In this document: positions 1 to 40,925 of the stretch, one piece after another | Layout of the letters: the number at the start of each line of letters is the position of its first letter | Position numbering within the stretch: the first letter of the stretch is position 1 | Position numbers and translations under genes: made by a program | From: a virus | Lineage: Duplodnaviria > Heunggongvirae > Uroviricota > Caudoviricetes | Strand: one strand, 5' to 3' | DNA: 40,925 nt | Virus record (IMG/VR): IMGVR_UViG_2671180437_000016 | Coordinates: 1 to 40,925 of that record | The notes under the pieces: generated by a model | The model's database searches: none | What the model was told of the DNA's origin: nothing | What the model saw: the letters and a program-made list of their open reading frames with translations, nothing else

Positions 1-1251
1 GTGCTTACCGATACAAAATTAAAGAACCTCAAGCCACAGGACAAACTGTACAAAGTTTCCGATCGTGACGGGCTGTATGTAGCTGTGCTTACGTCAGGTA
101 CGGTCTCGTTTCGCTATGACTACCGTATCAACGGTCGCCGCGAAACACTGGTAATCGGGCAGTATGGGCGTGACGGTATCAGCCTGGCAGAAGCGCGAGA
201 AGAACTGATTGCTGCAAAGAAGCTGCTTAAAGCAGGCCAGTCGCCGGCTGCGGCTAAACGTGACGGTATCAAAAAGATTCGTGGTGCCGAGACGTTTGCG
301 GTACATACCGACAGTTATATGAAACACGTCATCCTGGCTGACAGTACCCGCGCAATGAAGCAGGCGGTGATCGACCGTGACATACTTCCGGTTCTTGGCA
401 ACAAAATGATGGCTGAAATTACCACATCGATGGTTCGTGATTTGTGTGACCGGATTGTCGAACGCGGTGGTCGGGCAACAGCAGTACAGGCCAGGGAGAT
501 CATCAGCAGCGTATACCGTCACGCCAATGACCGTGGTCATGGTTTGTTTAATCCTGCGGCTGACATTAAACCTTCGTCTATCGCCATATTTAAACCACGA
601 GAGCGAACACTGACACCAGAAGAAATTGGCCTGTTCTTCCGCATGCTGGATGCCATTGGTGCTATGGGCACTATGAAAATGGCTTTAAAGCTGGTGCTTA
701 TCACTATGGTTCGTAAAGGCGAATTCACCAATGCAACGTGGGATGAAATAGATTTTAAAAAATGGACATGGACAATTCCTTCAGACCGCATGAAGGGAAG
801 CCGGGCGCACGTTATTTACCTGCCTAAACAGGCACAGGATATATTGGTTGGGTTGCAGATGTGCGCAGGTGGAAGTGAATATCTGGTTCCTGGTCGTTAC
901 AATTTCCGGAAGCCATTATCTAATGCCGCGCTGAACTCTCTGATCGACAGAACGGTGAAAATAATAAATGAAGATGGTGAGCATATTCAGGACTTCACCG
1001 TACACGATATGCGCCGTACAGCAAGTACGTTGTTGCATGAGGCTGGTTATCCTTCAGACTGGATTGAAAAGGCTCTGGCACATGAGCAGAAAGGTGTGCG
1101 CGCCGTATATAACAAAGCGGAATACGCCAGACAGCGCGCCTACATGTTGCAGCAGTGGGCCGATATGATTGATTCCTGGATTAACGGGGAGCATACGGAT
1201 CTGATTCCGTTCTCCCCGTCGAAGTTTGAGAAGTGGATGGCGGGGGAATAA
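1..1251 (+). CDS. int: Tyrosine recombinase / phage integrase (P4-type); N-terminus may be clipped by window start
   Basis: 416-aa ORF; N-terminal 'LTDTKLKNLKPQDKLYKVSDRDGLY' arm-binding-like region, C-terminal 'HDMRRTASTLLHEAGY...VRAVY' catalytic region typical of tyrosine integrases; GTG at position 1. Confidence 0.9.
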   Translation: MLTDTKLKNLKPQDKLYKVSDRDGLYVAVLTSGTVSFRYDYRINGRRETLVIGQYGRDGISLAEAREELIAAKKLLKAGQSPAAAKRDGIKKIRGAETFAVHTDSYMKHVILADSTRAMKQAVIDRDILPVLGNKMMAEITTSMVRDLCDRIVERGGRATAVQAREIISSVYRHANDRGHGLFNPAADIKPSSIAIFKPRERTLTPEEIGLFFRMLDAIGAMGTMKMALKLVLITMVRKGEFTNATWDEIDFKKWTWTIPSDRMKGSRAHVIYLPKQAQDILVGLQMCAGGSEYLVPGRYNFRKPLSNAALNSLIDRTVKIINEDGEHIQDFTVHDMRRTASTLLHEAGYPSDWIEKALAHEQKGVRAVYNKAEYARQRAYMLQQWADMIDSWINGEHTDLIPFSPSKFEKWMAGE

Positions 1252-1254
1252 CGT

Positions 1255-1449
1255 TTAATAGTTCTGCTGATTTTCTTCCATCTCTGCTTCTGCTGCCAGT
1301 GATTCAATTTTGTTTTCGAATATTGCTGACAGTGTTGCAAATTCAGCATCAGTGACAGCGGGAATTGGAACAAACCTGATCCCGCTGTGTGCAAGCATGT
1401 TTGCAGTTTCAAGGCATTTTCTTAAATCTGCTGGTGATGCCCTGTTCAT
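1255..1449 (-). CDS. Small acidic hypothetical protein (64 aa), translationally coupled to methyltransferase
   Basis: ATG at 1449-1447 overlaps methylase stop (ATGA overlap); internal start of 104-aa track ORF 1255..1569; no recognisable domain. Confidence 0.3.
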   Translation of the reverse strand: MNRASPADLRKCLETANMLAHSGIRFVPIPAVTDAEFATLSAIFENKIESLAAEAEMEENQQNY

Positions 1450-2096
1450 GCAGCACGCTCCCGCCCCTGGATGTCTGTTGGTGACAGCGGAGCATTGCTG
1501 AATGCATTTGTTAATCCGCCAATATCCAACGCGTATCCAGGGTGTAGTTGCACTGCCGGGTCTTCGCACTGATTACCCCAAACATCGAAGCCATGAGACG
1601 TCTGGCGGGCGAACAGTTCAATGCGAGAAACATCGCCTAATAATTGCACAAGTTTTTCACGAACGATATCTGGCTTTCTTGAATGCTCAAGCCGCGGTGC
1701 GGTAAATGACTGAACGATCCCTGCATTAATGCGCGTAGGTAGTTTTCCCTTTACCGCAAACAGGCAATCTTCACTATTGGCGCGAGTCATGTGTCCCATA
1801 CCCATAACCAGTTTATCTTGTTGTCGACTACCACATTTTATCCACGTGAAGCCCTTCATCGTCATCAGACGGAATCCCCAGGCTTCAACAACTTTTAGTG
1901 CTTCGAGTGGTTGTGTTGGCACCCACCACATGGCCAACAGACAGTTTTCATCGGCCAAATCCCACACAGGAAGGCGGCAGATATCCAGCACACTCATAAC
2001 CGGATATTTGAAACCGGCACCGCGATTACCATCTGCGGCTTTGTCCCGGTATACCCAGGGTGGATCTGCATAGATTAGTGTGTATTTCTTAGTCAT
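1446..2096 (-). CDS. DNA N6-adenine methyltransferase (MT-A70/Dam-like, orphan)
   Basis: Motif 'LIYADPPW' (DPPW catalytic motif) near N-terminus, 'FDVWGN' near C-terminus; start taken at MTKKY (ATG 2096) with GGGGTGG upstream; no adjacent restriction endonuclease. Confidence 0.8.
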   Translation of the reverse strand: MTKKYTLIYADPPWVYRDKAADGNRGAGFKYPVMSVLDICRLPVWDLADENCLLAMWWVPTQPLEALKVVEAWGFRLMTMKGFTWIKCGSRQQDKLVMGMGHMTRANSEDCLFAVKGKLPTRINAGIVQSFTAPRLEHSRKPDIVREKLVQLLGDVSRIELFARQTSHGFDVWGNQCEDPAVQLHPGYALDIGGLTNAFSNAPLSPTDIQGRERAA

Positions 2097-2355
2097 AAAC
2101 CACCCCACAACATCCTATGCCGCTATAGTCGCCACGGCGAAGGCCGTTACCTTTTGTGATACATTGGTCCCTGCGAACCGCGATCCTTGCACGTTCAACA
2201 TCACCAGAAGCAACATCCATACACTGAAGCCAAAGGTGGGCGGCAATGCGGAACTGCCCTTTTTTCTCTCTTTCAATCGCGCGTTTTTCGATCTCTATCG
2301 CCGCAGGAGTAACGGCAACAACCTTTGAAGGGCTGCGCATTGAAACCTTGTTCAT
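2089..2355 (-). CDS. Hypothetical early protein
   Basis: ORF in early-left operon, stop overlaps methylase start by 8 nt; start chosen at MNKVSMRSP. Confidence 0.45.
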   Translation of the reverse strand: MNKVSMRSPSKVVAVTPAAIEIEKRAIEREKKGQFRIAAHLWLQCMDVASGDVERARIAVRRDQCITKGNGLRRGDYSGIGCCGVVYD

Positions 2356-2497
2356 GTGATATTTTTCAAGTCGGCTTAACTTTCTCACTTAATCCAACCC
2401 TCTCTGAAAATTAATGCCAGCAGATAAAGCCATGCTGAAACAGAGGCCAGGAATAAGTACCATCCTGACCATTTGCTCCAGTGCCTTAGCAGCACAC

Positions 2498-2746
2498 TCA
2501 TGCCGCGTTGCTCACAGGACGATATACACGTTGCTGAACAGGAGGCTTTTTACCCTGGAACTCTGCCGGGCTTGCTGCCTGACGTTCATCAAGCCAACGC
2601 TCAACTTCATCACGGTTCCATGCGCAGCGTTTATCGGTGATATACCAGCGTTTAGGAAATTCCCCTGCGCGCTCCATACGGTCGATAGTGCTCCATGACA
2701 GTGGCACCACCGCCAGGAGTTCTTTCTTACCTAATGCACCTTTCAT
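2498..2746 (-). CDS. AlpA-family transcriptional regulator / excisionase-like protein
   Basis: 82 aa; 'WSTIDRMERAGEFPKRWYITDKRCAWNRDEVERWLDER' resembles AlpA/Xis-type winged-helix proteins that accompany P4-type integrases. Confidence 0.7.
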   Translation of the reverse strand: MKGALGKKELLAVVPLSWSTIDRMERAGEFPKRWYITDKRCAWNRDEVERWLDERQAASPAEFQGKKPPVQQRVYRPVSNAA

Positions 2747-2795
2747 GAATACCTCTCTTGGTTGCAGTGCGGCGCACGTGGCGCCGCGGTGGTGG

Positions 2796-3818
2796 TTACT
2801 CGAATTCTGGACGCATATCGTTAAGCGTCATCATGAATTTTTGGTGATATTCATCACCGAGCTTTTCAGCCATGGTGTTAATTTCATTTTCAGCGCGCTT
2901 GAACATCGTTTTTGCATCTTCAGCAGATGGATCCAGGCTATTAAGTATCGCGATGATATATTCTCGAGCTTCTTCTCGTTCTGAATCTGAAATTGGCGAC
3001 AGGTGTTGACGCTCATCGTCAACTACGGAATATTCACCAGTGATAACAGCTGCGTTATCTTGGCTAAGTCCAGCTTCAGCGCGCTCATCCATAACAACAG
3101 CCTTCTGCATTTCAATAGAAACAGGAAGATATTTGAACAGTCGGCGAATTACTGTTTTTTTAGCCATCTCATCGAAGTGATCAACCCATGGGCCACTGCT
3201 ACCGGCTTTGCTCAGTGCACGAACTTTCTCAACGTCTGCCCGGCTCATAACTTCAAATTGGACTCCGCCATCTTTCAGTCGTGCAACGGCGTAAACGTGC
3301 GTTAATTCTCCGCGGTCACCTGTTTCGCAAGGTAAATGCTCGAGCGTTTCTTCCAGGCCGTATGAGTAGCTGAATTTGTCGTTTGTATGTACGGTACGAG
3401 CCGAGATACTCAGGATCTGCCCAGAGCGGCGGGCAAGGTCAATCATTCCGCGATAGCCGATAATCAGCTGTGCTTCTGTAGATACGGTTTCCCATCTTCC
3501 ATTTACTTTCTGGCGTTTGTCGAACGGTATCAGGTAAGCGTGTCCAAGAGCTCCGCCTGGTTCAAGACCCAATTGGGCACATTGCATAATTGCCCCCAGG
3601 AAGCTGGCTTGGTCGCATGATGCAAGTTTTGGAACCTTTCTGATCTCTGTGGTTGCTATGCGCGCCAGACGGTCTGCTGTCATGTGCTTTGGAAGTGCCA
3701 AAGCCATCTGAGCTTTAATTTTTGGGTCTGCCAGAAGTCCGGCCAGAGTTGTTGGTTTCTCATTATGATGTGCAACTTGGTTACCGGTAGCCGCTGCCTT
3801 AAGTGCATTGATAGACAT
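2796..3818 (-). CDS. recT: RecT-family ssDNA annealing recombinase
   Basis: 340 aa; RecT-like central region 'AYLIPFDKRQKVNGRWETVSTEAQLIIGYRGMIDLARRSG'; immediately downstream of exonuclease gene as in RecET/YqaJ-RecT pairs. Confidence 0.85.
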   Translation of the reverse strand: MSINALKAAATGNQVAHHNEKPTTLAGLLADPKIKAQMALALPKHMTADRLARIATTEIRKVPKLASCDQASFLGAIMQCAQLGLEPGGALGHAYLIPFDKRQKVNGRWETVSTEAQLIIGYRGMIDLARRSGQILSISARTVHTNDKFSYSYGLEETLEHLPCETGDRGELTHVYAVARLKDGGVQFEVMSRADVEKVRALSKAGSSGPWVDHFDEMAKKTVIRRLFKYLPVSIEMQKAVVMDERAEAGLSQDNAAVITGEYSVVDDERQHLSPISDSEREEAREYIIAILNSLDPSAEDAKTMFKRAENEINTMAEKLGDEYHQKFMMTLNDMRPEFE

Positions 3819-3827
3819 TTTTTCTCC

Positions 3828-4727
3828 TTACTTCATTCTGAAGACGCGTTGTGTCGTTGTTGTTTTGAATTTTTCGAATAACTCAGGGTGTACTGACTGG
3901 AATAGCTTCTGGTCGAATCTGTTGCTGATCTGAGATTTCCATGTGCAGAGCGGCTTTCCGTCCAGGGTCAGGACTGAGTGCTCTTGCATGTACATCTTCA
4001 GCTTCTCTTCTGATATAGCTATTTCTTCTTCCAGTGATTTTCTGCGTGATTTCATGTCTCGTAGATCGTTGAATAGTGCGAGTGCCTTTCCGTCAGCCTC
4101 GATACTTGTCCCGGCATCTTTCTCAAACATCAGCGATACATCGCTTACGCTGGTAGCTTCCGGCGGGTTAAGATTTTTCACTCGGTCCCAGAAAGCGATT
4201 TCTTTTTCTAAGATCGCCTGGATAGTTTCTTCATCACGCTCAACCCGATAGATTCGGAAGTCGTCGCCACCGATAAGCACACCGAAAACGCATACCTGTT
4301 TGTTTGTAACCATCAACCCGTGCATGGCCTGGGCCGTGTAATGCACAGGAATTGCATCTGTCTGGATTTCTCCCCATTCTTTGGCTTTGAACGGACTAAC
4401 TGTTTTGATCTCAATGTTCTCGCCTGACGCTGCTTCTGCATCGATCTCAGCTGCAATAAAATCGTAATCACGGTGGATATAGCGGTTTCCGCGATGAACG
4501 ATTTCCATCCCTGTTTCCTCAGAAAGCAGGTCTATTACGTATGGCTCCATACGCTGGCCACGCGTGAAAACTTTCTGCTTGCTTGGGTCTACTGGTTTGA
4601 CACGTGGCTGGACCTTATCCAGATAAACCTCAAGCGGGGTGCGCCATGGGCTAATTCCAAGAATCCCTGCAACATCGCTTCCTCCGATGTATTTTGTTCT
4701 ATCCATGATTCCAGCGTTCCGCATCAT
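3828..4727 (-). CDS. YqaJ-like viral recombinase exonuclease (PD-(D/E)xK, lambda Exo-like)
   Basis: 299 aa; N-terminal 'RTKYIGGSDVAGILGISPWRTPLEVY' is the YqaJ signature; partner of RecT. Confidence 0.85.
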   Translation of the reverse strand: MMRNAGIMDRTKYIGGSDVAGILGISPWRTPLEVYLDKVQPRVKPVDPSKQKVFTRGQRMEPYVIDLLSEETGMEIVHRGNRYIHRDYDFIAAEIDAEAASGENIEIKTVSPFKAKEWGEIQTDAIPVHYTAQAMHGLMVTNKQVCVFGVLIGGDDFRIYRVERDEETIQAILEKEIAFWDRVKNLNPPEATSVSDVSLMFEKDAGTSIEADGKALALFNDLRDMKSRRKSLEEEIAISEEKLKMYMQEHSVLTLDGKPLCTWKSQISNRFDQKLFQSVHPELFEKFKTTTTQRVFRMK

Positions 4728-5038
4728 GCCGCGTCCCTCTGCCCATCAAGCTGATCCGCCAGATCCCAGCGCGCTATAATTGCCATTGCCTCGCGCCGGT
4801 AGGCATCCATCAGTTCTTCGAACTCAGGGCTGTCTTTAGCAGCCTCCAGCACTTCCTGACGAACGCCTTTGCCTGTTACAACGTCGAAAGTTGAGGACAG
4901 TTGATGAAGTCGGATGCTCTCAATCAGTTCAACTTGTCGGTCATATAGCTGTTCTGACAGGCGGTAGTCCTTGTCGAATGCCAGCATGATTTTTTGAAGA
5001 TTTTTCTGCTGATTAACGTTCATTATCAGCCCTCCCAT
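4724..5038 (-). CDS. Hypothetical early protein
   Basis: 104-aa ORF overlapping exonuclease start (ATGA-type overlap); no recognisable domain. Confidence 0.5.
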   Translation of the reverse strand: MGGLIMNVNQQKNLQKIMLAFDKDYRLSEQLYDRQVELIESIRLHQLSSTFDVVTGKGVRQEVLEAAKDSPEFEELMDAYRREAMAIIARWDLADQLDGQRDAA

Positions 5039-5178
5039 ATCTCGTTATCGTTGGCTACATCGCGAGCTTCTTTGCTGACGAAAGCCCACTTAATGCCTTC
5101 CTGTAAGGTGCGGAACTTCCAGCTCATGAATCCGCATGCAGTAACGCAGTACCAACCGTTGATGATTTTCCACTGCAT
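5026..5178 (-). CDS. Small hypothetical protein (50 aa), first gene of early-left operon
   Basis: ATG at 5178, stop overlaps next gene start; below ORF-track size cutoff; lies directly downstream of operator-bearing promoter region. Confidence 0.3.
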   Translation of the reverse strand: MQWKIINGWYCVTACGFMSWKFRTLQEGIKWAFVSKEARDVANDNEIWEG

Positions 5179-5210
5179 AACTTGTTACCTCGGTCTGTTA
5201 CCTCAGTCTG

Positions 5211-5225
5211 TTACCGTTGAGGTAA
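5211..5225. promoter_or_regulatory. Operator-like palindrome TTACC-GTTGA-GGTAA (OL-type site)
   Basis: Perfect TTACC-N5-GGTAA inverted repeat between repressor 3' end and early-left operon; preceded by tandem 13-bp repeats GTTACCTC(G/A)GTCT at 5184-5209. Confidence 0.6.
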
Positions 5226-5272
5226 TAATTATGCTTATTTGGTTTGGTGTCAATAGATATGAGTTAAAAAAA

Positions 5273-5287
5273 TTACCCGTAAGGTAA
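5273..5287. promoter_or_regulatory. Operator-like palindrome TTACC-CGTAA-GGTAA
   Basis: Perfect TTACC-N5-GGTAA; identical 15-mer recurs at 33500-33514. Confidence 0.6.
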
Positions 5288-5299
5288 TCTATCTGGCAA

Positions 5300-5322
5300 T
5301 AAAAAAGCCGCCATGAGGCGGC
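5300..5322 (-). terminator. Rho-independent terminator after repressor gene
   Basis: Stem GCCGCC/GGCGGC with ATGA loop; run of A on plus strand (U-run on minus) immediately 3' of repressor stop. Confidence 0.6.
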
Positions 5323-5344
5323 TTACTTACTGAAAAATATAGTT

Positions 5345-5929
5345 TTATTGTTTGCTTTTTTCGTTCTGGTTGATGACAAATTCAATGTAACTTTCGATCT
5401 TTGCTTTCTCGGTTTCGGGTAACAATGCGTAGCGCGAGCGGTCATAGTTGATAGTCGCAGGGTCGTGCGGGTGAATCAGTAATTCATAGCCGTGACGCCC
5501 GAATGCGGATGCAACATTCTCCAGGGTGGAAATGGAAACGCTGACCTCATTGTTTAACAGGCGACTGATTGTCACCTGGGCGACGCCGGATGCGCGGTGA
5601 AGTTTTCCCTGCGTTGAAAGGTCGCGGCTTTCGCTCATCCAGCGTTCCAGGTTGTGAGCCGCCAGCTGACCAATGTCGCTTGGGCCGACAGGCTGAAAAC
5701 CTTCCTGAGAAAGCGAGCGATCGATATCAAGCCAGTTACGGGGTTTATTGGCGGCAGCTTCAATTTTTCGCGCAACCTGGTCGCCGATAACCTTCTTGCC
5801 AAGAGCCCAGCGGTTTACCAGATTTGCCTGAGTTCCAAGTTTTTCTGCCATCCGCGTCTGAACACCATTGAATTCACGGTCGATCAAGTCGTTGAGATTT
5901 TGCCTGCGGACGTCCTGGATACTTTTCAT
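5345..5929 (-). CDS. Prophage repressor (CI-like, two HTH regions, no recognisable S24 autocleavage domain)
   Basis: 194 aa, divergent from Cro-like gene across an operator-rich spacer; HTH-like segments 'MAEKLGTQANLVNRWALGKK' and 'ASGVAQVTISRLLNNEVSVSISTLENVA'; no Ala-Gly/Ser...Lys peptidase motif seen. Confidence 0.7.
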   Translation of the reverse strand: MKSIQDVRRQNLNDLIDREFNGVQTRMAEKLGTQANLVNRWALGKKVIGDQVARKIEAAANKPRNWLDIDRSLSQEGFQPVGPSDIGQLAAHNLERWMSESRDLSTQGKLHRASGVAQVTISRLLNNEVSVSISTLENVASAFGRHGYELLIHPHDPATINYDRSRYALLPETEKAKIESYIEFVINQNEKSKQ

Positions 5930-5984
5930 TTTCTGGAAAATCGCCTCATATATGAATCAGTAGATGATTCAATTTAAAGCAATA

Positions 5985-6047
5985 TTACCCAACAGGTAAA
6001 TGCACCTCATAGGTAACTATCCTTGATTTTTGTTACCTTATGGGTGA
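5985..6047. promoter_or_regulatory. Immunity-region operator cluster (three TTACC-N5-GGTAA-type sites) with divergent promoters
   Basis: Sites at 5985-5999 (TTACCCAACAGGTAA), 6002-6016 (GCACCTCATAGGTAA), 6033-6047 (TTACCTTATGGGTGA) between repressor start (5929) and Cro-like start (6084). Confidence 0.65.
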
Positions 6048-6083
6048 ATATTTATTATCTGAAATAAATATCAGGCAATAGCT

Positions 6084-6314
6084 ATGAGCGATAACGGACA
6101 TTTCGATTTCAAAAAGCACTGGCTTGCACTTACTCCGGATGAGCGTGAAGCCTTCGCACAGGAAGCCGGAACGACGAGTCACTATATCCAGACTCACTTA
6201 ACAGGTAAGCGCAAGATGCCAGGTAAGGTATTGATGAATGGGCTTTTTAAAGCCTGTAAAACAAGACAATGGCTGCGCTCAAAAGCAGAACTGGCATACT
6301 TCTTCTACTCATGA
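6084..6314 (+). CDS. Cro-like HTH regulator
   Basis: 76 aa, divergent from repressor; 'EAFAQEAGTTSHYIQTHLTGKRKMPGKVL' resembles Cro/YdaS-type HTH. Confidence 0.65.
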   Translation: MSDNGHFDFKKHWLALTPDEREAFAQEAGTTSHYIQTHLTGKRKMPGKVLMNGLFKACKTRQWLRSKAELAYFFYS

Positions 6315-6336
6315 TATCCAGCTACAACCCTCTGTA

Positions 6337-6358
6337 GACCGCCACCCGGCGGTCTTTT
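6337..6358 (+). terminator. Rho-independent terminator after Cro-like gene
   Basis: Stem GACCGCC/GGCGGTC, loop ACCC, followed by TTTT. Confidence 0.6.
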
Positions 6359-6369
6359 CATATCTATTC

Positions 6370-6384
6370 GTACCTCAAAGGTAA
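6370..6384. promoter_or_regulatory. Operator-like palindrome GTACC-TCAAA-GGTAA
   Basis: One-mismatch member of the TTACC-N5-GGTAA family, followed by AACC-N6-GGTT inverted repeat and T-run (6390-6413). Confidence 0.5.
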
Positions 6385-6464
6385 TAAAAAACCAAATCTG
6401 GTTGATCTTTTTTTTGTGTCAGCACAAAATAACCGTAATCCCAATACTAATGACAGGGCTTACC

Positions 6465-6665
6465 ATGGAAATCATTACACGTATTGATGCCGCAAAGCGC
6501 GGACTTAAACGCTACTACACCGGAAAAACATGTAAGCACGGACATGACAGTGAACGCTGGGTTTACAACGGACACTGTGTTGAGTGCACCATGGAATCAA
6601 ACCGTCGCATCAGGGCAGAGATTAAGCAGATCATGATTAATTCCTCCCCACAACATTCAAGCTGA
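6465..6665 (+). CDS. Small Cys/His-rich (zinc-finger-like) protein in the cII position
   Basis: 66 aa from internal ATG of track ORF 6402..6665; 'CKHGHDSERWVYNGHCVEC'; function not recognisable. Confidence 0.4.
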   Translation: MEIITRIDAAKRGLKRYYTGKTCKHGHDSERWVYNGHCVECTMESNRRIRAEIKQIMINSSPQHSS

Positions 6666-6680
6666 TAGCGGAGATTAATC

Positions 6681-7496
6681 ATGAGCAGACATGCAACAGA
6701 TTGGGCCTGGGAGACAGATCCAGGTAGCTCGTCATTAAAGCTCATACTGCTCTCGATGGCTGACAGAGCCGATGAATATAACCTCTGCTACCCCAGCATA
6801 GAACGCCTCGTTAAAGACACTTGCCTGAATAAAAAAACCGTACAGGCCGGGCTTATATCGCTCATGAAAATGGGGCTTATTTCAGATACCGGAGAGAGAA
6901 AGGGTGCGACGAAAAGAGTGCGGGTTTTCTCTCTTAATATAACCAAAAACGGGAACATTAAAGGCAACCAGGAAGGGGAGAATGAACCCGAAAACGGTAA
7001 TGTTCCCGAAAACGGGAATATACCCAAAAACGGGATGTTGAATGATCCCAAAAACGGGATGTTGAATGATCCCAAAAACGGGATCCAGAACCAGTCATAT
7101 AACCAGTCATTTAACCAAGAGAGGGAGAGCAGGACAAAAACCGGGGATTCTGTGCCTCATGACCCCGGCGCAAACAACGCCGTGATGAATAACTTTGTTC
7201 CTCATGGTGGGCCAGGGCAATTAGGCAAATTTGTCATGCATGAACAATGGCAGCCATCAGATGACTTTCTTCGGAAAAGCTCATTGCAGGGAATCTACCT
7301 GGACAGTCTGCCAACGGCACAGGAACTTGCAGAGTTCAGAATTTACTGGATGGCTGAGGGTAAGGCATACCATCAGGCACAGTGGGAGCAGAAGCTGGCA
7401 AGGAGGCTGCAGATTAGCAGACAGAAGCAATCAACATTACCTGATAACAACGTTCCGCACTGGAACAGTCCTGAAGCATGGGAGGATTTCTTGTGA
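6681..7496 (+). CDS. Replication initiator (lambda O-like, N-terminal winged-helix) containing internal iterons
   Basis: 271 aa; N-terminal 'LKLILLSMADRADEYNLCYPSIERLVKDTCLNKKTVQAGLISLMKMGLIS'; repetitive 'ENGNVPENGNIPKNGMLNDPKNGMLNDPKNG' encoded by DNA direct repeats. Confidence 0.75.
   Translation: MSRHATDWAWETDPGSSSLKLILLSMADRADEYNLCYPSIERLVKDTCLNKKTVQAGLISLMKMGLISDTGERKGATKRVRVFSLNITKNGNIKGNQEGENEPENGNVPENGNIPKNGMLNDPKNGMLNDPKNGIQNQSYNQSFNQERESRTKTGDSVPHDPGANNAVMNNFVPHGGPGQLGKFVMHEQWQPSDDFLRKSSLQGIYLDSLPTAQELAEFRIYWMAEGKAYHQAQWEQKLARRLQISRQKQSTLPDNNVPHWNSPEAWEDFL
6987..7082. repeat. Iteron-like direct repeats (putative phage origin of replication) inside initiator gene
   Basis: Five copies of CCC(G/A)AAAACGG(G/T) starting at 6987, 7005, 7023, 7047, 7071; 24-bp unit CCCAAAAACGGGATGTTGAATGAT exactly duplicated; followed by AACCAGTCAT x2 (7089-7110). 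Confidence 0.65.
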
Positions 7497-8278
7497 ACAA
7501 CGTTTTTACCGCGATACAAAACCGTGACGGAGAAGCCCTTTCTCGCATGTCAGGTTATGAGCATCAGTACACCAACAATGACAACGTGGTGAACATGTCA
7601 GCAGAGAGGCTTGTTGATGCCCTTTTCAAACAGCTGAAACAACTGTTTCCGGCGGCAGTGGTAACCAACCTGAAGACGCCAGAGCAGGAAGTTGCTGCAA
7701 AACAGCAGTGGATTGCTGCGTTTGCCGAAGGGGGGATCCGAACCCGTGAACAGGTTTCTGCTGGTATGCGCCACGCCCGCGCCAGTGAATCTCCGTTCTG
7801 GCCGTCGCCAGGACAATTTATCAAGTGGTGCAAAGACAGCAAGATGGTTCTTGGCGTCACCATTGACGATGTGATGGCGGAGTTTCACCGGTACAGCAAG
7901 GAAAAAAGTTTATATCCTGGTGGTCCCGAAAGATTCCCGTGGCGACATCCGGTTATGTACTGGGTCGTATGTGATACCCGCCGTGCAATGTATCAGCGCC
8001 AGCTTAGCGAGATTGAGGTTGAGAAACACGCGCGCAGGCTGCTCGATGATTGGGCGAAAAAGGTGGCTTCCGGACAGCAGATACCCGATCCGGTGATCAG
8101 CATACAGGCAAAGCCAGAGCCCATGAGTACACCTCCGGACACAGGGAGAGACGTTTACCATCCACCAGGGCGAAGTTTCGGGTGCATGCCTAACGCCGCC
8201 ACCCTTGGGGGAATAACACCGGCGCAGTGGCTGATGGAGGAATACAGGCGGGGAAAGGCGGCAGGATTTATCAAGTAA
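7493..8278 (+). CDS. Replication protein P-like (helicase loader)
   Basis: Follows initiator gene; start taken at GTG 7493 (GGAGGA SD 6 nt upstream, GTGA overlap with initiator stop; ATG 7478 is the alternative); 'FWPSPGQFIKWC' segment reminiscent of lambda P family. Confidence 0.65.
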   Translation: MNNVFTAIQNRDGEALSRMSGYEHQYTNNDNVVNMSAERLVDALFKQLKQLFPAAVVTNLKTPEQEVAAKQQWIAAFAEGGIRTREQVSAGMRHARASESPFWPSPGQFIKWCKDSKMVLGVTIDDVMAEFHRYSKEKSLYPGGPERFPWRHPVMYWVVCDTRRAMYQRQLSEIEVEKHARRLLDDWAKKVASGQQIPDPVISIQAKPEPMSTPPDTGRDVYHPPGRSFGCMPNAATLGGITPAQWLMEEYRRGKAAGFIK

Positions 8279-8315
8279 TACCAGCGCGATAGCGCATTTT
8301 TTTACGCCTCGATAA

Positions 8316-8330
8316 TTACCTGACAGGTAA
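8316..8330. promoter_or_regulatory. Operator-like palindrome TTACC-TGACA-GGTAA
   Basis: Perfect TTACC-N5-GGTAA in spacer upstream of DUF1064 gene. Confidence 0.55.
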
Positions 8331-8377
8331 TAAAATATTCTAAAATCTATTGATTTCGTGTCTTATGTGGTTTTTAA

Positions 8378-8392
8378 TTACCTCAGAGGTAA
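8378..8392. promoter_or_regulatory. Operator-like palindrome TTACC-TCAGA-GGTAA overlapping ribosome-binding region
   Basis: Perfect site ending 4 nt before ATG at 8396. Confidence 0.55.
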
Positions 8393-8395
8393 ATC

Positions 8396-8740
8396 ATGAG
8401 AAAACAGATACAGGCTCTTGGTCGACTCAAAACAGGCCAGATGAACAAAACAGAATCTGCGTATTGCCAGCACCTTGAGCAGCGTAAACGTGCAGGGGAA
8501 ATCGCCTGGTATCGATTCGAGGGTATCAAGCTGCGGTTAGCTGACAACACGTTCTATACGCCCGATTTCGCTGTGATGCTCGCCACCGGAGAGATGGAAC
8601 TGCACGAAGTGAAAGGTTTCTGGACCGACGACGCCAGGGTGAAAACCAAAGTCGCCGCAGATCAGTATCCGTTCCGAATCATCGGGGTAACGGTTAAACC
8701 AAAGAAAGCAGGTGGTGGCTGGAACATCGAAGAGTTCTGA
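8396..8740 (+). CDS. DUF1064-like phage protein
   Basis: 114 aa; 'YTPDFAVMLATGEMELHEVKGFWTDDARVKTKV' resembles DUF1064 proteins common in phage replication/nin regions. Confidence 0.6.
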   Translation: MRKQIQALGRLKTGQMNKTESAYCQHLEQRKRAGEIAWYRFEGIKLRLADNTFYTPDFAVMLATGEMELHEVKGFWTDDARVKTKVAADQYPFRIIGVTVKPKKAGGGWNIEEF

Positions 8741-8801
8741 ATCGACGATCTTTTTAGTTATCAATGTAATCAATAAGTTATGTGGATAAGCGAGGGTAAA
8801 G

Positions 8802-9416
8802 ATGGAAAGTAATATCAAAGGGTTAGTTTCCGCCGGGCATGAGATGGCTTCGGAACTGAAAGCAGAATGTGGTGCCGTTGATATGCGCAGTGTGGCAAAG
8901 CTGATCAGCGATTTGGCAACGCAACTGGAAGTGCAACTGGTGCGTGCTAATGCGCTGGCCGAAGACCAACAGAAAGCGCTTGAGTCAATTAAGCAGGCTG
9001 ATGCGGCTGTTAAGTTGGCACACGAGAAGTTTTCAGCTCTGGCGGCGGAGAATGCGGGGCTTAAGGCCTTCAAAACCGCCGTTTATCAGCAGATGGGCGT
9101 TGGATGTGATGCTCCTGAATTCTCCATTACGGTAGGTTTGAGTAACTTACGTCGTTTTGCTGACACACTCCACGCCATTGAGCGTGAGTTCTTTACCAAA
9201 GAGCTACCTGATGAAGAGCACGAAGGCGAAACATTCAATGAATGTCCACTTAGCTGGGGAATGAGCGTCGAACAGTACGTTTCCGAGTTTCGCAAATGCC
9301 TGGCTGAAGTACGGGCGCAGGGCGTGGAGATGTTTGCGGAGTGTGCATACACACTTGAACATCATGATCACGCAGTTGCCTTCGCCGCTGAGCTTCGCAA
9401 AGGAGGCAACCAGTGA
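8802..9416 (+). CDS. Hypothetical phage protein
   Basis: 204-aa ORF with SD GAGGGTAAAG; no recognisable domain. Confidence 0.55.
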   Translation: MESNIKGLVSAGHEMASELKAECGAVDMRSVAKLISDLATQLEVQLVRANALAEDQQKALESIKQADAAVKLAHEKFSALAAENAGLKAFKTAVYQQMGVGCDAPEFSITVGLSNLRRFADTLHAIEREFFTKELPDEEHEGETFNECPLSWGMSVEQYVSEFRKCLAEVRAQGVEMFAECAYTLEHHDHAVAFAAELRKGGNQ

Positions 9417-10030
9417 GCGAAATTAATTACCAGGCACTGCTGGCCAAGGCAGAAAAAGCAACGTGTGGTGAGTGGTCGCTCGAATATGGAGAGAGCCGAT
9501 TTGATGGTGATGATGCGCTAATTCATCGTGAAGTTGCTGGATATATTCCTATTTGCAGAATTGAAGGAGCGCATCCAGAAAGCGGTTTCGATGAAGATTT
9601 CCAAATGGAACAGCAGGCCAATGCTGAATTCATCGCCGCAGCCAATCCCGCTACCGTCTTGGCGCTGCTGGATGAGCTGGAAAGAAACCAGCAATACATC
9701 AAACGCCGCGACCAGGAGAACGAGGATATTGCGCTAACGGTAGGGAAGCTGCGCGTTGAGCTTGAGGAGACAAAATCAAAACTCAACGAGCAACGCGAGT
9801 ATTACGAAGGTGTTATCTCGGATGGGAGTAAGCGCATAGCAGAGTTAGAAAGTGGTTCTCAGGCACAAAAGTTAGTTGAAGCAATCATTGTTGCGATAGA
9901 AAACGAACAGGAAAGGCTTTTTGATGAAGATTACCTAATGGATTCGAAAGAATGCATTGACGTAATTCGTGAAGAAGTAAAGCGATGGAATGATTCCCGT
10001 GCCGCTGGCATTCGCATCAAAGGAGAGTGA
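9413..10030 (+). CDS. Ead/Ea22-like protein
   Basis: GTG start overlapping upstream stop, AAGGAGG SD; N-terminus 'SEINYQALLAKAEKATCGEW' is the characteristic Ea22-like signature; coiled-coil C-terminus. Confidence 0.7.
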   Translation: MSEINYQALLAKAEKATCGEWSLEYGESRFDGDDALIHREVAGYIPICRIEGAHPESGFDEDFQMEQQANAEFIAAANPATVLALLDELERNQQYIKRRDQENEDIALTVGKLRVELEETKSKLNEQREYYEGVISDGSKRIAELESGSQAQKLVEAIIVAIENEQERLFDEDYLMDSKECIDVIREEVKRWNDSRAAGIRIKGE

Positions 10031-10031
10031 T

Positions 10032-10547
10032 ATGGCGTTAACACACCACGAACTCTGTCAGATTGCGTACAAGTTCCTTAAGCGCAACGGGTTCAAGGTT
10101 TGCTTTCATGACCGCTTTGTTGCTGTAACCAGTACCGGAGAACAGCCAGATGCTATGGGATTCAGAAATTCAGCATCATGCCTGATAGAGGCGAAGTGTT
10201 CTCGTGCTGACTTGTTGGCAGATAGAAAAAAGCGTTTCCGTAAAAATCCCTCACTTGGCATGGGCGACTGGCGATTCTTTATTAGTGAGCCGGAAATTAT
10301 TTCAGTTGAGGATTTACCTCCCGGCTGGGGATTACTTCACGTTGTTAACGGAAGAGTACGGAAAGTACATGGATGGCCCAGGGGTAATTGCTGTTGGGGT
10401 AATCCTGACGATAAGCCATTTACCGGGAATAAGCAGGTTGAATGCGATTACATGTTATCTGCATTAAGGCGCATGGAGTTGAGAGGGCACCTTAATGAAA
10501 TATATGACGGTGTGATTGTTAATAAGAAAGAAGGAAACGCGGCATGA
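10032..10547 (+). CDS. Putative PD-(D/E)xK-type nuclease-like protein
   Basis: Start at MALTHHELCQ (ATG 10032, SD AAAGGAGAG); 'GEQPDAMGF...LIEAKCSRADL' resembles D...E-x-K nuclease motif; inference only. Confidence 0.45.
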   Translation: MALTHHELCQIAYKFLKRNGFKVCFHDRFVAVTSTGEQPDAMGFRNSASCLIEAKCSRADLLADRKKRFRKNPSLGMGDWRFFISEPEIISVEDLPPGWGLLHVVNGRVRKVHGWPRGNCCWGNPDDKPFTGNKQVECDYMLSALRRMELRGHLNEIYDGVIVNKKEGNAA

Positions 10548-11617
10548 TCACTATTACCAAAGGGCGACTGCTGACAATCAAGCAGTGGCGCGAAACATAC
10601 GGACCGGGTAGCAACGTTGTACTGCCAGCAGAAGAAGCGGAAGAACTGGCACGGATTGCACTGGCATCATTGGAAGCAGATCCAGTTAAACGAGTTAACT
10701 CAGATCAGATGCACCGAGTCTGCTTAGAAGCTAATCGCTATTTAGATAAATATGACGCGATGGCGAAAGAGGTAAATAAGTTGCTTGGACGCATCGCCCC
10801 GCCAGCGCCAGTATTTAACGGCGAATACGGTGACGCATATCAGGGCGCACGGAAGACCTGTCCATCTGGAAACGGCGAGCGCTTGAAGCTGATGAGCACT
10901 TCCCGACTGGAGCAAATCAATGACCACATGTTGAAAGAGGCGCAGGGAGAATCACGCATGGGCGAGCCTGTAATACGTGAGCCAGCACCGGTAGTGCCTG
11001 AAGAAGCAACTCCGGAAAACGTAGAAATGCTCTCTGGCTATGTTTCAACGTACAAATTAACCGATAGCGAGCGCGATATTGCTGCCGAAATATGGAACGC
11101 CTGCCGCGCCGCCATGCTTCAGTCCGGAAACTTTCGGGAAAACAAGAATTCGTCAACCAATAATTTTCGGGAAATCGCGGAAACGTCAACCAACTATCCG
11201 GCAATTCCTAGTGAGGTGTTGTCCGCAATCCTGAAGGTTGCCAGGATTCGTGCCGATTTCGATGATTTTGACGGTGACAGGCGAGGTATCGGTGATTGTC
11301 TGGATGAGGCTGAGCAAGAGCTTATCGTTACCATTAACAAATATGCCAGTCAGTTGGCAGCAGAACCTATAGCGCCTAATGACGTTCGAGAGCAGACAGC
11401 CATTCCACAAGTTCCGGTAACTCCGGATGGTTGGATAAGCTGTAGTGAGCGAATTCCCGCTCAAGACGATTGGGTTTTAATTTATTCAAAGCACGGCGAG
11501 TATATGGCAGGACAGGTACAAGGGGAATACGTGGAGTTGAGCGACGGCACTTTATCGTGGTTAGGGAACGCCTTGTACTGGATGCTGCTACCAGAACCGC
11601 CGCAGGAGGTGAAGTGA
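10544..11617 (+). CDS. DUF551-domain-containing phage protein
   Basis: 357 aa; C-terminal '[28 protein letters not shown]' resembles DUF551. Confidence 0.6.
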
Positions 11618-11958
11618 TGGACTATTCACAGTTAAGTGATTTTGAAATTAACAGAATGGTAGGAGACATAATTTTTAAAGGCCTTTGGGCATGTAAACCG
11701 GAAACATCAGGGAATAACACCAACAAATGGTATTACGGAAATGCTGATACAACTTTTGAGCCATTAACCCCTTTACCTGACTACTGCAATGATCCGATCG
11801 CTTCATGGCCGATTATTGAGAAATACAGGATTTCTATCTTAGACCAGTTAACTGAATGGTGTGTGGATGCAAAAGACGTAAGACCAATATTTGATACCAG
11901 ACCTCTCCGCGCCGCCATGATTGTATTTCTCATGATGCAGGAAAATCAGAATGGCTAA
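11617..11958 (+). CDS. Hypothetical phage protein
   Basis: 113 aa from ATG 11617 (overlaps upstream stop TGATG); internal start of track ORF 11470..11958. Confidence 0.55.
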
Positions 11959-12289
11959 ATCAGCAGCAGAGCGCAAAGCCGCTCAGAGAGCCAGACAAGC
12001 TGCATCTGGTGTGCGTAAGATGGAGATTGTGCTTGATGCTCAGGAAATTGAAATGCTAGAGCGTAACTGTGCCACGCGTCGCCCCGGGCGTGCGCCTTAC
12101 GAATTTGGTGAGTATATAGCGTCACTGATCCGCCAGGATGATGCACGCGTGCGCGGGCGTATAAAATCGATCAGCAGAAAACGTTGCGGTAAGTGCGGCG
12201 AGAGAGTTCCAGTTAATTCATGCCCGTGCAATGGTGACTCGCAATGCTGGGTGACTAAAGGCTGGCATGAAACGAAATTAATAGTGTGA
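11951..12289 (+). CDS. Basic Cys-rich small protein, candidate late-gene regulator
   Basis: 112 aa; '[17 protein letters not shown]' zinc-ribbon-like; last gene before terminator and packaging genes; function inferred from position only. Confidence 0.5.
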
Positions 12290-12298
12290 CATGTCACG
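12285..12298. promoter_or_regulatory. 14-bp near-palindrome TGTGACATGTCACG (copy 1)
   Basis: Core GTGACATGTCAC (12286-12297) is a perfect 12-bp palindrome overlapping the stop codon of 11951..12289; recurs at 32512-32525 and, with one change, at 15361-15374. Confidence 0.5.
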
Positions 12299-12338
12299 AG
12301 TAGATTATGCATGATGAATTTGATGTGTTTTGAATACT

Positions 12339-12364
12339 GCCGCCAACTATGGCGGCTTTATTTT
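12339..12364 (+). terminator. Rho-independent terminator upstream of terminase small subunit
   Basis: Stem GCCGCC/GGCGGC, loop AACTAT, followed by TTTATTTT. Confidence 0.6.
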
Positions 12365-12407
12365 GCATGGTACTATTACCACAACGGTAACTATTACCAC
12401 GGTGGTT

Positions 12408-13004
12408 ATGATGCCTGCTGAACCTAAAACCTATAAACGCAAATCAACGCAATTTAAGCCACTAACAGCAATGCAGGAGGCTTATTGCCAGTCATACATC
12501 AAAACGCCTGAAAACCAGACTCAGGCAGCGATTAACGCAGGATTCTCCCCAAATACAGCGGCAGTTAAAGCCAGTGTAATGATGCGCGATGAACGTATTC
12601 AAAAACGGATTGCCGAGTTGATGGAGGAGCGCAACAAACGAATGCGCGTCAGTGCTGATTACGTTCTCATGCGCCTGGTGGAGATCGACCAGATGGACGT
12701 GATCGACATCCTCAACGACGATGGGAGCCTTAAGCCAATCCGCGAGTGGCCGAAAATCTGGCGCACTACGCTTAGCGGCTTTGATCTGTCATCGACCATC
12801 ATGAACATGAACGAGGATTCGATAGAGACAATCCTCAAAAAAATTAAATGGCCTGACAAGGTGAAGAACCTCGAACTGATTGGTAAGCACGTCGACGTCA
12901 ACGCATTCAAAGAACGCTTGGATGTTAATGTGAATGTGACAATTGCTGATCGCATAGCAGCAGCCAGGAAGCGACTCAAAGAACGTCAGGATGGCAATCA
13001 GTGA
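12408..13004 (+). CDS. Terminase small subunit
   Basis: Start at MMPAEPK (ATG 12408, GGTGG SD); the track ORF start at 12330 would read through the terminator hairpin; directly precedes and overlaps large terminase. Confidence 0.6.
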   Translation: MMPAEPKTYKRKSTQFKPLTAMQEAYCQSYIKTPENQTQAAINAGFSPNTAAVKASVMMRDERIQKRIAELMEERNKRMRVSADYVLMRLVEIDQMDVIDILNDDGSLKPIREWPKIWRTTLSGFDLSSTIMNMNEDSIETILKKIKWPDKVKNLELIGKHVDVNAFKERLDVNVNVTIADRIAAARKRLKERQDGNQ

Positions 13005-14476
13005 CAGATACAGCGTTATCTCCTGAAGAGCAGTTAATCGAGGATATTGCAGGGTTCACTCACGATCCGCTTGGCTATGCCCTCTATGCGTTCCCTTGGG
13101 GGGAAGAGGGGACTGAACTGGCACATGCTACCGGCCCACGTCAGTGGCAGGCTGATGCGTTCCGAGAGATACGTGATCACCTGCAGAATCCAGAGACGCG
13201 CTATCAGCCGCTTATGCTGGCACGCGCTTCTGGTCACGGTATTGGTAAATCCGCATTCATCTCAATGCTGATCAACTGGGGCATGTCCACTTGCGAGGAT
13301 TGTAAGGTCGTGGTGACCGCCAACACCGACAACCAGCTACGAACGAAGACCTGGCCGGAAATTATCAAGTGGTCGAACCTTGCTATCACGAAAGACTGGT
13401 TTACCTGTACCGCTACCGCGATGTACAGCAATGACCCTGGGCACGACAAGCGGTGGCGGGCTGACGCAATACCCTGGTCTGAGCACAACACTGAGGCGTT
13501 CGCCGGACTACACAACGAGCGCAAACGCATCATCGTGGTGTTTGATGAAGCGTCGAACATTGCGGATCTGGTGTGGGAAGTTGCCGAGGGGGCGCTTACG
13601 GACGAAGACACTGAGATTATCTGGGTGGCGTTCGGAAACCCGACGCGTAATACCGGACGTTTCCGCGAATGTTTCCGCAAATATAAACACCGCTGGAAAA
13701 CTGCGCAGATTGACAGCCGGACGGTGGAAGGCACTAACAAACAGCAGTTGCAGAAATGGGTTGATGACTACGGGGAAGACAGCGACTTCGTTAAAATCCG
13801 TGTGCGCGGCATATTCCCTGATGCATCTGAATTGCAGTTTATCCCTACCGGCCTTACTGACGAGGCAATGAAACGGGTGGTAACTGCTGCGCAGGTGGCA
13901 CATGCTCCGGTGATAATCGGCGTTGACCCGGCATACTCCGGCGTTGATGACGCTGTGATATACCTGCGGCAGGGGCTGCACAGTAAGGTGCTGTGGACTG
14001 GCAACAAGACCACTGACGATCTGATTATGGCGAAGCGCATCGCTGACTTTGAAGACCAGTATCAGGCTGACGCGGTATTCATCGACTTCGGTTACGGAAC
14101 CGGTTTGAAGTCAATCGGTGATGGCTGGGGACGTACATGGCAACTTGTTCCGTTCGGTGGCGCGTCTACTGACCCGCAGATGCTCAACAAGCGTGGGGAG
14201 ATGTTCAACTCATGTAAGACATGGCTGAGGCTGGGCGGTATGCTGGATGACCAGGAAACAGCGGACGACCTGTCGACGGCAGAGTACAAAGTTCGCGTGG
14301 ACGGTAAAATCGTTATCGAACCGAAGGAAGATATCAAAGAACGACTTGGGCGTTCGCCGGGGAAAGGCGATGCGCTATTGCTGACGTTTGCTTTCCCTGT
14401 GTCGAAGCGCCTGCGAATTCCCGGTCAGCAGAACCAGCAAGGCAAGGCCATCACAGATTACGACCCGTTTGCGTGA
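13001..14476 (+). CDS. Terminase large subunit
   Basis: 491 aa; Walker-A-like 'ASGHGIGKS', nuclease-domain 'VDPAYSGVDDAVIY'; GTG start overlapping terS stop. Confidence 0.85.
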   Translation: MTDTALSPEEQLIEDIAGFTHDPLGYALYAFPWGEEGTELAHATGPRQWQADAFREIRDHLQNPETRYQPLMLARASGHGIGKSAFISMLINWGMSTCEDCKVVVTANTDNQLRTKTWPEIIKWSNLAITKDWFTCTATAMYSNDPGHDKRWRADAIPWSEHNTEAFAGLHNERKRIIVVFDEASNIADLVWEVAEGALTDEDTEIIWVAFGNPTRNTGRFRECFRKYKHRWKTAQIDSRTVEGTNKQQLQKWVDDYGEDSDFVKIRVRGIFPDASELQFIPTGLTDEAMKRVVTAAQVAHAPVIIGVDPAYSGVDDAVIYLRQGLHSKVLWTGNKTTDDLIMAKRIADFEDQYQADAVFIDFGYGTGLKSIGDGWGRTWQLVPFGGASTDPQMLNKRGEMFNSCKTWLRLGGMLDDQETADDLSTAEYKVRVDGKIVIEPKEDIKERLGRSPGKGDALLLTFAFPVSKRLRIPGQQNQQGKAITDYDPFA

Positions 14477-14477
14477 T

Positions 14478-15218
14478 TTATTGCTTATTTTTCACGGCTT
14501 CAGCAATCATTCTCTCAGCCTGTGATGTATATGTTTTTCGCAAGGGTTCATGGCCCATATGCAATACGATACTTTCCTTTTCTTTTTCCTTTAATTCTTG
14601 TATGAGATTATTTATTTTGGCCTCCCTATCTTCAAGCATTCTGGCGGACTTTTCTGCCTCAATCTTTAACGCTGCAGCCACTGATTGCATGTTTTCCAGC
14701 TTCTTATTCAATTCCAAAACCTTATCGGAGAGCCTATCTCTTTCCGACGTTAGCTCACCCATCCTGGCCTGTGACTCCGTAATTCTTTCCTTCATAGCCT
14801 GTATGTCTTTTTCGGCGCCAGTCTTAACTTTGTCGTATGTCACATCGTGCTTTGCCTTCAGGCGCTGCAGGCGTGTGGCGCGATGAATGCGCTTGGCCTT
14901 CCGGTGGTTCTCTATCGAATCGTAATTATCAAGAGGTTTGGCTTGCCACTTTGAAATCACGTTGTTGATCCAGGGCATGCCGCCGCACAGGATTATTGCT
15001 GAAACACATGGGAATGCTAATACCGTTTTCCAACTGCTATTGCTGGAAATGTAGGTGATCTTGTCGATGATGCTGGAGTCGCTGAGGAGTAAGTATAAAA
15101 TCGACTTCCAGTTAAAGGCGCACCATGACAGTGCGAACGCTCCAAACACTGGATTTCTGACCCTTTGCGAAGCGGTATTAACGGTTGAAGATAGGTATTC
15201 TTTAAGTGATTCAAGCAT
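14478..15218 (-). CDS. Moron: predicted membrane-anchored coiled-coil protein of unknown function
   Basis: 246 aa on opposite strand inside structural region; visibly AT-rich; two hydrophobic segments ('VFGAFALSWCAFNW', 'VLAFPCVSAIILCGG') then long charged coiled-coil-like tail; own operator site upstream. Confidence 0.6.
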   Translation of the reverse strand: MLESLKEYLSSTVNTASQRVRNPVFGAFALSWCAFNWKSILYLLLSDSSIIDKITYISSNSSWKTVLAFPCVSAIILCGGMPWINNVISKWQAKPLDNYDSIENHRKAKRIHRATRLQRLKAKHDVTYDKVKTGAEKDIQAMKERITESQARMGELTSERDRLSDKVLELNKKLENMQSVAAALKIEAEKSARMLEDREAKINNLIQELKEKEKESIVLHMGHEPLRKTYTSQAERMIAEAVKNKQ

Positions 15219-15248
15219 GTCCAGGCCCTTTTAGGTTTTTTTCTGATT

Positions 15249-15263
15249 CTACCTTTAAGGTAA
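15249..15263. promoter_or_regulatory. Operator-like palindrome CTACC-TTTAA-GGTAA upstream of moron
   Basis: One-mismatch family member 31-45 nt upstream of moron start codon. Confidence 0.5.
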
Positions 15264-15360
15264 TCTTCGGTCATTATGAAAAACGTATCCCTATGAGGGG
15301 ATAATGTCGTTGATATCCTCTGATGAGGATAAAACAAAGCCAGCTTATCGGCTGGCTGTT

Positions 15361-15374
15361 TGTGACGTGTCACG
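15361..15374. promoter_or_regulatory. 14-bp near-palindrome TGTGACGTGTCACG (copy 2, one substitution)
   Basis: Differs from 12285-12298 by a single central A to G change. Confidence 0.45.
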
Positions 15375-15416
15375 ACATTAAAATCCATCGAATTCGTATT
15401 TCATGATTCACACCTT

Positions 15417-15440
15417 AAAAAAATGCCCGGTGAACCGGGC
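15417..15440 (-). terminator. Rho-independent terminator downstream of tRNA
   Basis: Stem GCCCGG/CCGGGC, loop TGAA, A-run on plus strand (U-run on minus); a second hairpin AGCCAGC/GCTGGCT at 15331-15364 has A- and T-rich flanks. Confidence 0.55.
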
Positions 15441-15603
15441 GAACTGGAAGCAATGAGTTATGCCTTCCGTGGCTGTACGGGTTTACAGCATGAAGTCATC
15501 GCAATGGCGTCCTGCTGTAAAAAGGGCGGTGATAGTCCTTCAATGGAAACCATCACCGCCAAGCACCTGGAACTTCTGGCATCACGGTCCTTAGGCGTGA
15601 TTC

Positions 15604-15680
15604 TGGCGTGGCATGCAGGATTCGAACCTGCGACCAACCGCTTAGAAGGCGGTTGCTCTGTCCAACTGAGCTAATGCCAC
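15604..15680 (-). tRNA. tRNA-Arg (anticodon UCU)
   Basis: 77-nt cloverleaf read on minus strand: acceptor GTGGCAT/ATGCCAC, D-arm GCTC...GAGC, anticodon stem ACCGC/GCGGT with loop CTTCTAA (anticodon TCT), T-arm GCAGG-TTCGAAT-CCTGC, discriminator G + CCA. Confidence 0.85.
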
Positions 15681-16002
15681 AACGCTGAGAGCACTTAGCC
15701 TGTTAAGGCGCCACACTTTGTCGCGGCTCCATAAATGCTCTCATCGTTGTACCCTCGTCTCTTCCGAGGCGTCACACCGAATCGCCGGGATGGTGTATCC
15801 CCGTGCGCGGAATAAAACCGCTCGACTTGCACATTCCGGCTACCTGGTTCGTTTGCCCGAGCAAGGGAGGGTGCCCCTTAAACGTATCCAGACCGCTATC
15901 GGCGCATGTGCCATACGCCGTACTGCTCAAAATAAAAGCTCACTCCACCTGTTTAATTTAACGACAAGCCAGTCAGGTTAATAACCGGAATGAACTCTTT
16001 GC

Positions 16003-16017
16003 TTACCTGAAAGGTAA
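16003..16017. promoter_or_regulatory. Operator-like palindrome TTACC-TGAAA-GGTAA upstream of portal operon
   Basis: Perfect site; followed at 16060 by CATATGTGGTTAAA motif. Confidence 0.55.
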
Positions 16018-16107
16018 TAATTTGTGCGTTAAATGTCAACTATCTACGATAAATAAATCATATGTGGTTAAATTGGTGATAATTTAATTGCGTACGGAGT
16101 CATTGAT

Positions 16108-16314
16108 ATGTGCATGGGTAGCTCACCATCAGTGCCTGCAACACCAGAAGTTCAGGCAGCACCACAGGAGCAGGATGCCGCCGTTGTTGATGCCCGCGAC
16201 GAAGAAACACGTCGCCGTCGCGCTGCTGCTGGTCGTAGTTCTACGCTGCTTACCGGTTCTCAGGGCGACACATCAACCGCTAATACCAGCGGTAAAACGC
16301 TGCTTGGTCAGTAA
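16108..16314 (+). CDS. Small hypothetical protein (68 aa) upstream of portal
   Basis: Translation initiation region ACGGAGTCATTGATATG is near-identical to that of the portal gene; Q/A/T-rich product. Confidence 0.4.
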   Translation: MCMGSSPSVPATPEVQAAPQEQDAAVVDARDEETRRRRAAAGRSSTLLTGSQGDTSTANTSGKTLLGQ

Positions 16315-16328
16315 CCGGAGTCATTGAA

Positions 16329-18008
16329 ATGGCGGAAACAACTAAAGAGCGATTGAACAAACAGTTCGCACAACTTGAAAGCGAGCGTCAGTCGTTCGAG
16401 CCGCACTGGCGCGAGTTGAGTGATTACATCAACCCGCGTGGTTCCCGCTTTCTGACTTCTGAGGCCAACCGTAACGATCGGCGCAATACACGCATTATTG
16501 ATTCGACCGGGACTATGGCGGCGCGCACTCTCGCCAGCGGCATGATGTCAGGCATCACAAGCCCCGCGCGTCCGTGGTTTCGCCTGGCTACGCCAGATCC
16601 TGAAATGATGGATTATGGCCCTGTTAAGTTGTGGCTTGAGGCGGTGCAGAACCGCATGAACGATATGTTCAATAAGTCGAATCTCTATCAGTCGCTGCCG
16701 CAGTTATACGGAAGCCTCGGCACATACAGCACCGGTGCAATGGCGGTACTGGAGGATGATGAGGACATCATTCGCACAATGCCATTCCCGATAGGCAGTT
16801 ACTACCTGGCTAACTCACCTCGTGGCAGTGTTGACACCTGTTTTCGCAAGTTCTCTATGACTGTTCGTCAGCTTGTTCAGGAGTTCGGGCTAAATAACGT
16901 CAGCGAATCCGTAAAAAGCATGTGGGAAAGCGGCACCTACGAGAAGTGGATTGACGTGATGCATTCGGTTTACCCGAACATTGACCGCGATACATCGAAG
17001 CTGGATAGCAAGAACAAGCCATTCAAATCGGTTTATTACGAGGTTGGTGGCGATAACGACAAGTTGTTGCGTGAGTCCGGATTCGATGAGTTTCCAATTA
17101 TGGCTCCGCGCTGGGAAGTTAACGGCGAAGATGTTTATGGATCATCATGCCCGGGTATGCTGGCGCTTGGACCTGTTAAGGCATTGCAGCTTCTCCAGAA
17201 GCGCAAGTCGCAGTTGATTGATAAAGCCACCAATCCGCCGATGGTTGCTCCGACTTCCCTCAAGAATCAGCGCGCCTCCCTTCTTCCTGGCGACATCACG
17301 TATATCGATCAGATTACTGGTCAGGATGGCTTCAGGCCTGCTTATCTGGTTAACCCCAGTACAGCAGATTTGGTGGCAGACATTCAGGACACTCGTCAAA
17401 TCATTAACAGCGCCTACTTTGTCGATCTGTTCATGATGTTGCAGAACATCAATACCCGCTCGATGCCTGTTGAAGCGGTGATCGAAATGAAAGAAGAAAA
17501 ACTTCTGATGTTGGGGCCGGTTCTGGAGCGTCTGAACGACGAATGTCTTAATCCTCTCATTGACCGCGCTTTCTCGATGATGGTGCGTAAAAACATGCTG
17601 CCGCCACCGCCTGACACGATGGAAGGCATGCCCCTGAAGGTCGAATACATTTCCGTCATGGCTCAGGCGCAGAAGTCTATCGGCCTGTCCAGTCTGGCGT
17701 CCACGGTTAACTTCATTGGTCAACTTGCGCAAGCGAAACCAGAAGCTCTCGACAAACTCAACGTTGATCAGGCGATCGATGCATTCGCTGATATGTCCGG
17801 AGTGTCTCCAACCGTCATTGTTCCGCAGGAACAGGTTGAGCAGGCTCGCCAGCAACGGGCACAGCAGCAACAGCAGCAACAAATGATGGCGATGGGGATG
17901 GCGGCGGCACAGGGGGCCAAGACGCTAAGCGAAGCTAAAACTTCGGATCCGAGTGTTTTGTCAGCTATGGCGAATGCAGTTAGTGGTCAGGGTGGGCAAT
18001 CACAATGA
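16329..18008 (+). CDS. Portal (head-to-tail connector) protein
   Basis: 559 aa, acidic, downstream of terminase and upstream of scaffold and capsid; size and position as in T7-like/epsilon15-like podoviruses. Confidence 0.8.
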   Translation: MAETTKERLNKQFAQLESERQSFEPHWRELSDYINPRGSRFLTSEANRNDRRNTRIIDSTGTMAARTLASGMMSGITSPARPWFRLATPDPEMMDYGPVKLWLEAVQNRMNDMFNKSNLYQSLPQLYGSLGTYSTGAMAVLEDDEDIIRTMPFPIGSYYLANSPRGSVDTCFRKFSMTVRQLVQEFGLNNVSESVKSMWESGTYEKWIDVMHSVYPNIDRDTSKLDSKNKPFKSVYYEVGGDNDKLLRESGFDEFPIMAPRWEVNGEDVYGSSCPGMLALGPVKALQLLQKRKSQLIDKATNPPMVAPTSLKNQRASLLPGDITYIDQITGQDGFRPAYLVNPSTADLVADIQDTRQIINSAYFVDLFMMLQNINTRSMPVEAVIEMKEEKLLMLGPVLERLNDECLNPLIDRAFSMMVRKNMLPPPPDTMEGMPLKVEYISVMAQAQKSIGLSSLASTVNFIGQLAQAKPEALDKLNVDQAIDAFADMSGVSPTVIVPQEQVEQARQQRAQQQQQQQMMAMGMAAAQGAKTLSEAKTSDPSVLSAMANAVSGQGGQSQ

Positions 18009-18301
18009 CAGATTACGAAGACGATCAACTGAAAGAAGAAAACGCCCGTAAGCAACGTGACATGGCACAGCGTGAAATTGATGACATTCGCTTTGTCATG
18101 AGCTGTGAACAGGGGCGTCGGGTTGTCTGGTCGGTACTGGAGAAAGGCCGTGTGTTTTCCGCTATCTCGCCGATGGACGCTATGGCAATGGCATTTAATG
18201 AGGGGCAACGCAATCTGGCGCTGGAACTGTTTCAGCGCGTTATGGCGCATTGCCCTGAACAGTATTTGAAGATGGCCAAAGAGGCCAGTGAACAGGAGTG
18301 A
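18005..18301 (+). CDS. Hypothetical head-module protein
   Basis: 98 aa, overlaps portal stop and scaffold start. Confidence 0.5.
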   Translation: MTDYEDDQLKEENARKQRDMAQREIDDIRFVMSCEQGRRVVWSVLEKGRVFSAISPMDAMAMAFNEGQRNLALELFQRVMAHCPEQYLKMAKEASEQE

Positions 18302-18999
18302 TCATGAATTTATTTGAGCGTTTGCTGTATAGCCGTCTTTGCAATGAGCAACCAGTCGATGGTGGAGCAGCTCCGGCTGCGTCAGAACCGTCAGCGCCTG
18401 CAGGTGATAACCCTGCTCCAGTTGGTGATCCATCACAACAGGAAGGTGATAAGCCACAACCTGTTGCTGATGGCGATAAACCTGCTGCTGACAAAAAGCC
18501 TGAAAACGATAAGCAGGATGAAAAAAAGGACGGCGATAAACCAGAGGGTGCGCCTGAGAAGTACGAGTTTCAGGCTGCCGAAGGCGTAGAGCTGGATACA
18601 GAAGCGTTGAAGGAATTCGAGCCGGTGGCGCGAGAACTAAACCTGACCAACGAGCAAGCGCAAAAGCTGGTTGATGTTTATCCGAAGATTCTGGCAGGTG
18701 TTCAGCAGCGCCAGGCAGAAGCCTGGCAGAAAACAACCGAGCAGTGGGCTGCTGATGTAAAAGCTGACAAAGAAATCGGTGGCGACAAGTTGATTTCTAA
18801 CCTTAGCGCCGCGCAGCGTGCGCTTGACCAGTTCGGGACACCTGAGCTCAAAGAATATCTGAACACCACCGGACTGGGTAATCACCCTGATCTGGTCAAG
18901 ACGTTCGTGAAAATCGGAAAGGCGATGTCTGAAGATGGCATGGTCACCGGTGGTAATGAAGGCCAGCGTAGTGCGGCCGAAGTGCTCTATGGCAAATAA
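18298..18999 (+). CDS. Scaffolding protein (putative)
   Basis: 233 aa, highly acidic, low-complexity Pro/Ala/Asp/Lys-rich N-terminal half; immediately upstream of major capsid gene. Confidence 0.6.
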   Translation: MIMNLFERLLYSRLCNEQPVDGGAAPAASEPSAPAGDNPAPVGDPSQQEGDKPQPVADGDKPAADKKPENDKQDEKKDGDKPEGAPEKYEFQAAEGVELDTEALKEFEPVARELNLTNEQAQKLVDVYPKILAGVQQRQAEAWQKTTEQWAADVKADKEIGGDKLISNLSAAQRALDQFGTPELKEYLNTTGLGNHPDLVKTFVKIGKAMSEDGMVTGGNEGQRSAAEVLYGK

Positions 19000-19013
19000 G
19001 AGAGGAAATGACA

Positions 19014-20000
19014 ATGGCTGTTAAAGGCTTAACTGCGCTAACGCTGGCTGACTGGGGTAAGCGCGTCGATCCAAACGGGAAAGTCGATAAGATTATCGAG
19101 CTTCTCGGTCAAACTAACCCGATCCTTCAGGATATGCCTTTTGTCGAAGGGAACCTTCCTACCGGACACCGAACCACCATTCGTTCTGGTTTACCTTCAG
19201 CTACCTGGCGTTTGCTGAACTATGGCGTACAGCCAAGCAAATCAACCACAGTGCAGGTAACCGATTCCGTTGGCATGCTGGAAACCTATGCTGAAGTCGA
19301 TAAGTCACTGGCTGATCTGAACGGCAATACCGCCGAATTCCGCCTGTCTGAAGACCGCGCATTTATTGAAGCGATGAATCAGCAGATGGCGCAGACGCTG
19401 TTTTATGGTGATTCCAGCGTTAACCCTCAGCAGTTTATGGGACTGTCCTCCCGCTATTCCAGCCTGTCTGCGGGTAATGCTCAGAACATCATTGATGCTG
19501 GTGGCACGGGTACAGATAACACCTCTATCTGGTTAGTGGTGTGGGGCGAAAACACCGTGCATGGCATCTTCCCGAAAGGGCAGAAGGCTGGCATCCAGAT
19601 GGAAGATAAAGGCCAGGTGACACTGGAAGATGCGAATGGCGGCAAGTACGAAGGCTACCGTACCCATTACAAATGGGACAACGGGCTTGCTCTGCGTGAC
19701 TGGCGTTATGTTGTTCGCATTGCAAACATCGATGTCAGCAATCTTTCAGAACCTTCCTCTGCCGCAAATATTGCGAAGTTGATGGTTAAAGCACTGCATC
19801 GCATTCCAAACCGTGGCATGGGTCGCCCGGTGTTCTACATGAACCGCACTGTAGGCCAGGCTCTTGATCTGCAATCTCTGGAGAAAACATCTCTGGCGAT
19901 CAGCGTAAAAGAGACAGAAGGCGAGTGGTGGACGTCATTCCGTGGTGTACCAATCCGTGAAACTGATGCGCTTCTGGAAACAGAAGCCCGCGTGGTGTAA
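19014..20000 (+). CDS. Major capsid protein
   Basis: About 328 aa; strong SD AGAGGAA 6 nt upstream of ATG 19014; position after scaffold; stem-loop GTGGGTC/GACCCAC at 20016-20035 follows. Confidence 0.8.
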   Translation: MAVKGLTALTLADWGKRVDPNGKVDKIIELLGQTNPILQDMPFVEGNLPTGHRTTIRSGLPSATWRLLNYGVQPSKSTTVQVTDSVGMLETYAEVDKSLADLNGNTAEFRLSEDRAFIEAMNQQMAQTLFYGDSSVNPQQFMGLSSRYSSLSAGNAQNIIDAGGTGTDNTSIWLVVWGENTVHGIFPKGQKAGIQMEDKGQVTLEDANGGKYEGYRTHYKWDNGLALRDWRYVVRIANIDVSNLSEPSSAANIAKLMVKALHRIPNRGMGRPVFYMNRTVGQALDLQSLEKTSLAISVKETEGEWWTSFRGVPIRETDALLETEARVV

Positions 20001-20051
20001 CGCCTGTTATTAACCTGTGGGTCGTAACAGACCCACTAATGGAGAAAGAAG

Positions 20052-20489
20052 ATGATCACCGACAAACTGTTGATGTTCTCCGAAGCTCAGGCGGTTACGA
20101 ATACCGCGGCTTCTACTGACGTAATCGATCTCGGTCCAATTGACGGAAAACGTCGTGATATCGGCGTGGGTTACCCGCTTGAGTTTTGGGCGCTGGTTAA
20201 CACAGCCGCCGCGGCAAGCGGTGATGCAACTGTAAACATCCAGTTGCAGACGAGTGAGAATAACAGCTCATGGACCACTATTTATGATAGTGGCGCACTG
20301 GCAAAGACCGCCCTGACAGCAGGTAAACGAGTTGTTTCTGCAAAGGTGCCTGCCGGTGTTCAGCGATATCTGCGTGTTAACTACTCCGTCGCAAATGGCC
20401 CACTAACGGCTGGCGAATTCACTGCTGGTATCAGTCTTGATGTTGATGCCAATACGCCGTATCCGATCCGCTCAAAAGTAACTGGTTAA
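20052..20489 (+). CDS. Hypothetical virion protein (possible capsid decoration/staple)
   Basis: 145 aa directly after capsid gene; function inferred from position only. Confidence 0.5.
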   Translation: MITDKLLMFSEAQAVTNTAASTDVIDLGPIDGKRRDIGVGYPLEFWALVNTAAAASGDATVNIQLQTSENNSSWTTIYDSGALAKTALTAGKRVVSAKVPAGVQRYLRVNYSVANGPLTAGEFTAGISLDVDANTPYPIRSKVTG

Positions 20490-20499
20490 GGTGATATTG

Positions 20500-20835
20500 A
20501 TGTCAGGTGAGAAACCAAGATACCGCGTTCTGCGCCTCTCTCATATCCATAACACGCTGTGGCCGGAGGGGGCAGAAATCGAATACGAAGGTGAGCCTGG
20601 TAGCGCACTGGAACCTGTTAACGATGCGGCCAGACAGGCAAAAGCAAAAGTTGCAGGAAAGGTGTCAATGGCAGCAACCAGCACCAAAATCATCAACGAT
20701 GTGTCAGATGATGGTGAACTGGATAAGCTCCGTGAAGAGTACGAATTGCTCTTTAACGAGAAGCCACACCATAACGCCAAAGCCGAAACGCTCCGCGAGA
20801 AGATCGCAGATAAGCGTAAAGAACTGGGCGTGTAA
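20500..20835 (+). CDS. Hypothetical virion-module protein
   Basis: ATG 20500 with AAGGTGA SD; track ORF starts at GTG 20491. Confidence 0.5.
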   Translation: MSGEKPRYRVLRLSHIHNTLWPEGAEIEYEGEPGSALEPVNDAARQAKAKVAGKVSMAATSTKIINDVSDDGELDKLREEYELLFNEKPHHNAKAETLREKIADKRKELGV

Positions 20836-20852
20836 GCCTCGCGGATCAGACA

Positions 20853-20873
20853 AGGGGCTTCGGCCCCTTTATT
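20853..20873 (+). terminator. Intra-operon stem-loop/terminator
   Basis: Stem AGGGGC/GCCCCT, loop TTCG, followed by TTATT. Confidence 0.45.
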
Positions 20874-20885
20874 GCAGGAGTGTAT

Positions 20886-21209
20886 ATGGAACTCGTAAAC
20901 CTCAAAACCGGCACTGACAGCTACCAGGATGAGAGCGGAGAAACCAGAACTCGCGATGAATACCCGTGGGGGCTGTGCATCACTCTTAATAACGACACAT
21001 TGAATAAGCTGAAGGCGCAACCTCAGGGCGTCGGAACAGAAGTGATGATAACTGCAAAGGCTGTTATTCGAGGCCTGTCTGCCAGAGAAACTGACGATGG
21101 TGTTAATCGCAGCGCCGATCTGCAGATCACTGATATGGCGATCGCTCCTGTTTCCGGGGATGTAGAAAAATCAGCGGCTGAAACTCTGTACGGCAATGGG
21201 GGGGAGTAA
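20886..21209 (+). CDS. Hypothetical virion-module protein
   Basis: ATG 20886 with GCAGGAG SD; track ORF starts at GTG 20880. Confidence 0.5.
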   Translation: MELVNLKTGTDSYQDESGETRTRDEYPWGLCITLNNDTLNKLKAQPQGVGTEVMITAKAVIRGLSARETDDGVNRSADLQITDMAIAPVSGDVEKSAAETLYGNGGE

Positions 21210-21814
21210 TGGCCTCTGTAGTAGAGATCTGCAATCGTGCGCTGTCCAATATTGGCAACAGCCGCAGCATTAACAGCCTGACGGAAGCCAGCAAGGAAGC
21301 TGGGGAATGTTCGCTGCACTTTGAGGCCTGCCGTGATGCTGTTCTTTCTGATTTTGACTGGAACTTTGCTACCAAACGCGTGGCGCTTGCAGATACGAGC
21401 AATCCACCTCCTGACTGGGAATATGCGTACCAGTACCCGTCCGATTGTCTGCGCATTACTGAAATTATGCTTCCTGGTGTACGTAATCCAACAGCAGCAA
21501 TGCGCGTTCAGTACGAAGTTGGTGCAGACACCAACGGAACAGGAAAATTGATCTACACAGACCAGCCGCAGGCATGGCTCAAGTATGTCTCTCGCGTTAC
21601 AGATGTGAACATGTTTGATGCCATTTTTATGGAGGCGCTGGCCTGGCGTCTTGCGGCAGCTATTAACATGGCGCTGACTGGGAATGCAGACCTCGGTACG
21701 TTTGCCCTCAATATGTACAATCGCGTGATTCTTAGTGCTGGCTCGCATAGCCAGAATGAATCACAGGAACCACAGCCACCGGTTGATGAGTTTACCATTG
21801 CGAGGTTGTCCTGA
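21209..21814 (+). CDS. Tail tubular protein A-like (T7 gp11-like), putative
   Basis: 201 aa, followed by about 820-aa protein as in T7 gp11/gp12 pair; weak motif similarity ('ICNRALSNIG', 'FDWNF'). Confidence 0.5.
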   Translation: MASVVEICNRALSNIGNSRSINSLTEASKEAGECSLHFEACRDAVLSDFDWNFATKRVALADTSNPPPDWEYAYQYPSDCLRITEIMLPGVRNPTAAMRVQYEVGADTNGTGKLIYTDQPQAWLKYVSRVTDVNMFDAIFMEALAWRLAAAINMALTGNADLGTFALNMYNRVILSAGSHSQNESQEPQPPVDEFTIARLS

Positions 21815-24285
21815 TGGCTATCAGTTGGATTCAGCCCAGCTTTGCTGGTGGTGAGATTGGACCGTCGTTGTACGGACGTATCGACATGGCGAAGTACCAG
21901 GTGGCATTGCGCAAGTGCGATAATTTTATCGTGCGGCAGTATGGCGGCGTTGAGAATCGACCTGGTACGCGTTTTGTCGGTGCCGCCAAATACCCAAATC
22001 GGAAATGCCGTCTGATACCGTTCCAGTTCTCGACGGTTCAGACTTATGCTCTGGAGTTCGGACACCAGTACATGCGCGTTATCAAAGATGGTGCGTTGGT
22101 GCTGAACAGCAGCAATGTTATTTATGAAATTGCCACGCCATATACTGAAGCCGATCTGTTCCGAATTAAATTCACGCAAAGCGCAGACGTGCTTACGCTG
22201 GTTCACCCGGCATACCCGCCGAAAGAGTTGCGCCGCTATGCGCATGACAACTGGCAACTGGTTGATGTGGTAACGAAGAACGGGCCATTTGAAGATATCA
22301 ATATTGACGAGTCAGTGACGGTTTATGCCAGCGCCAGCACCGGGACAATTACGTTAACGGCAAGCGCCTCTATTTTTGGCGCGGAGCAGGTAGGCAAATT
22401 GTTCTATCTGGAACAGCCTGCAGTGGATTCTGTGCCGGTATGGGAAACCAGTAAGAGTACGTCGATTGGCGATATTCGCCGTGCAGACAGTAACTACTAT
22501 CGCGCCGTTACAGCAGGCAAAACAGGCACTTTGCGCCCTTCGCATACAGAAGGCACATCATGGGATGGCTGGGGCGGCTCCGGTGATGATGATACTGGCA
22601 TTGAGTGGGAGTATCTGCACAGTGGTTTTGGCATTGCCCGTATAACTGCTGTAAATGGCACTACTGCAACTGCTGAGGTGATTTCCTATATCCCTTCGCA
22701 GGTCGTTGGCGAGGATAATGCCAGCTATAAATGGGCTAAATATGCCTGGAACAGTGTTAATGGTTATCCTGGCACTGTTGTTTATTATCAACAACGTCTT
22801 TACTTCGCCGCATCGACTGCGTTCCCTCAGACTATCTGGGCCAGCCGTACTGGGGATTATAAGGATTTTGGCAAAAGCAATCCTACGCAGGATGACGACA
22901 GAATTATCTACACCTATGCCGGGCGTCAGGTTAATGAGATCCGTCACCTGATTGATGTTGGTTCTCTGGTGGCGCTGACTTCCGGAGGTGAGTACGTCAT
23001 CACCGGCGACCAGAACAAAGTGTTAACCCCATCATCATTTGCATTCAGCTCTCAGGGATCAAATGGCTCAAGCAACGTCCCGCCAATTGCCGTGGCGAAT
23101 ATTGCTTTGTTCGTCCAGGAGAAAGGCAGCGTTGTCCGTGATCTGGCCTACTCATTCGATGTTGACGGCTATCAGGGGAACGACCTGACCATCCTTGCCA
23201 ATCATCTTTTTCAGAAGCACAGCATTGTTGACTGGTGCTTCTCGATTGTCCCTTACTCCAGCGCCTTCTGCATTCGTGATGACGGTAAATTACTGGTGAT
23301 GACCTATTTGCGTGATCAGCAGGTTTTTGCATGGGCACCACAATCCAGTACCGGGAAATATGAAAGCACATGCAGTATCAGCGAAGGCAATGAAGATGCG
23401 GTGTATTTCGTCGTTAACCGAACCGTTAACGGGCAAACAGTGAGATACATAGAGCGTCTGTCCAGCCGTTTATTTACCAGCAATGAAGATGCCTTCTTTG
23501 TTGACTCTGGTCTTAGCTATGATGGCAGAAATACGTCAGAAAGAACGATGACCATCACTGGTGGTTCTGGCGAATGGGATTACCGCGCGGAATATACAAT
23601 CAGTGTTTCTGGTGGTGCGTACTTCACCAGTAGTGATGTCGGTGCGCAACTACAGTTCCCTTATACCGGAACTGTTCCTGATACTGGCGATGAAGTGTCA
23701 AAAGAATTACGTTGCGACATTATTTCTGTAACCAGCAATACCGCTGTAGTGGTTCGTGCTAACAGGAACGTCCCGCCATCCCTCAGGAATGTGGCCACCA
23801 CGAACTGGCAGATGGCGCGCCGGACATTTGGAGGTCTGTCTCATCTTGAAGGCCAGACCGTAAACATTCTCTCTGATGCGAACGTGGAACCACAGAAAGT
23901 GGTTTCCGGAGGTGCCGTCACGCTGGAATCTCCGGGGGCTGTAGTGCACATCGGCCTGCCAATAACTGCTGAATTCGAAACACTGGATATCAACATTAAC
24001 GGACAGGAAACGCTGCTGGACAAAAAACAGGTGATCCCCTCCGTTACTCTGGTTGTGAATGCCAGTCGCGGCATCTGGGCGACTACGCCCGGCGGTAAAT
24101 GGTACGAATATCCACAGCGTGAATTCGAGTTCTACGATGATCCTGTTGATGATGCTACCGGAAAAGTAGAAGTGAAACTGGACAGTAACTGGGGCAAAAA
24201 CGGGCGTGTAAAAATCCGTCAGCTTGACCCGTTGCCGCTGTCTGTTCTTGCCGTTATTCCTCGCCTTACTGTTGGGGGATTCTGA
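21814..24285 (+). CDS. Tail tubular protein B-like (T7 gp12-like), putative
   Basis: 823 aa, size and position consistent with podovirus nozzle protein. Confidence 0.5.
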   Translation: MAISWIQPSFAGGEIGPSLYGRIDMAKYQVALRKCDNFIVRQYGGVENRPGTRFVGAAKYPNRKCRLIPFQFSTVQTYALEFGHQYMRVIKDGALVLNSSNVIYEIATPYTEADLFRIKFTQSADVLTLVHPAYPPKELRRYAHDNWQLVDVVTKNGPFEDINIDESVTVYASASTGTITLTASASIFGAEQVGKLFYLEQPAVDSVPVWETSKSTSIGDIRRADSNYYRAVTAGKTGTLRPSHTEGTSWDGWGGSGDDDTGIEWEYLHSGFGIARITAVNGTTATAEVISYIPSQVVGEDNASYKWAKYAWNSVNGYPGTVVYYQQRLYFAASTAFPQTIWASRTGDYKDFGKSNPTQDDDRIIYTYAGRQVNEIRHLIDVGSLVALTSGGEYVITGDQNKVLTPSSFAFSSQGSNGSSNVPPIAVANIALFVQEKGSVVRDLAYSFDVDGYQGNDLTILANHLFQKHSIVDWCFSIVPYSSAFCIRDDGKLLVMTYLRDQQVFAWAPQSSTGKYESTCSISEGNEDAVYFVVNRTVNGQTVRYIERLSSRLFTSNEDAFFVDSGLSYDGRNTSERTMTITGGSGEWDYRAEYTISVSGGAYFTSSDVGAQLQFPYTGTVPDTGDEVSKELRCDIISVTSNTAVVVRANRNVPPSLRNVATTNWQMARRTFGGLSHLEGQTVNILSDANVEPQKVVSGGAVTLESPGAVVHIGLPITAEFETLDININGQETLLDKKQVIPSVTLVVNASRGIWATTPGGKWYEYPQREFEFYDDPVDDATGKVEVKLDSNWGKNGRVKIRQLDPLPLSVLAVIPRLTVGGF

Positions 24286-24749
24286 TGATCGATGTTCAAA
24301 TTATTCCCGCTACCGAAGAGCATCTTCAGATGATTTTGCCGGATGTTCGTCAGGCTGATATTGACGAACTGTATGCGGTATCGCTGATGACTACCGAAGA
24401 TGCGCTGCGCGTTGGTCTTCGCACTGCGACTATGGCCTGGTCAGGGTTCGCGAACGGAGAACTGGTAACCATGTTTGGTGTATCTCCGGCGTCAATGATC
24501 GGTGGCAATGGTACGCCCTGGCTGGTAGGAACCAGCCGTATTGAAAAATATCAGAAGACATTTCTGCGCCACTGCCGCCCTGTATTGCAGCAGATGCTGG
24601 CAGTTTATCCGCGCCTGGAAAACTACGTCGACGAGCGAAACCATGTTGCCAAAGCATGGCTGCACTGGCTTGGATTCAGGCTTGAAGAAGCCGCGCCTTA
24701 TGGTGCTCTTGGTCTTAATTTCCACAGATTTCACATGGAGAGAAAATAA
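24285..24749 (+). CDS. Internal virion protein (small), putative
   Basis: 154 aa, ATGA-coupled to upstream gene; position equivalent to T7 gp13. Confidence 0.4.
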   Translation: MIDVQIIPATEEHLQMILPDVRQADIDELYAVSLMTTEDALRVGLRTATMAWSGFANGELVTMFGVSPASMIGGNGTPWLVGTSRIEKYQKTFLRHCRPVLQQMLAVYPRLENYVDERNHVAKAWLHWLGFRLEEAAPYGALGLNFHRFHMERK

Positions 24750-25294
24750 TGTGCGATCCGGTTATTGCTGGTGGCGCAATGCTCGCCATGAGTGGCATTC
24801 AGGCATACACCCAGTACCAACAGGGAAAGTATGCCTCGAAGGTTGCAGAAGCGAACGCAGATATAGCCACTGCTCAGGCAAATGATGCAATAAACAGAGG
24901 TAACGCTGAAGCTGAGCAACGGCGCAGAGAGACCCGACAGCGGCTTGGTACACAGGCGGCGACAATGGGGGCGACCGGCGCTGATTTATCTACCGGTAAC
25001 GCGCTGGATATATTTGGCGACACTGCCCAGTTTGGCGCCCTTGATTCGCTGACGACGGTGAATAACGCGCAACGCGAGGCTTACGGTTATCAGGTTCAGG
25101 CTGCCAACTATAAAGCAGAAGCCAGTTCAGCCCGTAAACAGGGGAATGTGGGAGCAGCAACAACATTGCTCACCGCGCCTCTGAGGGCATACGGTGCGTA
25201 CCAGATGTTTGGTGGGACGTGGAGTCCGTTTACTCAAAGCACTCCTGCGCCAATCGGGGCAGCAGCAGGAACCAGATTACCCGGAGGATTATAA
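24749..25294 (+). CDS. Internal virion protein, putative
   Basis: 181 aa, Ala/Gly/Gln-rich; position equivalent to T7 gp14. Confidence 0.4.
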   Translation: MCDPVIAGGAMLAMSGIQAYTQYQQGKYASKVAEANADIATAQANDAINRGNAEAEQRRRETRQRLGTQAATMGATGADLSTGNALDIFGDTAQFGALDSLTTVNNAQREAYGYQVQAANYKAEASSARKQGNVGAATTLLTAPLRAYGAYQMFGGTWSPFTQSTPAPIGAAAGTRLPGGL

Positions 25295-27807
25295 TGCCAG
25301 TCGTACCAACAGTATCCGGACGTCAGGTTGAGAGCCGTGGAGTTCAGTCAGCAGGCTTGCAGACGTTTTCTCAGCCAGGTATTGGTGATGCTTTTGTTCG
25401 GGCAGGGGCAGAGGCTATTGATGTTTTTGGTCAGGCAAAACAGCGTGCCAATATCGCTCTGGCTCAGGAGGCATCTCTTAACCTCAGTCAGATAAGCAGT
25501 GATCTGCTGAATAATCCTGAAACAGGATTGCTTAACCTGAAAGGGAAAAATGCTATTGGAAAAGGCCATGAGTATACGCAGCAGTTTGATGCTCAGGTCG
25601 AACAACTGGCTATGTCGCTGCCGGATGAACAGGCCCGTAATGCTTTCATGCAGCAGGCGCAGCAGCAGCGCATTCAGTTCACTACGCAGGCCGGGCGGCA
25701 CGAGATAGGGCAAATAAATGCCTACGAAGAAGGCCAGTTTCAGGCTACGCTGCTGAACAATGGTAAAAATGCCGCAGCATTGTATGGCGACAACGCCGCA
25801 TACGTATTGGCTAATAAGCAAACTTTCCAGCAAATTGAGGATTACGGCATTGCACATGGCTGGAGTGACGAGCAAATCCAGGCCAAAAAAATCGAGTTTA
25901 AAGAAGCAACAGCAAAAGCAACTGCTCAAAATGCTATTGGAGCAAACTATCTTCAGGTAAGACAGCAAAACGGCGAGTTAAGCGATACTGCTGCTGGTTC
26001 TCGCCGTGCTGTAGCAGATAGTGGCTCTTCCGATCGTACCCGCGGTATACGCAACAATAACCCCGGCAATCTTGAATACAGCAAAACTAATCCGTGGGTT
26101 GGGCAGACTGGTGATGATGGTCGCTTTGCCAAATTCGAAACCCCTGAACACGGTATTCGTGCATTAGGGCGGAACCTGATGTCGTATCAGCGGCAGGGTA
26201 TTGATACCGTCAGCGAGATAATTAATCGCTGGGCACCGCCTACTGATAAAAATGACACTATGTCGTATATCAAAGCAGTGTGCGAACAACTTGGCGTTTC
26301 TGCTGATGAGCCTCTCGATGCATCAAATCCTGATACCCTGAAGGCGCTTTGTGCAGCCATTATCCATCATGAAAACGGTAGCCAGCCATACAGTGATCAG
26401 CAGTTAACTGCAGGTGTTAGTGCTGCGCTGGGGCTTTCTCAGCTACCGACAAAAAATAAACGTTATACCGGTGTAGCCTGGTTCGATGCTTTAAGTGAAT
26501 CAGATCAGGCCAGCGTGTTGCGACAGACTGATGCACTAGCCAGACAACAGCAGGCTGAATATAAAACGATGCTCGACAGCCGGGTTCGCGATGCGACGGC
26601 TGCGTATATGCGTGGCATTGAATTTCCTAACCCACCTGGTGAGGATGATTTTATTGCAGCTTATGGAGTCAGAGAAGGAAACCTGCGATATACCGAGTTT
26701 AAGAATACGCAGATCGCCGGACAGTATATAGGCTCTTTCCGCAACATGCCGACAAGCAGCATTACAGCATATGTTGAGCAATTACGCCCGGATACTGGTG
26801 ATACAGGGGAGGGGTATGCGGCACGCGCAGCTCTTTATGACAACGTTGTTTCGGCTGCAAATCAGGTGATAAAGCAGCGGCAGTCGGATCCTGTGCAGTT
26901 CTCTCTTGCCTCCGGACAGGCAAAGCCTATCGACATGAGCAATAAGGATAACTTTGGACAGAGCGTTGCCTTGCGTGCCGCTCAGGTCAGTGACCTTGCT
27001 AAGTCATATGGCACTCCACTGACGTTCTTTTCCAAAGACGAGGCCAATCAGATCGGTGTTTTCTTTCGTGATGCTCCAGTTTCCCAACAGGCAGCATATC
27101 TCGATACCATCAGGCAGAGCACTGGTGGTGGGCAGGTGTATATGTCAGCACTACAGCAGATCAGTGCCAACGCTCCATCTGCTGCCGTTGCCGGGATACT
27201 GATGGACAAGCCTGGTGGTATTTTGGCAGAAAAAAACTGGTTTAATCCGGATGTTTCCGTGTCTCCTGAAACCGCTGCGCAGACAATTCTTACTGGCGCG
27301 GCGGCTCGTAAAGGTACTGATGATGCGAAAGGTATTCCGATGCCTAAAGATGCTGATCTTCGCCTTGAGTTTTCTGACATGGTGAAGGATGCATTTGCTG
27401 GTGATGCTCAGGGGGCATCAATGGCATACGAGATCGCAAAGGACTATTACGCTGGTGTGATGGCGAAAAAAGGCGTGATATCAGGCGAAATTGACACTGA
27501 TATCTGGAAGCAGGCTGTTAACGTAGCTACAGGTGGCGTGCATGACTATAACGGAATGGGGAATGTCCTTTTGCCGTGGGGAATGTCTGCAGAGCAATTC
27601 GATAAGCAGGTTGATCAGGCTTGGAATGAACAAGTGGTCGGCACCGGGATAAAAACACCGCCTGGTCAGTATGGTTTGCAAAGTTACGGCGATAGTCAGT
27701 ACCTGGTGAAACTTGGTACTGGTTATCTGCTGAAAGATGATGGTTCTCCTGTTGTTCTTGATCTGACACAGAAGCGTCAGAGATTCTCCGGAGATATTCC
27801 GCAATGA
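25294..27807 (+). CDS. Internal virion/ejection protein with conserved 'RNNNPGNL' module
   Basis: Start at MPVVPTVSGRQ (SD CCGGAGGA); about 837 aa; conserved-looking block 'TRGIRNNNPGNLEYSKTNPWVGQTGDDGRFAKFETPEHGIRALGRNLMSY'. Confidence 0.55.
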   Translation: MPVVPTVSGRQVESRGVQSAGLQTFSQPGIGDAFVRAGAEAIDVFGQAKQRANIALAQEASLNLSQISSDLLNNPETGLLNLKGKNAIGKGHEYTQQFDAQVEQLAMSLPDEQARNAFMQQAQQQRIQFTTQAGRHEIGQINAYEEGQFQATLLNNGKNAAALYGDNAAYVLANKQTFQQIEDYGIAHGWSDEQIQAKKIEFKEATAKATAQNAIGANYLQVRQQNGELSDTAAGSRRAVADSGSSDRTRGIRNNNPGNLEYSKTNPWVGQTGDDGRFAKFETPEHGIRALGRNLMSYQRQGIDTVSEIINRWAPPTDKNDTMSYIKAVCEQLGVSADEPLDASNPDTLKALCAAIIHHENGSQPYSDQQLTAGVSAALGLSQLPTKNKRYTGVAWFDALSESDQASVLRQTDALARQQQAEYKTMLDSRVRDATAAYMRGIEFPNPPGEDDFIAAYGVREGNLRYTEFKNTQIAGQYIGSFRNMPTSSITAYVEQLRPDTGDTGEGYAARAALYDNVVSAANQVIKQRQSDPVQFSLASGQAKPIDMSNKDNFGQSVALRAAQVSDLAKSYGTPLTFFSKDEANQIGVFFRDAPVSQQAAYLDTIRQSTGGGQVYMSALQQISANAPSAAVAGILMDKPGGILAEKNWFNPDVSVSPETAAQTILTGAAARKGTDDAKGIPMPKDADLRLEFSDMVKDAFAGDAQGASMAYEIAKDYYAGVMAKKGVISGEIDTDIWKQAVNVATGGVHDYNGMGNVLLPWGMSAEQFDKQVDQAWNEQVVGTGIKTPPGQYGLQSYGDSQYLVKLGTGYLLKDDGSPVVLDLTQKRQRFSGDIPQ

Positions 27808-29606
27808 GTTACTTTGGCCTTAATCCAGTAAATCAGAATCAGCAACTTGACGAAGCAGCATCAAATCCAGCGGGCTTTAACAGCGATGTTGGTTTTTTCG
27901 ACAATGCTGTAGGAGCGGCATTGTCTGGTTTGTACTCCGGGCTGGTGGCAAAGCCAGATCAGTTGCTATGGGCAGGGATGGATAAAATCGTATCCCCGAT
28001 TGCTCAGTTTATTAACGAAAACACCTCGCTCAATGATACTTCAGTTTCATACATTGCCGAGCAGAGAAAACTAGCAGAGCAGCAGGTTAAGCGGCTGACG
28101 CCTGATGCCGCGACAACCGGAACCGCCGGGCAGGTTCTTTATGGGTTGTTCGATATGGGCGGGCAGGCTGTTGTCGGTACAACGCTCGGTGGTCCTGTCG
28201 GAGGTGCAGCGGCGGTAACTTCGCTACAGGGTTTTTCTGAGTTTGAACGGCTGACAGCACAGGGTGTTGATTTCAGGACGGCGCAGGAAGCGGGATTAGT
28301 GCAGGGCATTACTGCTGGTGCCGGAACACTGATCCCTATGAGCCTCGGGTTACGTGCTGGTGGTGCGCTGGCGGAAGGTGTGGCGGCTCAGCTTGCGCGG
28401 ACGGGTGAGAGTTCAGTGCGACGCGCCGCAGCAACAGCAGTACGTGCAACGCCAGATATTGCCTATGCCGCAGGTACAAATATTGCTTTCGGTATGGCAC
28501 AGCGTGGGCTTACTGCAAAAACACTTCGTGATGGTGGCTATAGCGAAATGGCTAACCAGTATGATGTGTTGGATCGACAGGCAATTGCTATTGATGCTGT
28601 TCTTGGGGTGGCGTTTAGTGGTGTCGGCAGATTTATTAACTCTCGCGGAGAGTCTACAAACGCACCAAATTTTTCACCAGTTGATATCGATGCTGCACTG
28701 GCGGCGAATGCCGCTCATCATGCTGAAATTGATATTGCGCCCGGCGTGCCGATCAACGTGCTTTCGCGTAATTCGCACATTCAGGCTCTGCGAAAAGCCA
28801 TGTCTGATGTTAGCCAGGGGAGACCTGTAGACGTTGCCAGCATTGTTGAGTCTGCATCTTTCAGTGAAATTCCTGGTCGCAAGAGTCTGCTGTCTCAGGC
28901 AGTTAATGAGGCTCTGTCATCTGTAGATGATGGAGTAACGGCGCGCGCTATAGAAAATCGGTTGCTTGAAGAACAGGCCGCGCAGCTTTTGCCGCGTGGC
29001 GATAGACAGGTTTACCAGTCTGAAATCGCTAATAGCCAACGAATTATTGAAAATCTCACTGAACAGCGCGCACAAATTCTTGCAGAAGAGCCAACCGGTA
29101 GCGGTAAGGCTTTATCTCGTGCTCGATCAGATAAACAGGCCAGACTTCGCGATATTGACCAACGAATCCGGCAGGCACAAGAACGCCTGGAATTTTCTCG
29201 TAACGCGTTGGCACCGCATGAATCTGGCGGTCAGTTTTTTGAAGCTCGAGCAGAACTGGCACGGCGACTGCAGGTAGAAAGTGAACTTAATGCTCAGGCT
29301 GTTTCATTCTATAAAACAGCAGAGGTCAGGACGCCAGACGAAGTAGCTCCTTTTGAGCCTGATAAAATATTGCAACAGGCAGAACAAAAAATGATGGCGG
29401 ATCAGGCAGGAGATATTGATCTGCGCATAGCTGAAGACTCGCTGCTTGAATCACCTGACATGATAATCACCGTGCTGGATGATGATGGTAATCCACAATC
29501 GCGCAGCGCGCGTGAAGTACTGGATGAAGCGAACAGGGAAAGTGAGCAGGCAATACAGGATTCCAGCCTGTTTGATGTCGCTGTGGCGTGTTTCTTGAGA
29601 GGTTAA
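27804..29606 (+). CDS. Internal virion/ejection protein
   Basis: 600 aa, Ala/Gly-rich N-half and coiled-coil C-half, coupled to neighbours. Confidence 0.5.
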   Translation: MSYFGLNPVNQNQQLDEAASNPAGFNSDVGFFDNAVGAALSGLYSGLVAKPDQLLWAGMDKIVSPIAQFINENTSLNDTSVSYIAEQRKLAEQQVKRLTPDAATTGTAGQVLYGLFDMGGQAVVGTTLGGPVGGAAAVTSLQGFSEFERLTAQGVDFRTAQEAGLVQGITAGAGTLIPMSLGLRAGGALAEGVAAQLARTGESSVRRAAATAVRATPDIAYAAGTNIAFGMAQRGLTAKTLRDGGYSEMANQYDVLDRQAIAIDAVLGVAFSGVGRFINSRGESTNAPNFSPVDIDAALAANAAHHAEIDIAPGVPINVLSRNSHIQALRKAMSDVSQGRPVDVASIVESASFSEIPGRKSLLSQAVNEALSSVDDGVTARAIENRLLEEQAAQLLPRGDRQVYQSEIANSQRIIENLTEQRAQILAEEPTGSGKALSRARSDKQARLRDIDQRIRQAQERLEFSRNALAPHESGGQFFEARAELARRLQVESELNAQAVSFYKTAEVRTPDEVAPFEPDKILQQAEQKMMADQAGDIDLRIAEDSLLESPDMIITVLDDDGNPQSRSAREVLDEANRESEQAIQDSSLFDVAVACFLRG

Positions 29607-29611
29607 ATTAA

Positions 29612-32086
29612 ATGAGACAGGAATGTATACAAGCGGTCCAGCAGGCGGCGCAGCGCACGTTAACGGCGCGAGAAATACAGAACATTGAAGACCGCATTTA
29701 TCGAAATATGCGCTCTATTGCTCGTGATGACCCGATGTCGTGGAGACAACTTTCCGAATCAGAGCGGCTATATCGTGCAGCACAATTGGCATCTGAAGAA
29801 TTACAGCGAGAAGCGGCATTAAATAAACGTCGTGTGGCCCTCACTATAGCCGCACGTCAGAGATTGGATAAATTTATCAATAGCTATCAAGGGGCTGATG
29901 GGAAACTTGGCGCTCTTAACCGTACTATTGCTTTTAATGCAGACGGTAAATCGAATTTCCTCTCTGTTGAGTCCAGAACAAAAGCCACTCGTGATTATGC
30001 ATTGAGTCAATTGCAAGAGGCATTTGAAGCAGTTGATCCTCGCTTTTTTGGCCTGTTTGAAGATGAAGCTGGCGTGCGTGACCTGGTATATGAAATGCGA
30101 GGGCAAAATACTGGCAATGCTAAAGCAAGAAAAGGTGCTAAGGCGTGGAGAGAAGTGACAGATCTACTGCGCCGCCGGTTTAATGATGCTGGTGGGGACA
30201 TTGGCTATCTCGAAAACTGGGGGATCCCTCAACATCATTCTATGGAAAAGGTTGGGGCGGTATCAAAGGATAAGTGGGTTAGCGATGTTATAGGTAAGCT
30301 GGATCGCAAATATTATATCCGAGCCGATGGACAACTGATGAACGATGCCGAGTTGTCTGCATTTCTTGGAGAGGCTTATAACACGATCGCTACTGGTGGG
30401 CTGAATAAGCTTACTGATACCGGAATGCGAATTTCCGGCGCACGTGCTAACCGTGGTAATGCATCACGACAGATACATTTCAAAGATGCAGATTCCTATC
30501 TGCAATATCAGCAACTTTATGGCGATCGCTCTCTATGGGAAATCATGGTCGGTCACCTGGAAGGTATCAGTAAAGATATTGCACTGGTGGAAACATATGG
30601 CCCAAACCCCGATCATGTTTTCCGCTCTCTTCTTGATCAGGTGAAGGCAGAAACGGCAACAGCTAACCCGAGCAAAACCGGTAAAGTCGAGCGGCTGGCG
30701 AACAACACAGAGAATCTGTACAACTTTATTTCCGGAAAGACACAGCCTGTAGCGAATCCGCACATCGCGCGATGGTCTGACAATATCCGCAACTGGCTGG
30801 TTGCCAGCAGACTCGGATCCGCGTTGCTGTCATCGTTCTCTGATCTTGGAACCATGTATCTGTCTGCGAAGGTTACCAACCTTCCAATGAACCAGTTATT
30901 TCGCAACCAGCTTGAAGCTATGGACCCAACGAACCGTACTGAGCTTGCGCGGGCGCGCCGCGCTGGCCTGGCGATGGAATCTCTACTTGGCAGCGTTAAC
31001 CGCTGGGCGATGGATAATATGGGGCCGTCTGTGTCTCGTTGGGCGGCAACGGCGGTAATGCGTGCCAGTGGGCTTACAGCATGGTCAGATGCGCACAAGC
31101 GCGCCTATGGCGTAACCATGATGGGAAGCCTGGGAGAAGTAGTGTCACGGACACCAGACCTTCGTAGCCTCGATGACTCTGATTTTCGTATCCTGAAAAG
31201 TAAAGGGATTACTGACACAGACTGGAGCGTATGGAAGCTGGCGCAACAGGAGGACTGGGGGAACGGTAATAATACGATGCTGACACCGGAAAGCATTATG
31301 CGTATCCCTGATTCAGCAGTTAAACATCTTGGTGAGCCTGAACGCGTGAAATTTGAGGCAATGCGTAAACTGCTCGGTGCCGTAACTGAAGAAGTTGATA
31401 TGGCTGTTATTACACCGGGCGCACGTGAGCAGATGTTCGTAGGGTCTGGTCTTCAGCGTGGAACATGGAAAGGTGAATTAACGAGAAGTGTTTTCCTGTT
31501 TAAATCGTTCCCTATCTCGGTTGTTATGCGTCACTGGTCACGCGCTATGGGTATGCCGTCTGCTGGTGGGCGTGCAGCATATATAGCAACGTTTTTAGCA
31601 AGCACAACCATGCTTGGTGCTCTTTCCATGCAGATTACTGATCTTATTAATGGGAGAAATCCAAAGGAAATGACCGGTGACCACATGGTTAAATTCTGGA
31701 TAAATGCATTTTTAAAAGGTGGCGGGGCTGGGTTGTACGGTGATTTTCTTTTCTCTGACCACACTAGGTACGGGAGCGGCGCGCTGGCGTCGATGCTTGG
31801 CCCGGTAGCTGGTCTGGTTGATGACGTAGTGAAGATAGCTCAGGGCATACCGCTAAATGCTGTGGAAGGGAAGAGTGAGCAGACTGGTGGTGATCTGGTT
31901 AAGCTGGGGAAGGGGCTGATGCCAGGTGCGAATCTCTGGTACTTGAAGGCGGCTCTCGATCATATGATCTTTAACCAGATGCAGGAGTATTTTTCACCAG
32001 GCTATTTGCGTAAAATGGAGCAACGTTCGAAGAAAGAGTTTAACCAGACATACTGGTGGCGACCTCAGGATGTTACTCCGCAATAA
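29612..32086 (+). CDS. Internal virion/ejection protein (large)
   Basis: 824 aa; last gene of contiguous virion block. Confidence 0.5.
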   Translation: MRQECIQAVQQAAQRTLTAREIQNIEDRIYRNMRSIARDDPMSWRQLSESERLYRAAQLASEELQREAALNKRRVALTIAARQRLDKFINSYQGADGKLGALNRTIAFNADGKSNFLSVESRTKATRDYALSQLQEAFEAVDPRFFGLFEDEAGVRDLVYEMRGQNTGNAKARKGAKAWREVTDLLRRRFNDAGGDIGYLENWGIPQHHSMEKVGAVSKDKWVSDVIGKLDRKYYIRADGQLMNDAELSAFLGEAYNTIATGGLNKLTDTGMRISGARANRGNASRQIHFKDADSYLQYQQLYGDRSLWEIMVGHLEGISKDIALVETYGPNPDHVFRSLLDQVKAETATANPSKTGKVERLANNTENLYNFISGKTQPVANPHIARWSDNIRNWLVASRLGSALLSSFSDLGTMYLSAKVTNLPMNQLFRNQLEAMDPTNRTELARARRAGLAMESLLGSVNRWAMDNMGPSVSRWAATAVMRASGLTAWSDAHKRAYGVTMMGSLGEVVSRTPDLRSLDDSDFRILKSKGITDTDWSVWKLAQQEDWGNGNNTMLTPESIMRIPDSAVKHLGEPERVKFEAMRKLLGAVTEEVDMAVITPGAREQMFVGSGLQRGTWKGELTRSVFLFKSFPISVVMRHWSRAMGMPSAGGRAAYIATFLASTTMLGALSMQITDLINGRNPKEMTGDHMVKFWINAFLKGGGAGLYGDFLFSDHTRYGSGALASMLGPVAGLVDDVVKIAQGIPLNAVEGKSEQTGGDLVKLGKGLMPGANLWYLKAALDHMIFNQMQEYFSPGYLRKMEQRSKKEFNQTYWWRPQDVTPQ

Positions 32087-32095
32087 GGAACAACA

Positions 32096-32509
32096 ATGAA
32101 GGAATTATTGCTGTTATCGGTATTTTTGATATCCGCTTGCTCGACATCCTATGATGTTTATGACGGTGTTGATAAGGCATATTGCGACAAAGTTAAAATG
32201 GATTTTTCTCTTGCCAAGACGGCGAAGGATAGTTGTATTGATCACTACGTCAAGACTTATACCAAGCCAGCATCATCGGCATCTGATATTGCTGAAGGTG
32301 CTGTGTTTGAGTGTAACAAGGTGATATCCATCGCAGCGAGTTCTTCATACGATGCTGCTGTATGTGCAATGGCTGAAAGAAACGGCATGTCAGTGCAAAA
32401 AGTTAATAGCATGATAAACAGTAATGACGAAGCCAAAATAAGAACTGATATCAGCTCGGTGAAAAAAGATGCCATGAACAGAGTTGTAAAATATCAGTCA
32501 TCTTTATAA
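32096..32509 (+). CDS. Predicted lipoprotein (cargo; candidate superinfection-exclusion factor)
   Basis: 137 aa; signal peptide with lipobox 'LISAC'; SD AAGGAA; immediately after ejection-protein genes; followed by palindrome and terminator. Confidence 0.6.
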   Translation: MKELLLLSVFLISACSTSYDVYDGVDKAYCDKVKMDFSLAKTAKDSCIDHYVKTYTKPASSASDIAEGAVFECNKVISIAASSSYDAAVCAMAERNGMSVQKVNSMINSNDEAKIRTDISSVKKDAMNRVVKYQSSL

Positions 32510-32511
32510 GT

Positions 32512-32525
32512 CGTGACATGTCACA
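32512..32525. promoter_or_regulatory. 14-bp near-palindrome CGTGACATGTCACA (copy 3, inverted relative to copy 1)
   Basis: Exact reverse complement of 12285-12298; core 32513-32524. Confidence 0.5.
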
Positions 32526-32549
32526 GGCCGCAAAAGCGGCCTTGTTTTT
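32526..32549 (+). terminator. Rho-independent terminator after lipoprotein gene
   Basis: Stem GGCCGC/GCGGCC, loop AAAA, followed by TTGTTTTT. Confidence 0.6.
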
Positions 32550-32709
32550 AACGAATGCCACCGCCGCCAGGGCGGGAATCTGCAGAACGCCCACCGCAGC
32601 GGGAGCCGTCAGCGGCAGTATCGCTGTCGTGCTGGCAACGACCGGCAAAGGCCTGAGTTGAAGCTACCAGAGACAACAAAACGAACAGTGCAGCAAATGC
32701 TTTTTTCAT
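32548..32709 (-). CDS. Small secreted Cys-containing peptide (53 aa precursor), hypothetical
   Basis: Internal ATG (32709) of 77-aa track ORF; 'MKKAFAALFVLLSLVASTQAFA' signal peptide then about 31-aa Gly/Arg/Asp-rich region with two Cys; weak SD. Confidence 0.3.
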   Translation of the reverse strand: MKKAFAALFVLLSLVASTQAFAGRCQHDSDTAADGSRCGGRSADSRPGGGGIR

Positions 32710-32781
32710 TGTGAAATTTCCATCTATAAGCCACCTCAATGTGGCGTCAATGAGTGTAGCACTGACTTTTGTTTCGTCCAC

Positions 32782-32802
32782 AAAAAAGCCCGCGTTGCGG
32801 GC
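32782..32802 (-). terminator. Rho-independent terminator after orphan gene
   Basis: Stem GCCCGC/GCGGGC with plus-strand A-run (minus-strand U-run) immediately 3' of stop at 32808. Confidence 0.55.
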
Positions 32803-32807
32803 TTCTA

Positions 32808-33440
32808 TTAATGCAGTTTATCTTTGCTTATAACCAGTAGTCTGTGGGTATGCACATCTTTATCACTGCCCCAACAGAAATCAGCCCACTGGCTATAGAA
32901 ATCATCCCATGATGTCATGAAGCTAAGAGGTCTATCTTCTTCAGAGCCATCTGAAACGTATACATTATATCCTGGGGTGTTTATAGCCCAAGAAATCATT
33001 CTTTCCCAGAATCTTCTCCCATCGATTGTTTGTTGCTCATCAGATACAACGATCGCATATTGCTCTAGGAAGAACTGAAAAAAAATCTGAGGCAAACCAT
33101 GAACAGCACGGTCATGAATAACATTAGGCGTACGCCATACCATGATCTGCGTACATGTTCTTTTGGCTTCGACGATATCTTCCCGAAAGATTAACTTAAC
33201 CGCATACACCGTTTCTGGAGTATCGCTGGTAGTAATCATTCTGTAATGATCGCCATTACAAGATTTTACAAGGCGATAACCATAAGGTGTTGTGAATCCC
33301 GGAAGAACGAAATCAACCACACCTTTCGCTAAGTAGCTTTCGGTGTGACTAGTGTTCTTCTCAGACATGTTCAGTTTTCTGTCGAAATCTGCTTCTGGGA
33401 TAATGTATGGCATCGCTTTTCTTGTTGTATTTGTTTTCAT
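32808..33440 (-). CDS. Orphan cargo protein of unknown function (210 aa)
   Basis: Strong SD GGGAGGA; AT-rich gene with own operator (33500-33514) and own terminator; no motif recognised. Confidence 0.6.
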   Translation of the reverse strand: MKTNTTRKAMPYIIPEADFDRKLNMSEKNTSHTESYLAKGVVDFVLPGFTTPYGYRLVKSCNGDHYRMITTSDTPETVYAVKLIFREDIVEAKRTCTQIMVWRTPNVIHDRAVHGLPQIFFQFFLEQYAIVVSDEQQTIDGRRFWERMISWAINTPGYNVYVSDGSEEDRPLSFMTSWDDFYSQWADFCWGSDKDVHTHRLLVISKDKLH

Positions 33441-33499
33441 TTCGTCCTCCCATGTTTGGCTACAGGACGCGTTTTGAAGGGAAGATTAAAAACGCTTTC

Positions 33500-33514
33500 T
33501 TACCCGTAAGGTAA
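33500..33514. promoter_or_regulatory. Operator-like palindrome TTACC-CGTAA-GGTAA
   Basis: Identical 15-mer to 5273-5287; about 60 nt upstream of orphan gene start. Confidence 0.55.
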
Positions 33515-33580
33515 TATTACGCGAATCTACATCACATCGCCAATGATTATTTTAAAGGCACATCCCTGTGCCGCCGCCCG

Positions 33581-34267
33581 TCAGAAGAACCCTGCTTTGT
33601 CGTTGATATACTCCGCGTGGGTCTGGATATCACGCAGGCATTTGCTCACACCGACGATGTAGCAGAACATGGTGGTCAGCTCCGCCGCCGCGCCCGATAC
33701 GTCGTGCCCGTCTTCCTGTAACTGGTTCAGCAGATTCATCAGCAGTGAGTTCTCCGTCAGGCCGAGAACACCAGACGGCGAGTGAATCAGACTGCGGTAG
33801 CCGGGCTTTAGTGGGGCGCTGTAGGTTTTGTTCTCTATCTTCATTGCCTGCATCACTGCTGATGCTGTGGCGTTGGCTACCTGGTCGGCAACCATCTTTA
33901 TGCGTTCTTCTTGCGGGAGCGAGTTTTTAATGTAACTTCCGGTGCGGCGGATCTGAGGAAGAACCTCACCTGTAACCCATTTACGAAAGCGGTATGGGAT
34001 AGTGCCTGGTGTCACCGCATCGCGGCAGCGGAGGATCAGTGTGTAGAGGCCTGACTCGTTGATAATATTGGTTTCGCCTTGACGGCCTAAGTTAAATTTA
34101 GCCCTTTCATCATCATCAAGAGATTTTATTGACATAGTGGGGTTTGTCAGTTGAAGAGCTTTAATAACGTCTTTGGCAACAAACCAAGGATTTCCATCAA
34201 TAACAATGGCTCGAATGGTTGCTTCTGATTCAAAATGAAAAACAGATGGGGTTACGTTAGCAGTCAT
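33581..34267 (-). CDS. Antirepressor (BRO-N domain N-terminus, Ant-like C-terminus)
   Basis: Start at MTANVTPSVF (ATG 34267, SD AAAGGTGA); 'VFHFESEATIRAIVIDGNPWFVAKDVIKALQ' is a BRO-N signature; C-terminus homologous to 35413..35670 product. Confidence 0.7.
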   Translation of the reverse strand: MTANVTPSVFHFESEATIRAIVIDGNPWFVAKDVIKALQLTNPTMSIKSLDDDERAKFNLGRQGETNIINESGLYTLILRCRDAVTPGTIPYRFRKWVTGEVLPQIRRTGSYIKNSLPQEERIKMVADQVANATASAVMQAMKIENKTYSAPLKPGYRSLIHSPSGVLGLTENSLLMNLLNQLQEDGHDVSGAAAELTTMFCYIVGVSKCLRDIQTHAEYINDKAGFF

Positions 34268-34533
34268 AGTGATCACCTTTGTAGTTAGGTTAATCACCAC
34301 TACCGACGCCAATCGGTTGGTGGTGAACTGTGCAGGGTTGGCGTAACCGGCTACAAAGGACCCGGCGCACCTTTCGGTGCCCCCACACAGCCCACCATAG
34401 AATAGGTGCGCTTTACACATAAAAAAACCGCTTATGCGGCATATGTGCCCCTGTAGTAATCCGGGACGCCAATCCCGGCACTGGATTTTGCCAGTACCCG
34501 ATTACTATGGCACAAGAGGAGTGCAATGTAAAT

Positions 34534-34548
34534 TTACCGCAAAGGTAA
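34534..34548. promoter_or_regulatory. Operator-like palindrome TTACC-GCAAA-GGTAA
   Basis: Perfect site in 394-bp divergent spacer; followed by CAACC-N6-GGTTG inverted repeat (34575-34590). Confidence 0.55.
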
Positions 34549-34626
34549 TGATAAACGCGAAGAAATATTAAAATCAACCGTATTTGGTTGATTGCGTTTA
34601 ACGCTTGATCACCTGAAAGCAAGATA

Positions 34627-34641
34627 TTACCTTTAAGGTAA
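34627..34641. promoter_or_regulatory. Operator-like palindrome TTACC-TTTAA-GGTAA
   Basis: Perfect site 20 nt upstream of ATG 34662. Confidence 0.55.
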
Positions 34642-34661
34642 TGTTATTGTGAGGAAAAGCA

Positions 34662-35390
34662 ATGGAAGTTTTCTGGATAGTTGTTGGTGTGGTTGCGGTG
34701 ATTATTTACGTTATCAACCAGAACAAGACTAAGATCTCTGATCGTACGGTCGTTAATCATAACAAAACGATAAAGACCGAAGATGGGGAGATAACGATTA
34801 ATCGTACACAGGTTATAGAACACACCTCTACTCAGTTTCAAAAAACTGGAGGTAATGCGCCTAATATTTCCGCACCTCCTGCTTATGATAGTGCGGTAAT
34901 CCAGACATATTATAAACAGCAGGAGTTAGCAAAAGAGAGGCAACTGATTCAGCCAAAGCCGTTTACAGCTGAGCTTCCACCTGGAGTGTCAACGCGTCCG
35001 GCATATCATGGAAGATTCCCTGGTGATGACATATCGTCTCAGTCATCTAAAAAAGCACCTCAGGCAGTATCAGAGCCAGCAAGAATACCTTCTGTATCGC
35101 CGCCAAAAGAAGAATCAGCTAACAGAGTTTCAAGTGGTAGCAAGCAGTGCTTGCGATGCAGAATAAACCTACCATATGAAAAATTCAGGAAATCGTCAAA
35201 AAATCCAGATGGATTGACTAAGTGGTGTGCAAGGTGTCTCGATGGCCCAAAGAATACACGCCATATGAAGTGGTGCCCAATTTGTAATGTCCGCAGAAAA
35301 CGAACAAGCTTTTACCCTAATAATCAAAATGCGGATGGCTTAATGGCATGGTGCAAAACGTGCTGGGACGAGCACAAAGCGAAACGATAG
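34662..35390 (+). CDS. Membrane-anchored protein with four C-terminal CxxC motifs (zinc-ribbon-like), unknown function
   Basis: 242 aa; N-terminal TM helix 'VFWIVVGVVAVIIYVI'; C-terminal 'CLRC','WCARC','WCPIC','WCKTC' with internal repeat 'DGL(T/M)(K/A)WC'; SD GAGGAA. Confidence 0.6.
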   Translation: MEVFWIVVGVVAVIIYVINQNKTKISDRTVVNHNKTIKTEDGEITINRTQVIEHTSTQFQKTGGNAPNISAPPAYDSAVIQTYYKQQELAKERQLIQPKPFTAELPPGVSTRPAYHGRFPGDDISSQSSKKAPQAVSEPARIPSVSPPKEESANRVSSGSKQCLRCRINLPYEKFRKSSKNPDGLTKWCARCLDGPKNTRHMKWCPICNVRRKRTSFYPNNQNADGLMAWCKTCWDEHKAKR

Positions 35391-35414
35391 GCCGCTCTTG
35401 CGGCCTTTAAATTT
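35390..35414. terminator. Bidirectional terminator between convergent genes
   Basis: Stem GGCCGC/GCGGCC, loop TCTT, followed by TTTAAATTT. Confidence 0.5.
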
Positions 35415-35670
35415 ACCGGGTTTGTTTTCGTAATTGTTCGGCACAATAGTCGAGATGTGTTTGCAGATCCTGCATAGACATCTGTGAGCTGGTGACATAG
35501 TTAATCAGTGCAGTCAGTTCGGCAAGTGGGCCATCGACATTAAATCCATCCTTATCGAGATCCCGGAGTAATTTCATCAAGTGCGATCCCTCCACCAGTG
35601 ACCTGACGCCTCCCGGCGTGTGAATCCTTTCGGTAAATCCGTCTTCCAGTGGATAGTGATACTGCTGCAT
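35413..35670 (-). CDS. Small antirepressor-like protein under a LexA box (candidate SOS-induced antirepressor)
   Basis: 85 aa from ATG 35670 (SD GGAGAAG; track ORF uses TTG at 35688); 'RIHTPGGVRSLVEGSHLMKLLRDLDKDGFNVDGPLAELTALINYV...DLQTH' aligns with C-terminus of 33581..34267 product; LexA box 20 nt upstream. Confidence 0.6.
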   Translation of the reverse strand: MQQYHYPLEDGFTERIHTPGGVRSLVEGSHLMKLLRDLDKDGFNVDGPLAELTALINYVTSSQMSMQDLQTHLDYCAEQLRKQTR

Positions 35671-35689
35671 CTTATCTTCTCCATGCAAT

Positions 35690-35709
35690 AACTGTATATT
35701 TATACAGTA
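35690..35709. promoter_or_regulatory. LexA (SOS) box AACTGTATATTTATACAGTA
   Basis: CTGT-N8-ACAG with AT-rich spacer, 18/20 match to E. coli consensus TACTGTATATATATACAGTA; only such site found in the window. Confidence 0.75.
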
Positions 35710-35744
35710 TCAAATAATTTGTTTGCTATCCAGCACGTTTTGCA

Positions 35745-35759
35745 AATTACCCGAAAGGT
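35745..35759. promoter_or_regulatory. Operator-like palindrome TTACC-CGAAA-GGTAA upstream of tail fibre gene
   Basis: Perfect site; followed at 35793 by CATATGTGGTTTTT motif. Confidence 0.55.
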
Positions 35760-35865
35760 AATATCTATTCGTATTCACAGTCTTTCTATCCATATGTGGT
35801 TTTTCAGGTAATAAAATAACCAGATATGCGGCGCAACGGGTGCTGCGACTATCTGGAGATTTAAC

Positions 35866-37626
35866 ATGACGGTCTCAACCGAAGTTGACCACAACGAATA
35901 CACCGGTAACGGTGTTACAACGACATTCCCTTATACCTTCAGGATTTTCCAGAAATCTGATTTAGTAGTGCAGGTTGTTGACCTGAACGAGAACATCACA
36001 GAGCTGATTCTTGATACTGATTACATAGTCACTGGTGCGGGAGGGTATAACGGCGGCAATGTAATTCTGTCGAAGGCGTTGGTTAACGGTTATCAGATTT
36101 CTATATCAAGAGAGCTACCGGTTACGCAGGATACCGATCTGCGCAACCAGGGTAAGTTCTTCGCTGAGGTGCATGAGGACGCGTTTGATAAGCTAACGAT
36201 GCTGATCCAGCAGGTTCGCAGTTGGTTTGCCTTGGCGCTGCGCAAGCCATCAACCATCGCTAACTGGTACGACGCGCTGGGGAATTACATTCGCAACCTG
36301 CGCGACCCACGAGACCCGCAGGATGCTGCCACTAAAAATTATGTAGACACGATTAGTAACAACAACTATCTACACACGTTAAGGGTTCCAGAATCATTTA
36401 CGCGGCAACTCCCTCCTGCTGCAGAACGTGCAAATATGATCCATGCATATGATTATGCAGGTGAGTCCATTATGGTCTTGCCTGAGAGCGGTAGTGCAGC
36501 AGATGTTCTGTTATTGCTGGCGCAACCTGACGGGCTTAAGAGGATTGGCACAAAAGTTAATTACGGTATACCGGTTGGATCTACTTTAACCGATGGCGTC
36601 ACTTTTTCTTTTGATAAGGATAAAGGTTGGCTGAGAATTGGTGGTGCCGATCTCCTACCACTTGACGATGAAAAGAACTTCTGGAGAGGCTTGCCTACAC
36701 CGAGAAATTCATGGTGTAACCCGGCTCTTATCGGTGATTACTCAGTATCTTTTAACAGAAACGGTGCGTCATTCGCGGTATACACCACAACTTTCGGGCA
36801 TGACTGCGTTACGTATGGCGTGGCATCTATTGCCGGTGGTGCTGGTTCTGCTACTGGCGACCCAGATCAAATTACCTCACCAAATGCTGAAGGGTACTGC
36901 TCTTTTGCATTTGGGAAAAATGTCATTGCTCTTGGCGCAAAATCTGCCGCATTCTGTGAAGAAACGGAAGCGCTTTCAAGGGCGGCTTTTACAACAGGTT
37001 ATTTTACGCAAGCCAGACCGGGATACACTACAGACCCCGGCGGGGTTGCAAGTGATGGCATTGGTGCGGCAGCCATTGGATATCGAACTCGCGCGGCAGG
37101 AGATGGCTCTTTTGCTGTAGGTAAGAATATTCAGGCTTATGGTGGTTCGATTGCGATAGGGAGCGGCACTAATGACGATAAGCCAGCAATCAATCCACAT
37201 AAAGACTCAGTGATGCTTTTTGCAGAATCGCTTATTCCAGGTATTGCCGTCGTCCCTGGTGGTGGTTCGCTGACGCGTGTAGGGGTGCACACAAAATATC
37301 CTAAAGAAATTTTGGAAGTAGTTTTAGAGGATGGGGGTCGCGCAGCTATCAGAATACCAGGGGTAGGAACTGGAAGGATCTTGCTACAAGGGACAGATCA
37401 CAACGGCAATGCACTTTCTATTGCGTCGCTTGAATGGATAAGCGGAAACGAAGGTAGTGCTGTTGGTTCGTTGAAAATAAACATGAACAACGACGCACCA
37501 TGCATTGAATTTCTGGAAGATGGCAAGGTGGTTTTGAAGAACGTAAAAACGCTTGAGGAGATAAACGGCGCCACCGCGGGCACCATCTATAAGGATGCTT
37601 CAAATTTCCTTAAAATTGTTGTTTAA
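35866..37626 (+). CDS. Tail fibre / tailspike protein
   Basis: 586 aa; N-terminal 'EYTGNGVTTTFPYTF' is typical of podovirus tail-fibre particle-binding domains; Gly-rich C-terminal region. Confidence 0.75.
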   Translation: MTVSTEVDHNEYTGNGVTTTFPYTFRIFQKSDLVVQVVDLNENITELILDTDYIVTGAGGYNGGNVILSKALVNGYQISISRELPVTQDTDLRNQGKFFAEVHEDAFDKLTMLIQQVRSWFALALRKPSTIANWYDALGNYIRNLRDPRDPQDAATKNYVDTISNNNYLHTLRVPESFTRQLPPAAERANMIHAYDYAGESIMVLPESGSAADVLLLLAQPDGLKRIGTKVNYGIPVGSTLTDGVTFSFDKDKGWLRIGGADLLPLDDEKNFWRGLPTPRNSWCNPALIGDYSVSFNRNGASFAVYTTTFGHDCVTYGVASIAGGAGSATGDPDQITSPNAEGYCSFAFGKNVIALGAKSAAFCEETEALSRAAFTTGYFTQARPGYTTDPGGVASDGIGAAAIGYRTRAAGDGSFAVGKNIQAYGGSIAIGSGTNDDKPAINPHKDSVMLFAESLIPGIAVVPGGGSLTRVGVHTKYPKEILEVVLEDGGRAAIRIPGVGTGRILLQGTDHNGNALSIASLEWISGNEGSAVGSLKINMNNDAPCIEFLEDGKVVLKNVKTLEEINGATAGTIYKDASNFLKIVV

Positions 37627-37727
37627 GAGAAGTCATCGCCAAGGAATGCAGCGAGAAAACGCAAATATTGTATGTTGGCTATCATGCCCTAACTCTAATT
37701 TTAAATGACACAAGGATATTTATGATA

Positions 37728-37742
37728 TCACCTTTAAGGTAA
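37728..37742. promoter_or_regulatory. Operator-like palindrome TCACC-TTTAA-GGTAA upstream of lysis cassette
   Basis: One-mismatch family member; followed at 37776 by ACATATGGTTTATT motif. Confidence 0.5.
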
Positions 37743-37847
37743 TTTCGTTAAGAATTATCAGATCAAGTTTAATCCACATATGGTTTATTGTGTATGATGA
37801 ACTAACCAACTAAGGGGATTCTTTATGCACATTAAACGGTGTTTTTT

Positions 37848-38252
37848 ATGTCAGTTCAGCTAACCAGTGAGTCTTTAAATCAGTGGCTTAGTGCGAGTTC
37901 TCTTGCTGCGGTGATAGCAGGGGTTCCTCCAGAGGTGGCTTTGGGAGCTTTGGCTGGGGCGGTAATTTTTGTTACCTCAGCCATCGAGTATCCCATTCAT
38001 CGCCGGGTTCTCCTGTCTATGCTCAGCTTCCTCTGCGGCCTTCTCTTTTACAAACCTACAGCATCCATCCTTATCGGTGTAGCCAGCCTGATCCCTACCA
38101 TCACGCAGGACTCTTTCGAGAAAGGGATCGTCTTCTCTGCTGGCGCATTTGTGTCGTCAATTGTCGCTGTGCGAATTGGTATATGGCTTTATCACCGTTC
38201 CGATAATCCACGCGAGTTAATTCCGGGGAGAAAAGACGATGGTAACGCATGA
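37848..38252 (+). CDS. Holin-like membrane protein (about 4 predicted TM segments)
   Basis: Hydrophobic 134-aa protein at head of lysis cassette; start ambiguous (GTG 37839 or ATG 37848); preceded by 12-codon uORF with strong SD. Confidence 0.5.
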   Translation: MSVQLTSESLNQWLSASSLAAVIAGVPPEVALGALAGAVIFVTSAIEYPIHRRVLLSMLSFLCGLLFYKPTASILIGVASLIPTITQDSFEKGIVFSAGAFVSSIVAVRIGIWLYHRSDNPRELIPGRKDDGNA

Positions 38253-38547
38253 GTTTTTTTTGCTTATCACCAATGCAGTTATTTGCACTGGCATAGCAAT
38301 TCGCGTTGTCACATTCCGGCGTAACGGCTCTCAACACCGAAGGTGGGGAGGATGGCTTGCTTATTTCCTGATTGTTGCTGCGGCCAGTATTCCTGTTCGT
38401 GTCGCCTATGCAATCTGGTTACGTACGCCAATGGCTGTGGATTTATCTGAGGTCATTATCAACGCTGTCATGCTAGCTGCGGTTATTAAAACGCGCGGTA
38501 ACGTCGTGCAGATTTTTAAAATAACGAGGTCTAAACATGGAGATTAA
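38239..38547 (+). CDS. Second small membrane protein (holin/antiholin-like)
   Basis: 102 aa, about 3 hydrophobic segments, overlaps neighbours on both sides; immediately upstream of endolysin. Confidence 0.5.
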
Positions 38548-39166
38548 ACAATTCCAGCGAGCTGCTGGTATTAGCGAGGCGCTGGCCGCACGCTGGTTCT
38601 CGCATATAACTTCTGCGATGAAAGAGTTTGGTATCAGCAAAGCTGAAGATCAGGCAATGTTTATTGCTCAGGTCGGGCATGAGTCTGGTGGATTCACCCG
38701 GTTGCAGGAAAATTTCAACTACAGCGTCACCGGACTGGCTAACTTCGTTCGGGCTGGGCGTCTCACTCAGGGACAGGCTAATGCACTTGGTCGCCGTGCT
38801 GGTGAACCACCATTGCCACTCGAGCGCCAGAGAGCGATCGCCAATCTGGTGTACAGCAAACGCATGGGGAACAATGCCTCTGGTGATGGCTGGAATTACC
38901 GTGGCCGCGGACTTATCCAGATTACCGGTTTGAATAACTATCGTGATTGCGGAAACGGCCTGAAAGTGGACCTGCTGGAGAATCCTGAACTGTTGGCGCA
39001 GGACGAATACGCGGCTCGTAGCGCGGCGTGGTTCTTCTCCAGCAAAGGTTGCATGAAGTATACCGGCGATATTGCACGTGTAACTCTGATTATCAATGGT
39101 GGCAGGAACGGCATCGACGACCGGCGCGCTCGGTACATCACTGCCAGTAAGGCGCTGGCGGTATGA
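38537..39166 (+). CDS. Endolysin, glycoside hydrolase family 19-like (chitinase-class lysozyme)
   Basis: 209 aa; '[12 protein letters not shown]' and '[17 protein letters not shown]' resemble GH19 catalytic motifs; between holin-like and spanin genes. Confidence 0.8.
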
Positions 39167-39660
39167 TCTGGGCATTCGTAAAAGCATACTGGAAACAGTT
39201 GGTTATCATGGCGATGCTTGCTGTTCTGGTCATATCAGGAGTTGTAGCCTGGAATGCACACGGCAGTCGTCAGTACGACGCCGGGTATGCGCAGGCACAG
39301 GAAGATCAGAAACAGGCTAATGATAAGGCTAGGTCACAACGTGATCAGGAGAAAACACAAATTGAACGTGAAGCACAATCCCGTATCGATGTGGCGCGTG
39401 TTGATGCTGAGCATGCTAATGCCGCTGCTGACAGCCTGCGCGCCGAGCTTGACAAAACCAAGCGACTCGCCGAACACTATACCGGATCTTTCCCCACTGG
39501 CACGCCAGCCAGCAAGGTCATCGGTGTGCTCGCCGACATGCTTGAAGAAAGCAATCGAGTTTACAACGCAACAGCAGCTGAGGCTGAAAAGTATCGGATT
39601 GCAGGAGAATCCTGCGAACAGCAATACGATTCACTGAAGAAGCAAAAATCGTGGTACTGA
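39163..39660 (+). CDS. i-spanin (Rz-like)
   Basis: 165 aa; N-terminal TM '[18 protein letters not shown]' then coiled-coil; ATGA overlap with endolysin stop. Confidence 0.7.
39389..39637 (+). CDS. o-spanin (Rz1-like lipoprotein) embedded in +1 frame of i-spanin
   Basis: Nested ORF with signal peptide and lipobox 'LLTAC', Pro-rich mature region; start codon uncertain (39389/39404/39413). Confidence 0.5.
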   Translation: MWRVLMLSMLMPLLTACAPSLTKPSDSPNTIPDLSPLARQPARSSVCSPTCLKKAIEFTTQQQLRLKSIGLQENPANSNTIH

Positions 39661-39784
39661 TTTTCGGTGACGGTATATAAAACGGTACGGTGAAAATCAG
39701 GTTGCAGAAAGTTGTTATCAGTCAATTGGTTATGCGTGTCGTAAATAATTGAGTGGGAATGATTTGACCCTGCACTATGAATGA

Positions 39785-39816
39785 ACAAAACCCTCTGTTA
39801 CTACAGAGGGTTTTTT
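39785..39816. terminator. Bidirectional rho-independent terminator after lysis cassette
   Basis: Stem CCCTCTG/CAGAGGG, loop TTACTA, A-run upstream and TTTTTT downstream. Confidence 0.65.
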
Positions 39817-39854
39817 ATCTTCAAGAATTATAGGATTGAAGTTACTAACATCGA

Positions 39855-40394
39855 TTAATTAAACCAGCTGTCCGATTTGTTCTCTTCTGCTTTGCCCACG
39901 CTTTTCATCAGATCGCGACCGCCTTCAGTCATATTTCTGTTGGCGTCAGCTTCAGATTGCACCACATCGGTTTGCGCAGCTTTGTGCTTCAGTTCCTGAT
40001 CGATAAATTCGTTTTCTCGCTTAACGCGGGCTTCTTCTTTTGCCAGCGCCAGTTTTTGTTTCTGAATCTCTAAGCTGCGTAGCTCATCTTCATAACTTTG
40101 ATCGCGTTTTTTGTCCGCAGAGGCTTCGGCGTCCAGTTTATCCTGACGAGCTTTCTTATTTGCCGCTGCCGTTGCCGCTCTTTTGTTAGCGGCGGCCTGG
40201 GCATTTGCGCGACGTTGCTTCTCTTGCTGGATTTCCCTGTTGCGCTCCGCGACCCATTCGTCATGCTGCCTTTGCTCTTCATTTTTACCTTGCTGTTCCG
40301 CTTCTGCGACAGCAGAGAGTTGATCCTGCAATGATGAGGCGATAGCCGGATAGCTTAAGGAGGCTAAGATGGCGCAAAGAAAAACTTTCTTCAT
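39855..40394 (-). CDS. Secreted coiled-coil protein of unknown function
   Basis: 179 aa; signal peptide 'MKKVFLCAILASLSYPAIASS'; Lys/Glu/Ala/Gln-rich coiled-coil body. Confidence 0.6.
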   Translation of the reverse strand: MKKVFLCAILASLSYPAIASSLQDQLSAVAEAEQQGKNEEQRQHDEWVAERNREIQQEKQRRANAQAAANKRAATAAANKKARQDKLDAEASADKKRDQSYEDELRSLEIQKQKLALAKEEARVKRENEFIDQELKHKAAQTDVVQSEADANRNMTEGGRDLMKSVGKAEENKSDSWFN

Positions 40395-40409
40395 GACTCC
40401 TCCTGATTA

Positions 40410-40925
40410 TTAGCTCTTTTCAGGACATTTGGTATTTGGCTGAATACGCGTTTCGTTATACGTCGTGGTAATAACAACGGCTAAACCTGTCGTAAACTGG
40501 CACTCTTTACCCACCTGGGTAGAGGTATACACTTTGGTGCCTTCCTTATAGGTTAAAGAAACACCTTCCACTAAGGTTTTATCATTCACCATAGAACCCG
40601 CTGCCGCGCCTACAGCTCCGCCGCCAACTGCACCTGCCGTCGTTCCGGAATTGCTGCCAGACCCGACGTTGTGGCCGATAACACCGCCAGCGACTGCGCC
40701 AATAAGCGCGCCGAAGGCTTGTGCGTTCCGTTTATTTTGGGAGTTGTCTACGGCAACTTTTGCGGGAAGAATGGAAATAATATTAACGGTTTTAGTTTCT
40801 TGTTTGGTATTCAGTTGATCGGTTTGATAAACATCGGCAGCATGATCGTCAGCATTTGACTGGCATCCTGCCAGAGTGAATGACGCTAACATTGCCACAG
40901 GCAGAAGACATTTTTTAAATTTCAT
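40410..40925 (-). CDS. Glycine-zipper outer-membrane lipoprotein (SlyB/YcfJ-like)
   Basis: 171 aa; lipobox 'LAGC'; 'GALIGAVAGGVIGHNVGSG' glycine-zipper motif resembling YcfJ/SlyB family; ATG at window end 40925. Confidence 0.6.
   Translation of the reverse strand: MKFKKCLLPVAMLASFTLAGCQSNADDHAADVYQTDQLNTKQETKTVNIISILPAKVAVDNSQNKRNAQAFGALIGAVAGGVIGHNVGSGSNSGTTAGAVGGGAVGAAAGSMVNDKTLVEGVSLTYKEGTKVYTSTQVGKECQFTTGLAVVITTTYNETRIQPNTKCPEKS

Follow-up and report, generated by a model that had tools for sequence, protein, structure and literature searches.

The window, i.e., the whole stretch of 40,925 nucleotides that was analysed, is a Uetakevirus prophage with 97–98% identity to phiV10, PAS61 and TL-2011b. 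Its immunity region carries a leftward repressor gene, rep, and a divergent small cro-like gene (Table 1). The repressor Rep is about 99.5% identical to the repressors of phiV10 and ZX5 and has a DNA-binding domain at the N-terminus, an HTH-like dimerisation domain in the middle and a domain for tetramerisation and Ant binding at the C-terminus; a Peptidase_S24 domain was not found in it. Throughout the genus, the DNA-binding domain keeps residues N36 and R40, which are putatively placed in its recognition helix, without change. The cro-like protein shows weak similarity to the DNA-binding HTH of Rep (27% over 41 aa, E 0.004). Moreover, a small antirepressor gene, ant, is present together with a perfect LexA box CTGTATATTTATACAG (35692-35707).

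A dispersed family of palindromes TTACC-N5-GGTAA had been proposed in the initial annotation, and a comparison with shuffled sequence revealed a strong excess of the motif: the window contains 11 perfect matches to TTACCNNNNNGGTAA (shuffle mean 0.04, maximum 1) and 16 matches when up to one mismatch is allowed (shuffle mean 0.56, maximum 3). All 16 copies share the core ACC-N5-GGT without variation, the extended consensus reads a-TTACC-YNWAA-GGTAA-t, and the N4-spaced arrangement of the same half-sites occurs at chance level in the window. The family was also described as entirely intergenic, which holds, as all of the 16 sites are located in the non-coding fraction (7.8% of the window according to the curated gene map), a placement with a chance probability of about 0.078^16. 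Matches with two mismatches are nearly all found in coding sequence, where chance matches are expected. Most sites had been listed before; the two copies preceding terS were overlooked, the copy starting at 35747 was given as 35745, and the middle OR copy, counted as perfect or one-mismatch, carries two mismatches.

Table 1. Palindromic sites and regulatory genes of the prophage, with positions in the window
Feature	Position	Strand	Remarks
OL proximal operator, perfect	5211..5225		abuts -10 and covers start site of leftward early promoter PL
OL distal operator, perfect	5273..5287		62 bp centre-to-centre from 5211; 19 bp upstream of PL -35
Rep, master repressor	5345..5929	-	full-length match to SPC32H Rep (PDB 5D50), E 3.5e-42
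OR operator nearest rep, perfect	5985..5999		overlaps -35 of candidate rep promoter
Middle OR operator, degenerate (GCACC...GGTAA, 2 mismatches)	6002..6016		17 bp from 5985
OR operator, 1 mismatch (GGTGA)	6033..6047		overlaps candidate rightward promoter PR of cro-like gene
Cro-like small repressor	6084..6314	+	phrog_35 'transcriptional repressor'
Operator, 1 mismatch (GTACC)	6370..6384		after cro terminator (6336-6355), before replication genes
Second paired-operator promoter module, DUF1064 operon	8316..8392	+	perfect operators 8316-8330 and 8378-8392, 62 bp apart
Operator pair, 12376 perfect and 12394 1 mismatch (GGTTA)	12376..12408		18 bp apart; between terminator 12339-12356 and terS start 12408
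Operator, 1 mismatch (CTACC)	15249..15263		in spacer and -10 of minus-strand promoter ATGACC-17-TAGAAT
Operator, perfect	16003..16017		upstream of gp3/portal late operon
Operator, perfect	33500..33514		abuts -10 of leftward TTGGCG-18-TAATAT of accessory gene 32808..33440
Operator, perfect	34534..34548		promoters of leftward isrK / C4-RNA / Bro-N antirepressor (P1 immI-like) module
Operator, perfect, fully palindromic ATTACCTTTAAGGTAAT	34627..34641		20 bp upstream of rightward gene 34662..35390
Small antirepressor Ant, SPC32H type	35413..35707	-	ATG start ~35670; 88% identity to SPC32H Ant
Operator, perfect	35747..35761		divergent region of ant (leftward) and tailspike gene (rightward)
Operator, 1 mismatch (TCACC)	37728..37742		upstream of lysis cassette

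Location of the palindromes relative to promoters

Next to the repressor gene, the copies that separate rep from the divergent cro-like gene make up a classical OR cluster, and two further copies frame the leftward promoter as an OL pair. PL is near-consensus on the minus strand, TTGACA(5253-5248)-17-AATTAT(5230-5225), and the final T of its -10 doubles as the first T of TTACC in the 5211 operator. For PR there are two candidates, TTGTTA-17-TATTAT (6030-6058) and TTGATT-17-GAATAT (6023-6051), and depending on the candidate chosen the 6033 operator lies within the spacer or across the -35. The promoter TTGATT(8350-8355)-17-TTTAAT(8373-8378), which drives the DUF1064 operon, is flanked by the two operators, and the right arm of the proximal one (8378) supplies the Shine-Dalgarno GAGG. 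This module is paralogous to the PL module and kept genus-wide; conservation and paralogy of the paired-operator promoter module were seen in 5 genomes. Matches to the sigma-70 consensus in the operator regions were no commoner than in shuffled sequence, so that it is the conserved geometry, rather than scan statistics, that supports the promoter assignments.

The promoter at 15249 drives an accessory gene (14478..15218) located after terL. An ORF overlapping this operator (15017..15388) shows no similarity to phiV10p03, contains terminator-like hairpins and is therefore probably spurious. The sites 12376 and 12394 fall within a program-called TTG ORF (12330..13004); they are placed upstream of terS because this gene, with its epsilon15-type start, begins at the in-frame ATG 12408. 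The accessory gene downstream of the 33500 operator belongs to phrog_1349, which is of unknown function. At 34534, located 93 bp from the 34627 operator, a promoter TTTACA-17-CATAGT has its predicted start site at ~34497, which corresponds to the 5' end of the isrK match. The accessory modules carry lineage-specific operators: the Stx phage PA28 shares the isrK/C4 RNAs but has no promoter or operator of the 34534 type.

For the late genes, the best candidate promoter motif is CATATGTGGTT-N7-TAWNAW. For the portal, tailspike and lysis units, the likeliest late promoter follows the operator centre at a distance of ~65-80 bp, and simple occlusion fails to explain silencing there. The 16003 operator also overlaps a leftward candidate promoter, TTGACA-17-TACCTT, facing a tRNA-Arg gene. 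Several operators are located in divergent regions, where it is ambiguous which promoter is regulated. The operators 34534 and 35747 lie just upstream of a -35, and a protein bound there could activate instead of repress.

Conservation in the genus and in Pseudomonas phages

The genomes of epsilon15, phiV10, TL-2011b, SPC32H, PAS61, Tyrion and Klebsiella BUCT711 each contain 13–18 motif sites at orthologous positions, and the motif is kept across the genus though the identity of Rep drops to 43–45%. The epsilon15 GenBank record (AY150271.2 / NC_004775.2) labels seven such sites as 'protein_bind: repressor', with reference to lysogeny, among them the sites preceding terS, the tailspike gene and the portal and RusA operons, and leaves the OR sites, the lysis site and the second site of the RusA pair without annotation. 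Dispersed repressor operators are thus already known for this genus by the epsilon15 annotation, and their presence in the window is a sound finding, not a new one.

The OL pair is kept at a spacing of 62-63 bp in epsilon15, SPC32H, Tyrion, phiV10, TL-2011b, PAS61 and BUCT711. The 6370 operator has orthologues in phiV10 (33112) and Tyrion (35365), and the terS pair in phiV10, epsilon15, Tyrion, TL-2011b and PAS61, the epsilon15 orthologue (12-27) being annotated as a repressor site. The same annotation is found for the epsilon15 orthologues of 16003 (2931-2947) and 35747 (19895-19911; SPC32H 20013). The TCACC variant of the lysis operator is also kept in phiV10, SPC32H and Tyrion. Epsilon15 and SPC32H, with the same motif and a repressor homologous over its full length, share with the window the PL pair, the OR cluster, the DUF1064/RusA pair, and the sites before terS, the portal operon and the lysis genes as well as between ant and the tailspike gene; Ant and the LexA box in the window correspond to those of the SPC32H Rep/Ant/LexA switch (PDB 5D50, 5D4Z). 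In contrast to these Salmonella phages, whose repressors are only ~43% identical to Rep in the window, the middle OR site is degenerate (its positional equivalent, the second OR site, is perfect in epsilon15, 33358, and SPC32H, 34407), the third PL-proximal operator is replaced by 13-bp half-site repeats, and extra operators are present on accessory modules (15249, 33500, 34534 and 34627).

The half-site is also found in unrelated Pseudomonas phages with operators of the lambda OR/OL type, for which PseuP_224 and 18 related IMG/VR contigs were considered. TTACC-N4-GGTAA is present at OR and OL in 19/19 of these contigs, and their cI protein has an N-terminal domain homologous to that of Rep (39% identity, E 1e-12). 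This recurrence of TTACC together with a Rep-type domain argues that the half-site follows the protein family and not the host. The likeness extends to the layout, with an OR of three parts separating divergent genes and an OL pair located on the far side of the repressor gene. The systems differ in the spacer (N4 compared to N5 in the window) and in the C-terminal part of the repressor, as the Pseudomonas cI is fused to Peptidase_S24, implying RecA-mediated self-cleavage, whereas Rep has dimerisation and tetramerisation domains. In PseuP_224 (43 kb), the one whole genome that was checked, the operators are confined to OR and OL with 4 sites, and a Q-type antiterminator is encoded for the late genes.

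Candidate protein reading the palindromes

As a prediction from these comparisons, TTACC-N5-GGTAA is almost certainly the operator of the master repressor of this phiV10/epsilon15-type prophage, and copies of it precede nearly every transcription unit. The earlier suggestion that a single DNA-binding protein, most simply the prophage repressor, acts at these sites is supported by the homology of Rep to the SPC32H protein, which is the master repressor characterised for this genus, by the OR/OL layout, by the epsilon15 annotation and by the link of half-site and N-terminal domain; all computational tests that were run point in this direction. We assign a probability of about 85% to the reading that the 16–17 copies of (A)TTACC-N5-GGTAA(T) are operators of Rep. 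Two papers that cite the SPC32H work (PMC9638917; PMC9986798) describe its Rep as a tetramer that recognises palindromic sites and that Ant disassembles. Moreover, in the near-identical phage ZX5 overexpression of the same repressor reduced endolysin and holin transcripts by >99.9% (PMC9782041).

Next to Rep, the cro-like protein might be the main or an additional reader, turning down early and accessory units during lytic growth. The proteins Cro and CI of phage lambda share their operators, and the cro-like gene of the window occupies the cro position beside OR, encodes a protein of a transcriptional repressor class and resembles the Rep HTH. This similarity is marginal, the half-site/protein link seen across Pseudomonas phages concerns the Rep/cI domain and not Cro, and binding by the cro-like protein would complement binding by Rep rather than replace it. 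We regard a role of this protein as possible but tentative.

That the palindrome acts as a promoter or activator element of late and accessory units, e.g., as site of the gp49-like regulator (11951..12289), is unlikely. The -10-like flanks (GGTAATAAT), the position of several sites just upstream of a -35 and the dedicated regulator gene right before terS (phrog_536) would agree with it, but the same motif forms OR and OL at rep, with copies that overlap strong promoters at their -10 and start site, which fits repression and not activation, and the separate conserved motif CATATGTGGTT is the better late-promoter candidate. It is even less probable that the palindromes function as RNA hairpins in termination, RNase III processing or Shine-Dalgarno masking. 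Every site can fold into a hairpin of 5–7 bp, the Shine-Dalgarno GAGG lies in the right arm not only at 8378 but also at 5211, and some of these spacers carry predicted RNase III sites in the epsilon15 record. However, these hairpins have little stability (mostly -3.3 to -5.5 kcal/mol), are AU-rich and lack a U-tract; the arms are constant without compensatory change in >100 instances from 8 genomes; the pairing is broken by recurrent one-mismatch variants (GTACC, GGTGA, GGTAT and, upstream of the lysis genes, TCACC...GGTAA) that are nevertheless conserved between phages; and many sites upstream of likely start sites would stay untranscribed in the relevant direction. A transcription factor of the enterobacterial host as binder, which would account for an identical motif in phages of E. 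coli, Salmonella, Enterobacter and Klebsiella with repressors only 43–78% identical, is hardly credible in view of the N4 half-sites at OR and OL in Pseudomonas, where the repressor N-terminal domain is the sole common feature, of the textbook arrangement of OR and OL around the repressor gene, and of the genus-wide invariance of the putative recognition-helix residues of Rep, which would explain the conserved operator arms.

For Rep as the reader, a model of prophage control can be outlined. Rep is a non-cleavable repressor of the SPC32H type, whose representative was reported to bind DNA as tetramer. In the lysogen, it would occupy the lambda-like OR cluster (5985, 6002, 6033), controlling the divergent rep and cro-like promoters, and the two paralogous early-promoter modules PL (5211/5273) and DUF1064 (8316/8378), in both of which operators 62 bp apart bracket a sigma-70 promoter, the proximal one beginning at the last base of the -10. 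Furthermore, it would bind the single or double operators that precede all remaining units, which are the replication genes, terS, the accessory gene after terL and two others of this kind, the portal operon, the isrK/C4/Bro-N module, the ant/tailspike region and the lysis cassette. We infer from sequence that Rep physically binds these sites and occupies them in vivo, and likewise how repression is exerted, namely by occlusion of the promoters PL and PR and of those for DUF1064 and the accessory genes; at the terS pair, Rep could act as a roadblock. Ant and the LexA box would, by their match to SPC32H, represent the induction arm of the switch: upon DNA damage LexA would leave its box, the small Ant would be made and would dismantle the Rep tetramer, and all units would be released together.

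Relation to other dispersed-operator systems

The initial annotation compared the sites to the P1 C1 operators and to mycobacteriophage stoperators; this analogy applies to function only, whereas the sites of the window are symmetric and are assigned to a different protein family. The stoperators of Cluster A mycobacteriophages (L5, Bxb1) are asymmetric 13-mers, which are oriented with transcription and act on elongation. In both systems, many repressor sites are spread over the genome in short gaps between genes, some of them before structural genes. A convincing promoter was not found between the terminator (12339-12356) and the terS start, making the terS pair, placed after a terminator as a roadblock would be, the best candidate for a 'stoperator-like' position. 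In contrast to stoperators, the sites of the window mostly abut or overlap promoter elements and are palindromic, and their orientation therefore carries no information.

In P1, a C1 monomer recognises asymmetric 17-mers, whereas the operators of the window are symmetric 15-17-mers predicted to be read by an XRE-type HTH protein as dimer of dimers, and there is no sequence relationship between the two sets of operators. Similar to the system described here, P1 C1 is one repressor with >12 scattered operators serving many separate units. The dispersed operators of P1 include Op51 of the immI (c4-icd-ant) operon, and this operon with its C4 antisense RNA and antirepressor has a counterpart in the window, where a C4 RNA and a Bro-N gene lie behind the 34534 operator.

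Abundance, placement and conservation of the palindrome

The initial annotation had described a dispersed family of palindromes TTACC-N5-GGTAA, all of them intergenic. Compared with dinucleotide-preserving shuffles, the motif lies far above expectation, with 11 perfect copies of TTACCNNNNNGGTAA in the 40,925-bp window (0.04 expected) and 16 copies carrying at most one mismatch (0.56 expected). The intergenic placement holds as well, all 16 copies at this threshold falling in the non-coding fraction, which makes up 7.8% of the window on a curated gene map that draws on the ORF list and on how close relatives are annotated. Matches with two mismatches lie nearly all within coding sequence, where chance matches are expected. 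The coordinates previously listed were correct save for three points: the copy placed at 35745 starts at 35747, the copy at 6002 is present with two mismatches (GCACC...GGTAA) and not with at most one, and two copies before terS at 12376 (perfect) and 12394 (one mismatch) had been missed. The latter two fall within the mechanical TTG ORF 12330..13004. Most likely terS starts at the in-frame ATG 12408, as in epsilon15, and both copies are therefore upstream of the gene; the phiV10 record starts terS further upstream, placing both operators inside its CDS. The ORF 15017..15388 (minus strand), which bears on the intergenic placement, has no similarity to phiV10p03, contains terminator-like hairpins and probably does not represent a gene.

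The sites have two-fold symmetry, their ACC-N5-GGT core is unchanged in 16 of 16 copies, and the extended operator consensus reads a-TTACC-YNWAA-GGTAA-t. Neighbouring operators are separated centre to centre by 31 bp (6002-6033), 62 bp (5211-5273 and 8316-8378) and 93 bp (34534-34627), distances that correspond to about three helical turns or whole multiples of these; in the close pairs the separation is 17-18 bp. The spacings of 62-63 bp and 93 bp also recur in relatives, the 62-63 bp pairing being kept genus-wide. A full-text literature search for the motif string returned no match.

The window is a Uetakevirus prophage, with shared regions 97-98% identical to phiV10, PAS61, phiv142-3 and TL-2011b. 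Its gene order runs from the integrase over leftward recombination genes to rep and the divergent cro-like gene, followed by replication genes and the DUF1064 operon. Beyond a small regulator gene, terS and terL lies an accessory region that includes a tRNA-Arg; the portal-to-tail operon separates it from a second such region, after which ant with the divergent tailspike gene and the lysis cassette complete the order. In the seven other phages compared, the motif exceeds expectation to the same extent (sites with at most one mismatch: epsilon15, 15; phiV10, 14; TL-2011b, 14; SPC32H, 18; PAS61, 11; Enterobacter phage Tyrion, 15; Klebsiella phage BUCT711, 13). Their repressors are 43-78% identical to that of the window, yet the sites are positionally orthologous: a site precedes int (beyond the window), PL has a pair and OR two or three, a pair precedes the DUF1064/RusA operon and two sites precede terS, and single sites stand before the gp3/portal operon, between ant and the tailspike gene, and before the lysis genes, the last usually as a TCACC...GGTAA variant. 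Moreover, the public epsilon15 record carries "protein_bind" features labelled "repressor / lysogeny" at seven positions, each of which is a copy of TTACC-N5-GGTAA. Since these include dispersed copies before terS, the portal operon, the tailspike gene and the RusA operon, the idea of one repressor acting at scattered sites was already contained in public annotation. The window sites matching annotated epsilon15 positions are the PL pair, the DUF1064/RusA pair and the terS, gp3/portal and tailspike sites. The regulon is thus already known for the genus, being annotated in epsilon15 and its repressor characterised in SPC32H.

Candidate operators and associated features (operator position, first base in the window)
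Feature	Position	Strand	Context
PL module, operator pair	5273/5211	minus	TTGACA-17-AATTAT
OR operator	5985		overlaps candidate rep promoter
OR operator	6002		degenerate; 17 bp on from 5985
OR operator	6033		overlaps candidate rightward promoter of cro-like gene
DUF1064 module, operator pair	8316/8378	plus	TTGATT-17-TTTAAT
terS operator pair	12376, 12394		between terminator 12339-12356 and terS start codon
Accessory operator	15249		in spacer and -10 of ATGACC-17-TAGAAT, driving 14478..15218
tRNA-Arg	15604-15680	minus	anticodon TCT; terL-portal accessory region
Late-unit operator (portal)	16003		90-105 bp upstream of first gene of unit
Accessory operator	33500		abuts -10 of TTGGCG-18-TAATAT, driving 32808..33440
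C4 antisense RNA	34316-34402	minus	Rfam RF01695, 79.5 bits, gathering-score match
isrK Hfq-binding RNA	34421-34497	minus	Rfam RF01394, 73.5 bits, gathering-score match
Accessory operator	34534		heads isrK/C4/Bro-N antirepressor cassette
Accessory operator	34627		20 bp before 34662..35390
Late-unit operator (tailspike)	35747		90-105 bp upstream of first gene of unit
Late-unit operator (lysis)	37728		90-105 bp upstream of first gene of unit
11-mer CATATGTGGTT, window	8362, 16059, 35791		
11-mer CATATGTGGTT, window	35818, 37772	minus	
11-mer CATATGTGGTT, epsilon15	2988, 24751, 35953		
11-mer CATATGTGGTT, SPC32H	3231, 24829		
Annotated repressor features, epsilon15	12-27, 2931-2947, 19895-19911, 32479-32494, 32554-32570, 32616-32632, 35906-35922		

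Rep as the candidate reader of the sites

The product of 5345..5929 (Rep) is a full-length homologue of the SPC32H repressor in PDB 5D50 (residues 1-190 aligned, E 3.5e-42), and the homology spans the DNA-binding, dimerisation and tetramerisation domains. Rep matches solely XRE-type HTH models and PDB 5D50, a domain search finding no Peptidase_S24 domain in it. According to one paper citing the SPC32H work, SPC32H Rep binds palindromic DNA as a tetramer with pairs of DNA-binding domains formed across dimers, and is dismantled by the small tetrameric antirepressor Ant (PMC9638917); another such paper assigns to its C-terminal domain a p53-like tetramerisation fold, which is linked to DNA looping (PMC9986798). 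The window encodes an Ant that is 88% identical to SPC32H Ant (35413..35670, the true ATG being at about 35670), and a perfect LexA box, CTGTATATTTATACAG, is located immediately upstream at 35692-35707. Because the Rep homologue, Ant and the LexA box are all there, the whole SPC32H-type switch is present. Furthermore, the repressor of phage ZX5 is 99.5% identical to Rep, and it was shown that overexpression of the ZX5 repressor reduced the transcript levels of endolysin and of holin by over 99.9% (PMC9782041). The cro-like protein has an HTH weakly related to that of Rep and may share operators with it.

The prophage contains two distinct antirepressor modules, the SPC32H-type Ant with its LexA box and a Bro-N/C4 cassette, and the small Ant and the Bro-N gene behind the C4 RNA are the actual antirepressor candidates. 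ORF 34662..35390 was rejected for this role; it belongs to phrog_6762 of PHROGs, annotated as of unknown function, and has a Zn-ribbon/endonuclease-VII-like tail.

Outside the genus, tblastn with Rep gave a single match, the cI of Pseudomonas phage PseuP_224, the N-terminal 70 residues of which share 39% identity with the DNA-binding domain of Rep (E 1e-12). In lambda-like contrast to Rep, this protein ends in a Peptidase_S24 domain and its operators are restricted to OR and OL. Three copies of TTACC-N4-GGTAA lie in the PseuP_224 repressor/cro spacer and two more just past the repressor gene; in this lambda-like phage, the one whole genome checked for confinement to OR and OL, there are 4 copies with at most one mismatch against 0.26 expected in 43 kb. 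A word-indexed protein search with the 73-aa DNA-binding domain retrieved truncated near-identical proteins alone and no distant relatives, and a first IMG/VR scan returned only loci of 99-100% identity. The scan became informative once the Pseudomonas domain was placed first in the query alignment, yielding 19 contigs with PseuP-type repressors (domain 53-96% identical). All 19 carry TTACC-N4-GGTAA about 70 and about 30 bp upstream of the repressor gene, and 18 have two further N4 copies past it, the exception being a truncated locus (contig L095). Enterobacterial Rep-type loci from the same scan show the N5 spacing, and in the window the N4 spacing occurs at chance level only. The putative recognition helix …QANLVNRW… is conserved in the alignment of all these proteins, with N36 and R40 invariant.

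This pattern of N4 in Pseudomonas phages and N5 in enterobacterial loci means that the half-site goes with the DNA-binding domain whatever the host and the phage backbone, which argues strongly for Rep as the reader of the sites and makes it unlikely that they are read by a host factor. The length of the spacer appears to follow the oligomerisation module. One TTACC-reading domain may have been joined to two oligomerisation modules, giving N4 sites at OR/OL in Pseudomonas phages and N5 sites genome-wide in Uetakeviruses. It is also unlikely that the palindromes act at the RNA level as hairpins or terminators: the stems fold weakly (mostly -3.3 to -5.5 kcal/mol), a U-tract is absent, the cross-genome site lists reveal no compensatory change in the arms, and the conserved variants TCACC, GTACC, GGTGA and GGTAT break the pairing. 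The Rep homologue, the genus-wide orthologous sites and the half-site tracking the DNA-binding domain support the earlier proposal that the prophage repressor binds the family, and from these sequence comparisons we estimate a probability of roughly 0.85 that the palindromes are Rep operators.

Early and accessory promoters and relation to known immunity systems

The early region shows a lambda-type feature, a multipartite OR between the divergent repressor and cro genes together with an OL. When ten promoter regions of the PL and DUF1064/RusA units, taken from five genomes, were aligned, two paralogous modules of common layout emerged, ATTACC-N5-GGTAAT - 19 bp - TTGAC(A/T) - 17 bp - (A/T)TTAT|TACC-N5-GGTAA, in which the first T of the proximal operator is the last T of the -10 element, and the operators are 62-63 bp apart. 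In both modules of the window, the right arm of the proximal operator also supplies the Shine-Dalgarno sequence GAGG. The promoter calls rest on this conserved geometry, since matches in sigma-70 consensus scans were no commoner in the window than in shuffled sequence. Among the sites are some that overlap the -10 element and the start site of strong promoters, a position that does not fit operators serving activation. The PL leader (5185-5225) contains three direct repeats with a 13-bp period, TTACCTCGGTCTG, TTACCTCAGTCTG and TTACCGTTGAGGTAA, each reading GAGGTAAC, a Shine-Dalgarno-like half-site, on the transcribed strand; at this place epsilon15 and SPC32H have a third full operator instead.

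With regard to how Rep might act on these sites, it is conceivable, although we consider it improbable, that Rep tetramers clamp the paired operators of the 62-bp modules and bridge the single ones into a prophage-wide multi-loop silenced complex, from which one antirepressor frees all units. The p53-like "TetDloop" tetramerisation domain with two pairs of DNA-binding domains would hold each 62-bp module in a tight in-phase micro-loop enclosing the promoter, and tetramer-tetramer contacts would bridge the dozen single operators. Such a complex would extend to the late and lysis modules as well as to recently gained accessory ones, and would be released at once by the small LexA-controlled antirepressor.

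Most sites other than the terS pair abut -10-like elements or sit in promoters. The terS pair lies between a terminator and the gene, and a convincing promoter was not found in this interval; here alone, blocking of read-through transcription seems likelier than occlusion of a promoter. In the second accessory region, isrK followed by the C4 RNA precedes the Bro-N antirepressor ORF in a P1 immI-like/Gifsy-1 isrK-like cassette. The mechanical ORF 33581..34420 over-extends, since it runs into the RNA genes. The promoter TTTACA-17-CATAGT is predicted to start transcription where the isrK match has its 5' end. In Stx phages the RNA part of the cassette recurs at about 78% identity, but without the promoter: in Stx phage PA28 the RNAs and the gene start are shared, the region upstream of the RNAs is unrelated and holds no motif copy, and the operator-bearing promoter at 34534 is therefore specific to this lineage. 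Imported modules thus appear to be wired into the Rep regulon.

The window belongs to the epsilon15/SPC32H Rep regulon, every defining feature examined in sequence having been found, and no new kind of system is revealed. The initial annotation had drawn analogies to P1 C1 operators and mycobacteriophage stoperators. The likeness to P1 C1 is functional, in that many operators are distributed genome-wide over separate operons, including an immI-like c4/ant operon. P1 C1 operators are asymmetric 17-bp sites read by a C1-family monomer, and the stoperators of Cluster A mycobacteriophages are asymmetric 13-bp sites oriented with transcription, at which elongating polymerase is halted in the absence of an associated promoter. 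Because the sites in the window are two-fold symmetric, so that no orientation can be defined, and Rep, by its domain matches, is an apparently unrelated XRE-type HTH tetramer, the regulon is a member of neither family; a stoperator-like arrangement is found perhaps at one place, the terS pair. Compared with lambda-type immunity, OR and OL are kept, about eleven sites are added elsewhere, and a LexA-controlled antirepressor would take the place of RecA-stimulated self-cleavage, Rep being without an S24 domain.

The analysis contributes a full list of sites for a phiV10-type prophage, a conserved promoter module with two operators 62 bp apart, the operators that accessory modules carry in this lineage specifically, and the N4/N5 contrast with Pseudomonas phages. 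This provides a complete candidate repressor-site map for phiV10-like prophages of pathogenic E. coli (O157, O103, O146 and others), in which serotype-conversion, lysis, structural and accessory genes of the genus appear to be tied to one non-cleavable repressor and one SOS-controlled antirepressor. The map can be used for predicting induction behaviour, for engineering phiV10-based reporter phages and for seeing how a resident regulon takes in modules of foreign origin, among them the isrK/C4/Bro-N cassette.

Late units and a second conserved element

In the portal, tailspike and lysis units, the operator is followed 40-55 bp downstream by a conserved 11-mer, CATATGTGGTT. In these late units, 7 nt separate the 11-mer from a subsequent TAATAA, TGATAA or TATGAT (CATATGTGGTT-N7-TAWNAW), and the DUF1064 promoter holds another copy in its spacer. 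Copies with no mismatch or one are kept at orthologous late-unit places in epsilon15, SPC32H and PAS61. The 11-mer was rejected as a second family because it does not reach significance across the window when two mismatches are allowed; its candidate roles are those of a late-promoter or an activator element.

If these elements are late promoters, the operators would lie at about -65 to -80, which would exclude simple occlusion. Silencing of the late units might then possibly proceed via looping to a nearby half-site, via a block to read-through or via divergent promoters that point leftward and are under operator control. The genes in question would be the tRNA-Arg at 16003, where a candidate promoter TTGACA-17-TACCTT overlaps the operator and points to the tRNA gene, ant at 35747, and the serotype-conversion genes that sister phages carry beside the lysis site. 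A tRNA-Arg in the terL-portal region is also present in SPC32H.

The small regulator gene 11951..12289 (phrog_536, "transcriptional regulator") encodes a homologue of epsilon15 gp49 and directly precedes the terminator and terS. As this position is the one held by lambda Q, its product is a candidate late-gene activator or antiterminator.

What the first reader, a model, noticed from the sequence alone, without database searches (positions are those of the whole stretch)
6987..7110. Iteron array inside the replication initiator gene (putative ori)
Five direct repeats of CCC(G/A)AAAACGG(G/T) at 18-24 bp spacing, with a 24-bp unit exactly duplicated, are embedded in the initiator ORF and encode the repetitive ENGN/PKNG peptide; two AACCAGTCAT repeats follow. 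Established knowledge: lambda ori iterons lie within gene O and are bound by O protein. The same arrangement here suggests ori location and initiator binding sites.
Basis: partly seen in the sequence, partly recalled or inferred. Interest (0 to 1): 0.45.

Follow-up and report, generated by a model that had tools for sequence, protein, structure and literature searches.

The report
Phage replication origin inside initiator gene
The repeats are real and are almost certainly the binding sites of this phage's own replication initiator, that is its origin of replication, built like the textbook lambda and phi80 origins, so the finding is sound but largely ordinary.

Summary
Five CCCRAAAACGGK repeats lie at 6987-7082, with a sixth, degenerate copy at 6942. 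Two to three AACCAGTCAT 12-mers follow at 7089-7117. All lie in the linker-coding part of a 271-aa initiator gene (6681-7496: N-terminal HTH_36, C-terminal DnaT-like). A lambda-P-like helicase-loader gene follows. The window is a phiV10-like E. coli temperate phage.

Comparative evidence shows the repeats are selected as DNA, not as peptide:
- N-domain homologues from about 30 genera carry the same motif at the same gene position.
- The motif occurs in all three reading frames, often at 17-bp spacing.
- Synonymous positions are frozen (Pro always CCC, 37/37 versus 13% background).
- The motif is 13-fold enriched and strand-specific.
- The array stays with the N-domain when the C-domain is swapped, and is absent when the N-domain is swapped.

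One iteron (TTCCCGAAAACGGGAA) is identical to an annotated gp15-binding site of the phi80 origin, although phi80 gp15 belongs to another Pfam family.

The interpretation (origin plus initiator-binding sites) is supported by inference, not by experiment. Differences from lambda: no strongly AT-rich tract, and a conserved 12-mer repeat in its place. Verdict: new member of a known kind, modest interest.

The parts
6681..7496 (+). Replication initiator gene (271 aa): N-terminal HTH_36 winged-helix domain, repeat-encoded linker, C-terminal DnaT-like domain.
   Evidence: ORF. Pfam HTH_36 at aa 18-67 (1.8e-10) and DnaT at aa 184-252 (1.1e-15). PHROG 1032 at 9.5e-108. PDB DnaT C-terminal chains at E about 1e-20. 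96-98% nucleotide identity to the phiV10-group 'replication initiation / primosomal protein' genes.
6681..6941 (+). Coding region of the N-terminal DNA-binding domain (aa 1-87), the presumed iteron reader.
   Evidence: Alignment A1 of 8 homologues (44-58% identity). tblastn shows the domain is shared with Edwardsiella GF-2, Vibrio H20, Acinetobacter AP22 and other phages that carry different C-termini.
6940..6955 (+). Iteron 0 (TAACCAAAAACGGGAA), degenerate, 45 bp upstream of iteron 1.
   Evidence: One-mismatch match at 6942-6953. Member of repeat family D1/D2.
6985..7000 (+). Iteron 1 (AACCCGAAAACGGTAA).
   Evidence: Exact pattern match at 6987-6998.
7003..7018 (+). Iteron 2 (TTCCCGAAAACGGGAA), a perfect 16-bp dyad, identical to an annotated gp15-binding site in the phi80 origin.
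   Evidence: phi80 sites printed from the annotation.
7021..7036 (+). Iteron 3 (TACCCAAAAACGGGAT).
   Evidence: Exact pattern match at 7023-7034.
7045..7060 (+). Iteron 4 (ATCCCAAAAACGGGAT), a perfect dyad that contains GATC.
   Evidence: Part of the 24-bp unit with 100% matches.
7069..7084 (+). Iteron 5 (ATCCCAAAAACGGGAT), a perfect dyad with GATC at both edges.
7089..7117 (+). Tandem 12-mers AACCAGTCATAT / AACCAGTCATTT / AACCAAG, the positional equivalent of the lambda AT-rich tract and the candidate unwinding or loading element.
   Evidence: TRF period 12, 2.4 copies. Three copies in phiV10. (G/A)AACCnnTCAnT x2-3 follows the last iteron in most homologues, in some in other reading frames. 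Only 56-58% AT.
7113..7146 (+). Purine-rich tract (82% A+G on the top strand) downstream of the 12-mers.
   Evidence: This is a sequence property only; its function is not tested.
7230..7436 (+). Coding region of the DnaT-like C-terminal domain (aa 184-252), the presumed loader- or ssDNA-interaction module.
   Evidence: The domain is shared with Tyrion, SPN1S and Kp ST512 phi13.3 initiators that have a different N-domain and lack the iterons.
7478..8278 (+). Lambda-P-like helicase loader gene. It overlaps the initiator stop codon. In phiV10 the start is annotated at the position equivalent to 7493.
   Evidence: Pfam Phage_lambda_P at 1.5e-56. PHROG 109 'P-like helicase loader' at 2.4e-92. phiV10 annotation.

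Best explanation
The array at 6940-7084 is the iteron part of this phage's replication origin, and it works as in lambda and phi80.

1. Early rightward transcription expresses the initiator and the P-like loader.
2. Dimers of the initiator's N-terminal winged-helix (HTH_36) domain bind the dyad iterons. These lie in the DNA that encodes the initiator's own inter-domain linker.
3. The multi-iteron nucleoprotein complex bends the DNA (each iteron has a central A-tract) and destabilises the flanking region. The most likely site is the conserved 12-mer repeats and purine-rich tract at 7089-7146.
4. The C-terminal DnaT-like domain brings in the P-like loader with host DnaB.

Shown here: the repeats, their dyad form, their position, DNA-level purifying selection, co-inheritance with the N-domain, and identity to a phi80 origin site.

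Inferred: binding, bending, the unwinding site, loader recruitment, and that this is the only origin.
For: 1. The repeats are statistically real and unique to this spot.

2. Anatomy. They lie mid-gene between HTH_36 and DnaT_C, with a P-like loader gene next. The relative position is the same as the annotated lambda iterons and the annotated P22 rep_origin.

3. DNA-level selection across about 30 homologues from different genera.
- Motif density is 12.8/kb in the linker on the + strand, against 0.94/kb elsewhere on both strands.
- The same consensus is found in all three reading frames (18, 106 and 23 copies).
- 33 of 91 close spacings are not multiples of 3, and 17 bp occurs 21 times.
- When the motif is ascertained from the peptide only, Pro is CCC in 37/37 cases against 13% background (p 5e-25), Lys is AAA in 33/33, Glu is GAA in 24/24 and Asn is AAC in 39/42.

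4. Perfect 5+6+5 dyads with an A/T-rich centre are 10-fold enriched in the linkers. The arms differ between lineages but stay complementary: ATCCC/GGGAT, GTACC/GGTAC, GTCGG/CCGAC, GTGCC/GGCAC.

5. Modularity.
- Edwardsiella GF-2 joins this N-domain, the iterons and the 12-mer to a lambda-O-type C-domain.
- IMG/VR relatives with an identical N-domain and array have two different C-termini.
- Tyrion, SPN1S and Kp ST512 phi13.3 share the DnaT-like C-domain but have another N-domain and no such motif.

6. Iteron 2 equals the phi80 site annotated as bound by gp15.

7. The linker tolerates 4 to 9 units among relatives whose N-domain is 99-100% identical. This fits a linker peptide that tolerates changes in length. 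The comparison with cis-acting in-frame lambda ori deletions rests on memory of the classical literature.

8. Lambda origin anatomy and O binding are documented in PMC7466680.
Against: - No experiment on this initiator family was found.
- The region after the iterons is only 56-58% AT, the 91st percentile of duplex instability in the window. Lambda and P22 have 76% and phi80 has 62%. The unwinding element is therefore not identified.
- Within this window all copies are in one reading frame, so the window alone cannot separate DNA-level from peptide-level selection.
- A consensus-based dyad test was not significant in most loci, because the arms are short.
- SNP density among close relatives does not distinguish iteron cores from spacers (5/72 against 9/75).
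- The cumulative GC-skew minimum near 5-7 kb coincides with the switch in transcription direction and is not independent evidence.
- Copies within one locus are not independent, so the p-values are optimistic.
Confidence: 0.8

Rival explanations
1. The repeats are only a coding feature. They would be a low-complexity, slippage-prone N/G/P/K/E-rich linker peptide between two domains, with no function as DNA.
For: Within this lineage all copies are in frame and encode PENG/PKNG. Copy number varies by whole 18- or 24-bp units, as expected for slippage. The distal copies and the following QNQS peptide keep one reading frame in most relatives.
Against: The same DNA motif is found in all three reading frames, with 17-bp spacings. 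In phi80-type genes it is read as FPKTG instead of PENG. Synonymous sites are frozen against codon-usage background, including the rare Pro codon CCC. The motif is strand-specific and dyad-symmetric.
Confidence: 0.04
2. The repeats are initiator-binding sites, but their main role is not origin firing. They could serve autoregulation of the initiator/loader operon, titration or copy control, or exclusion of related phages, with strand opening occurring elsewhere, for example in the 80% AT intergenic region at 8311-8350.
For: There is no strong AT-rich tract next to the array. The least stable DNA near the replication genes is at 8311-8350 and 5948-6090. Cloned lambda iterons are known to inhibit phage growth by titration (PMC3349717 and PMC4488673, listed).
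Against: The iteron motif occurs nowhere else in the window, so an origin elsewhere would lack initiator sites. The AT-rich spots coincide with a terminator/promoter region and with the operator region. The conserved 12-mer element always abuts the array. phi80 also has only 62% AT at this position.
Confidence: 0.1
3. The repeats are read by something other than the initiator's N-domain, such as a host protein or another phage protein. This would explain why the same 16-mer occurs with N-domains of two different Pfam families.
For: The identical TTCCCGAAAACGGGAA lies mid-gene in 50 Phage_rep_O-type and 11 HTH_36-type initiator ORFs. BLASTP finds no similarity between the two proteins. Profile comparison finds only HTH-level similarity (probability 63-74%).
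Against: Within the HTH_36 family the iteron arms change between lineages as the N-domain diverges. The array is lost when the N-domain is replaced. Lambda O is known to bind its own iterons directly (PMC7466680). There are no DnaA or IHF consensus sites in the array.
Confidence: 0.05

Closest known systems
Phage phi80 origin (iterons inside gene 15, bound by gp15; GenBank JX871397 annotation)
   Same: The iteron sequence is the same. phi80 sites are AACCGGAAACGGGAA, TTCCCGAAAACGGGAA, TTCCCGAAATCAGGAA and TTCCCGAAAACGGTA, and window iteron 2 is identical to the second. Both arrays are mid-gene, both have a moderately AT-rich flank (62% against 56-58%), and both are followed by a P-like loader gene.
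   Different: phi80 gp15 is Pfam Phage_rep_O with a lambda-O-like C-domain. The window protein is HTH_36 plus DnaT_C, and BLASTP finds no similarity between them. Spacing is 20-21 bp in phi80 against 18/24 bp here. The iteron is read in another frame. phi80 has the lambda-type GAGAATTCTGACGAATCC palindrome and lacks the AACCAGTCAT 12-mers.
Phage lambda ori (four iterons, an AT-rich tract and a palindrome within gene O; O-some; P-DnaB loading)
   Same: The architecture matches: dyad iterons with a central AAAAC, located in the linker-coding middle of the initiator gene; an N-domain that reads the origin and a C-domain that partners the loader; a P homologue downstream.
   Different: Lambda iterons are ATCCCTCAAAACGAGGGA, with longer arms and different arm spacing. 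Lambda has a 76% AT tract, where this phage has 56-58% AT and a 12-mer repeat. The O N-domain is PF04492, not HTH_36.
HTH_36 + DnaT_C / P-like gene pairs ('O-like/P-like'; domesticated as DopC/DopE in Cellvibrionales and Oceanospirillales, PMC5509034)
   Same: The two-gene domain architecture is the same: HTH_36 N-terminus, DnaT C-terminal motif, and an adjacent PF06992 P-like gene.
   Different: The authors report that the domesticated dopC loci lack iteron-like repeats. The phage gene here carries a full array.
Iteron plasmid replicons (Rep_3 / RepA / pi / TrfA types)
   Same: Both have direct repeats bound by a winged-helix initiator, and short tandem repeats in the unwinding region.
   Different: In plasmids the iterons lie outside the rep gene, usually with DnaA boxes and an AT-rich DUE. 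Here there is no Rep_3 hit and no DnaA box in the array.

Membership tests
Lambda/phi80-type phage origin (ori inside the initiator gene) | Four or more direct repeats of about 16-19 bp, each with internal dyad symmetry and an A-tract centre | tested here: met
   There are six copies, three of them perfect 5+6+5 dyads. 6 matches against 0.56 expected.
Lambda/phi80-type phage origin (ori inside the initiator gene) | Array located in the inter-domain (linker) coding region in the middle of the initiator gene | tested here: met
   The array covers aa 88-135, between HTH_36 (aa 18-67) and DnaT_C (aa 184-252). Its relative position is 0.32-0.48, against 0.39-0.46 in lambda.
Lambda/phi80-type phage origin (ori inside the initiator gene) | Repeats selected as DNA, independently of the encoded peptide | tested here: met
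   The motif occurs in three reading frames and at 17-bp spacings. Synonymous sites are frozen. The same 16-mer is read in two frames in different initiator types.
Lambda/phi80-type phage origin (ori inside the initiator gene) | Iterons are inherited with the initiator's N-terminal domain (type specificity) | tested here: met
   The array is kept through C-domain swaps (GF-2, H20, AP22, two E. coli C-termini). It is absent when the N-domain differs (Tyrion, SPN1S, Kp ST512 phi13.3). Caveat: the same iteron also occurs with Phage_rep_O-type N-domains.
Lambda/phi80-type phage origin (ori inside the initiator gene) | Strongly AT-rich unwinding tract immediately promoter-distal to the iterons | tested here: inconclusive
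   56-58% AT, the 91st percentile of instability. Lambda and P22 have 76% and phi80 has 62%. A conserved 12-mer repeat occupies the position.
Lambda/phi80-type phage origin (ori inside the initiator gene) | Helicase loader or helicase gene immediately downstream | tested here: met
   Phage_lambda_P at 1.5e-56 and PHROG 109.
Lambda/phi80-type phage origin (ori inside the initiator gene) | Initiator protein binds the repeats, and the fragment supports initiator-dependent replication | not testable with these tools
   This needs EMSA or footprinting and an ori-plasmid or marker-frequency assay.
Phage_rep_O (PF04492) initiators (lambda O, P22 gp18, phi80 gp15) | Match to the PF04492 N-terminal domain | tested here: not met
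   There is no PF04492 hit; only HTH_36 matches. The three classical initiators hit PF04492 at 6e-25 to 7e-38. hhalign shows only HTH-level similarity, with probability 2.7%, 63% and 74% as the profiles grow.
HTH_36 + DnaT_C 'O-like' initiators with a P-like partner (PHROG 1032; DopC/DopE-type architecture) | N-terminal PF13730, a domain homologous to the DnaT C-terminus, and an adjacent PF06992 gene | tested here: met
   The architecture is described in PMC5509034.
Plasmid iteron replicons (Rep_3 / RepA type) | Rep_3-type initiator, iterons outside the rep gene, DnaA boxes | tested here: not met
   No Rep family hit. The iterons lie inside the gene. There is no DnaA-box match in 6900-7200, even allowing one mismatch.
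Plain coding tandem repeat (low-complexity linker) | Repeat conserved only as peptide, with free synonymous variation and a single reading frame | tested here: not met

The most novel reading that the evidence does not exclude
The iteron TTCCCGAAAACGGGAA may be a shared 'origin word' used by initiators whose N-domains belong to different Pfam families and show no BLAST similarity: phi80-type PF04492 and this phage's PF13730.

If both proteins really read the same DNA, two consequences follow. Otherwise unrelated prophages could fire, titrate or exclude each other's origins. Origin specificity in lambdoid phages would also not be predictable from initiator family.

Linked to this, the conserved (G/A)AACCnnTCAnT 12-mer repeat, which replaces the AT-rich tract, may be a distinct unwinding or loader-entry element that is not AT-driven.
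Probability: 0.25. Interest if true: 0.6.

Novelty: new member of a known kind. Interest (0 to 1): 0.35.

Why it matters
The result gives a precise, testable origin (about 6930-7150) for phiV10-group phages that carry this initiator type. phiV10 is a serotype-converting E. coli O157 phage used in typing and reporter constructs. The result extends the same origin plan to a wide set of HTH_36-type phage initiators in Vibrio, Acinetobacter, Proteus, Pseudoalteromonas, Burkholderia, Desulfovibrio and other genera.

It also provides a simple sequence rule for calling such origins: dyad iterons with an A-tract centre, frozen synonymous sites, spacings of 17/18 bp followed by 22-24 bp, and then a 12-mer repeat.

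The identity of the iteron with the phi80 origin, despite a different initiator family, raises a checkable question about cross-talk between prophage replication modules.

Tried and rejected
- The search for related loci with the 8-sequence N-domain alignment failed because no stretch was conserved enough. A 3-sequence alignment worked.
- The IMG/VR scan returned only near-identical E. coli prophages. These were useful for copy-number variation but not for divergence.
- My first codon-bias test was circular, because motifs were picked by DNA sequence. I replaced it with peptide-based ascertainment.
- A consensus-dyad shuffle test was not significant in most loci (median p 0.79). The arms are short and the windows were poorly centred. 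A motif-free scan for perfect dyads was informative instead.
- SNP density among 44 distinct close relatives did not separate iteron cores from spacers.
- GC skew is confounded by transcription direction.
- The promoter/terminator scan only picked up iteron dyads as minus-strand 'terminators', which are artefacts.
- No DnaA-box or IHF consensus was found in the array.
- Direct homology to lambda O is rejected at the Pfam and BLAST level.
- The P22 match GAATCAGTCA just after its last iteron was noted, but it partly overlaps the P22 iteron's own flank, so I did not count it as evidence.
- Literature searches found no origin mapping for phiV10/epsilon15-like phages or HTH_36-type initiators. The phi80/Lula genome paper is not held.
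- I did not run the expensive protein-database searches or structure prediction, because the answers would not change the verdict.

Full report
**What is there**

The window is a phiV10-like (genus Uetakevirus) temperate phage of E. coli. The initiator gene is 96-98% identical in nucleotides to those of phages PAS61, EC.W1-9, phiv142-3 and phiV10.

ORF 6681-7496 (+) encodes a 271-aa protein. It has a Pfam HTH_36 domain at aa 18-67 and a DnaT DNA-binding domain at aa 184-252. It matches PHROG 1032 'replication initiation protein' at 1e-107. Its C-terminus matches solved E. coli DnaT C-terminal structures at E about 1e-20. The next ORF (7478/7493-8278) is a lambda-P-like helicase loader. Upstream lie a repressor gene with two HTH motifs on the minus strand and small cro/cII-position genes. 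This is the layout of a lambdoid early-right operon.

**Check of the observation**

CCCRAAAACGGK matches exactly at 6987, 7005, 7023, 7047 and 7071, with a one-mismatch copy at 6942. That is 6 matches against 0.56 expected, no shuffle out of 100 reached 6, and there is no other copy in the 40.9-kb window.

TRF finds an 18-bp array, a 24-bp array with 100% matches and a 12-bp array AACCAGTCATAT at 7089-7117. Taken with two flanking bases on each side, three copies are perfect 16-bp dyads: TTCCCGAAAACGGGAA at 7003, and ATCCCAAAAACGGGAT at 7045 and 7069. No other such dyad occurs in 5000-9000. The repeats encode PENGN/PKNGMLND and the 12-mers encode QNQSYNQSFNQ. The element should be widened to about 6940-7146.

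**DNA or peptide?**

In this window every copy is in one reading frame, so relatives were needed.

tblastn showed that the protein is modular. Its first 140-150 residues, repeats included, recur at 35-50% identity in Edwardsiella GF-2, Vibrio H20-like, Acinetobacter AP22/Ab105-2phi, Moraxella Mcat8, Burkholderia Bcep176 and other phages that have different C-termini. Its DnaT-like C-domain recurs in Tyrion, SPN1S, Klebsiella ST512 phi13.3 and Rac ydaU behind different N-termini.

Every N-domain homologue has a repeat array at 0.3-0.5 of its gene. The annotated lambda iterons sit at 0.39-0.46. A scan of one genome per species added 27 loci from Vibrio, Proteus, Providencia, Pseudoalteromonas, Marinobacterium, Wohlfahrtiimonas, Acinetobacter, Desulfovibrio, Sphingobium and others.

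Across 31 loci:
- CC[AG]AAAACGG (up to 2 mismatches) occurs at 12.8/kb in the linker on the coding strand, against 0.94/kb elsewhere on both strands. Only 5 reverse-orientation hits fall in the linkers.
- The same DNA consensus appears in all three reading frames (18, 106 and 23 copies).
- Of 91 close spacings, 33 are not multiples of three. Spacings of 17 bp occur 21 times, 18 bp 14 times and 24 bp 38 times.
- A recurrent plan is two or three copies at 17-18 bp followed by copies at 22-24 bp. The window's 18, 18, 24, 24 fits it.

I then picked the motif purely from the peptide ([PTS][KEQ][NIT]G in the linker). The synonymous positions turned out to be frozen:
- Pro is CCC in 37/37 cases, against 13% in the rest of the same genes (p 5e-25).
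- Lys is AAA in 33/33.
- Glu is GAA in 24/24.
- Asn is AAC in 39/42.
- Gly is almost never GGC.

Copies within a locus are not independent, so the p-values are optimistic, but the direction is unambiguous.

A motif-free scan for perfect 5+6+5 dyads with an A/T-rich centre finds 2.98/kb in linkers against 0.29/kb elsewhere. Lineages have different but mutually complementary arms: ATCCC/GGGAT, GTACC/GGTAC, GTCCC/GGGAC, GTCGG/CCGAC, GTGCC/GGCAC. This is what a dimeric DNA-binding protein would impose. The repeats are therefore a DNA element that the coding sequence accommodates, not the reverse.

**Link to the N-domain**

The array travels with the N-domain.
- GF-2 joins this N-domain, ATCCCAAAATTGGGAT iterons and the 12-mer to a lambda-O-type C-domain. 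The junction includes the lambda-like GAGAATTCTGACGAATCC palindrome, and a P gene follows.
- Among 80 IMG/VR E. coli prophages with a 99-100% identical N-domain, the array is kept with two different C-termini. Unit number ranges from 4 to 9, by whole 18- or 24-bp units.
- phiV10 has one extra 12-mer and BP9 lacks one 24-bp unit.
- Initiators that share the DnaT-like C-domain but have another N-domain have no such motif.

**Closest known**

The phi80 record annotates four gp15-binding sites inside gene 15: AACCGGAAACGGGAA, TTCCCGAAAACGGGAA, TTCCCGAAATCAGGAA and TTCCCGAAAACGGTA. The second is identical to window iteron 2, and all four fit the family consensus.

Yet phi80 gp15 is a Phage_rep_O (PF04492) protein, like lambda O and P22 gp18, and BLASTP finds no similarity to the window protein. 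Profile comparisons give only HTH-level similarity: probability 2.7% against lambda O alone, 63% and 74% with larger profiles, over 37-43 columns.

Exact matches to the 16-mer in IMG/VR lie mid-gene in 50 Phage_rep_O-type ORFs, where it is mostly read as TTC CCG AAA ACG. They also lie in 11 HTH_36-type ORFs, read as CCC GAA AAC GGG, and in 19 other or truncated contexts that may be chance. One divergent Phage_rep_O-type gene reads it as VPENGN at 24-bp spacing.

So the window carries phi80-type iterons behind an initiator of a different family. I cannot explain this from sequence. The options are deep conservation of the recognition mode within the HTH clan, convergence, or reading by a shared factor.

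**The flank**

Lambda and P22 have 76% AT in the 45 bp after the last iteron and phi80 has 62%. Here the figure is 56-58%, only the 91st percentile of duplex instability in the window.

That position holds two to three 12-mers, (G/A)AACCnnTCAnT. They are conserved right after the last iteron in most homologues, including Vibrio H20 and GF-2, and lie in other reading frames in several loci (L110, L116, L109, L010). An 82% purine tract follows. There are no DnaA-box or IHF consensus sites in the array. Three GATC sites sit in the distal iterons. The 12-mer region is the best candidate for the opening or loading site, but this is inference.

**Mechanism proposed**

Transcription from the early-right promoter yields the initiator and the loader. 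N-domain dimers occupy the iterons and form an O-some-like complex that bends the DNA. The adjacent 12-mer and purine tract opens. The DnaT-like C-domain and the P-like protein deliver DnaB. E. coli DnaT's C-terminal domain is reported to bind ssDNA; that statement rests on memory of the structural papers behind the PDB chains matched.

Lambda's equivalent steps are documented (PMC7466680). The HTH_36 + DnaT_C / P-like pairing has been described as O/P-like, and its domesticated derivatives lack iterons (PMC5509034).

**Rivals**

- A purely coding repeat is contradicted.
- A non-origin role for the binding sites, or an origin elsewhere, is possible because the AT tract is weak. However, the motif occurs nowhere else in the window.
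- Reading by another factor is suggested by the cross-family identity. It is opposed by the change of iteron arms between lineages within the family and by loss of the array when the N-domain is replaced.

**Novelty and score**

An origin made of iterons inside the initiator gene is textbook for lambdoid phages, and the iteron sequence itself is that of phi80.

What is new is the assignment to the HTH_36/DnaT_C initiator family of phiV10-like phages. I found no published origin mapping for it. Also new are the family-wide evidence for DNA-level selection, the conserved spacing plan and the 12-mer element.

I rate it a new member of a known kind, with interest 0.35.

Noticed in passing
L124 (phi80 JX871397) 664-740; window 7003-7018; loci L125-L204: The phi80 origin iteron TTCCCGAAAACGGGAA is identical to window iteron 2. 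Exact copies in IMG/VR sit mid-gene in initiators of two Pfam families, PF04492 and PF13730, and are read in different frames. The reason for the shared sequence is unexplained.
   Followed up: partly
window 7089-7117; L001, L004, L005, L095-L110 just after the last iteron: A tandem 12-mer (G/A)AACCnnTCAnT (2-3 copies) directly follows the iteron array in most homologues across genera, in some of them in other reading frames. It occupies the place of lambda's AT-rich tract but is only moderately AT-rich.
   Followed up: partly
L004 (Edwardsiella phage GF-2) 1501-2343: This is a natural chimeric initiator. It joins a window-type N-domain, iterons and 12-mer to a lambda-O-type C-domain, including a lambda-like GAGAATTCTGACGAATCC palindrome, and is followed by a P gene.
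   Followed up: partly
L015-L094 (IMG/VR E. coli prophages): Among relatives with a 99-100% identical N-domain, the array has 4 to 9 iterons, changing by whole 18- or 24-bp units. Two alternative C-termini occur (...WNSPEAWEDFL and ...EVWDEINSRTS).
   Followed up: yes
L002 (Escherichia phage BP9, PP488543.1, 133.4-137.2 kb) and PP350014.1 (phage PH444): A 138-kb Vequintavirus record and a 115-kb record each contain a phiV10-like repressor/initiator/P module near a record end. These may be assembly chimeras with a temperate-phage contaminant.
   Followed up: no
L122 (P22) 1414-1423: P22's annotated origin has GAATCAGTCA right after its last iteron, the same 10-mer that follows the array in GF-2, L099 and L100. 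Part of it belongs to the P22 iteron's own flank, so it may be coincidence.
   Followed up: no
L109 (Granulosicoccaceae MAG), ORF from 1501, 450 nt: The ORF stops inside the 12-mer repeat (…CAGAACCTATCAGTAG GAACCTATCAGTAG). The N-domain plus iterons therefore form a separate short gene there.
   Followed up: no
window 7044, 7068, 7082: Three GATC (Dam) sites fall within 41 bp, inside the arms of the distal iterons. The window average is about 4 per kb. Methylation or SeqA control is possible but untested.
   Followed up: no
window 8311-8366: This is the least stable DNA near the replication genes (80% AT). It lies in the intergenic region after the P-like gene and contains the inverted repeat ATTACCTGACAGGTAAT. 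The equivalent site in phiV10 is annotated as a terminator.
   Followed up: no
window 6954-6986 (ORF nt 290-300): The 45-bp gap between iteron 0 and iteron 1 is the most variable stretch of the array among close relatives. In the relative L095 the first two array copies lie only 18 bp apart.
   Followed up: no

Follow-up and report, generated by a model that had tools for sequence, protein, structure and literature searches.

At T4 middle promoters and pho promoters, an activator site near -30 (the MotA box or the pho box of PhoB) replaces the -35 box about 10-13 bp 5' of a sigma-70 -10 hexamer, and activators of this type remodel or contact sigma region 4. The late promoters of phage P1 reportedly possess a normal -10 without a -35; instead, a conserved short inverted repeat lies between the two positions, and their activator, Lpa, is said to be encoded in a repressor-controlled early unit. 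Dependence of the P1 late genes on Lpa is also mentioned, by way of citation, in PMC8198154.

The stretch of DNA analysed here (the window, 40,925 nucleotides) is an E. coli prophage of the epsilon15/phiV10 type (Uetakevirus), in which, as read from the sequence, a 14-bp dyad takes the place of the usual -35 box in three late promoters, those of the portal/structural operon, the tail fibre and the lysis cassette. This placement upstream of a sigma-70 -10 is shared with the T4 middle and pho promoters; however, the MotA box is a single box and the pho box consists of direct repeats, and no AsiA-like, MotA-like or response-regulator genes were found among the window proteins scanned. As in P1, a temperate phage, repressor operators are scattered over the genome, whereas the P1 late-promoter sequences are unrelated to the dyad, the P1 repeat has its centre closer to -22 and is shorter than the dyad (14 bp, centred at about -27 to -30), the C1 operator is asymmetric, and no Lpa homologue surfaced in general (not Lpa-specific) protein family searches of the window. 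Class II sites (CRP/FNR type, -41.5) and lambda CII sites are similar in that a dimer or tetramer site overlaps the -35 region of a weak promoter, and one dyad copy (6390-6403) has its centre at -40.5, right next to a real -35, but the three late-promoter dyads lie about 11-14 bp closer to the start, and CII sites are direct repeats serving lysogeny promoters rather than late genes. The operators of SPC32H Rep and epsilon15 occur in the same genomes, often 20-52 bp from the dyad, and are likewise palindromic with an ACC...GGT core; the dyad differs in its 5-4-5 geometry, its outer TT (AA in the operator), its AT-rich centre and its occurrence without operators. No description of the dyad was found in the published literature or annotation, including the epsilon15 and phiV10 records.

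Sequence and occurrence of the dyad

The original prediction had placed a one-sided 9-mer at four sites, each 3' of a TTACC-N5-GGTAA palindrome. All four strings were recovered, namely CTTATGTGGTTTTT at 8362 (predicted 8361), CATATGTGGTTAAA at 16059 (16060), CATATGTGGTTTTT at 35791 (35793) and ACATATGGTTTATT at 37776 (identical), and each was indeed preceded by a palindrome (8316-8330 for the first; Table 1 for the others), that of the lysis cassette having one mismatch (TCACC). The element is not one-sided: the repeated TATGTGGTT forms one half, the promoter-proximal arm, of an imperfect two-fold-symmetric dyad of 14 bp with the consensus A-(A/T)-(C/T)-C-A-YATR-T-G-G-T-T (A-W-Y-C-A-YATR-TGGTT), in which the CCA/TGG mirror and the AT-rich centre are conserved. 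The fourth string was a variant, CCACATATGG being the reverse complement of the CCATATGTGG found elsewhere.

Exact TATGTGGTT was observed three times against 0.29 expected (0 of 100 shuffles reached 3), each time on the plus strand, 29-41 nt past a palindrome and within the approximately 1% of strand positions lying 15-65 nt past a palindrome. The sharing of a 9-mer by three of 16 palindrome-flank windows had a probability of P = 0.006 under a Markov null of palindrome-flank composition. With at most one mismatch, the dyad itself occurred at 8 sites (1.39 expected; 0 of 100 shuffles reached 8), five of them intergenic, and a plus-strand pattern of dyad arm and -10 matched only the three late promoters and one coding site.

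Table 1. Positions of the dyads, promoters, palindromes and genes discussed in the text.
Feature	Position	Strand	Details
PerC-family small activator gene (candidate binder)	2089-2388	-	Early-left operon; PF06069, E = 6e-7
P_L (leftward early promoter)	5225-5253	-	-35 TTGACA 5253-5248, 17-nt spacer, -10 AATTAT 5230-5225
Dyad-like ATGCTTATTTGGTT	5231-5244	+	P_L spacer; flipped orientation, same frame as DUF1064 copy
Prophage repressor	5345-5929	-	Homologue of Salmonella phage SPC32H Rep (PDB 5d50), E = 1.7e-41
Cro-like helix-turn-helix protein, 76 aa (candidate binder)	6084-6314	+
Dyad AACCAAATCTGGTT	6390-6403	+	Both arms perfect; abuts -35 of P_R2; 7 bp past palindrome half-site
P_R2 core (second early rightward promoter)	6402-6430	+	-35 TTGATC 6402-6407, 17-nt spacer, -10 CAAAAT 6425-6430
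DUF1064 promoter	8350-8378	+	-35 TTGATT 8350-8355, 17-nt spacer, -10 TTTAAT 8373-8378
Dyad-like TGTCTTATGTGGTT	8359-8372	+	Right arm only; DUF1064 promoter spacer
DUF1064 gene	8396		ATG
112-aa protein (candidate binder)	11951-12289	+	Last early-right operon gene; cysteine-rich C-terminus; PHROG 'transcriptional regulator'
Portal palindrome TTACCTGAAAGGTAA	16003-16017	.
Portal-operon late promoter dyad AATCATATGTGGTT	16056-16069	+
Portal -10 GATAAT	16078-16083	+	8 nt past dyad; no -35; AATAAT or AATTAT in relatives
Portal operon, small first gene	16108		ATG
Dyad AACCGTATTTGGTT	34576-34589	.	Between palindromes 34534-34548 and 34627-34641
Fibre palindrome TTACCCGAAAGGTAA	35747-35761	.	35 nt ahead of fibre dyad TGGTT
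Tail-fibre late promoter dyad ATCCATATGTGGTT	35788-35801	+
Fibre -10 TAAAAT	35812-35817	+	10 nt past dyad
Tail fibre gene	35866		Start
Lysis palindrome TCACCTTTAAGGTAA	37728-37742	.
Lysis-cassette late promoter dyad ATCCACATATGGTT	37772-37785	+
Lysis -10 TATGAT	37793-37798	+	7 nt past dyad; TATAAT in phiV10
Lysis cassette	37848		Start; short ORF ahead, starting at 37825

Promoter architecture and additional copies

Each of the three late promoters (portal, fibre and lysis) had a conserved sigma-70 -10 hexamer 7-10 nt past the dyad, followed by a short leader, and none had a -35 box. The -10 hexamers were conserved as (G/A)ATAAT or AATTAT (portal), TA(A/G/C)AAT (fibre; TAGAAT in most relatives, TACAAT in 65FD) and TAT(G/A)AT (lysis). 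The TGGTT arm faced the -10 at all three and was promoter-proximal at six of seven sites overall. Relative to the predicted transcription starts, the dyad centre would fall at approximately -26.5 to -29.5; the portal start probably lies near 16090, so that about 17 nt of leader, including GGAG, would precede the ATG. The portal and fibre promoters could be aligned over about 30 nt (CATATGTGGTT-N5-GGT-R-ATAA), GGTAA, equivalent to a palindrome half-site, lies just ahead of the fibre -10, and in phiV10 and Tyrion the lysis dyad is the perfect palindrome AACCATATATGGTT. The motif is a genuine promoter-associated element, and its proposed role as a core element or activator site fits its position just 5' of a conserved -10 at promoters lacking a -35. 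The equivalence of the four sites held for portal, fibre and lysis but not for DUF1064, where a complete promoter (TTGATT/TTTAAT) is present and the motif lies within its 17-bp spacer.

Three further copies (6390-6403, 34576-34589 and 5231-5244) had been overlooked. P_R2 lies 3' of a terminator (6336-6355) that comes after the cro-like gene, and the arrangement GGTAA-N7-CCWWWTWYGG-TTGATC-17-CAAAAT was kept in most of about 12 lineages examined, with Pantoea and Samsonia deviating. The DUF1064 promoter lies between palindromes 8316-8330 and 8378-8392 (62 bp centre to centre); its TGG(T/A)T was found in 10 of 11 lineages with the same promoter layout, was gone where two adjacent palindromes replace it, and was missing from the promoter in Buttiauxella, Rahnella, Pantoea and Pseudescherichia prophages. 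P_L is also flanked by palindromes (5211-5225 and 5273-5287), and the corresponding spacer position is occupied by CCATATATGG in Tyrion and by the near-consensus palindrome TTACCAAAATGGTTA in Scandinavium. The copy at 34576-34589 precedes the leftward isrK/C4-antirepressor promoter. One external check on the promoter calls comes from the Rfam isrK match, whose 5' end (34497) falls 7 nt past the -10 of an independently scanned promoter.

Conservation and separability from the repressor palindromes

Across seven complete phages of Escherichia, Salmonella, Enterobacter and Klebsiella, the unit of dyad and -10 was kept (and, for the portal copy, in prophages of Rahnella and Pantoea as well), while the DNA from palindrome to dyad had diverged freely between relatives. 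The portal block was identical or nearly so in the seven phages and about 12 prophage lineages, its TGGTT being invariant among 79 close relatives. Conservation at the fibre promoter was confined, among the seven phages, to the operator arms, CATAT, GGTT and GGTAATAGAAT; the 29 nt from operator to dyad were unrelated in sequence, and dyad position C4 was conserved. The lysis promoter was conserved from CCA-YAT-R-TGGTT through to the ATG, beginning exactly at the left arm. Information content likewise climbed exactly at the left arm in the population sets (79 unique variants for lysis, 42 for portal and 93 for fibre), and C4 carried about 1.6-1.8 bits in all three; conservation of this position as the mirror of G11 supports a true dyad.

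The palindrome, at no more than one mismatch, occurred at 16 sites in the window against 0.56 expected. Matching sites in the epsilon15 record NC_004775 are annotated as protein_bind 'repressor', and the SPC32H-type prophage repressor is presumed to have TTACC-N5-GGTAA as its operator. Overexpression of the repressor in ZX5, a close relative, lowered the mRNAs for holin and endolysin by more than 99.9% (PMC9782041), which fits direct or indirect repressor control of late genes.

The constant spacing between palindrome and motif that had been proposed was not found, as the distances from palindrome end to string start were 31, 41, 29 and 33 nt, similar rather than constant (from palindrome centre to dyad centre, in ascending order, 40.5, 42.5, 43.5 and 52.5 bp). 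Nor do the two form an obligatory composite. A full operator within 150 nt was absent from 22 of 92 lysis upstream contexts, in all of which the dyad and -10 block was unchanged, including 13 also devoid of a GGTAA half-site 4-9 nt upstream; palindrome and dyad are separable elements. Near the portal and lysis promoters, moreover, the palindromes overlap leftward promoter-like sequences of their own. The portal operator contains the inferred -10 TACCTT (16016-16011) of one such sequence (-35 TTGACA 16039-16034, spacing 17), which is conserved in all lineages and has a minus-strand tRNA-Arg gene downstream, whereas the lysis operator, reading GGTGA on the minus strand, supplies through its TCACC mismatch the TG of a TG-extended -10-like TATCAT (37727-37722). 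Where an operator was present, its distance from the dyad was tightly kept within each promoter: the gap between fibre palindrome and TGGTT was 35 nt in 110 of 112 variants, and the portal gap was 47 or 36 nt, this 11-bp difference being the sole length change seen there. A GGTAA half-site was frequent 6-7 nt 5' of the dyad.

Possible functions of the dyad

The reading favoured here, with roughly even confidence, is that a phage late-gene activator would bind the dyad and stand in for -35 recognition. A dimeric phage regulator from the early operons would bind the dyad and allow host RNA polymerase to initiate without a -35, and repression of the early operons would be enough to keep the late genes silent in a lysogen. 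Because the operator-dyad distance is fixed, at roughly whole helical turns, wherever an operator is present, the repressor may also act on the late promoter, and at the P_R2 -35 edge and in the P_L and DUF1064 spacers the activator itself could modulate or shut off early promoters. The copies in the P_L and DUF1064 spacers cannot be activating, which counts against an activator, as do the unusual dyad centre near -28 (near -41.5 for a classical class II activator) and the variable gap of 7-10 nt to the -10; the strict operator-dyad spacing and frequent GGTAA half-site suggest repressor coupling, of which a simple cascade would have no need. Candidate binders include the PerC-family product, from a family of small DNA-binding regulators on mobile elements (PMC4764244), and the Cro-like protein. 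The most obvious candidate is the 112-aa regulator, which has homologues in N15, where a Q-like gene is annotated as late transcription activator, and in P2-like Yersinia phages; no positive evidence connecting it to the dyad emerged, and the lack of intergenic dyads in the N15 and P2-like Yersinia phage genomes counts against it.

It is possible, though unlikely, that the dyad is instead an auxiliary low-affinity repressor site, with a tetramer bridging the strong operator and a dyad in the core promoter, either adjoining (19.5 bp) or looped (about 41 or 52 bp), and so clamping promoters whose operator lies too far upstream to block polymerase. The window repressor is a close homologue of SPC32H Rep, which secondary sources (PMC9638917; PMC9986798) describe as a tetramer when bound to DNA and as having a loop-type tetramerisation domain. 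Operator-dyad distances, measured centre to centre, fall into groups near 2, 4 and 5 helical turns (19.5, 40.5-43.5 and 51.5-52.5 bp); the Rayleigh p is about 4e-4 when 11 distances are used and 8e-3 when 7 are. The 11-bp step of the only portal length variant, the common ACC...GGT core, the presence in E. coli-type phages of GGTTA instead of GGTAA at the second terminase operator, and the near-perfect Scandinavium operator exactly at the P_L dyad-like position point the same way. The dyad, however, has a consensus of its own rather than that of a degraded operator (5-4-5 against 5-5-5, outer TT against AA), and the 22 operator-less lysis promoters retain it with no partner site for cooperative repressor binding. 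A symmetric clamp would also need no orientation, whereas TGGTT always points toward the -10 at the late promoters, and the switching-on of three promoters without a -35 would be left unexplained.

More doubtful is a role independent of any phage protein, as an unusual core element read by host RNA polymerase or a site for a host DNA-binding or bending protein. The dyad always lies inside the polymerase footprint, mostly with TGGTT promoter-proximal and followed by A/T-rich DNA, and IHF sites are predicted close to two operators in the epsilon15 record; these miss the dyad and are not conserved in E. coli-type sequences. Direct reading gives at best a 3/6 match to the -35 consensus, at the wrong spacing, and the element is not a TGn-extended -10 (the hexamers after TGG lack A at position 2) and matches no sigma-54, CRP, IHF or DnaA consensus, while two-fold symmetry and a conserved distal arm would be unexpected in an element read by polymerase only. 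A functionless origin, by shared ancestry of duplicated promoter cassettes or by chance in AT-rich intergenic DNA, is highly improbable. The portal-fibre alignment and the dominance of A/T-rich words in simple k-mer enrichment near operators would accord with it, but it is opposed by the chance statistics of both 9-mer and dyad and by conservation, the element being fixed across genera whose surrounding sequences have diverged to saturation and over about 80-110 population variants per promoter.

Prophage identity and repressor palindromes

The window is an epsilon15/phiV10-type prophage of the genus Uetakevirus, with 97-98% identity over large parts to phiv142-3, PAS61, TL-2011b and phiV10. 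When 15 kb of it was used as a query, matches of at least 80% coverage were found in 72 of 5,426 complete E. coli genomes. The gene map was obtained by carrying the phiV10 and epsilon15 annotations over to the window's ORF list. The call of the small terminase from 12330, made in both phiV10 and the window, is probably too long, an ATG at 12411 being the likelier start.

Coordinates of genes, RNA matches, dyads and -10-like hexamers in the window, with the lysis-promoter dyads of relatives
Feature	Coordinates	Strand	Remarks
Integrase	1-1251
Early-left operon		-
Repressor	5345-5929	-	Homologue of Salmonella phage SPC32H repressor, PDB 5d50, E = 1.7e-41
Cro-like gene	6084-6314
Replication genes			Listed between Cro-like gene and DUF1064
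DUF1064	8396-8740
112-aa 'transcriptional regulator'	11951-12289		End of early-right operon
Terminase genes	annotated from 12330 and 13001
Portal dyad	16056-16069	+
Portal -10	16078-83		GATAAT; relatives AATAAT, AATTAT
Small gene	16108-16314		Ahead of portal gene and structural operon
Portal gene, then structural operon	from 16329
Bro-N antirepressor gene	33581-34420	-	C4 and isrK matches directly upstream and overlapping
C4 antisense RNA (Rfam match)	34316-34402	-
isrK (Rfam match)	34421-34497	-
Fibre dyad	35788-35801	+
Fibre -10	35812-17		TAAAAT; relatives TAGAAT, TACAAT
Tail fibre	35866-37626
Lysis dyad, window	37772-37785	+	ATCCACATATGGTT
Lysis dyad, phiV10 and Tyrion			AACCATATATGGTT, perfect palindrome
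Lysis dyad, SPN1S and 65FD			ATCCATATATGGTT
Lysis dyad, epsilon15			TTCCATATGTGGTT
Lysis -10	37793-98		TATGAT; relatives TATAAT
Lysis cassette	from 37848

The palindrome TTACC-N5-GGTAA, the presumed operator of the prophage repressor, was found at 16 sites with no more than one mismatch, against 0.56 expected. As the epsilon15 GenBank record labels the same palindromes protein_bind 'repressor', these operators were already known as predicted repressor sites. Repressors of the epsilon15 and phiV10 types are about 42% identical overall and share this palindrome; between the repressors of epsilon15 and the window, the N-terminal 70 or so residues were far better conserved than the remainder. Upstream of the terminase genes (12376-12408, and in orthologues), two palindromes 18 bp apart are flanked by a terminator and the ATG of the terminase. 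One mismatch (TTACT...GGTAA or TTACC...GGTTA) is almost always present in the second palindrome, which also overlaps the likely ribosome-binding site.

A 14-bp dyad at three late promoters

The original prediction had described a second, 9-nt motif downstream of four palindromes, and all four of its occurrences were found, each 0-2 nt from its predicted position. Exact TATGTGGTT is present in three copies in the window (0.29 expected), all of them on the + strand and 29-41 nt past a palindrome, and the sharing of a common 9-mer by three of the 16 post-palindrome windows had a probability of 0.006 under a composition-matched null. With this count and P value, the observation of a repeated motif near palindromes was upheld. 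A k-mer enrichment around the operators was dominated by A/T-rich words and was discarded as uninformative.

On comparison of the window with phiV10, epsilon15, SPN1S, 65FD, Tyrion and BUCT711, the TGGTT of the motif reads as one arm, almost without variation, of an imperfect 14-bp dyad, AACCA-N4-TGGTT. Since the lysis-promoter dyads of the relatives align with it, the fourth site of the window, at the lysis promoter, is the same element with an inverted centre. Allowing one mismatch, the dyad was found at 8 sites in the window against 1.39 expected, five of them intergenic (6390, 16056, 34576, 35788 and 37772), and weaker copies of the right arm only were seen at 8359-8372 and 5231-5244. In profiles built from unique IMG/VR variants (79 for the lysis promoter, 42 for the portal and 93 for the fibre), conservation starts exactly at the left arm of the dyad, and C4, the mirror position of G11, carries about 1.6-1.8 bits in all three sets alike.

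At the portal, fibre and lysis promoters a conserved sigma-70 -10 hexamer lies 7-10 nt past the dyad, with an A at position 2 and a T at position 6 that are kept in all orthologues. A consensus promoter scan called no promoter at these three sites, and the hexamers read at the -35 position, 16-18 bp before the -10 (AAATCA, TCCATA and TAATCC), match TTGACA at no more than three of six positions. The shared element found in place of the -35 is the dyad, present at 3/3 late promoters and conserved across genera and population variants; the pattern of dyad arm plus -10 is matched on the + strand only at these promoters and at one coding site. From the start sites inferred, near 16090, 35824 and 37805, the dyad centre would lie at about -26.5 to -29.5, and the late-gene leaders would be short and carry Shine-Dalgarno sequences. 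At the fibre promoter, the 29 nt from palindrome to dyad are unrelated among E. coli-, Salmonella-, Enterobacter- and Klebsiella-type sequences and constant in length, CATAT, GGTT and GGTAATAGAAT being the only survivors of this divergence. A literature search returned no 5' end mapping or trans-activation data for these late promoters. The lysis leader (37825-37848; about 24789-24812 in phiV10) is strongly conserved and carries a mini-ORF, ATG CAC AGT AAA CGG TGG TAA (MHSKRW) in relatives and altered to MHIKRCFLCQFS in the window; it closes only a few nt short of the start codon of the first lysis gene and may serve translational coupling or leader-peptide control.

Set in the operator frame, the late-promoter dyads agree with the SPC32H/epsilon15 operator at no more than about 5 of 10 arm positions, and the dyad has its own symmetry, AACCA-N4-TGGTT as opposed to TTACC-N5-GGTAA; judged by geometry and arm sequence, it is not an SPC32H-type operator. 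By reading, TGGTT was rejected as a -35, with TGGTTA only 7-10 bp from the -10, and it was also rejected as the TG of a TGn-extended -10, the hexamers that follow (TTAAAT, TTTTTC and TTTATT) having no A at position 2. Sites for IHF (WATCAANNNNTTR), CRP (TGTGA-N6-TCACA), DnaA (TTATNCACA) and sigma-54 (TGGCAC-N5-TTGC) were rejected in by-eye comparison against the consensus, each failing several invariant positions. An Rfam gathering scan of the window matched C4, isrK and a tRNA and nothing else, with no match at a dyad, and a terminator scan listed none of the late-promoter dyads; a minus-strand hairpin it did list, at 34572-34593, covers the dyad at 34576-34589. Among distant relatives by the large terminase (Pseudomonas, Burkholderia, Massilia, Sphingomonas and others), the portal gene directly follows the terminase and lacks a promoter of its own, and TTACC operators are absent; these genomes therefore do not discriminate between hypotheses.

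Spacing from the operator and readings of the dyad

A constant spacing had led to the suggestion of a composite promoter, consisting of an operator plus a core element or activator site. Constancy does not hold across sites, where the distances between operator and dyad centres are 19.5, 40.5-43.5 and 51.5-52.5 bp. Measured from the end of the palindrome to (x)GGTT, the gap at the fibre promoter is 35 nt in 110 of the 112 variants, with single cases of 34 and 36 nt. The portal gap is 47 nt in all E. coli-like sequences and 36 nt in three prophages of the Rahnella type and in one IMG/VR contig, a change of 11 bp, or about one helical turn. The centre distances are helically phased (Rayleigh p about 4e-4 with n=11, and 8e-3 with n=7). 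The activator or core element is supported, whereas an obligatory union of operator and motif is not: of the 92 unique sequence contexts upstream of the lysis promoter, 22 are devoid of a full palindrome within 150 nt, and in 13 of these a GGTAA half-site at 4-9 nt upstream is missing as well, yet all 22 keep the dyad and -10 block without change.

In the best-supported reading, given about an even chance, a dimeric phage regulator would bind the dyad and substitute for -35 recognition at the three late promoters. The repressor would then silence the early operons encoding this putative regulator, and the late genes would thereby stay off in the lysogen. In ZX5, a close relative, overexpression of the repressor lowered holin and endolysin mRNA by more than 99.9% (PMC9782041), which is consistent with such a cascade and fits direct or indirect control equally; the ZX5 paper gives no binding sites. 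A GGTAA half-site 6-7 nt before the dyad was observed in 22 of 92 lysis variants, at P_R2 (the second early rightward promoter) in most lineages and at P_L (the leftward early promoter), for example in IMG/VR loci L140, L150, L154, L157 and L158 and at 6380-6403 and 5221-5244 of the window. The recurring composite GGTAA-N7-CCA-N4-TGG is left unexplained by the activator model.

These half-sites favor a more direct part for the repressor, in which the dyad would be an auxiliary site and a tetrameric repressor would bridge the strong operator to the core promoter. The SPC32H-type repressor has been described as tetrameric (PMC9638917; PMC9986798), and the helical phasing of operator and dyad as well as the interchange of GGTTA and GGTAA at the second operator of the terminase genes point the same way. 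However, the dyad has a distinct consensus of its own and persists without any operator, and this reading, the main rival, was judged unlikely. Lower still was rated an element read by polymerase only or by a host factor, for which every by-eye consensus comparison made had failed. A quite improbable further reading is a coupled two-code system, in which a second specificity would read AACCA-N4-TGGTT on the same helix face as the operator-bound repressor, 2, 4 or 5 turns away. This specificity could reside in the second helix-turn-helix domain of the repressor (residues about 105-150), to which only oligomerisation and antirepressor binding have so far been ascribed, or in a partner protein touching the repressor. 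One assembly would keep the late promoters off in the lysogen, and once an antirepressor had removed the repressor, the same site would serve activation. Were the phasing to reflect physical contact, it would extend the unusual tetrameric mechanism described for SPC32H. Similarity by pure ancestry or chance is contradicted by the conservation of the dyad and was considered scarcely credible.

For the dimeric regulator, several candidates were identified. One is a PerC-family protein (2089-2388), the family comprising small DNA-binding activators on mobile elements (PMC4764244). Another is the 112-aa regulator, for which no positive support as a dyad binder was found: it had no sequence match in Pfam, NCBIfam or PDB, its AlphaFold model (mean pLDDT 62) was too poor to use, and N15 and a P2-like Yersinia phage carry homologues and no intergenic dyads, N15 having a Q-like gene annotated as a late transcription activator. 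The Cro-like protein is also a candidate, with a helix-turn-helix that bears a weak similarity to the one in the repressor N-terminal domain. Further possible binders are gp42 (6465-6665) and an AlpA-like protein (2498-2746). Co-occurrence singles out no binder: every operator-bearing lineage whose locus spans the genes in question, two truncated loci aside, has the repressor, the Cro-like protein, gp42 and also the 112-aa regulator.

In function, the dyad unit resembles the P1 late promoters with Lpa, the T4 MotA-box middle promoters and the PhoB-type promoters, in all of which a -10 is kept and a regulator site stands where the -35 belongs. P1 late genes depend on Lpa (PMC8198154). The late-promoter architecture is of a known type, in a genus for which no description of late-gene control was found. 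The dyad is not annotated in the epsilon15 and phiV10 records, and a full-text literature search for its sequence returned unrelated primers only; the genome paper of epsilon15 and the two papers on the SPC32H repressor were outside this search, so that a prior description is possible. Uetakeviruses (epsilon15, phiV10, SPC32H and TL-2011b) occur commonly as prophages in E. coli and Salmonella and serve as reporter-phage chassis, and no account of how their late genes are switched on was found. The late-promoter unit of about 30 bp offers a direct assay for finding the activator and a compact phage-inducible promoter for engineering.

Early promoters and leftward units

The DUF1064 site, which the original prediction had grouped with the other three, is a different case, being a complete promoter with the motif in its 17-bp spacer. 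The dyad-like sequences at this promoter and at P_L lie inside the 17-bp spacers of TTGATT/TTTAAT and TTGACA/AATTAT, respectively, in the same frame and in opposite orientation, and each promoter is bracketed by a pair of palindromes 62 bp apart. The DUF1064-type promoter of Buttiauxella, Rahnella, Pantoea and Pseudescherichia carries a pair of adjacent palindromes and lacks the dyad, and in Scandinavium a near-consensus palindrome occupies the place of the window's P_L copy; these replacements indicate that the early-promoter copies are less constrained. The dyad at 6390-6403 lies 7 bp past a GGTAA half-site and abuts the -35 of TTGATC-17-CAAAAT, its centre at -40.5. This promoter, P_R2, sits behind the terminator closing the cro-like gene and precedes the replication genes (6336-6430), so that early-right transcription seems to run as two units. 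Most of the approximately 12 lineages examined keep this arrangement, Pantoea and Samsonia deviating. If occupied, the early-promoter copies would be repressive. Within the DnaT-like replication gene, the terminator scan listed two tandem TGGGATCATTCAACATCCCGTTTTTGGG-like hairpin copies (7031-7074, minus strand).

The simple picture of operators is also corrected: they are not always on the promoter of the gene to the right, and several overlap leftward promoter-like sequences. The portal palindrome holds an inferred leftward -10, TACCTT (16016-16011), which together with a perfect TTGACA (16039-16034) and a 17-nt spacer forms a putative promoter conserved in every lineage, the 11-bp Rahnella-type deletion falling outside it. 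This sequence probably drives the tRNA-Arg(TCT) gene (15604-15680, minus strand), past which lies a strong minus-strand hairpin with a T run (15525-15560), and the three together look like a repressor-controlled leftward tRNA unit. In the lysis palindrome (37728-37742), a conserved TCACC mismatch reads GGTGA on the other strand and supplies the TG of a leftward extended -10-like TATCAT (37722-37727, minus strand; TATTAT, TAAAAT or TAATAT in relatives). This sequence faces the O-antigen conversion genes in phiV10 and epsilon15, and the end of the fibre gene in the window.

A further palindrome (34534-34548) abuts the -35 of a leftward promoter, TTTACA-17-CATAGT, and the isrK match has its 5' end (34497) 7 nt past the -10 hexamer of this promoter. 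The arrangement of C4, isrK and Bro-N antirepressor resembles a P1 immI-type module. A placement of the dyad at 34576 at -41.5 of a leftward TTGATT-18-TATCAT was dropped, the isrK 5' end fitting the promoter further left. A LexA box, CTGTATATTTATACAG, was seen at 35692-35707, just upstream of a small minus-strand gene (35413-35688) homologous to phiV10 p24 and epsilon15 gp19; in work by Kim and Ryu from 2013, the small antirepressor of SPC32H was reportedly placed under LexA control.

Follow-up and report, generated by a model that had tools for sequence, protein, structure and literature searches.

What does a 14-bp near-palindrome do that recurs, in three copies, at the junctions of the functional modules of a prophage? 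The window analysed here, i.e. the whole stretch of 40,925 nucleotides of the IMG/VR record IMGVR_UViG_2671180437_000016, is an epsilon15/phiV10-like (Uetakevirus) prophage, and the three palindromes that the original prediction had noticed in it are real: the exact 14-mer is found as site 1 (TGTGACATGTCACG, 12285-12298, + strand) and as site 3 (CGTGACATGTCACA, 32512-32525, - strand), and a copy with one substitution as site 2 (TGTGACGTGTCACG, 15361-15374). Their surroundings, too, are those described at the outset. Site 1 precedes terS/terL and holds the TGA stop codon of the gp49-family gene (12287-12289) inside its left half-site; site 2 is located between terL and a convergent block on the - strand, consisting of a moron and tRNA-Arg (15604-15680, -); and site 3 forms the boundary between the virion operon, at the end of which it lies directly 5' of a + strand terminator, and the cargo block on the - strand. 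The number of copies is indeed far above chance, the core GTGACNNGTCAC being present three times in the window versus a mean of 0.02 expected from 100 dinucleotide-preserving shuffles, none of which reached three. A further one-mismatch copy, overlooked previously (TGTGCCATGTCACG, 18056-18069, - strand), recurs unchanged in the close relative phiV10; being located within an ORF (18005-18301) and lacking a counterpart among the 0-1-mismatch matches of epsilon15, it is probably a chance occurrence outside the system.

Concerning related prophages, in which a search for the 14-mer had been proposed, the motif proved to be present and strongly conserved in six Uetakevirus genomes as well as in N15, ZF40 and Vibrio K303. 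All six complete Uetakevirus genomes examined (~80% identity) possess three perfect copies at syntenic places—the stop codon of the gp49-like gene, the gap between terL and the convergent moron, and the end of the virion operon—and their alignments reveal an invariant motif within flanking DNA that is unrelated between phages. This applies to the syntenic copy of site 2 in the six genomes, and site 3 is likewise invariant there together with its hairpin, the gene upstream varying from phage to phage; in site 1 of phiV10 there is a C-to-T change. Three dispersed sites were counted in each of the nine complete genomes scanned (including the six Uetakeviruses, N15 and ZF40), and three also in Vibrio K303 within the 23.7 kb examined; BUCT554 has one extra copy in a coding region, probably by chance. 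The site is clearly under strong purifying selection.

The conserved element may be refined to YGTGAC-NN-GTCACR (14 bp), no description of which was found in the literature searched. Its half-sites are invariant, with no compensatory changes among 66 distinct contexts; a pyrimidine occupies the outer position of all but two of the 132 half-sites (130), and the central dinucleotide is free, AT occupying it in 47 of the 66 contexts and AC, AG, CA, GC or CC in the remainder. The spacing of the half-sites is strictly 2 bp: across the 653 kb scanned, the N2 arrangement was seen at 68 sites (0.62 expected), and every other spacing at only 0-2 sites, i.e. at chance level.

An indication of what recognises the element comes from the gene that ends in it. 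The gp49-family gene (11951..12289, + strand) is the only ORF of the window with homologues in all four unrelated phages, and its stop codon is overlapped or abutted by the site in 34 of 40 species-level genome loci. The register of site 1 is the same in epsilon15, SPC32H, Tyrion, N15, the Yersinia P2-like phage and most of the 40 genome loci, the site overlapping or abutting the stop codon also in N15 gene 46 (33% identity), in ZF40 gp22 and in the Yersinia P2-like phage. In Vibrio K303 (29-32% identity), none of the three sites lies at the gp49 stop, the nearest being 226 nt downstream of the gene. The site and the 3' end of the gp49 gene are physically tied to each other in phages that otherwise differ greatly; the gp49 family itself ranges over Enterobacterales, Vibrio and Aeromonas.

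The product of 112 amino acids, annotated in the family only as 'hypothetical' or 'transcriptional regulator' and belonging to no Pfam family, is the proposed binder of the site. Its confident AlphaFold2 model (pLDDT 91.9) consists of an N-terminal basic helix, a ribbon-helix-helix (RHH) DNA-binding domain and a C-terminal Cys4 ribbon; fold searches with this model match RHH proteins, and the strand-helix-helix succession is present in it. The version from SPN1S/SPC32H is devoid of the N-terminal basic helix, and all three sites are kept there. No match was found between gp49 and the Q families in Pfam or PHROGs. A profile search of the PDB placed TraR and YbiI at the top, albeit with an E-value of only about 0.03 and with the fourth Cys unaligned; this marginal likeness to the TraR/DksA zinc finger, which consists of a helix followed by CxxC-N17-CxxC and binds the secondary channel of RNA polymerase, is confined to the C-terminal half of gp49 and was not recovered in the fold searches with the model. 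The gp49 product probably binds the site as its operator, as suggested by the genetic linkage; the idea of a regulator site bound by the product of 11951..12289 gains strong support from comparative genomics and the modelled RHH fold. The accompanying notion of a late regulator, if taken to mean an activator of promoters, does not share this support: at many loci the site stands 10-19 nt before the next start codon, and there is therefore no room for a promoter.

Each of the three copies had been said to lie near a terminator hairpin, and the distances are 41, 3 and 0 nt for sites 1, 2 and 3, respectively. The terminator t1 (GCCGCCaactatGGCGGC then TTTATTTTG, 12339..12364, + strand; hairpin 12339-12356) is situated between site 1 and terS and is kept in related phages, the spacer between site and terminator being variable (19-56 nt measured). 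On the - strand, a terminator (AGCCAGCcgataaGCTGGCT then TTGTTTTAT, 15330..15357; hairpin 15357-15338) directly 3' of site 2 co-varies between phages; it should be noted that read-through of this canonical - strand terminator would give RNA antisense to terL. The terminator t3 (AGGCCGCaaaaGCGGCCT then TGTTTTTAA, 32525..32550, + strand; hairpin 32525-32542) abuts site 3, its stem sequence being invariant in the six genomes and its loop variable. The Uetakevirus sites are found 0-41 nt 5' of an intrinsic terminator; within the complete set, 32 of the 68 sites are at most 90 nt 5' of one and only nine are 3' of one. The recurring order is gp49, the site, a spacer of 19-56 nt, a strong terminator and co-oriented genes, the latter being terS, ninB or DUF1367 or, in a P2-like phage, further early-operon ORFs. 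A nearby terminator is missing from many sites, as seen in N15, ZF40, Vibrio and those Pantoea loci in which xis-int come next.

The region around site 1 contains additional regulatory elements. Two sites resembling prophage-repressor operators (ATTACC-N5-GGTAAT type, 12375..12409) cover the ribosome-binding site and start of terS; the motif, annotated in epsilon15 as repressor sites, occurs 18 times in the window, with these two beside site 1. It is a different motif, and an identification of the 14-bp sites as epsilon15-like repressor operators was rejected. At four co-oriented units (8396, 16088/16108, 35866 and 37839), the element CATATGTGGTTT is located between operator and start codon; it is absent at terS, and a promoter scan after t1 found none. 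The late units other than terS-terL have apparent repressor-controlled promoters of their own. No N- or Q-like gene was found in the epsilon15-like phages; Q-like antiterminators are encoded by both ZF40 and N15.

It appears from the above, with about an even chance of being right, that the motif serves the proteins of the gp49 family as their cognate operator, its putative function being exerted at the terminators of unit ends, where read-through is favoured. A gp49 dimer would bind the palindrome, and the operators of the Uetakeviruses would—this and the following steps being weaker ones—mark the ends of three successive rightward units, i.e. early-right, terS-terL and virion. Since the operators stand at unit ends just 5' of intrinsic terminators, DNA-bound gp49 may act on RNA polymerase there. 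The favoured sign of this action would be read-through, that is, antitermination following the logic of lambda Q (regulator gene, DNA site, terminator, downstream genes), because terS-terL lies behind a strong terminator without a recognisable promoter of its own; given the apparent promoters of the other late units, there is no obvious need for antitermination outside terS-terL. The opposite sign, with gp49 reinforcing termination and insulating the units from each other, is conceivable as well. Since ZF40 and N15 have their own Q-like antiterminators, gp49 is no general substitute for Q. This reading is also weakened by the many sites distant from any terminator, by the - strand position of the canonical terminator at site 2, and by the SPN1S/SPC32H version of gp49, with its three retained sites despite the missing basic helix.

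Among the competing explanations, the one surviving best, although still unlikely, is an architectural role, in which gp49 would bridge or mark distant sites in the manner of MatP, folding or insulating the phage genome or affecting the host condensin, the terminators not being its direct target. The matS site has the consensus GTGAC-RNY-GTCAC of 13 bp (PMC3603311, PMC6907758), the length being the same in E. coli and V. cholerae. The two systems share identical GTGAC/GTCAC half-sites arranged as an inverted repeat around a degenerate centre, several dispersed sites per replicon—here three per complete genome scanned and in the 23.7 kb of K303—and a binder with an RHH domain preceded by a basic helix, which in gp49 is modelled; several phage sites, moreover, have neither a terminator nor a promoter nearby. 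The host range of the gp49 family is also similar, roughly matching the MatP clade. On the other hand, the phage spacer is strictly 2 bp, one base shorter than that of matS (68 N2 sites versus one N3 site in the 653 kb), no 13-bp matS match is present in the window, even with one mismatch, and the three window sites, all of them 12-bp cores with a 2-bp spacer, were rejected as matS. The gp49 sites lie at the ends of phage transcription units, whereas matS sites lie in the chromosome terminus, and the close adjacency of the Uetakevirus sites to terminators, at distances of 0-4 nt, would be left unexplained. MatP consists of a four-helix bundle, an RHH domain and a C-terminal coiled coil; the gp49 model has a single N-terminal helix and a Cys-rich segment at its C-terminus, the Cys4 ribbon replacing the coiled coil, and gp49 does not qualify as a member of the MatP family (PF06303, PF17414; helix bundle, RHH, coiled coil). 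Sequence homology between gp49 and MatP was undetected, MatP being missing from the results of the PDB profile search and hhalign yielding an E-value of 0.078 and a probability below 1%. A more specific proposal, itself quite improbable, is that gp49 and YGTGAC-NN-GTCACR might be a phage-borne, site-specific counterpart of MatP/matS, the offset of one bp in spacing avoiding cross-talk. Such a system would structure the phage chromosome at unit boundaries or insulate it there, or would interfere with the condensin or terminus organisation of the host during infection.

It is improbable that the site is a classical promoter operator, through which gp49 would activate or repress an overlapping or adjoining promoter, e.g. 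a late or antirepressor one. The GTGACA of the motif resembles a -35 hexamer, with a weak promoter-like match (9 of 12) starting at 12286; several phages have the site positioned 5-6 nt 5' of the -35 of a LexA-box promoter driving an ant-like gene, and one of the N15 sites, between genes 33 and 32, precedes a TTGACG hexamer by ~25 nt. The P22 proteins Arc and Mnt, both RHH repressors of ant, provide a precedent. The putative transcript from site 1 of the epsilon15 type would, however, start at the base of the terminator hairpin, the lack of room at many loci has been mentioned above, and a conserved -10 is absent from both sides of sites 2 and 3; with conserved promoter elements missing at these two sites, an RHH-type operator overlapping the promoter that it regulates was rejected.

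That the motif serves mainly as an anchor for recombination, a short conserved stretch where phages swap modules and morons with one another, is doubtful indeed. The original prediction of a module-boundary recombination sequence holds insofar as the sites fall on mosaic joints. Sites 2 and 3 each combine a conserved flank with a variable one, for which at least 8-10 unrelated cassettes abutting motif and hairpin were seen; downstream of site 1 the DNA is highly diverse (terS, ant with a LexA box, xis-int, ninB); two near-identical hairpins enclose the cargo block 32543-35388; and RecT/RecE-type recombinases are annotated in these phages. Nothing, however, indicates a dedicated recombinase, gp49 alone co-occurring with the site, and such joints are equally to be expected at any conserved unit-end element. 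Passive homology would need neither the strict 2-bp spacing with invariant half-sites and a free centre nor conservation as far as N15 and Vibrio K303.

It is very unlikely that the sites are bound by a protein of the host, be it MatP or some other factor that these hosts share, and that the linkage to gp49 is incidental. Apart from the identity of the half-sites with those of matS, this might be suggested by the hosts involved (Escherichia, Salmonella, Pectobacterium, Yersinia and Vibrio), all of which, to our knowledge, encode MatP, and by one Vibrio phage with a perfect 13-bp matS-consensus site in the order gene stop, site, hairpin. Against it stand the 12-bp cores of the phage sites and the register-exact overlap with the gp49 stop over 33-100% protein identity, which would be difficult to account for unless the site were functionally tied to gp49; moreover, true matS is reportedly missing from 500 prophages and selected against (PMC3603311).

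The least credible explanation is an RNA-level element, i.e. a small hairpin in the 3' untranslated region affecting stability, processing or terminator folding: the motif is transcribed at the 3' ends of units beside terminator hairpins, and the C-to-T change in phiV10 would keep a G-U pair, but the motif is unable to fold into a 5-bp stem closed by a loop of 2 nt, folding yields a stem of 4 bp at only one of the sites and other pairings at the remaining two, compensatory changes are lacking whereas the neighbouring site 2 terminator does co-vary, the outer Y/R positions are conserved symmetrically, and some sites lie inside coding regions on either strand.

As for the significance of these results, the gp49 family, represented in the model phages epsilon15, phiV10, SPN1S/SPC32H, N15 and ZF40 as well as in many Enterobacterales and Vibrio prophages, can now be assigned a precise candidate target on DNA, mapped to three positions in each genome. 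Should gp49 control read-through, this would explain how the terminase is expressed behind a strong terminator in the epsilon15-like phages and would extend DNA-site-dependent termination control to a new protein family; should the likeness to matS be functional, it would represent a phage analogue of a chromosome-organising system, and we know of no earlier one. The site also marks the exact joints of moron and cargo swaps, which is useful for prophage annotation and engineering, e.g. of phiV10-based reporter phages.

Compared with known systems, the motif has half-sites, TGTGA and TCACA, that resemble those of CRP. The consensus sequences of CRP and FNR are TGTGA-N6-TCACA, with half-sites 6 bp apart, and TTGAT-N4-ATCAA, respectively. 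The phage element reads TGTGA-N4-TCACR in the same notation, and its invariant 4-bp gap versus 6 bp does not fit the geometry of CRP/FNR binding sites; the suggestion of a host factor of this type is thus unsupported because of the wrong spacing, and among host sites it is matS that comes nearest to the motif. With the RHH regulators (Arc, Mnt, CopG, TraM and the ParD/TacA antitoxins), gp49 has in common its modelled fold, its small size, a probably dimeric state and a short palindromic operator; their operators, however, overlap promoters—usually their own—whereas the gp49 site overlaps its own stop codon and is found at unit ends, and gp49 has an added Cys4 ribbon and is outside the Pfam families. 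Concerning lambda Q and qut, gp49 is not similar to any Q family and is found alongside Q-like genes in ZF40 and N15, its additional sites directly abut terminators, and no convincing promoter or sigma-dependent pause element accompanies its site; a Q-type site inside a constitutive promoter with a promoter-proximal pause was rejected, only the weak match at 12286 being available. The likeness to lambda lies in the arrangement, seen at site 1, of a regulator gene ending the early operon and followed by a DNA site, an intrinsic terminator and the packaging or late genes, as well as in the fact that gene and site move together as one mosaic module.

The coordinates of the original prediction proved correct: the exact 14-mer is present at 12285-12298 on the plus strand (site 1) and 32512-32525 on the minus strand (site 3), with a one-substitution copy at 15361-15374 (site 2). 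Its claim that these copies are far above chance was likewise borne out, the core GTGACNNGTCAC occurring three times in the window versus 0.02 expected from shuffles, and this count, together with the spacing count over 653 kb of loci, rules out a chance origin of the sites. A one-mismatch fourth copy at 18056-18069 was dismissed as chance, being intragenic and having no counterpart among the epsilon15 matches. All three true sites adjoin an intrinsic terminator, as had been proposed: the hairpin 12339-12356 starts 41 nt downstream of site 1, the minus-strand terminator 15357-15338 is only 3 nt away from site 2, and the plus-strand terminator 32525-32542 abuts site 3; on the T-run strand, the site is positioned 5' of the hairpin in every case. 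The epsilon15 GenBank record, although rich in regulatory-site annotation, leaves all three positions unannotated.

The region was assigned by BLAST to the epsilon15/phiV10 group of temperate podoviruses (genus Uetakevirus), its best hits being prophages in E. coli chromosomes, and its gene order is that of phiV10 and epsilon15. The integrase, the leftward early genes and the repressor (5345-5929, minus strand) are followed by the rightward early and replication genes, the last two of which are NinX (11470-11958) and the gp49-like gene (11951-12289), then by terS and terL, a moron with tRNA-Arg (minus strand), the portal-to-virion operon ending at 32509, a cargo block (32543-35388, minus strand), a 91-aa antirepressor homologue (35413-35688, minus strand; 88% identity to Ant, the antirepressor of SPC32H), the tailspike (35866-37626) and the lysis genes. 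A near-consensus LexA box, AACTGTATATTTATACAGTA, is located at 35690-35709, directly upstream of the Ant-like ORF.

Concerning the relatives, phiV10, epsilon15, SPC32H, Tyrion and BUCT554 are only ~80% identical to the window even in conserved genes and their intergenic DNA is unrelated, yet each of them has three perfect GTGACNNGTCAC sites in the same syntenic places. The site is present, not absent, in related phages and prophages. In alignments of the site regions, the motif is invariant at all three sites while the flanks are otherwise unalignable, and the hairpin beside sites 2 and 3 is also invariant or co-varying. The element is real and under selection. BUCT554 has one further copy within a coding region, probably by chance. 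It should be noted that the ends of the phiV10 record fall inside site 1 (between ...GTGTGA and CATGTTACG...), so that the site is not visible in the linear record; the phiV10 copy of site 1 shows a C-to-T change (GTTAC).

The remark that the sites mark module junctions was followed up as well, and they do coincide with mosaic joints. The motif with its hairpin does not vary at sites 2 and 3, and the gene next to it there belongs to any of at least 8-10 unrelated cassettes; site 1 keeps its upstream gene, with variable DNA downstream. We read the joints as a consequence of a conserved unit-end element, which offers recombination ~45 bp of common sequence, rather than as its purpose. The hairpins 32525-32542 and 35389-35406, the latter without a GTGAC site, are near-identical (AGGCCGC-NNNN-GCGGCCT) and flank the cargo block, an arrangement suggesting its acquisition through recombination at the hairpin. 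The block encodes a Bro-N protein, a small secreted peptide and two further ORFs of 210 and 242 aa. The small ORF 32548-32708 (minus strand), with a signal-peptide-like N-terminus (MKKAFAALFVLLSLVASTQAFA...), ends beside the site 3 terminator and is conserved beside the hairpin in many related prophages.

The anatomy of the site was defined in 653 kb of loci chosen independently of the motif, where a 2-bp spacing between GTGAC and GTCAC was found 68 times versus 0.62 expected, spacings of 0, 1 and 3-8 bp occurring 0-2 times each. Across 66 contexts, the ten half-site bases are without any variation, the central dinucleotide is variable (AT in 47, the rest AC, AG, CA, GC and CC) and 130 of 132 half-sites have a pyrimidine as the base just outside, the element being therefore YGTGAC-NN-GTCACR. 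Invariant bases with no compensatory substitution, together with symmetrical flanks and an unconstrained centre, are the hallmark of a site for a dimeric DNA-binding protein and not of an RNA hairpin; for the latter, the folds differ between sites and covariation is absent.

The protein in question is probably gp49, the 112-aa product of 11951-12289 (plus strand). An exact-match scan of IMG/VR placed the 14-mer straight after diverged gp49-like genes regardless of the DNA beyond it, i.e. a terminator with terS, another gene directly, or a LexA-box promoter. An alignment scan with gp49, taking one genome per species, yielded 40 loci with identity down to 48% and hosts including Citrobacter, Klebsiella, Pantoea, Erwinia, Serratia, Rahnella and Yersinia; GTGACNNGTCAC lies at or adjoining the gp49 stop codon in 34 of them. 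The usual register is exact (NTG-TGA-C), half-site bases 2-4 being the stop codon. N15 gene 46 (33% identity) has GCG-TGA-CTGGTCAC and its counterpart in a Yersinia P2-like phage (41-42% identity) TTG-TGA-CGCGTCAC; for ZF40 gp22 the site is 2 nt past the stop, and in Vibrio phage K303 (29-32% identity) the nearest one is 226 nt downstream of the gp49-like gene. There are three GTGAC-NN-GTCAC sites per genome in N15 (28550, 33237 and 39269) and in ZF40 (5125, 7622 and 14944), and three in the 23.7 kb of K303 examined. Of the window ORFs, gp49 alone has homologues in each of N15, ZF40, the Yersinia phage and K303, and YGTGAC-NN-GTCACR is very probably the operator of this family. In N15, one site is located between genes 33 and 32, ~25 nt upstream of a TTGACG hexamer that precedes the antirepressor operon, and a second falls within repA; in ZF40, two are situated in or close to gp08 and the cII-like gene.

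The gp49 family comprises 151 cluster representatives in an exhaustive search, mostly of 105-130 aa. The protein belongs to PHROG 536 ('transcriptional regulator') and has no significant match in Pfam or NCBIfam. An AF2 model from a shallow alignment was discarded (pLDDT 52); the AlphaFold model from a deep alignment (pLDDT 91.9) begins with helix 5-19, after which an extended stretch leads into helices 30-42 and 52-74; residues 79-99 are rich in Cys and are followed by helix 100-108. A PDB profile search related residues 48-109 to TraR and YbiI of the DksA/TraR zinc-finger type at E ~0.03 with imperfectly aligned cysteines, a likeness to be taken as a lead only; BFVD returned nothing beyond a fragment of gp49's own family. 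In SPN1S/SPC32H, gp49 has unrelated sequence in place of the N-terminal basic helix (SPC32H 38340-38632, annotated in that record as two ORFs), yet SPC32H keeps all three perfect sites.

As for the role, the gp49 gene is typically last or near-last in an early operon, and what comes after it differs widely between phages: terS-terL, an ant-like gene preceded by a LexA box, xis-int, ninB and then a Q-like gene (ZF40), or more early-operon ORFs (P2-like phage). Many loci show the site, 19-56 nt, a strong intrinsic terminator and then co-oriented genes; a terminator is found within 90 nt 3' of the site in 32 of 68 cases, the site being 3' of the terminator in only 9. The repressor operator ATTACC-N5-GGTAAT occurs 18 times in the window (5210-38207; e.g. 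5272, 8315, 12375, 12393, 16002, 34626, 35746 and 37727) versus 1.2 expected and stands ahead of most transcription units, among them terS, the portal unit, the tailspike and the lysis genes, so that the prophage repressor seems to control many units directly. Between operator and start codon, four co-oriented units (starts 8396, 16088/16108, 35866 and 37839) have CATATGTGGTTT at 8362-8373, 16059-16070, 35791-35802 and 37775-37786, ~30-45 nt downstream of the operator and 20-65 nt before the start. It may belong to a promoter or leader; its whole-window count is only marginally above chance (9 versus 4.0 expected). Since terS lacks CATATGTGGTTT before its start, its operators overlie its ribosome-binding site and a promoter scan found none downstream of t1, the plus-strand terminator between site 1 and terS, transcription of terS-terL probably depends on read-through of t1 from the early-right operon. 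Bound to DNA just ahead of t1, gp49 would permit this read-through, for which it is the obvious candidate.

Against simple antitermination stand the Q-like genes that ZF40 and N15 have of their own, the many sites without a nearby terminator and the opposite orientation of the canonical terminator at site 2. The sites may instead serve insulation, gp49 reinforcing termination at unit ends. Less likely readings are that gp49 and its sites act architecturally in the manner of MatP, or that gp49 controls a promoter, e.g. that of ant. A pac site or replication origin was rejected on account of three dispersed sites per genome, found also in the cos phage N15; the repressor operator is another motif; the sole good LexA box of the window, at 35690, bears no relation to the element; the suggested CRP/FNR-type host factor fails on half-site spacing; long-range RNA pairing of site 1, taken from an RNA fold, involves a partner not kept in relatives; and a site-1 promoter has a weak match only, its transcript start in epsilon15-type phages falling inside the terminator.

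In the literature searched, the pair of gp49 and its site is undescribed: no paper contains the motif string, none gives an account of epsilon15 gp49 or N15 gp46 function, and none likens a phage protein to MatP or a phage site to matS. A search for MatP homologues gave near-identical E. coli sequences only. K303 carries at 6769-6781 a perfect 13-bp matS-consensus site, GTGACACCGTCAC, which overlaps the TGA stop codon of a gene for a small membrane protein and has a hairpin after it; the layout is that of Uetakevirus site 3 except for the 3-bp spacer, and this lone case is statistically at chance level. The placement of the gp49-linked site is unusual, as it coincides with the stop codon of its presumed regulator gene and adjoins terminators where units end. 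The read-through proposed for gp49 follows the same logic as lambda Q, although the two share no homology. The matS consensus is GTGAC-RNY-GTCAC (PMC3603311, PMC6907758), the V. cholerae matS being also 13 bp, and its binder MatP is a ribbon-helix-helix protein; the phage site has identical half-sites, but its spacer is strictly one base shorter.

Follow-up and report, generated by a model that had tools for sequence, protein, structure and literature searches.

We found that the DNA directly upstream of the small terminase gene, terS, quite likely combines an intrinsic terminator, a promoter (P_terS) and tandem operators for the prophage's own repressor, Rep, and that this set of elements abuts a separate module formed by a 112-aa gene and its palindrome. 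The stretch of DNA that we analyzed (the window, 40,925 nucleotides) is an epsilon15/phiV10/SPC32H-like prophage. Comparison with related sequences suggested that region 12285-12413 of the window is best explained as two separable modules that meet at a junction. The first, module 1 (12339-12413), would consist of the terminator, P_terS and the operators O-a and O-b and would travel with terS, while module 2 (11951-12297) would be the 112-aa gene plus its palindrome. The two modules appear separable because an ORF is interposed between the palindrome and the terminator in a Klebsiella prophage and about 24 E. coli prophages, and because in lambda-like, N15-like and ZF40 phages, too, the palindrome accompanies the 112-aa gene. 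Rfam and tRNA scans of 12285-12413 gave no match. The late-operon entry would be one of several repressor-held terminator/promoter/operator junctions, not a lambda-like antitermination switch.

A terminator and a promoter are predicted ahead of terS

We characterized three features at the downstream side of the junction.

12339-12364, + strand: intrinsic terminator of the early-right operon, from scan and folding
12368-12376, + strand: putative extended -10, TGgTACTAT (P_terS), with a predicted start near 12383
12411-13004, + strand: terS, small terminase (Pfam Terminase_2, E = 1e-29), with an alternative start at 12408

The terS frame offers ATG codons at 12408 and 12411, preceded by the SD sequence GGTGG at 12401-12405. 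The start is likely 12411, because two related haplotypes destroy the ATG at 12408.

The terminator, described as strong in the initial annotation, was recovered by the scan. It consists of the stem GCCGCCA (12339-12345), the loop ACTA, the stem TGGCGGC (12350-12356) and the tract TTTATTTT (12357-12364). The 7-bp stem with six GC pairs, the 4-nt loop and the U-tract directly after the stem are the composition of an intrinsic terminator, and the predicted fold (-13.8 kcal/mol, z = -4.25) was equalled in stability by none of 200 shuffles. These values make the hairpin a credible predicted intrinsic terminator at the end of the early-right operon, just ahead of terS. In most relatives it accompanies the terS module, but it is not obligatory: the hairpin is missing in relatives L090 and L095, and none is evident in L114, yet these relatives retain the -10 and the operator.

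P_terS comprises TG at 12368-12369, a g, and TACTAT at 12371-12376, with the A at hexamer position 2 and the T at position 6 that define an extended -10. The -10 matches at 4 of 6 positions, there is no recognisable -35, and the promoter was not called by the scan. The motif TGnTA[C/G]TAT was nevertheless invariant between the terminator and terS in all 12 relatives with ATTACC-type operators, including the three without the terminator hairpin. Among 88 close relatives, variation was limited to the 'n' of TGn and to hexamer position 3. The register of the -10 relative to the operator is the same at terS as at PL (5210) and at the 8377 promoter, the latter two of which have a good -35. We interpret P_terS as a predicted weak sigma-70 extended -10 promoter, with its activity and start inferred, which may be very weak or may require an activator.

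Predicted tandem repressor operators overlap P_terS and the start of terS

The initial annotation had pointed to 11-bp direct repeats immediately upstream of terS. Exact copies of ACTATTACCAC are indeed present at 12372-12382 and 12390-12400, compared with 0.27 short-range 11-mer repeats of this kind in window shuffles. Further copies in the window did not exceed chance (11 versus 6.6 expected, with up to two mismatches). The 11-bp sequence proved to be the wrong repeat unit; the true motif is a 17-bp inverted repeat, and by its sequence the direct repeat is the left half-site plus flank of two predicted inverted-repeat operators.

12375-12391: operator O-a, ATTACCacaacGGTAAC, one mismatch to ATTACC-N5-GGTAAT
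12393-12409: operator O-b, ATTACCacggtGGTTAT, one mismatch to ATTACC-N5-GGTAAT

O-a overlaps the final two bases of the -10 and the predicted +1 of P_terS. O-b spans the SD and the first ATG of terS, and because of this overlap with the SD, part of its match (GGTGG/GGT) may derive from translation signals. The two operators lie 18 bp apart, centre to centre, which places them on different faces of the helix, while the usual operator pairs are 62 bp apart. O-b is also less conserved than O-a, with two mismatches in epsilon15, four in a Klebsiella prophage and a 20-bp spacing in L095.

The consensus ATTACC-N5-GGTAAT was derived from sites annotated in epsilon15. In the epsilon15 record (NC_004775.2), 'protein_bind repressor' features, which are the annotators' predictions, include one at 12..27, directly upstream of terS and at the O-a orthologue. 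Allowing up to one mismatch, we found 13 copies in the window versus 0.03 expected, all of them intergenic and heading a transcription unit.

5210 and 5272: OL
5984: OR
8315 and 8377: operator pair at the 8377 promoter
12375 and 12393: terS (O-a and O-b)
16002: portal
33499: further operator site
34533 and 34626: further operator sites
35746: tail fibre
37727: lysis

Beyond the operators, the remaining late units had just a weak CATATGTGGTT-like motif in common as shared promoter architecture.

The operator upstream of terS is conserved well beyond the window. SPC32H has the motif at OL, OR and upstream of terS, and the terS operator is retained in prophages of more than 10 other species. Across more than 12 species the half-sites are constant, while the N5 cores and the 'n' of TGn vary. 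Across the 88 close relatives, 7 of 17 positions predicted to be free varied, compared with 1 of 28 positions predicted to be constrained (Fisher p = 0.0026).

We then considered the protein presumed to bind these sites.

5345-5929, - strand: Rep, the repressor of the prophage, with O-a and O-b as its presumed sites

Rep is a full-length homologue of SPC32H Rep (PDB 5D50; E = 3.5e-42, residues 1-190 of 194), and its gene is flanked by the operators at 5210, 5272 and 5984. For SPC32H Rep, binding of a tetramer to palindromic sites and its dismantling by Ant are reported (PMC9638917, summarising Kim et al. 2016). In the ZX5 paper, overexpression of the repressor cut holin and endolysin transcripts by >99.9%, without mapped sites. 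A heteroimmune Proteus prophage (L113), whose Rep is 36% identical, has no ATTACC-type site. It has its own motif, ATAACC-N5-GGTTAT, with five matches versus 0.025 expected, located at its own immunity region and, in one instance, directly upstream of terS. This covariation of operator and repressor involves one lineage and essentially one half-site base. Taken with the operator counts, it suggested that O-a and O-b are predicted operators of the prophage's own Rep, with binding inferred, and such a repressor-operator arrangement before terS is ordinary for this phage group.

The repeats had been proposed to be a late-activator site or a terS-binding/packaging element, but neither reading was supported: the repeats make up tandem repressor operators, predicted from a motif that recurs at 11 further sites. 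A pac-like recognition site for the small terminase would suit repeats immediately upstream of a Terminase_2-family terS. In SPP1 (pacL) and lambda (cosB), the TerS binding sites adjoin the 5' end of the terS gene, a similar placement. We consider this reading very improbable because a packaging signal should be unique, while the window holds 13 copies of the 17-bp motif, whose distribution centres on the immunity region and promoters. The motif also follows the type of repressor in the heteroimmune Proteus relative, although terS there is still homologous (50% identity). The starts of deposited genomes are scattered over window positions 12290-12365 and look like annotators' choices. A dedicated late-gene activator binding the repeats and recruiting RNA polymerase would account for a putative promoter without a -35, and the early-left operon includes a gene for a PerC-like 'transcriptional activator'. 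It is highly unlikely, however, as the repeats sit 3' of the -10, over the +1 and the RBS, which is the position of a repressor, and their motif is identical to that of the operators flanking the repressor gene.

With O-a and O-b as Rep operators, the junction could work as follows. The intrinsic terminator would stop early-right transcription before terS. In the lysogen, one Rep tetramer would bridge the two operators, covering the -10 and +1 from O-a and the DNA of the SD and start codon from O-b. Bound Rep would shut P_terS and would also block any read-through escaping the terminator. Once an antirepressor dismantled Rep, P_terS would be freed simultaneously with the other Rep-controlled units, namely early-left, early-right, the portal unit, the tail fibre and lysis. 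The packaging genes would be gated directly by the immunity repressor and not by a lambda-like Q switch.

This arrangement can be compared with known systems. It most resembles SPC32H Rep/Ant and the epsilon15 sites (Uetakevirus), in the full-length homology of Rep, the motif ATTACC-N5-GGTAAT and the same set of locations including terS. The window also encodes a Bro-N antirepressor-like gene. It differs in that the terS operator is clearly double: both copies in the window are at one mismatch, which gives rise to the exact 11-bp repeat, whereas epsilon15 and SPC32H have a weaker second copy. The antirepressor region of the window contains C4/isrK-type RNAs, unlike the short ant gene of SPC32H. 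Phage P1 is similar in that one immunity repressor, C1, directly controls many dispersed transcription units rather than just one early switch, and P1 likewise has an antirepressor under the control of a C4 antisense RNA. P1 C1 is monomeric on its asymmetric 17-bp sites, and the late genes of P1 depend on the activator Lpa. The sites in the window, in contrast, are symmetric and lie directly at late units, and Rep, a double-HTH protein unrelated to C1, reportedly acts as a tetramer. Lambda CI at OR and OL, with its cooperative pairs and long-range looping, shares symmetric 17-bp operators over -10/-35 elements and paired sites, as for an oligomeric repressor (in the window, spaced by 62 bp at PL and the 8377 promoter and by 18 bp at terS). 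CI does not bind at late genes, whereas at least five structural, packaging and lysis units in the window have an operator. Packaging, head, tail and lysis units in this phage group appear to be wired directly to Rep and Ant, which would be of use in interpreting induction, annotating such prophages, and engineering Uetakevirus prophages of E. coli, Salmonella and Klebsiella.

The spacer upstream of the terminator is not conserved

We next describe the DNA between the 112-aa gene and the terminator.

11951-12289, + strand: 112-aa gene, final gene of the early-right operon (phrog_536)
12286-12297: perfect 12-bp palindrome, GTGACATGTCAC, overlapping the TGA stop (12287-12289) of ORF 11951..12289
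12298-12338, + strand: spacer of 41 nt, non-conserved

The spacer corresponds to an AT-rich stretch remarked on in the initial annotation and is present, as read from the letters, between the palindrome and the terminator. It has indels among close relatives, and its sequence differs in epsilon15 and Tyrion. A full ORF occupies its place in L005, L090 and L091. The spacer is probably a deletion relic of a LexA-box promoter and an ORF of about 85 aa found in relatives, judging from these alignments.

The spacer bears on whether transcription passes the terminator in the manner of lambda. Two ways into the late operon had been suggested, antitermination or a downstream late promoter. The conserved extended -10 fits a downstream promoter, while antitermination is unsupported, with no Q/N-like gene found in the window or in the annotated relatives. 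A lambda-like scheme would place 5' of the hairpin a constitutive promoter for a short terminated RNA and have a phage antiterminator, possibly the 112-aa product, modify RNA polymerase to enable read-through into terS. The order of regulator gene, promoter-like match, terminator and late genes does resemble Q-PR'-tR'. No early gene comes after the 112-aa gene, whose palindrome also adjoins the two other terminators on the rightward path. The scheme is nonetheless quite improbable. No Q or N family match was found among the early-region proteins scanned, and no Q/N-like gene is annotated in TL-2011b, phiV10, epsilon15, Tyrion or SPC32H. The sole promoter-like match upstream of the terminator, GTGACA-18-CATGAT (12286-12315), agrees with the consensus at 9 of 12 positions, and we rejected it as a PR'-like promoter because it is weak and lies within the non-conserved spacer. 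The relatives without the terminator still keep the -10 and the operator. The distance from palindrome to terminator ranges from 23 nt to >350 nt. The 112-aa gene and palindrome are also found in P2-like phages and in phages of the lambda-like, N15-like and ZF40 kinds, which encode Q-like proteins of their own. Like lambda Q/PR'/qut/tR', the junction has a terminator that separates the last early gene from the late genes, with a small regulator gene immediately upstream. Unlike lambda, it showed no Q homologue among the proteins scanned and no conserved promoter 5' of the terminator, some relatives dispense with the terminator, and the conserved elements sit 3' of it and match the immunity operator.

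The spacer also contains an 8-codon mini-ORF (12307-12333, MHDEFDVF*) that ends 5 nt before the terminator stem. Ribosome-mediated attenuation, in which translation of the mini-ORF would mask the 5' arm of the hairpin and let early transcripts enter terS, would agree with its being in frame in E. coli, Klebsiella, Scandinavium and Superficieibacter (MHDEFDVF, MRDEFDGF, MTDEFDGF). The mini-ORF is, however, frameshifted in 6 of about 45 close relatives and missing from the spacers of epsilon15, Tyrion and SPC32H. It is probably a relic because it matches the 3' end of the longer ORF in relatives, and we regard attenuation as scarcely probable.

The palindrome is a tag of the 112-aa gene

The palindrome had been given as 14 bp long (12285-12298). 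A palindrome does exist here, but its perfect symmetry spans 12 bp, and the 14-mer TGTGACATGTCACG is asymmetric at its ends. A single 12-bp palindrome is unremarkable, because the window contains 8 perfect ones versus 9.8 +/- 2.9 in shuffles. What exceeds chance is its recurrence in the window.

15362-15373: palindromic variant GTGACGTGTCAC, 4 nt from a bidirectional terminator (15338-15357)
32513-32524: exact copy, 3 nt past the stop of ORF 32096..32509 and 2 nt ahead of the terminator GGCCGCaaaaGCGGCC-TTGTTTTT

All three palindromes are kept at orthologous places in epsilon15, phiV10, Tyrion and SPC32H. We extended the comparison to 38 loci of the 112-aa gene family from different species and found 58 exact copies of GTGACnnGTCAC versus about 0.7 expected; GTGAC-N2-GTCAC is enriched about 85-fold around the gene. 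In 23 of the 38 loci, GTGACnnGTCAC overlaps the stop codon of the 112-aa gene or lies within about 20 nt of it; in P2-like genomes with the gene, the copies are located elsewhere in the genome. A reverse scan of viral contigs for the 14-mer served as supporting evidence only, being partly confounded by coding coincidences (Q-type genes starting MRDMSQ) and truncated loci. The string had no occurrence in the literature searched.

These distributions indicate that GTGAC-N2-GTCAC marks the 3' end of the 112-aa gene throughout its family, unrelated phages included. On the same comparative grounds, the palindrome belongs to the upstream gene and has no specificity for late-operon entry. Because the palindrome is a family-wide tag of its gene, the 112-aa protein probably binds it, and GTGACATGTCAC is a predicted binding site of this product. 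A role at the RNA level is unlikely because the hairpin has just -2.9 kcal/mol (z = -0.4).

The 112-aa protein, bound at GTGAC-N2-GTCAC, might modulate the adjacent terminators, either as a roadblock or insulator or from an antiterminator loading site. Such temporal control at three operon ends would come atop Rep control and would complement the terminator, P_terS and Rep operators as the best explanation of the terS junction. In epsilon15-like phages, each of the three palindromes has a unit-ending terminator 2-41 nt away. Unrelated prophages (L097, L099, L101-103) show the same succession of stop, palindrome and terminator, and the enrichment around the gene points the same way. On the other hand, in the diverse set a terminator was located within about 45 nt of only 14 of the 58 copies. 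In many genomic settings there is no terminator, and the SD and ATG of a downstream gene, or a LexA-box promoter, come immediately after the palindrome. In Yersinia and Providencia, paired sites 32-33 bp apart in promoter-like AT-rich DNA resemble an ordinary operator. Modulation of terminators is thus unlikely.

A broader proposal is that the phrog_536 protein and GTGAC-N2-GTCAC form an undescribed, self-contained cassette that moves between unrelated temperate phages and controls terminator read-through, to which we assign a small probability. In epsilon15-like phages, the 112-aa protein, as the last early product, would act at the palindromes beside three intrinsic terminators on the rightward path and would control read-through as an insulator or antiterminator. 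If true, the cassette would add temporal control of the late genes as a second layer, of a kind undescribed for any model phage. The palindrome is probably the more useful lead, as it offers a testable ligand for a widespread family labelled "hypothetical" in hundreds of prophages.

The 112-aa product matches phrog_536 (4.5e-54) and belongs to the family of epsilon15 gp49, N15 gp46 and ZF40 gp22. It has a basic N-terminal region with a predicted beta-alpha-alpha arrangement and a C-terminal Cys4 zinc-ribbon-like motif, and the residues invariant in the family include C40, RR43-44, PY49-50, LIR59-61, C79, C82, C91 and C99. Sequence searches of Pfam, NCBIfam and PDB gave no match, and a ribbon-helix-helix profile match was absent in Pfam and PDB. 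An AlphaFold2 monomer model from a shallow alignment placed a strand at 25-26 and helices at 30-42 and 52-67 with low confidence (pLDDT 65.7). Foldseek retrieved nothing with this model, an outcome that is meaningless because of the low confidence of the model. Compared with the ribbon-helix-helix regulators Arc, Mnt and CopG, the 112-aa protein is likewise small, with a basic N-terminus and a predicted strand-helix-helix, and is associated with a short perfect palindrome of 12-14 bp, in some genomes as site pairs 32-33 bp apart. It differs from these families in having no sequence or profile match to them and in its extra Cys4 zinc-ribbon-like tail, and the embedding of its site in the stop codon of its own gene is unusual.

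Genome organization

By sequence match, the region belongs with epsilon15/phiV10-like podoviruses (genus Uetakevirus and its relatives). Over 11578-13100 it shares 99.9% identity with Escherichia phage TL-2011b. Many E. coli genomes carry prophages similar to the window. We built the gene order from ORFs, Pfam and annotated relatives:

before the repressor gene: integrase, then leftward early operon
5345..5929 (-): gene of the repressor (Rep), between the leftward and rightward early operons
rightward early operon: DnaT/P-type replication genes, Ead/Ea22, DUF551, NinX and the 112-aa ORF, in that order
11614..11958: NinX, directly before the 112-aa ORF
11951..12289 (+): 112-aa ORF, last in the rightward early operon, then the spacer under study
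after the spacer: terS (Pfam Terminase_2, E = 1e-29), then terL
between terL and the portal-to-injection-protein unit: leftward moron with tRNA-Arg
after that unit: antirepressor region, tail fibre, lysis genes

The moron (14478-15700), the content of which varies among TL-2011b, phiV10 and SPC32H, comprises a leftward 246-aa ORF (14478..15218), tRNA-Arg(TCT) (15604-15680, -) and three stacked leftward terminators. The DnaT/HTH_36 replication-initiator gene (6681..7496) contains, at 6986-7117, tandem repeats of 18, 24 and 12 bp that are probably origin iterons.

Tandem predicted repressor operators upstream of terS

The palindrome, terminator and direct repeats that the initial annotation had described before terS were all found in place when the sequence was re-read. 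The direct repeat ACTATTACCAC occurs in exact copies at 12372 and 12390, and shuffles rarely contain such an exact 11-mer repeat within 30 nt (0.27). The repeats had been suggested as a possible late-activator site or terS-binding or packaging element. This misread their nature, as the motif is that of the repressor operators and is present across the window.

In the curated epsilon15 record, seven protein-binding sites carry the label "repressor"; one of them (positions 12..27) lies directly upstream of terS. Once extracted, these sites have ATTACC-N5-GGTAAT in common. The window sequence ATTACCacaacGGTAAC-t-ATTACCacggtGGTTAT contains two tandem predicted operators, O-a and O-b, each with one mismatch to the epsilon15 consensus, and the "direct repeat" consists of each predicted operator's left half-site together with its flank. 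With ≤1 mismatch allowed, we found 13 copies of the motif in the window versus 0.03 expected. All 13 are intergenic, each heading a transcription unit:

5210, 5272, 5984: both sides of the repressor gene
8315, 8377: head of a unit
12375-12391 (O-a), 12393-12409 (O-b): terS; centres 18 bp apart
16002: portal unit
33499, 34533, 34626: antirepressor region
35746: tail fibre
37727: lysis

The window repressor is homologous along its whole length to the Rep of Salmonella phage SPC32H, a protein of known crystal structure (PDB 5D50, E = 3.5e-42), and SPC32H has the same motif at OL and OR, the operators flanking its Rep gene, and upstream of terS. A paper reviewing the structural work (PMC9638917) describes Rep as a tetramer on palindromic DNA, with DNA-binding domain pairs coming from different dimers, and reports that a tetrameric antirepressor takes it apart. 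Full operators in the window are paired 62 bp apart (5210/5272 and 8315/8377), bracketing a -35/-10 promoter, which fits a tetrameric repressor bridging two sites. At OL (5183-5215), the half-site GGTAAC occurs three times with a 13-bp period. Since this immunity system is known and partly characterised, and the orthologous epsilon15 site is already annotated, the identity of the repeats as repressor operators, our main finding, is an ordinary case of a known kind.

Putative promoter and start codon of terS, and the preceding terminator

A sequence TGnTA(C/G)TAT always abuts O-a, its last two bases being the first two of the operator. In the window, this putative extended -10 is TGgTACTAT (12368-12376). 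The same register of -10 and operator is seen at PL (TTGACA-17-AATTAT followed by TACC) and at the 8377 promoter (TTGATT-17-TTTAAT followed by TACC), both with a good -35. The terS promoter has no -35 hexamer, so its strength is uncertain. The transcript is predicted to start at ~12383, with a leader of ~25 nt containing the SD GGTGG. Of two adjacent in-frame ATGs (12408-12413), the second, at 12411, is the likely start of terS, because the ATG at 12408 is lost (to ATT) in two related haplotypes. Several database records give a longer terS; that of phiV10 starts at a TTG equivalent to window position 12330.

The terminator (12339-12364; GCCGCCA-ACTA-TGGCGGC, then TTTATTTT) was detected by scan and folds at -13.8 kcal/mol (z = -4.25). 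Most relatives have kept it together with the terS module. Two comparison loci (L090 and L095), in which the end of an inserted ORF lies just upstream, lack it, and a third (L114) shows no evident hairpin before terS. All three keep the -10 and operator, so the promoter-operator core is indispensable, unlike the terminator. The design of a terminator followed by one or more operators is also present on the rightward strand at ~6340-6385 and ~8290-8393, and the portal unit is likewise headed by an operator (16002). This recurrence suggests that Rep gates several unit boundaries, the terS junction among them.

Four rightward units are headed by a Rep operator and, 28-40 nt downstream of it, a CATATGTGGTT(T)-like motif (8362, 16059, 35791 and 37775, +). 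As it includes TGG and then a T-rich hexamer, the motif may be an extended -10 for late promoters, with weak statistical support (9 matches versus 4.0 expected, ≤2 mismatches).

Operator conservation and covariation

We compared epsilon15, Tyrion, a Klebsiella prophage and prophages of ten further species, the Rep proteins of which are 41-73% identical. An ATTACC-type operator was found immediately upstream of terS in every member. The half-sites were conserved while the N5 core varied (ACAAC, AAAAC, ATAAC, TAAAA, AAAAT, TTCAT, ATATT, GCGCC). Sites of the ATTACC type are absent from a heteroimmune Proteus prophage, the Rep of which is 36% identical. Adjoining this prophage's own repressor gene is ATAACC-N5-GGTTAT, with 5 sites (≤1 mismatch) versus 0.025 expected, and one of the 5, ATAACCaaagaGGTGAT, lies directly upstream of terS. 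Such a change of motif is the covariation expected of an operator, here in one lineage.

Among 21 haplotypes from 88 close relatives, the variable positions were the N5 cores, the lone base between the operators, the "n" of TGn and position 3 of the -10. Positions predicted to be free varied in 7/17 cases versus 1/28 for those predicted to be constrained (Fisher p = 0.0026).

The spacer and late control

A terminator followed by a downstream promoter, as had been proposed for late-operon entry, is indeed present. The lambda PR'-tR'-like logic proposed with it is not supported: no Q- or N-like protein was detectable among the window proteins scanned or annotated in relatives, and the sole promoter-like match upstream of the terminator (GTGACA-18-CATGAT) is within the non-conserved 41-nt spacer. 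The spacers of epsilon15, Tyrion and SPC32H are unrelated to this one, and close relatives differ in it by indels. Other prophages have in its place a LexA-box promoter and an ~85-aa ORF, of which the window keeps the last codons, suggesting that the spacer is a deletion relic.

In many relatives (L005 19672-19995, the Klebsiella prophage; L090, L091, L095, L096, L101-L103), the palindrome is directly followed by a promoter (TTGACT / TATACT) that contains a near-perfect LexA box, TACTGTTTAAATATACAGTA. This promoter appears to drive the ~85-aa ORF inserted before terS in L005, L090 and L091. The ORF would be under SOS control at the boundary of early and late genes, and the window retains no more than a relic of it.

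The spacer contains an 8-codon mini-ORF (MHDEFDVF*, 12307-12333) ending 5 nt before the terminator stem. Ribosome-mediated attenuation through it is an unlikely side possibility. The reading frame is preserved in three genera, Scandinavium (L094) and Superficieibacter (L093) among them; 6 of ~45 close relatives have a frameshift in it, and epsilon15-type spacers lack the mini-ORF.

A palindrome linked to the 112-aa gene

The palindrome had been given as 14 bp and is a perfect 12-mer, GTGACATGTCAC (12286-12297), which includes the TGA stop of the 112-aa ORF. A single 12-bp perfect palindrome is unremarkable (8 in the window versus ~10 expected). A second exact GTGACATGTCAC lies at 32513, between the structural unit's last gene (3 nt away) and the terminator of that unit (2 nt away). 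A palindromic variant at 15362 is separated by 4 nt from the bidirectional terminator that follows terL and the moron. Epsilon15, phiV10, Tyrion and SPC32H have the palindrome at the same three positions with diverged flanks.

The motif also accompanies the 112-aa gene in unrelated phages. It lies 6 nt after the stop of the homologue in the lambda-like Chlobot and 2 nt after it in ZF40, which has two more copies elsewhere. In N15, GTGACTGGTCAC overlaps the gp46 stop and a second identical copy is present; a P2-like Yersinia phage has a motif pair 3.4 kb downstream. Across 38 loci from different species (710 kb), we found 58 exact copies of GTGACnnGTCAC versus ~0.7 expected. A motif copy was present in 37/38 loci and overlapped or lay within ~20 nt of the stop codon in 23/38. 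The arms were fixed and the central dinucleotide was clade-dependent (AT, CT, GC, TG). In a 14-mer scan of a sample of viral contigs, 40 of 127 occurrences mapped to homologue 3' ends and 26 to epsilon15-type sites 2 and 3.

The 112-aa protein belongs to phrog_536 ("transcriptional regulator"), has no match in Pfam, NCBIfam or PDB, and has four invariant cysteines (C79, C82, C91, C99). A low-confidence model predicts strand-helix-helix for its N-terminal part, and a fold search with this model found nothing. As RNA, the palindrome forms only a weak hairpin. The simplest reading of these sequence patterns is that the palindrome is the DNA site of the 112-aa protein, gene and site travelling as a cassette. 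The nearby terminators in this phage group would allow a role as an insulator or in read-through; in genomes outside the group, the palindrome precedes an SD or promoter, like an ordinary operator. None of the papers searched mentions the motif, and its linkage to the 112-aa gene is, as far as could be checked, undescribed and worth a small experiment.

The clade-specific palindrome has further exact copies inside genes: in ZF40 (L007; 5125 and 7622) within gp08 and the cII-like gp12, and in N15 (L009; 2235 and 8267) within repA. These may be additional targets of the 112-aa protein family. Three unrelated viral contigs (L145, L193, L231) have dense, iteron-like arrays of GTGAC/GTCAC half-sites around a full palindrome.

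The antirepressor region

Rfam models for C4 antisense RNA (79.5 bits) and isrK (73.5 bits) matched 34316-34497 (-), a stretch that covers the 5' end of a Bro-N antirepressor-like ORF (33581..34420, -) and extends slightly upstream of it. Rep operators at 34533 and 34626 flank this segment, which looks like a P1-type C4-controlled antirepressor module within an epsilon15-like prophage. SPC32H differs in having a short ant gene instead.

Follow-up and report, generated by a model that had tools for sequence, protein, structure and literature searches.

A membrane and coiled-coil accessory gene with a predicted repressor operator inside its promoter, carried in a variable slot of Uetakevirus prophages

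Among the described systems closest to the gene discussed here are the morons of temperate phages, for example HK97 gp15 and the P22 sieA/sieB loci. What they have in common with our locus is extra DNA of lower GC content, set in opposite orientation, with a promoter of its own, a small inner-membrane product and exchange between unrelated backbones. Prophage exclusion genes such as rexAB, sieA/B, old, tin and bstA are expressed in the lysogen. It is also already known that accessory cassettes reside in phage hotspots; the gpA-gpQ interval of P2, for instance, is the old/tin hotspot of anti-phage genes (Rousset et al. 2022, PMC9122126).

Two further groups of systems invite comparison. The two-TM Abi effectors, which include SLATT-type proteins, RexB and T4 Imm, resemble our protein in a predicted helical hairpin of N-in/C-in topology that could perturb the membrane. 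The other group is defined by regulation: in the regulons of P1 C1 and of the SPC32H and epsilon15 Rep proteins, one repressor serves many scattered operators, and the dispersed Rep operators are annotated in epsilon15. Rep of SPC32H is described, in a secondary source (PMC9638917), as a tetramer that binds palindromic sites. How does a gene that combines traits of these systems compare with each of them?

The gene lies in a window of 40,925 nucleotides, the whole stretch of viral DNA that was analysed. By DNA comparison, its packaging region is about 97% identical to temperate podoviruses of the phiV10/epsilon15 type, genus Uetakevirus, and positions 14440-15300 are 100% identical to prophages of four E. 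coli isolates from pigs (UTME-9, -10, -12 and -14). The original prediction, made from the DNA letters, described an AT-rich moron inserted between large terminase and portal. A minus-strand gene for 246 amino acids with an ATG start is indeed found between the plus-strand terminase genes TerS and TerL and the plus-strand portal gene (Table 1), with a single nucleotide separating its stop from that of TerL. Its higher AT content was borne out by direct comparison, though the difference is modest: GC is 0.445 against 0.545 in TerL, 0.52 in the portal gene and 0.473 in TerS, and lies just 0.045 under the 0.49 of the whole window. The composition of the gene thus differs from that of its neighbours. 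A tRNA-Arg(UCU) gene that had been overlooked lies on the minus strand further towards the portal gene.

Table 1. Features of the locus and its surroundings, in window coordinates
Feature	Position	Strand	Basis or remark
Prophage repressor Rep	5345-5929	-	PDB 5D50 match; phrog_8
TerS	12330/12411-13004	+
TerL, large terminase	13001-14476	+	convergent with the 246-residue gene
Insert (approximate)	14466-15285		gene, promoter and operator; against phiv142-3 and phiV10
246-residue gene, phrog_4780	14478-15218	-	ORF call
Hypervariable coiled-coil tail, residues 161-246	14481-14738	-
Conserved two-helix membrane module, residues 1-160	14739-15218	-
Sigma-70-type promoter (predicted): -35 ATGACC (15274-15269), 17-nt spacer, -10 TAGAAT (15251-15246)	15246-15274	-	consensus scan
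Rep operator (predicted), 17-mer TCTACCTTTAAGGTAAT	15248-15264		core TACC-N5-GGTA at 15250-15262
Small hairpin followed by a T-run, CGTTTTTCA	15286-15303	-	terminator-like scan
Backbone hairpin, terminator of the TerL operon	15338-15357	+	terminator-like on -; fold -13.5 to -15 kcal/mol
Backbone terminator of tRNA-Arg, GCCCGGTTCACCGGGC then T7	15425-15440	-	terminator-like scan, alignment, folding
tRNA-Arg(UCU), conserved backbone neighbour bounding the variable slot	15604-15680	-	ARAGORN; Rfam tRNA 73.3 bits
Small conserved ORF	16108-16314	+
T7-type portal	16329-18008	+	PF12236, E 1.9e-187

The product belongs to phrog_4780, a family that carries no function label, and matches it in full-length fashion over residues 1-219 (E 1.1e-88). 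We collected 204 close homologues of 56-100% identity, all annotated as hypothetical, from Escherichia, Klebsiella, Enterobacter, Citrobacter, Cronobacter and Salmonella hosts. The N-terminal 165 residues reach much wider and match 1,507 clusters built at 50% identity (E<=1e-3). That functional annotation is absent everywhere could be taken to mean that the ORF is spurious, or a decaying pseudogene without function. Family conservation excludes this and leaves the idea next to no probability: the gene is full-length, its N-terminal domain is strongly conserved across hundreds of genomes and all those clusters, start, promoter and operator are all conserved, and the structure prediction is of high confidence. 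A plus-strand ORF at 14473-14886 was dismissed as antisense within a conserved gene.

The protein had been foreseen to have two N-terminal hydrophobic segments and a long charged coiled-coil tail, and both elements were recovered. Hydropathy places the first segment at residues 24-46, where it is weak (KD19 1.0-1.3, family mean 1.3-1.5), and the second at residues 61-92, where it is clear (KD19 up to 1.95); both stand out more when 105 diverse homologues are averaged. An AF2 model built on a 105-sequence alignment (pLDDT 92.7) consists of helices at residues 2-21, 23-35, 37-45 and 50-60, followed by one single helix from 63 to 244. A coiled-coil check of the tail returned a hydrophobic period of 3.5 residues, in a sequence rich in K, E, A, L and R. 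Conserved positions include R19, P23, G26, S31-W32, N36-W37, P70 and P82. Family-wide net charges are +0.9 at the N-terminus, -1.1 in the loop and +2.3 beyond the second helix, as would be expected if the hairpin is N-in/C-in and the stalk cytoplasmic. Since the first segment is weakly hydrophobic and holds the conserved N-W in its middle, it could also be a re-entrant helix, and the stalk would then lie in the periplasm.

The two parts of the protein evolve very differently. Among 62 representatives, mean pairwise identity is 78% over residues 1-160 and 16% over the remainder. Such a sharp modular break between conserved and hypervariable parts is what specificity regions of conflict proteins typically show.

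Several lines of searching were followed to find characterised relatives. Scanned against Pfam, NCBIfam and PADLOC, the protein matched nothing beyond coiled-coil noise (PEARLI-4, SMC, LmuB, JetC). In Pfam there was no match to T4 Imm, SieB, SLATT or holin families, either for the protein (E<=0.1) or for 105 family members (E<=0.001). In PADLOC-DB v2.0.0, the N-terminal domain of the protein and of the 105 members was unmatched, and weak coiled-coil similarity led only to LmuB, JetC and PbeC. With Foldseek, neither of the two AF2 models had a match below E 0.3 in PDB or BFVD, and a sequence-profile comparison with PDB entries picked up coiled coils alone. Cluster look-ups of remote members gave nothing but 'hypothetical protein', querying viral contigs with two remote sequences gave no matches, and a profile re-search of the protein database returned close relatives only. 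The protein is thus unlike known Sie proteins, to which neither sequence nor fold similarity was detected (Pfam at E<=0.1, coiled-coil noise only), and it differs from SLATT, RexB and T4 Imm in its 150-residue coiled-coil stalk as well as in the absent Pfam match to SLATT, Imm or SieB. A reading as holin or spanin was rejected on account of location, the missing family match and the presence of a separate lysis cassette. That cassette lies at about 37.8-39.7 kb, distant from the gene.

A four-way DNA alignment of the window with phiV10, TL-2011b and phiv142-3 was used to find the extent of the insert. It measures about 0.8 kb and contains the gene and its promoter region only; at its left end, near 14466, the last few TerL codons diverge from those of the relatives. 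The slot between TerL and tRNA-Arg holds no gene in phiv142-3. In phiV10 it carries p03, of the N4 gp49/Sf6 gp66 family and unrelated to our gene; in TL-2011b, gp23, another unrelated gene; and in EC.W1-9 an allele of the same family with 41% identity. All these alternative cargoes lie between flanks that are about 97% identical. The slot is a hotspot with many alternative cargoes and conserved flanks, like the one in P2, and the notion of an accessory, horizontally exchanged cassette holds, given that relatives have in the same place an unrelated gene, a distant allele or nothing. The TerL of the window is found in 519 of 5,426 complete E. coli genomes; 62 genomes of the same collection have DNA resembling the N-terminal coding region of the family, and five of them this very allele.

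Two strong hairpins between the gene and the portal operon had been proposed to insulate the insert. Both exist and are stable, with fold energies of -13.5 kcal/mol (15338-15357) and -12.7 kcal/mol (15425-15440); what did not stand is that they belong to it. They are present in phiV10, TL-2011b and phiv142-3, and since the last of these has no gene in the slot, they are features of the backbone outside the cassette. The counterpart of the first in phiV10 is annotated as the terminator after TerL, and the second, a GC stem followed by seven T residues, sits just downstream of the minus-strand tRNA. The two were accordingly rejected as cassette terminators, and with them the picture of a cassette that brings its own: they are the backbone terminators of TerL and of tRNA-Arg(UCU). 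Downstream of our gene, no terminator was found within 148 nt (fold z +0.66).

This has consequences for transcription. As the TerL terminator lies beyond the insert, the gene is contained in the 3' untranslated region of the terS-terL operon. Transcription from TerL has to run antisense through all of it to reach the terminator, and the gene's own transcript enters TerL, where significant structure is absent. A smaller hairpin at 15286-15303 (-7.2 kcal/mol, z -2.1) is located directly upstream of the -35 element, at the right edge of the insert. A stretch reading GGGATAC/A-TTTTTCATAATGAC recurs upstream of homologues, one of them in a lambdoid prophage, and the hairpin may move together with the cassette and insulate it on the upstream side.

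A promoter of its own is supported at the level of prediction. The consensus scan gives nine of twelve matches for ATGACC-17-TAGAAT, and the element is conserved. We compared upstream regions of homologues at 69 IMG/VR loci and a few others, which amount to 37 distinct sequences; NTGACN-17-TANNNT is kept in 33 of them, always with a 17-nt spacer, and ends 25-29 nt before the ATG. A promoter-like site on the plus strand (15276-15305) was dismissed because its match is at chance level.

The spacer of this promoter is filled by a palindrome, which overlaps the -10 element by 2 nt. The TTACC-type site noticed at the outset upstream of the start turns out to be a perfect palindrome, TACCTTTAAGGTA, 32-44 nt from the ATG. 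Its pattern TACC-N5-GGTA occurs 13 times in the window, where shuffles lead one to expect about 0.6, and other spacings of the same half-sites occur 0-3 times. The extended consensus is ATTACC-N5-GGTAAT, and the core upstream of our gene is identical to that of the site at 34628-34640. The remaining copies lie around the repressor gene (5212, 5274, 5986), before the replication genes (6371), the resolvase gene (8317, 8379), TerS (12377) and the portal operon (16004), in the ant/C4 region (33501, 34535, besides the 34628 copy) and before the tailspike gene (35748).

Which protein would read these sites? The same 17-mer is annotated as 'protein_bind: repressor, lysogeny' in the RefSeq record of epsilon15, where sites stand at equivalent positions before TerS, portal, tailspike and resolvase genes and beside the repressor gene; per genome, the motif is present 12-13 times in epsilon15 and in Klebsiella phage BUCT711. 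The repressor of the window matches the structure of the SPC32H repressor (PDB 5D50, E 3.5e-42), and it shares a conserved DNA-binding N-terminus with its counterparts in epsilon15 and BUCT711 despite an overall identity of about 44%. The gene thus has the operator motif at its promoter and the cognate repressor encoded by the same element, as would a member of the Rep regulon. From the identity of the motif we infer that Rep acts at 15248-15264. Bound between -35 and -10 as a dimer or tetramer, Rep should block RNA polymerase, so silence of the gene is predicted for the lysogen. The operator had been taken as the mark of an autonomous moron expressed in the lysogen; that part of the original prediction was not supported: by its motif, the site is the prophage repressor's own operator.

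The distribution of the palindrome follows the backbone. It is complete at 58 of 59 loci on Uetakevirus backbones and at seven of twelve on others (Fisher p 3e-4, for loci that are not phylogenetically independent). In lambdoid prophages a half-site is degenerate and reads TATC (L080), CACC (L010) or AACC (L015), or GATA in the right half (KO-TP1). Several lambdoid copies precede a fragment of 26-150 residues from the C-terminus of Uetakevirus TerL, and these fragments look like remnants of a transfer out of the Uetakevirus slot. Most simply, the operator would work, and be maintained by selection, only in the presence of Rep.

These observations bear on the view with which the locus was first described, that of a classical moron which, expressed in the lysogen, would confer exclusion of superinfecting phages, abortive infection, or some trait of surface or fitness. 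In its favour are the variable slot, the reversed orientation, the lower GC content and the separate promoter. In the four prophages with a degenerate operator half, expression is probably constitutive and tolerated, and one operator alone may repress weakly. Against this stands the full Rep operator between -35 and -10, kept at nearly every Uetakevirus locus; silence in the lysogen, which it predicts, weakens lysogenic conversion as an explanation. The terminators cited in favour of a moron are those of the backbone, and a downstream one is absent. We regard a lysogen-expressed moron as unlikely.

Membership in the Rep regulon, alongside the promoters of replication, packaging and tail genes, could instead point to a non-essential helper of the lytic cycle, or to a membrane scaffold for host takeover that acts in phage development or on host physiology, for example in cell division, lysis timing or the membrane tethering of replication or assembly. 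A membrane anchor joined to a coiled coil is also reminiscent of phi29 p16.7 and other membrane organisers. Yet the gene is missing or replaced in phages that are otherwise about 97% identical, and its hypervariable tail and its presence at accessory loci of at least three unrelated backbones argue against a backbone-specific partner. A lytic helper, too, is in our estimation unlikely.

What remains well supported, at the level of sequence comparison, is the anatomy and predicted regulation of an accessory cassette whose conserved promoter carries the operator of the resident Rep. The explanation we prefer for its function is a role in conflict between phages, by exclusion or abortive infection, in which the membrane module would be the effector or anchor and the stalk would provide specificity; we hold it tentatively, at a little under an even chance. 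Rep seated on the operator would keep the gene off in the lysogen. Transcription would take place when Rep is absent, as in a fresh infection, or inactivated by antirepressor or on induction, and would later be opposed by convergent transcription from the terminase genes. The protein would enter the inner membrane as a two-helix hairpin with both ends inside, its second helix extending into the cytoplasm as a coiled-coil stalk of about 150 residues (some 180 for the helix overall). The conserved module may then act as anchor or effector while the hypervariable stalk sets specificity, and the protein would exclude competing phages or abort their infection.

The main tension in this proposal is that known exclusion genes are lysogen-expressed, whereas this one looks repressor-silenced. 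A silenced gene would not protect the lysogen, so exclusion would need to act during lytic growth, or else repression to be leaky. What also counts against the conflict role is the absence of homology to characterised proteins, with SMC-type coiled-coil noise as the only outcome of the PADLOC comparison.

Support for the conflict role comes from the places where relatives live. Most occupy the same Uetakevirus slot, including one on a contig binned as Advenella. Lambdoid prophages carry some members, placed on the opposite strand either between the P and ninB genes or at other points of the nin region, and a Cronobacter Uetakevirus has a divergent tandem paralogue (hhalign probability 99.9). 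A Providencia prophage of the P2 type has two paralogues in tandem, with 28% identity, between gpA and gpQ, the very interval of the old/tin cargo (PMC9122126). Unlike that cargo, the copy in the window is in another type of phage and another slot, and the family is not in PADLOC v2. A distant member in Erwinia amylovora (hhalign probability 99.0) is found directly downstream of an AbiTii-domain gene and adjoins a serine recombinase gene; the pair of AbiTii gene and family member was found again in an IMG/VR contig, at 56-59% identity. The likeness to the AbiT system is confined to this distant subfamily (L092, L093): most contexts have no partner gene, and there is no AbiTii gene beside the copy in the window.

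The presence of members at known anti-phage loci would fit superinfection exclusion or abortive infection; the P2 hotspot and AbiTii findings are associations from few loci, in some cases one or two. A bolder version is rather doubtful: the family as an unrecognised, widespread single-gene anti-phage system, sometimes in tandem or paired with AbiTii, with the conserved two-helix module as effector of killing or exclusion and a fast-diversifying cytoplasmic coiled coil to sense or bind proteins of the invader, which in Uetakeviruses would be wired to Rep and deployed on derepression.

Accessory hotspots also house counter-defence genes. Together with the predicted early, repressor-controlled expression and the hypervariable specificity region, this would allow for an anti-defence protein, made early on derepression and directed against a membrane-associated defence of the host or of a prophage, with a stalk that tracks its targets. 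No known anti-defence protein was matched in any of the libraries searched, however, and both the AbiTii adjacency and the old/tin hotspot of P2 point to defence instead. We consider an anti-defence role quite improbable.

Setting the locus beside the described systems once more, the cassette differs from morons in having no terminator of its own and in a promoter that bears the operator of the resident repressor, so that it is probably silent in the lysogen. It differs from the regulons of P1 C1 and of SPC32H and epsilon15 Rep in that the operator is embedded in a mobile cassette and decays in phages without Rep. To our knowledge, an operator that is carried by a mobile cassette and decays after transfer is undescribed for this phage group. 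In the literature on phiV10 and epsilon15 operators, on Uetakevirus morons and exclusion and on ninB hotspots, we found no study of the phrog_4780 family. Apparently new are the phrog_4780 family with its protein architecture, the placement of an operator inside a mobile cassette, and the way this operator decays after transfer.

Should the gene turn out not to be a conflict gene, it would be an ordinary hypothetical accessory gene. The sharp boundary between module and stalk suits designs in which specificities are swapped. If the proposal is true, the catalogue of phage conflict genes would gain a family of about 1,500 clusters that is absent from Pfam, NCBIfam and PADLOC and unmatched by structure in PDB and BFVD, and a mobile accessory cassette would be able to come under the control of the resident repressor, with an operator that decays in phages in which this repressor is missing.

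The core of the operator predicted to be recognized by the prophage repressor Rep, TACC-N5-GGTA, occurs 13 times scattered across the prophage, and nearly every transcription unit in the window is preceded by one such core. Within two pairs, 5212/5274 and 8317/8379, the distance is exactly 62 bp. The same pairing, at 62–63 bp, is observed among the operators of epsilon15 and of the Klebsiella phage BUCT711, and may reflect one Rep tetramer spanning two sites.

The operator at 12377 also touches on the gene model of TerS. Its longest open reading frame starts at TTG 12330, as in the phiV10 annotation, while TL-2011b and phiv142-3 use an ATG corresponding to about 12411 in the window. The operator lies inside this 12330–12411 extension, just upstream of the ATG, and of the two models the shorter is more likely. 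The tRNA-Arg(UCU) gene on the minus strand, together with its terminator, is overlapped by another gene call, an ORF of 83 aa. Counterparts of this ORF are listed as hypothetical proteins in phiV10 (p04), TL-2011b (gp24) and EC.W1-9; it is probably a spurious call that has been copied from record to record.

Rfam detects two RNAs upstream of the antirepressor gene ant, a C4 antisense RNA at 79.5 bits and isrK at 73.5 bits. The arrangement resembles the immI module of the P1/P7 type and differs from that of SPC32H, whose small Ant is under LexA control.

Features discussed in the text, with coordinates in the window or in the locus named
Feature	Sequence	Coordinates	Strand	Remark
Rep operator cores	window	5212, 5274, 5986, 6371, 8317, 8379, 12377, 15250, 16004, 33501, 34535, 34628, 35748		motif match
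C4 antisense RNA and isrK RNA	window	34316-34402 and 34421-34497	both (-)	Rfam
ant	window	33581-34420	(-)	RNAs upstream
83-aa ORF	window	15423-15674	(+)	overlaps tRNA-Arg(UCU)
AbiTii-domain gene/distant-subfamily pairing	L092 (Erwinia)	4959-5912 with 6001-6810
AbiTii-domain gene/distant-subfamily pairing	L093 (IMG/VR contig)	10-813, 935-1837 and 1930-2715
Tandem family paralogues	L079 (P2-like Providencia prophage)	4218-4964 and 5001-5942
Tandem family paralogues	L087 (Cronobacter Uetakevirus)	6083-6964 and 7001-7807

The cassette family itself is found in several further settings. A family allele is present in two E. coli records filed as plasmids, NZ_CP079771.1 and NZ_CP079768.1, whose length (41,027 bp each) fits a Uetakevirus genome; they may represent an extrachromosomal or a mis-classified phage genome. 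Members of a distant subfamily are paired with AbiTii-domain genes in L092 and L093. From one element to the other, both genes of the pair share just 56–59% identity; the adjoining Hin/Gin-type invertase is 99% conserved. The tandem paralogues of L079 and L087 have strongly diverged (about 26–28% identity); they may form heteromers with each other or represent stacked specificities.

In the IMG/VR lambdoid-type contigs L010, L012–L015 and L021, whose phages carry lambdoid nin or replication genes, the homologue is followed immediately downstream by fragments of a Uetakevirus-type TerL C-terminus (26–150 residues, 42–80% identity). These fragments beside the cassette look like traces of its move out of the Uetakevirus slot.
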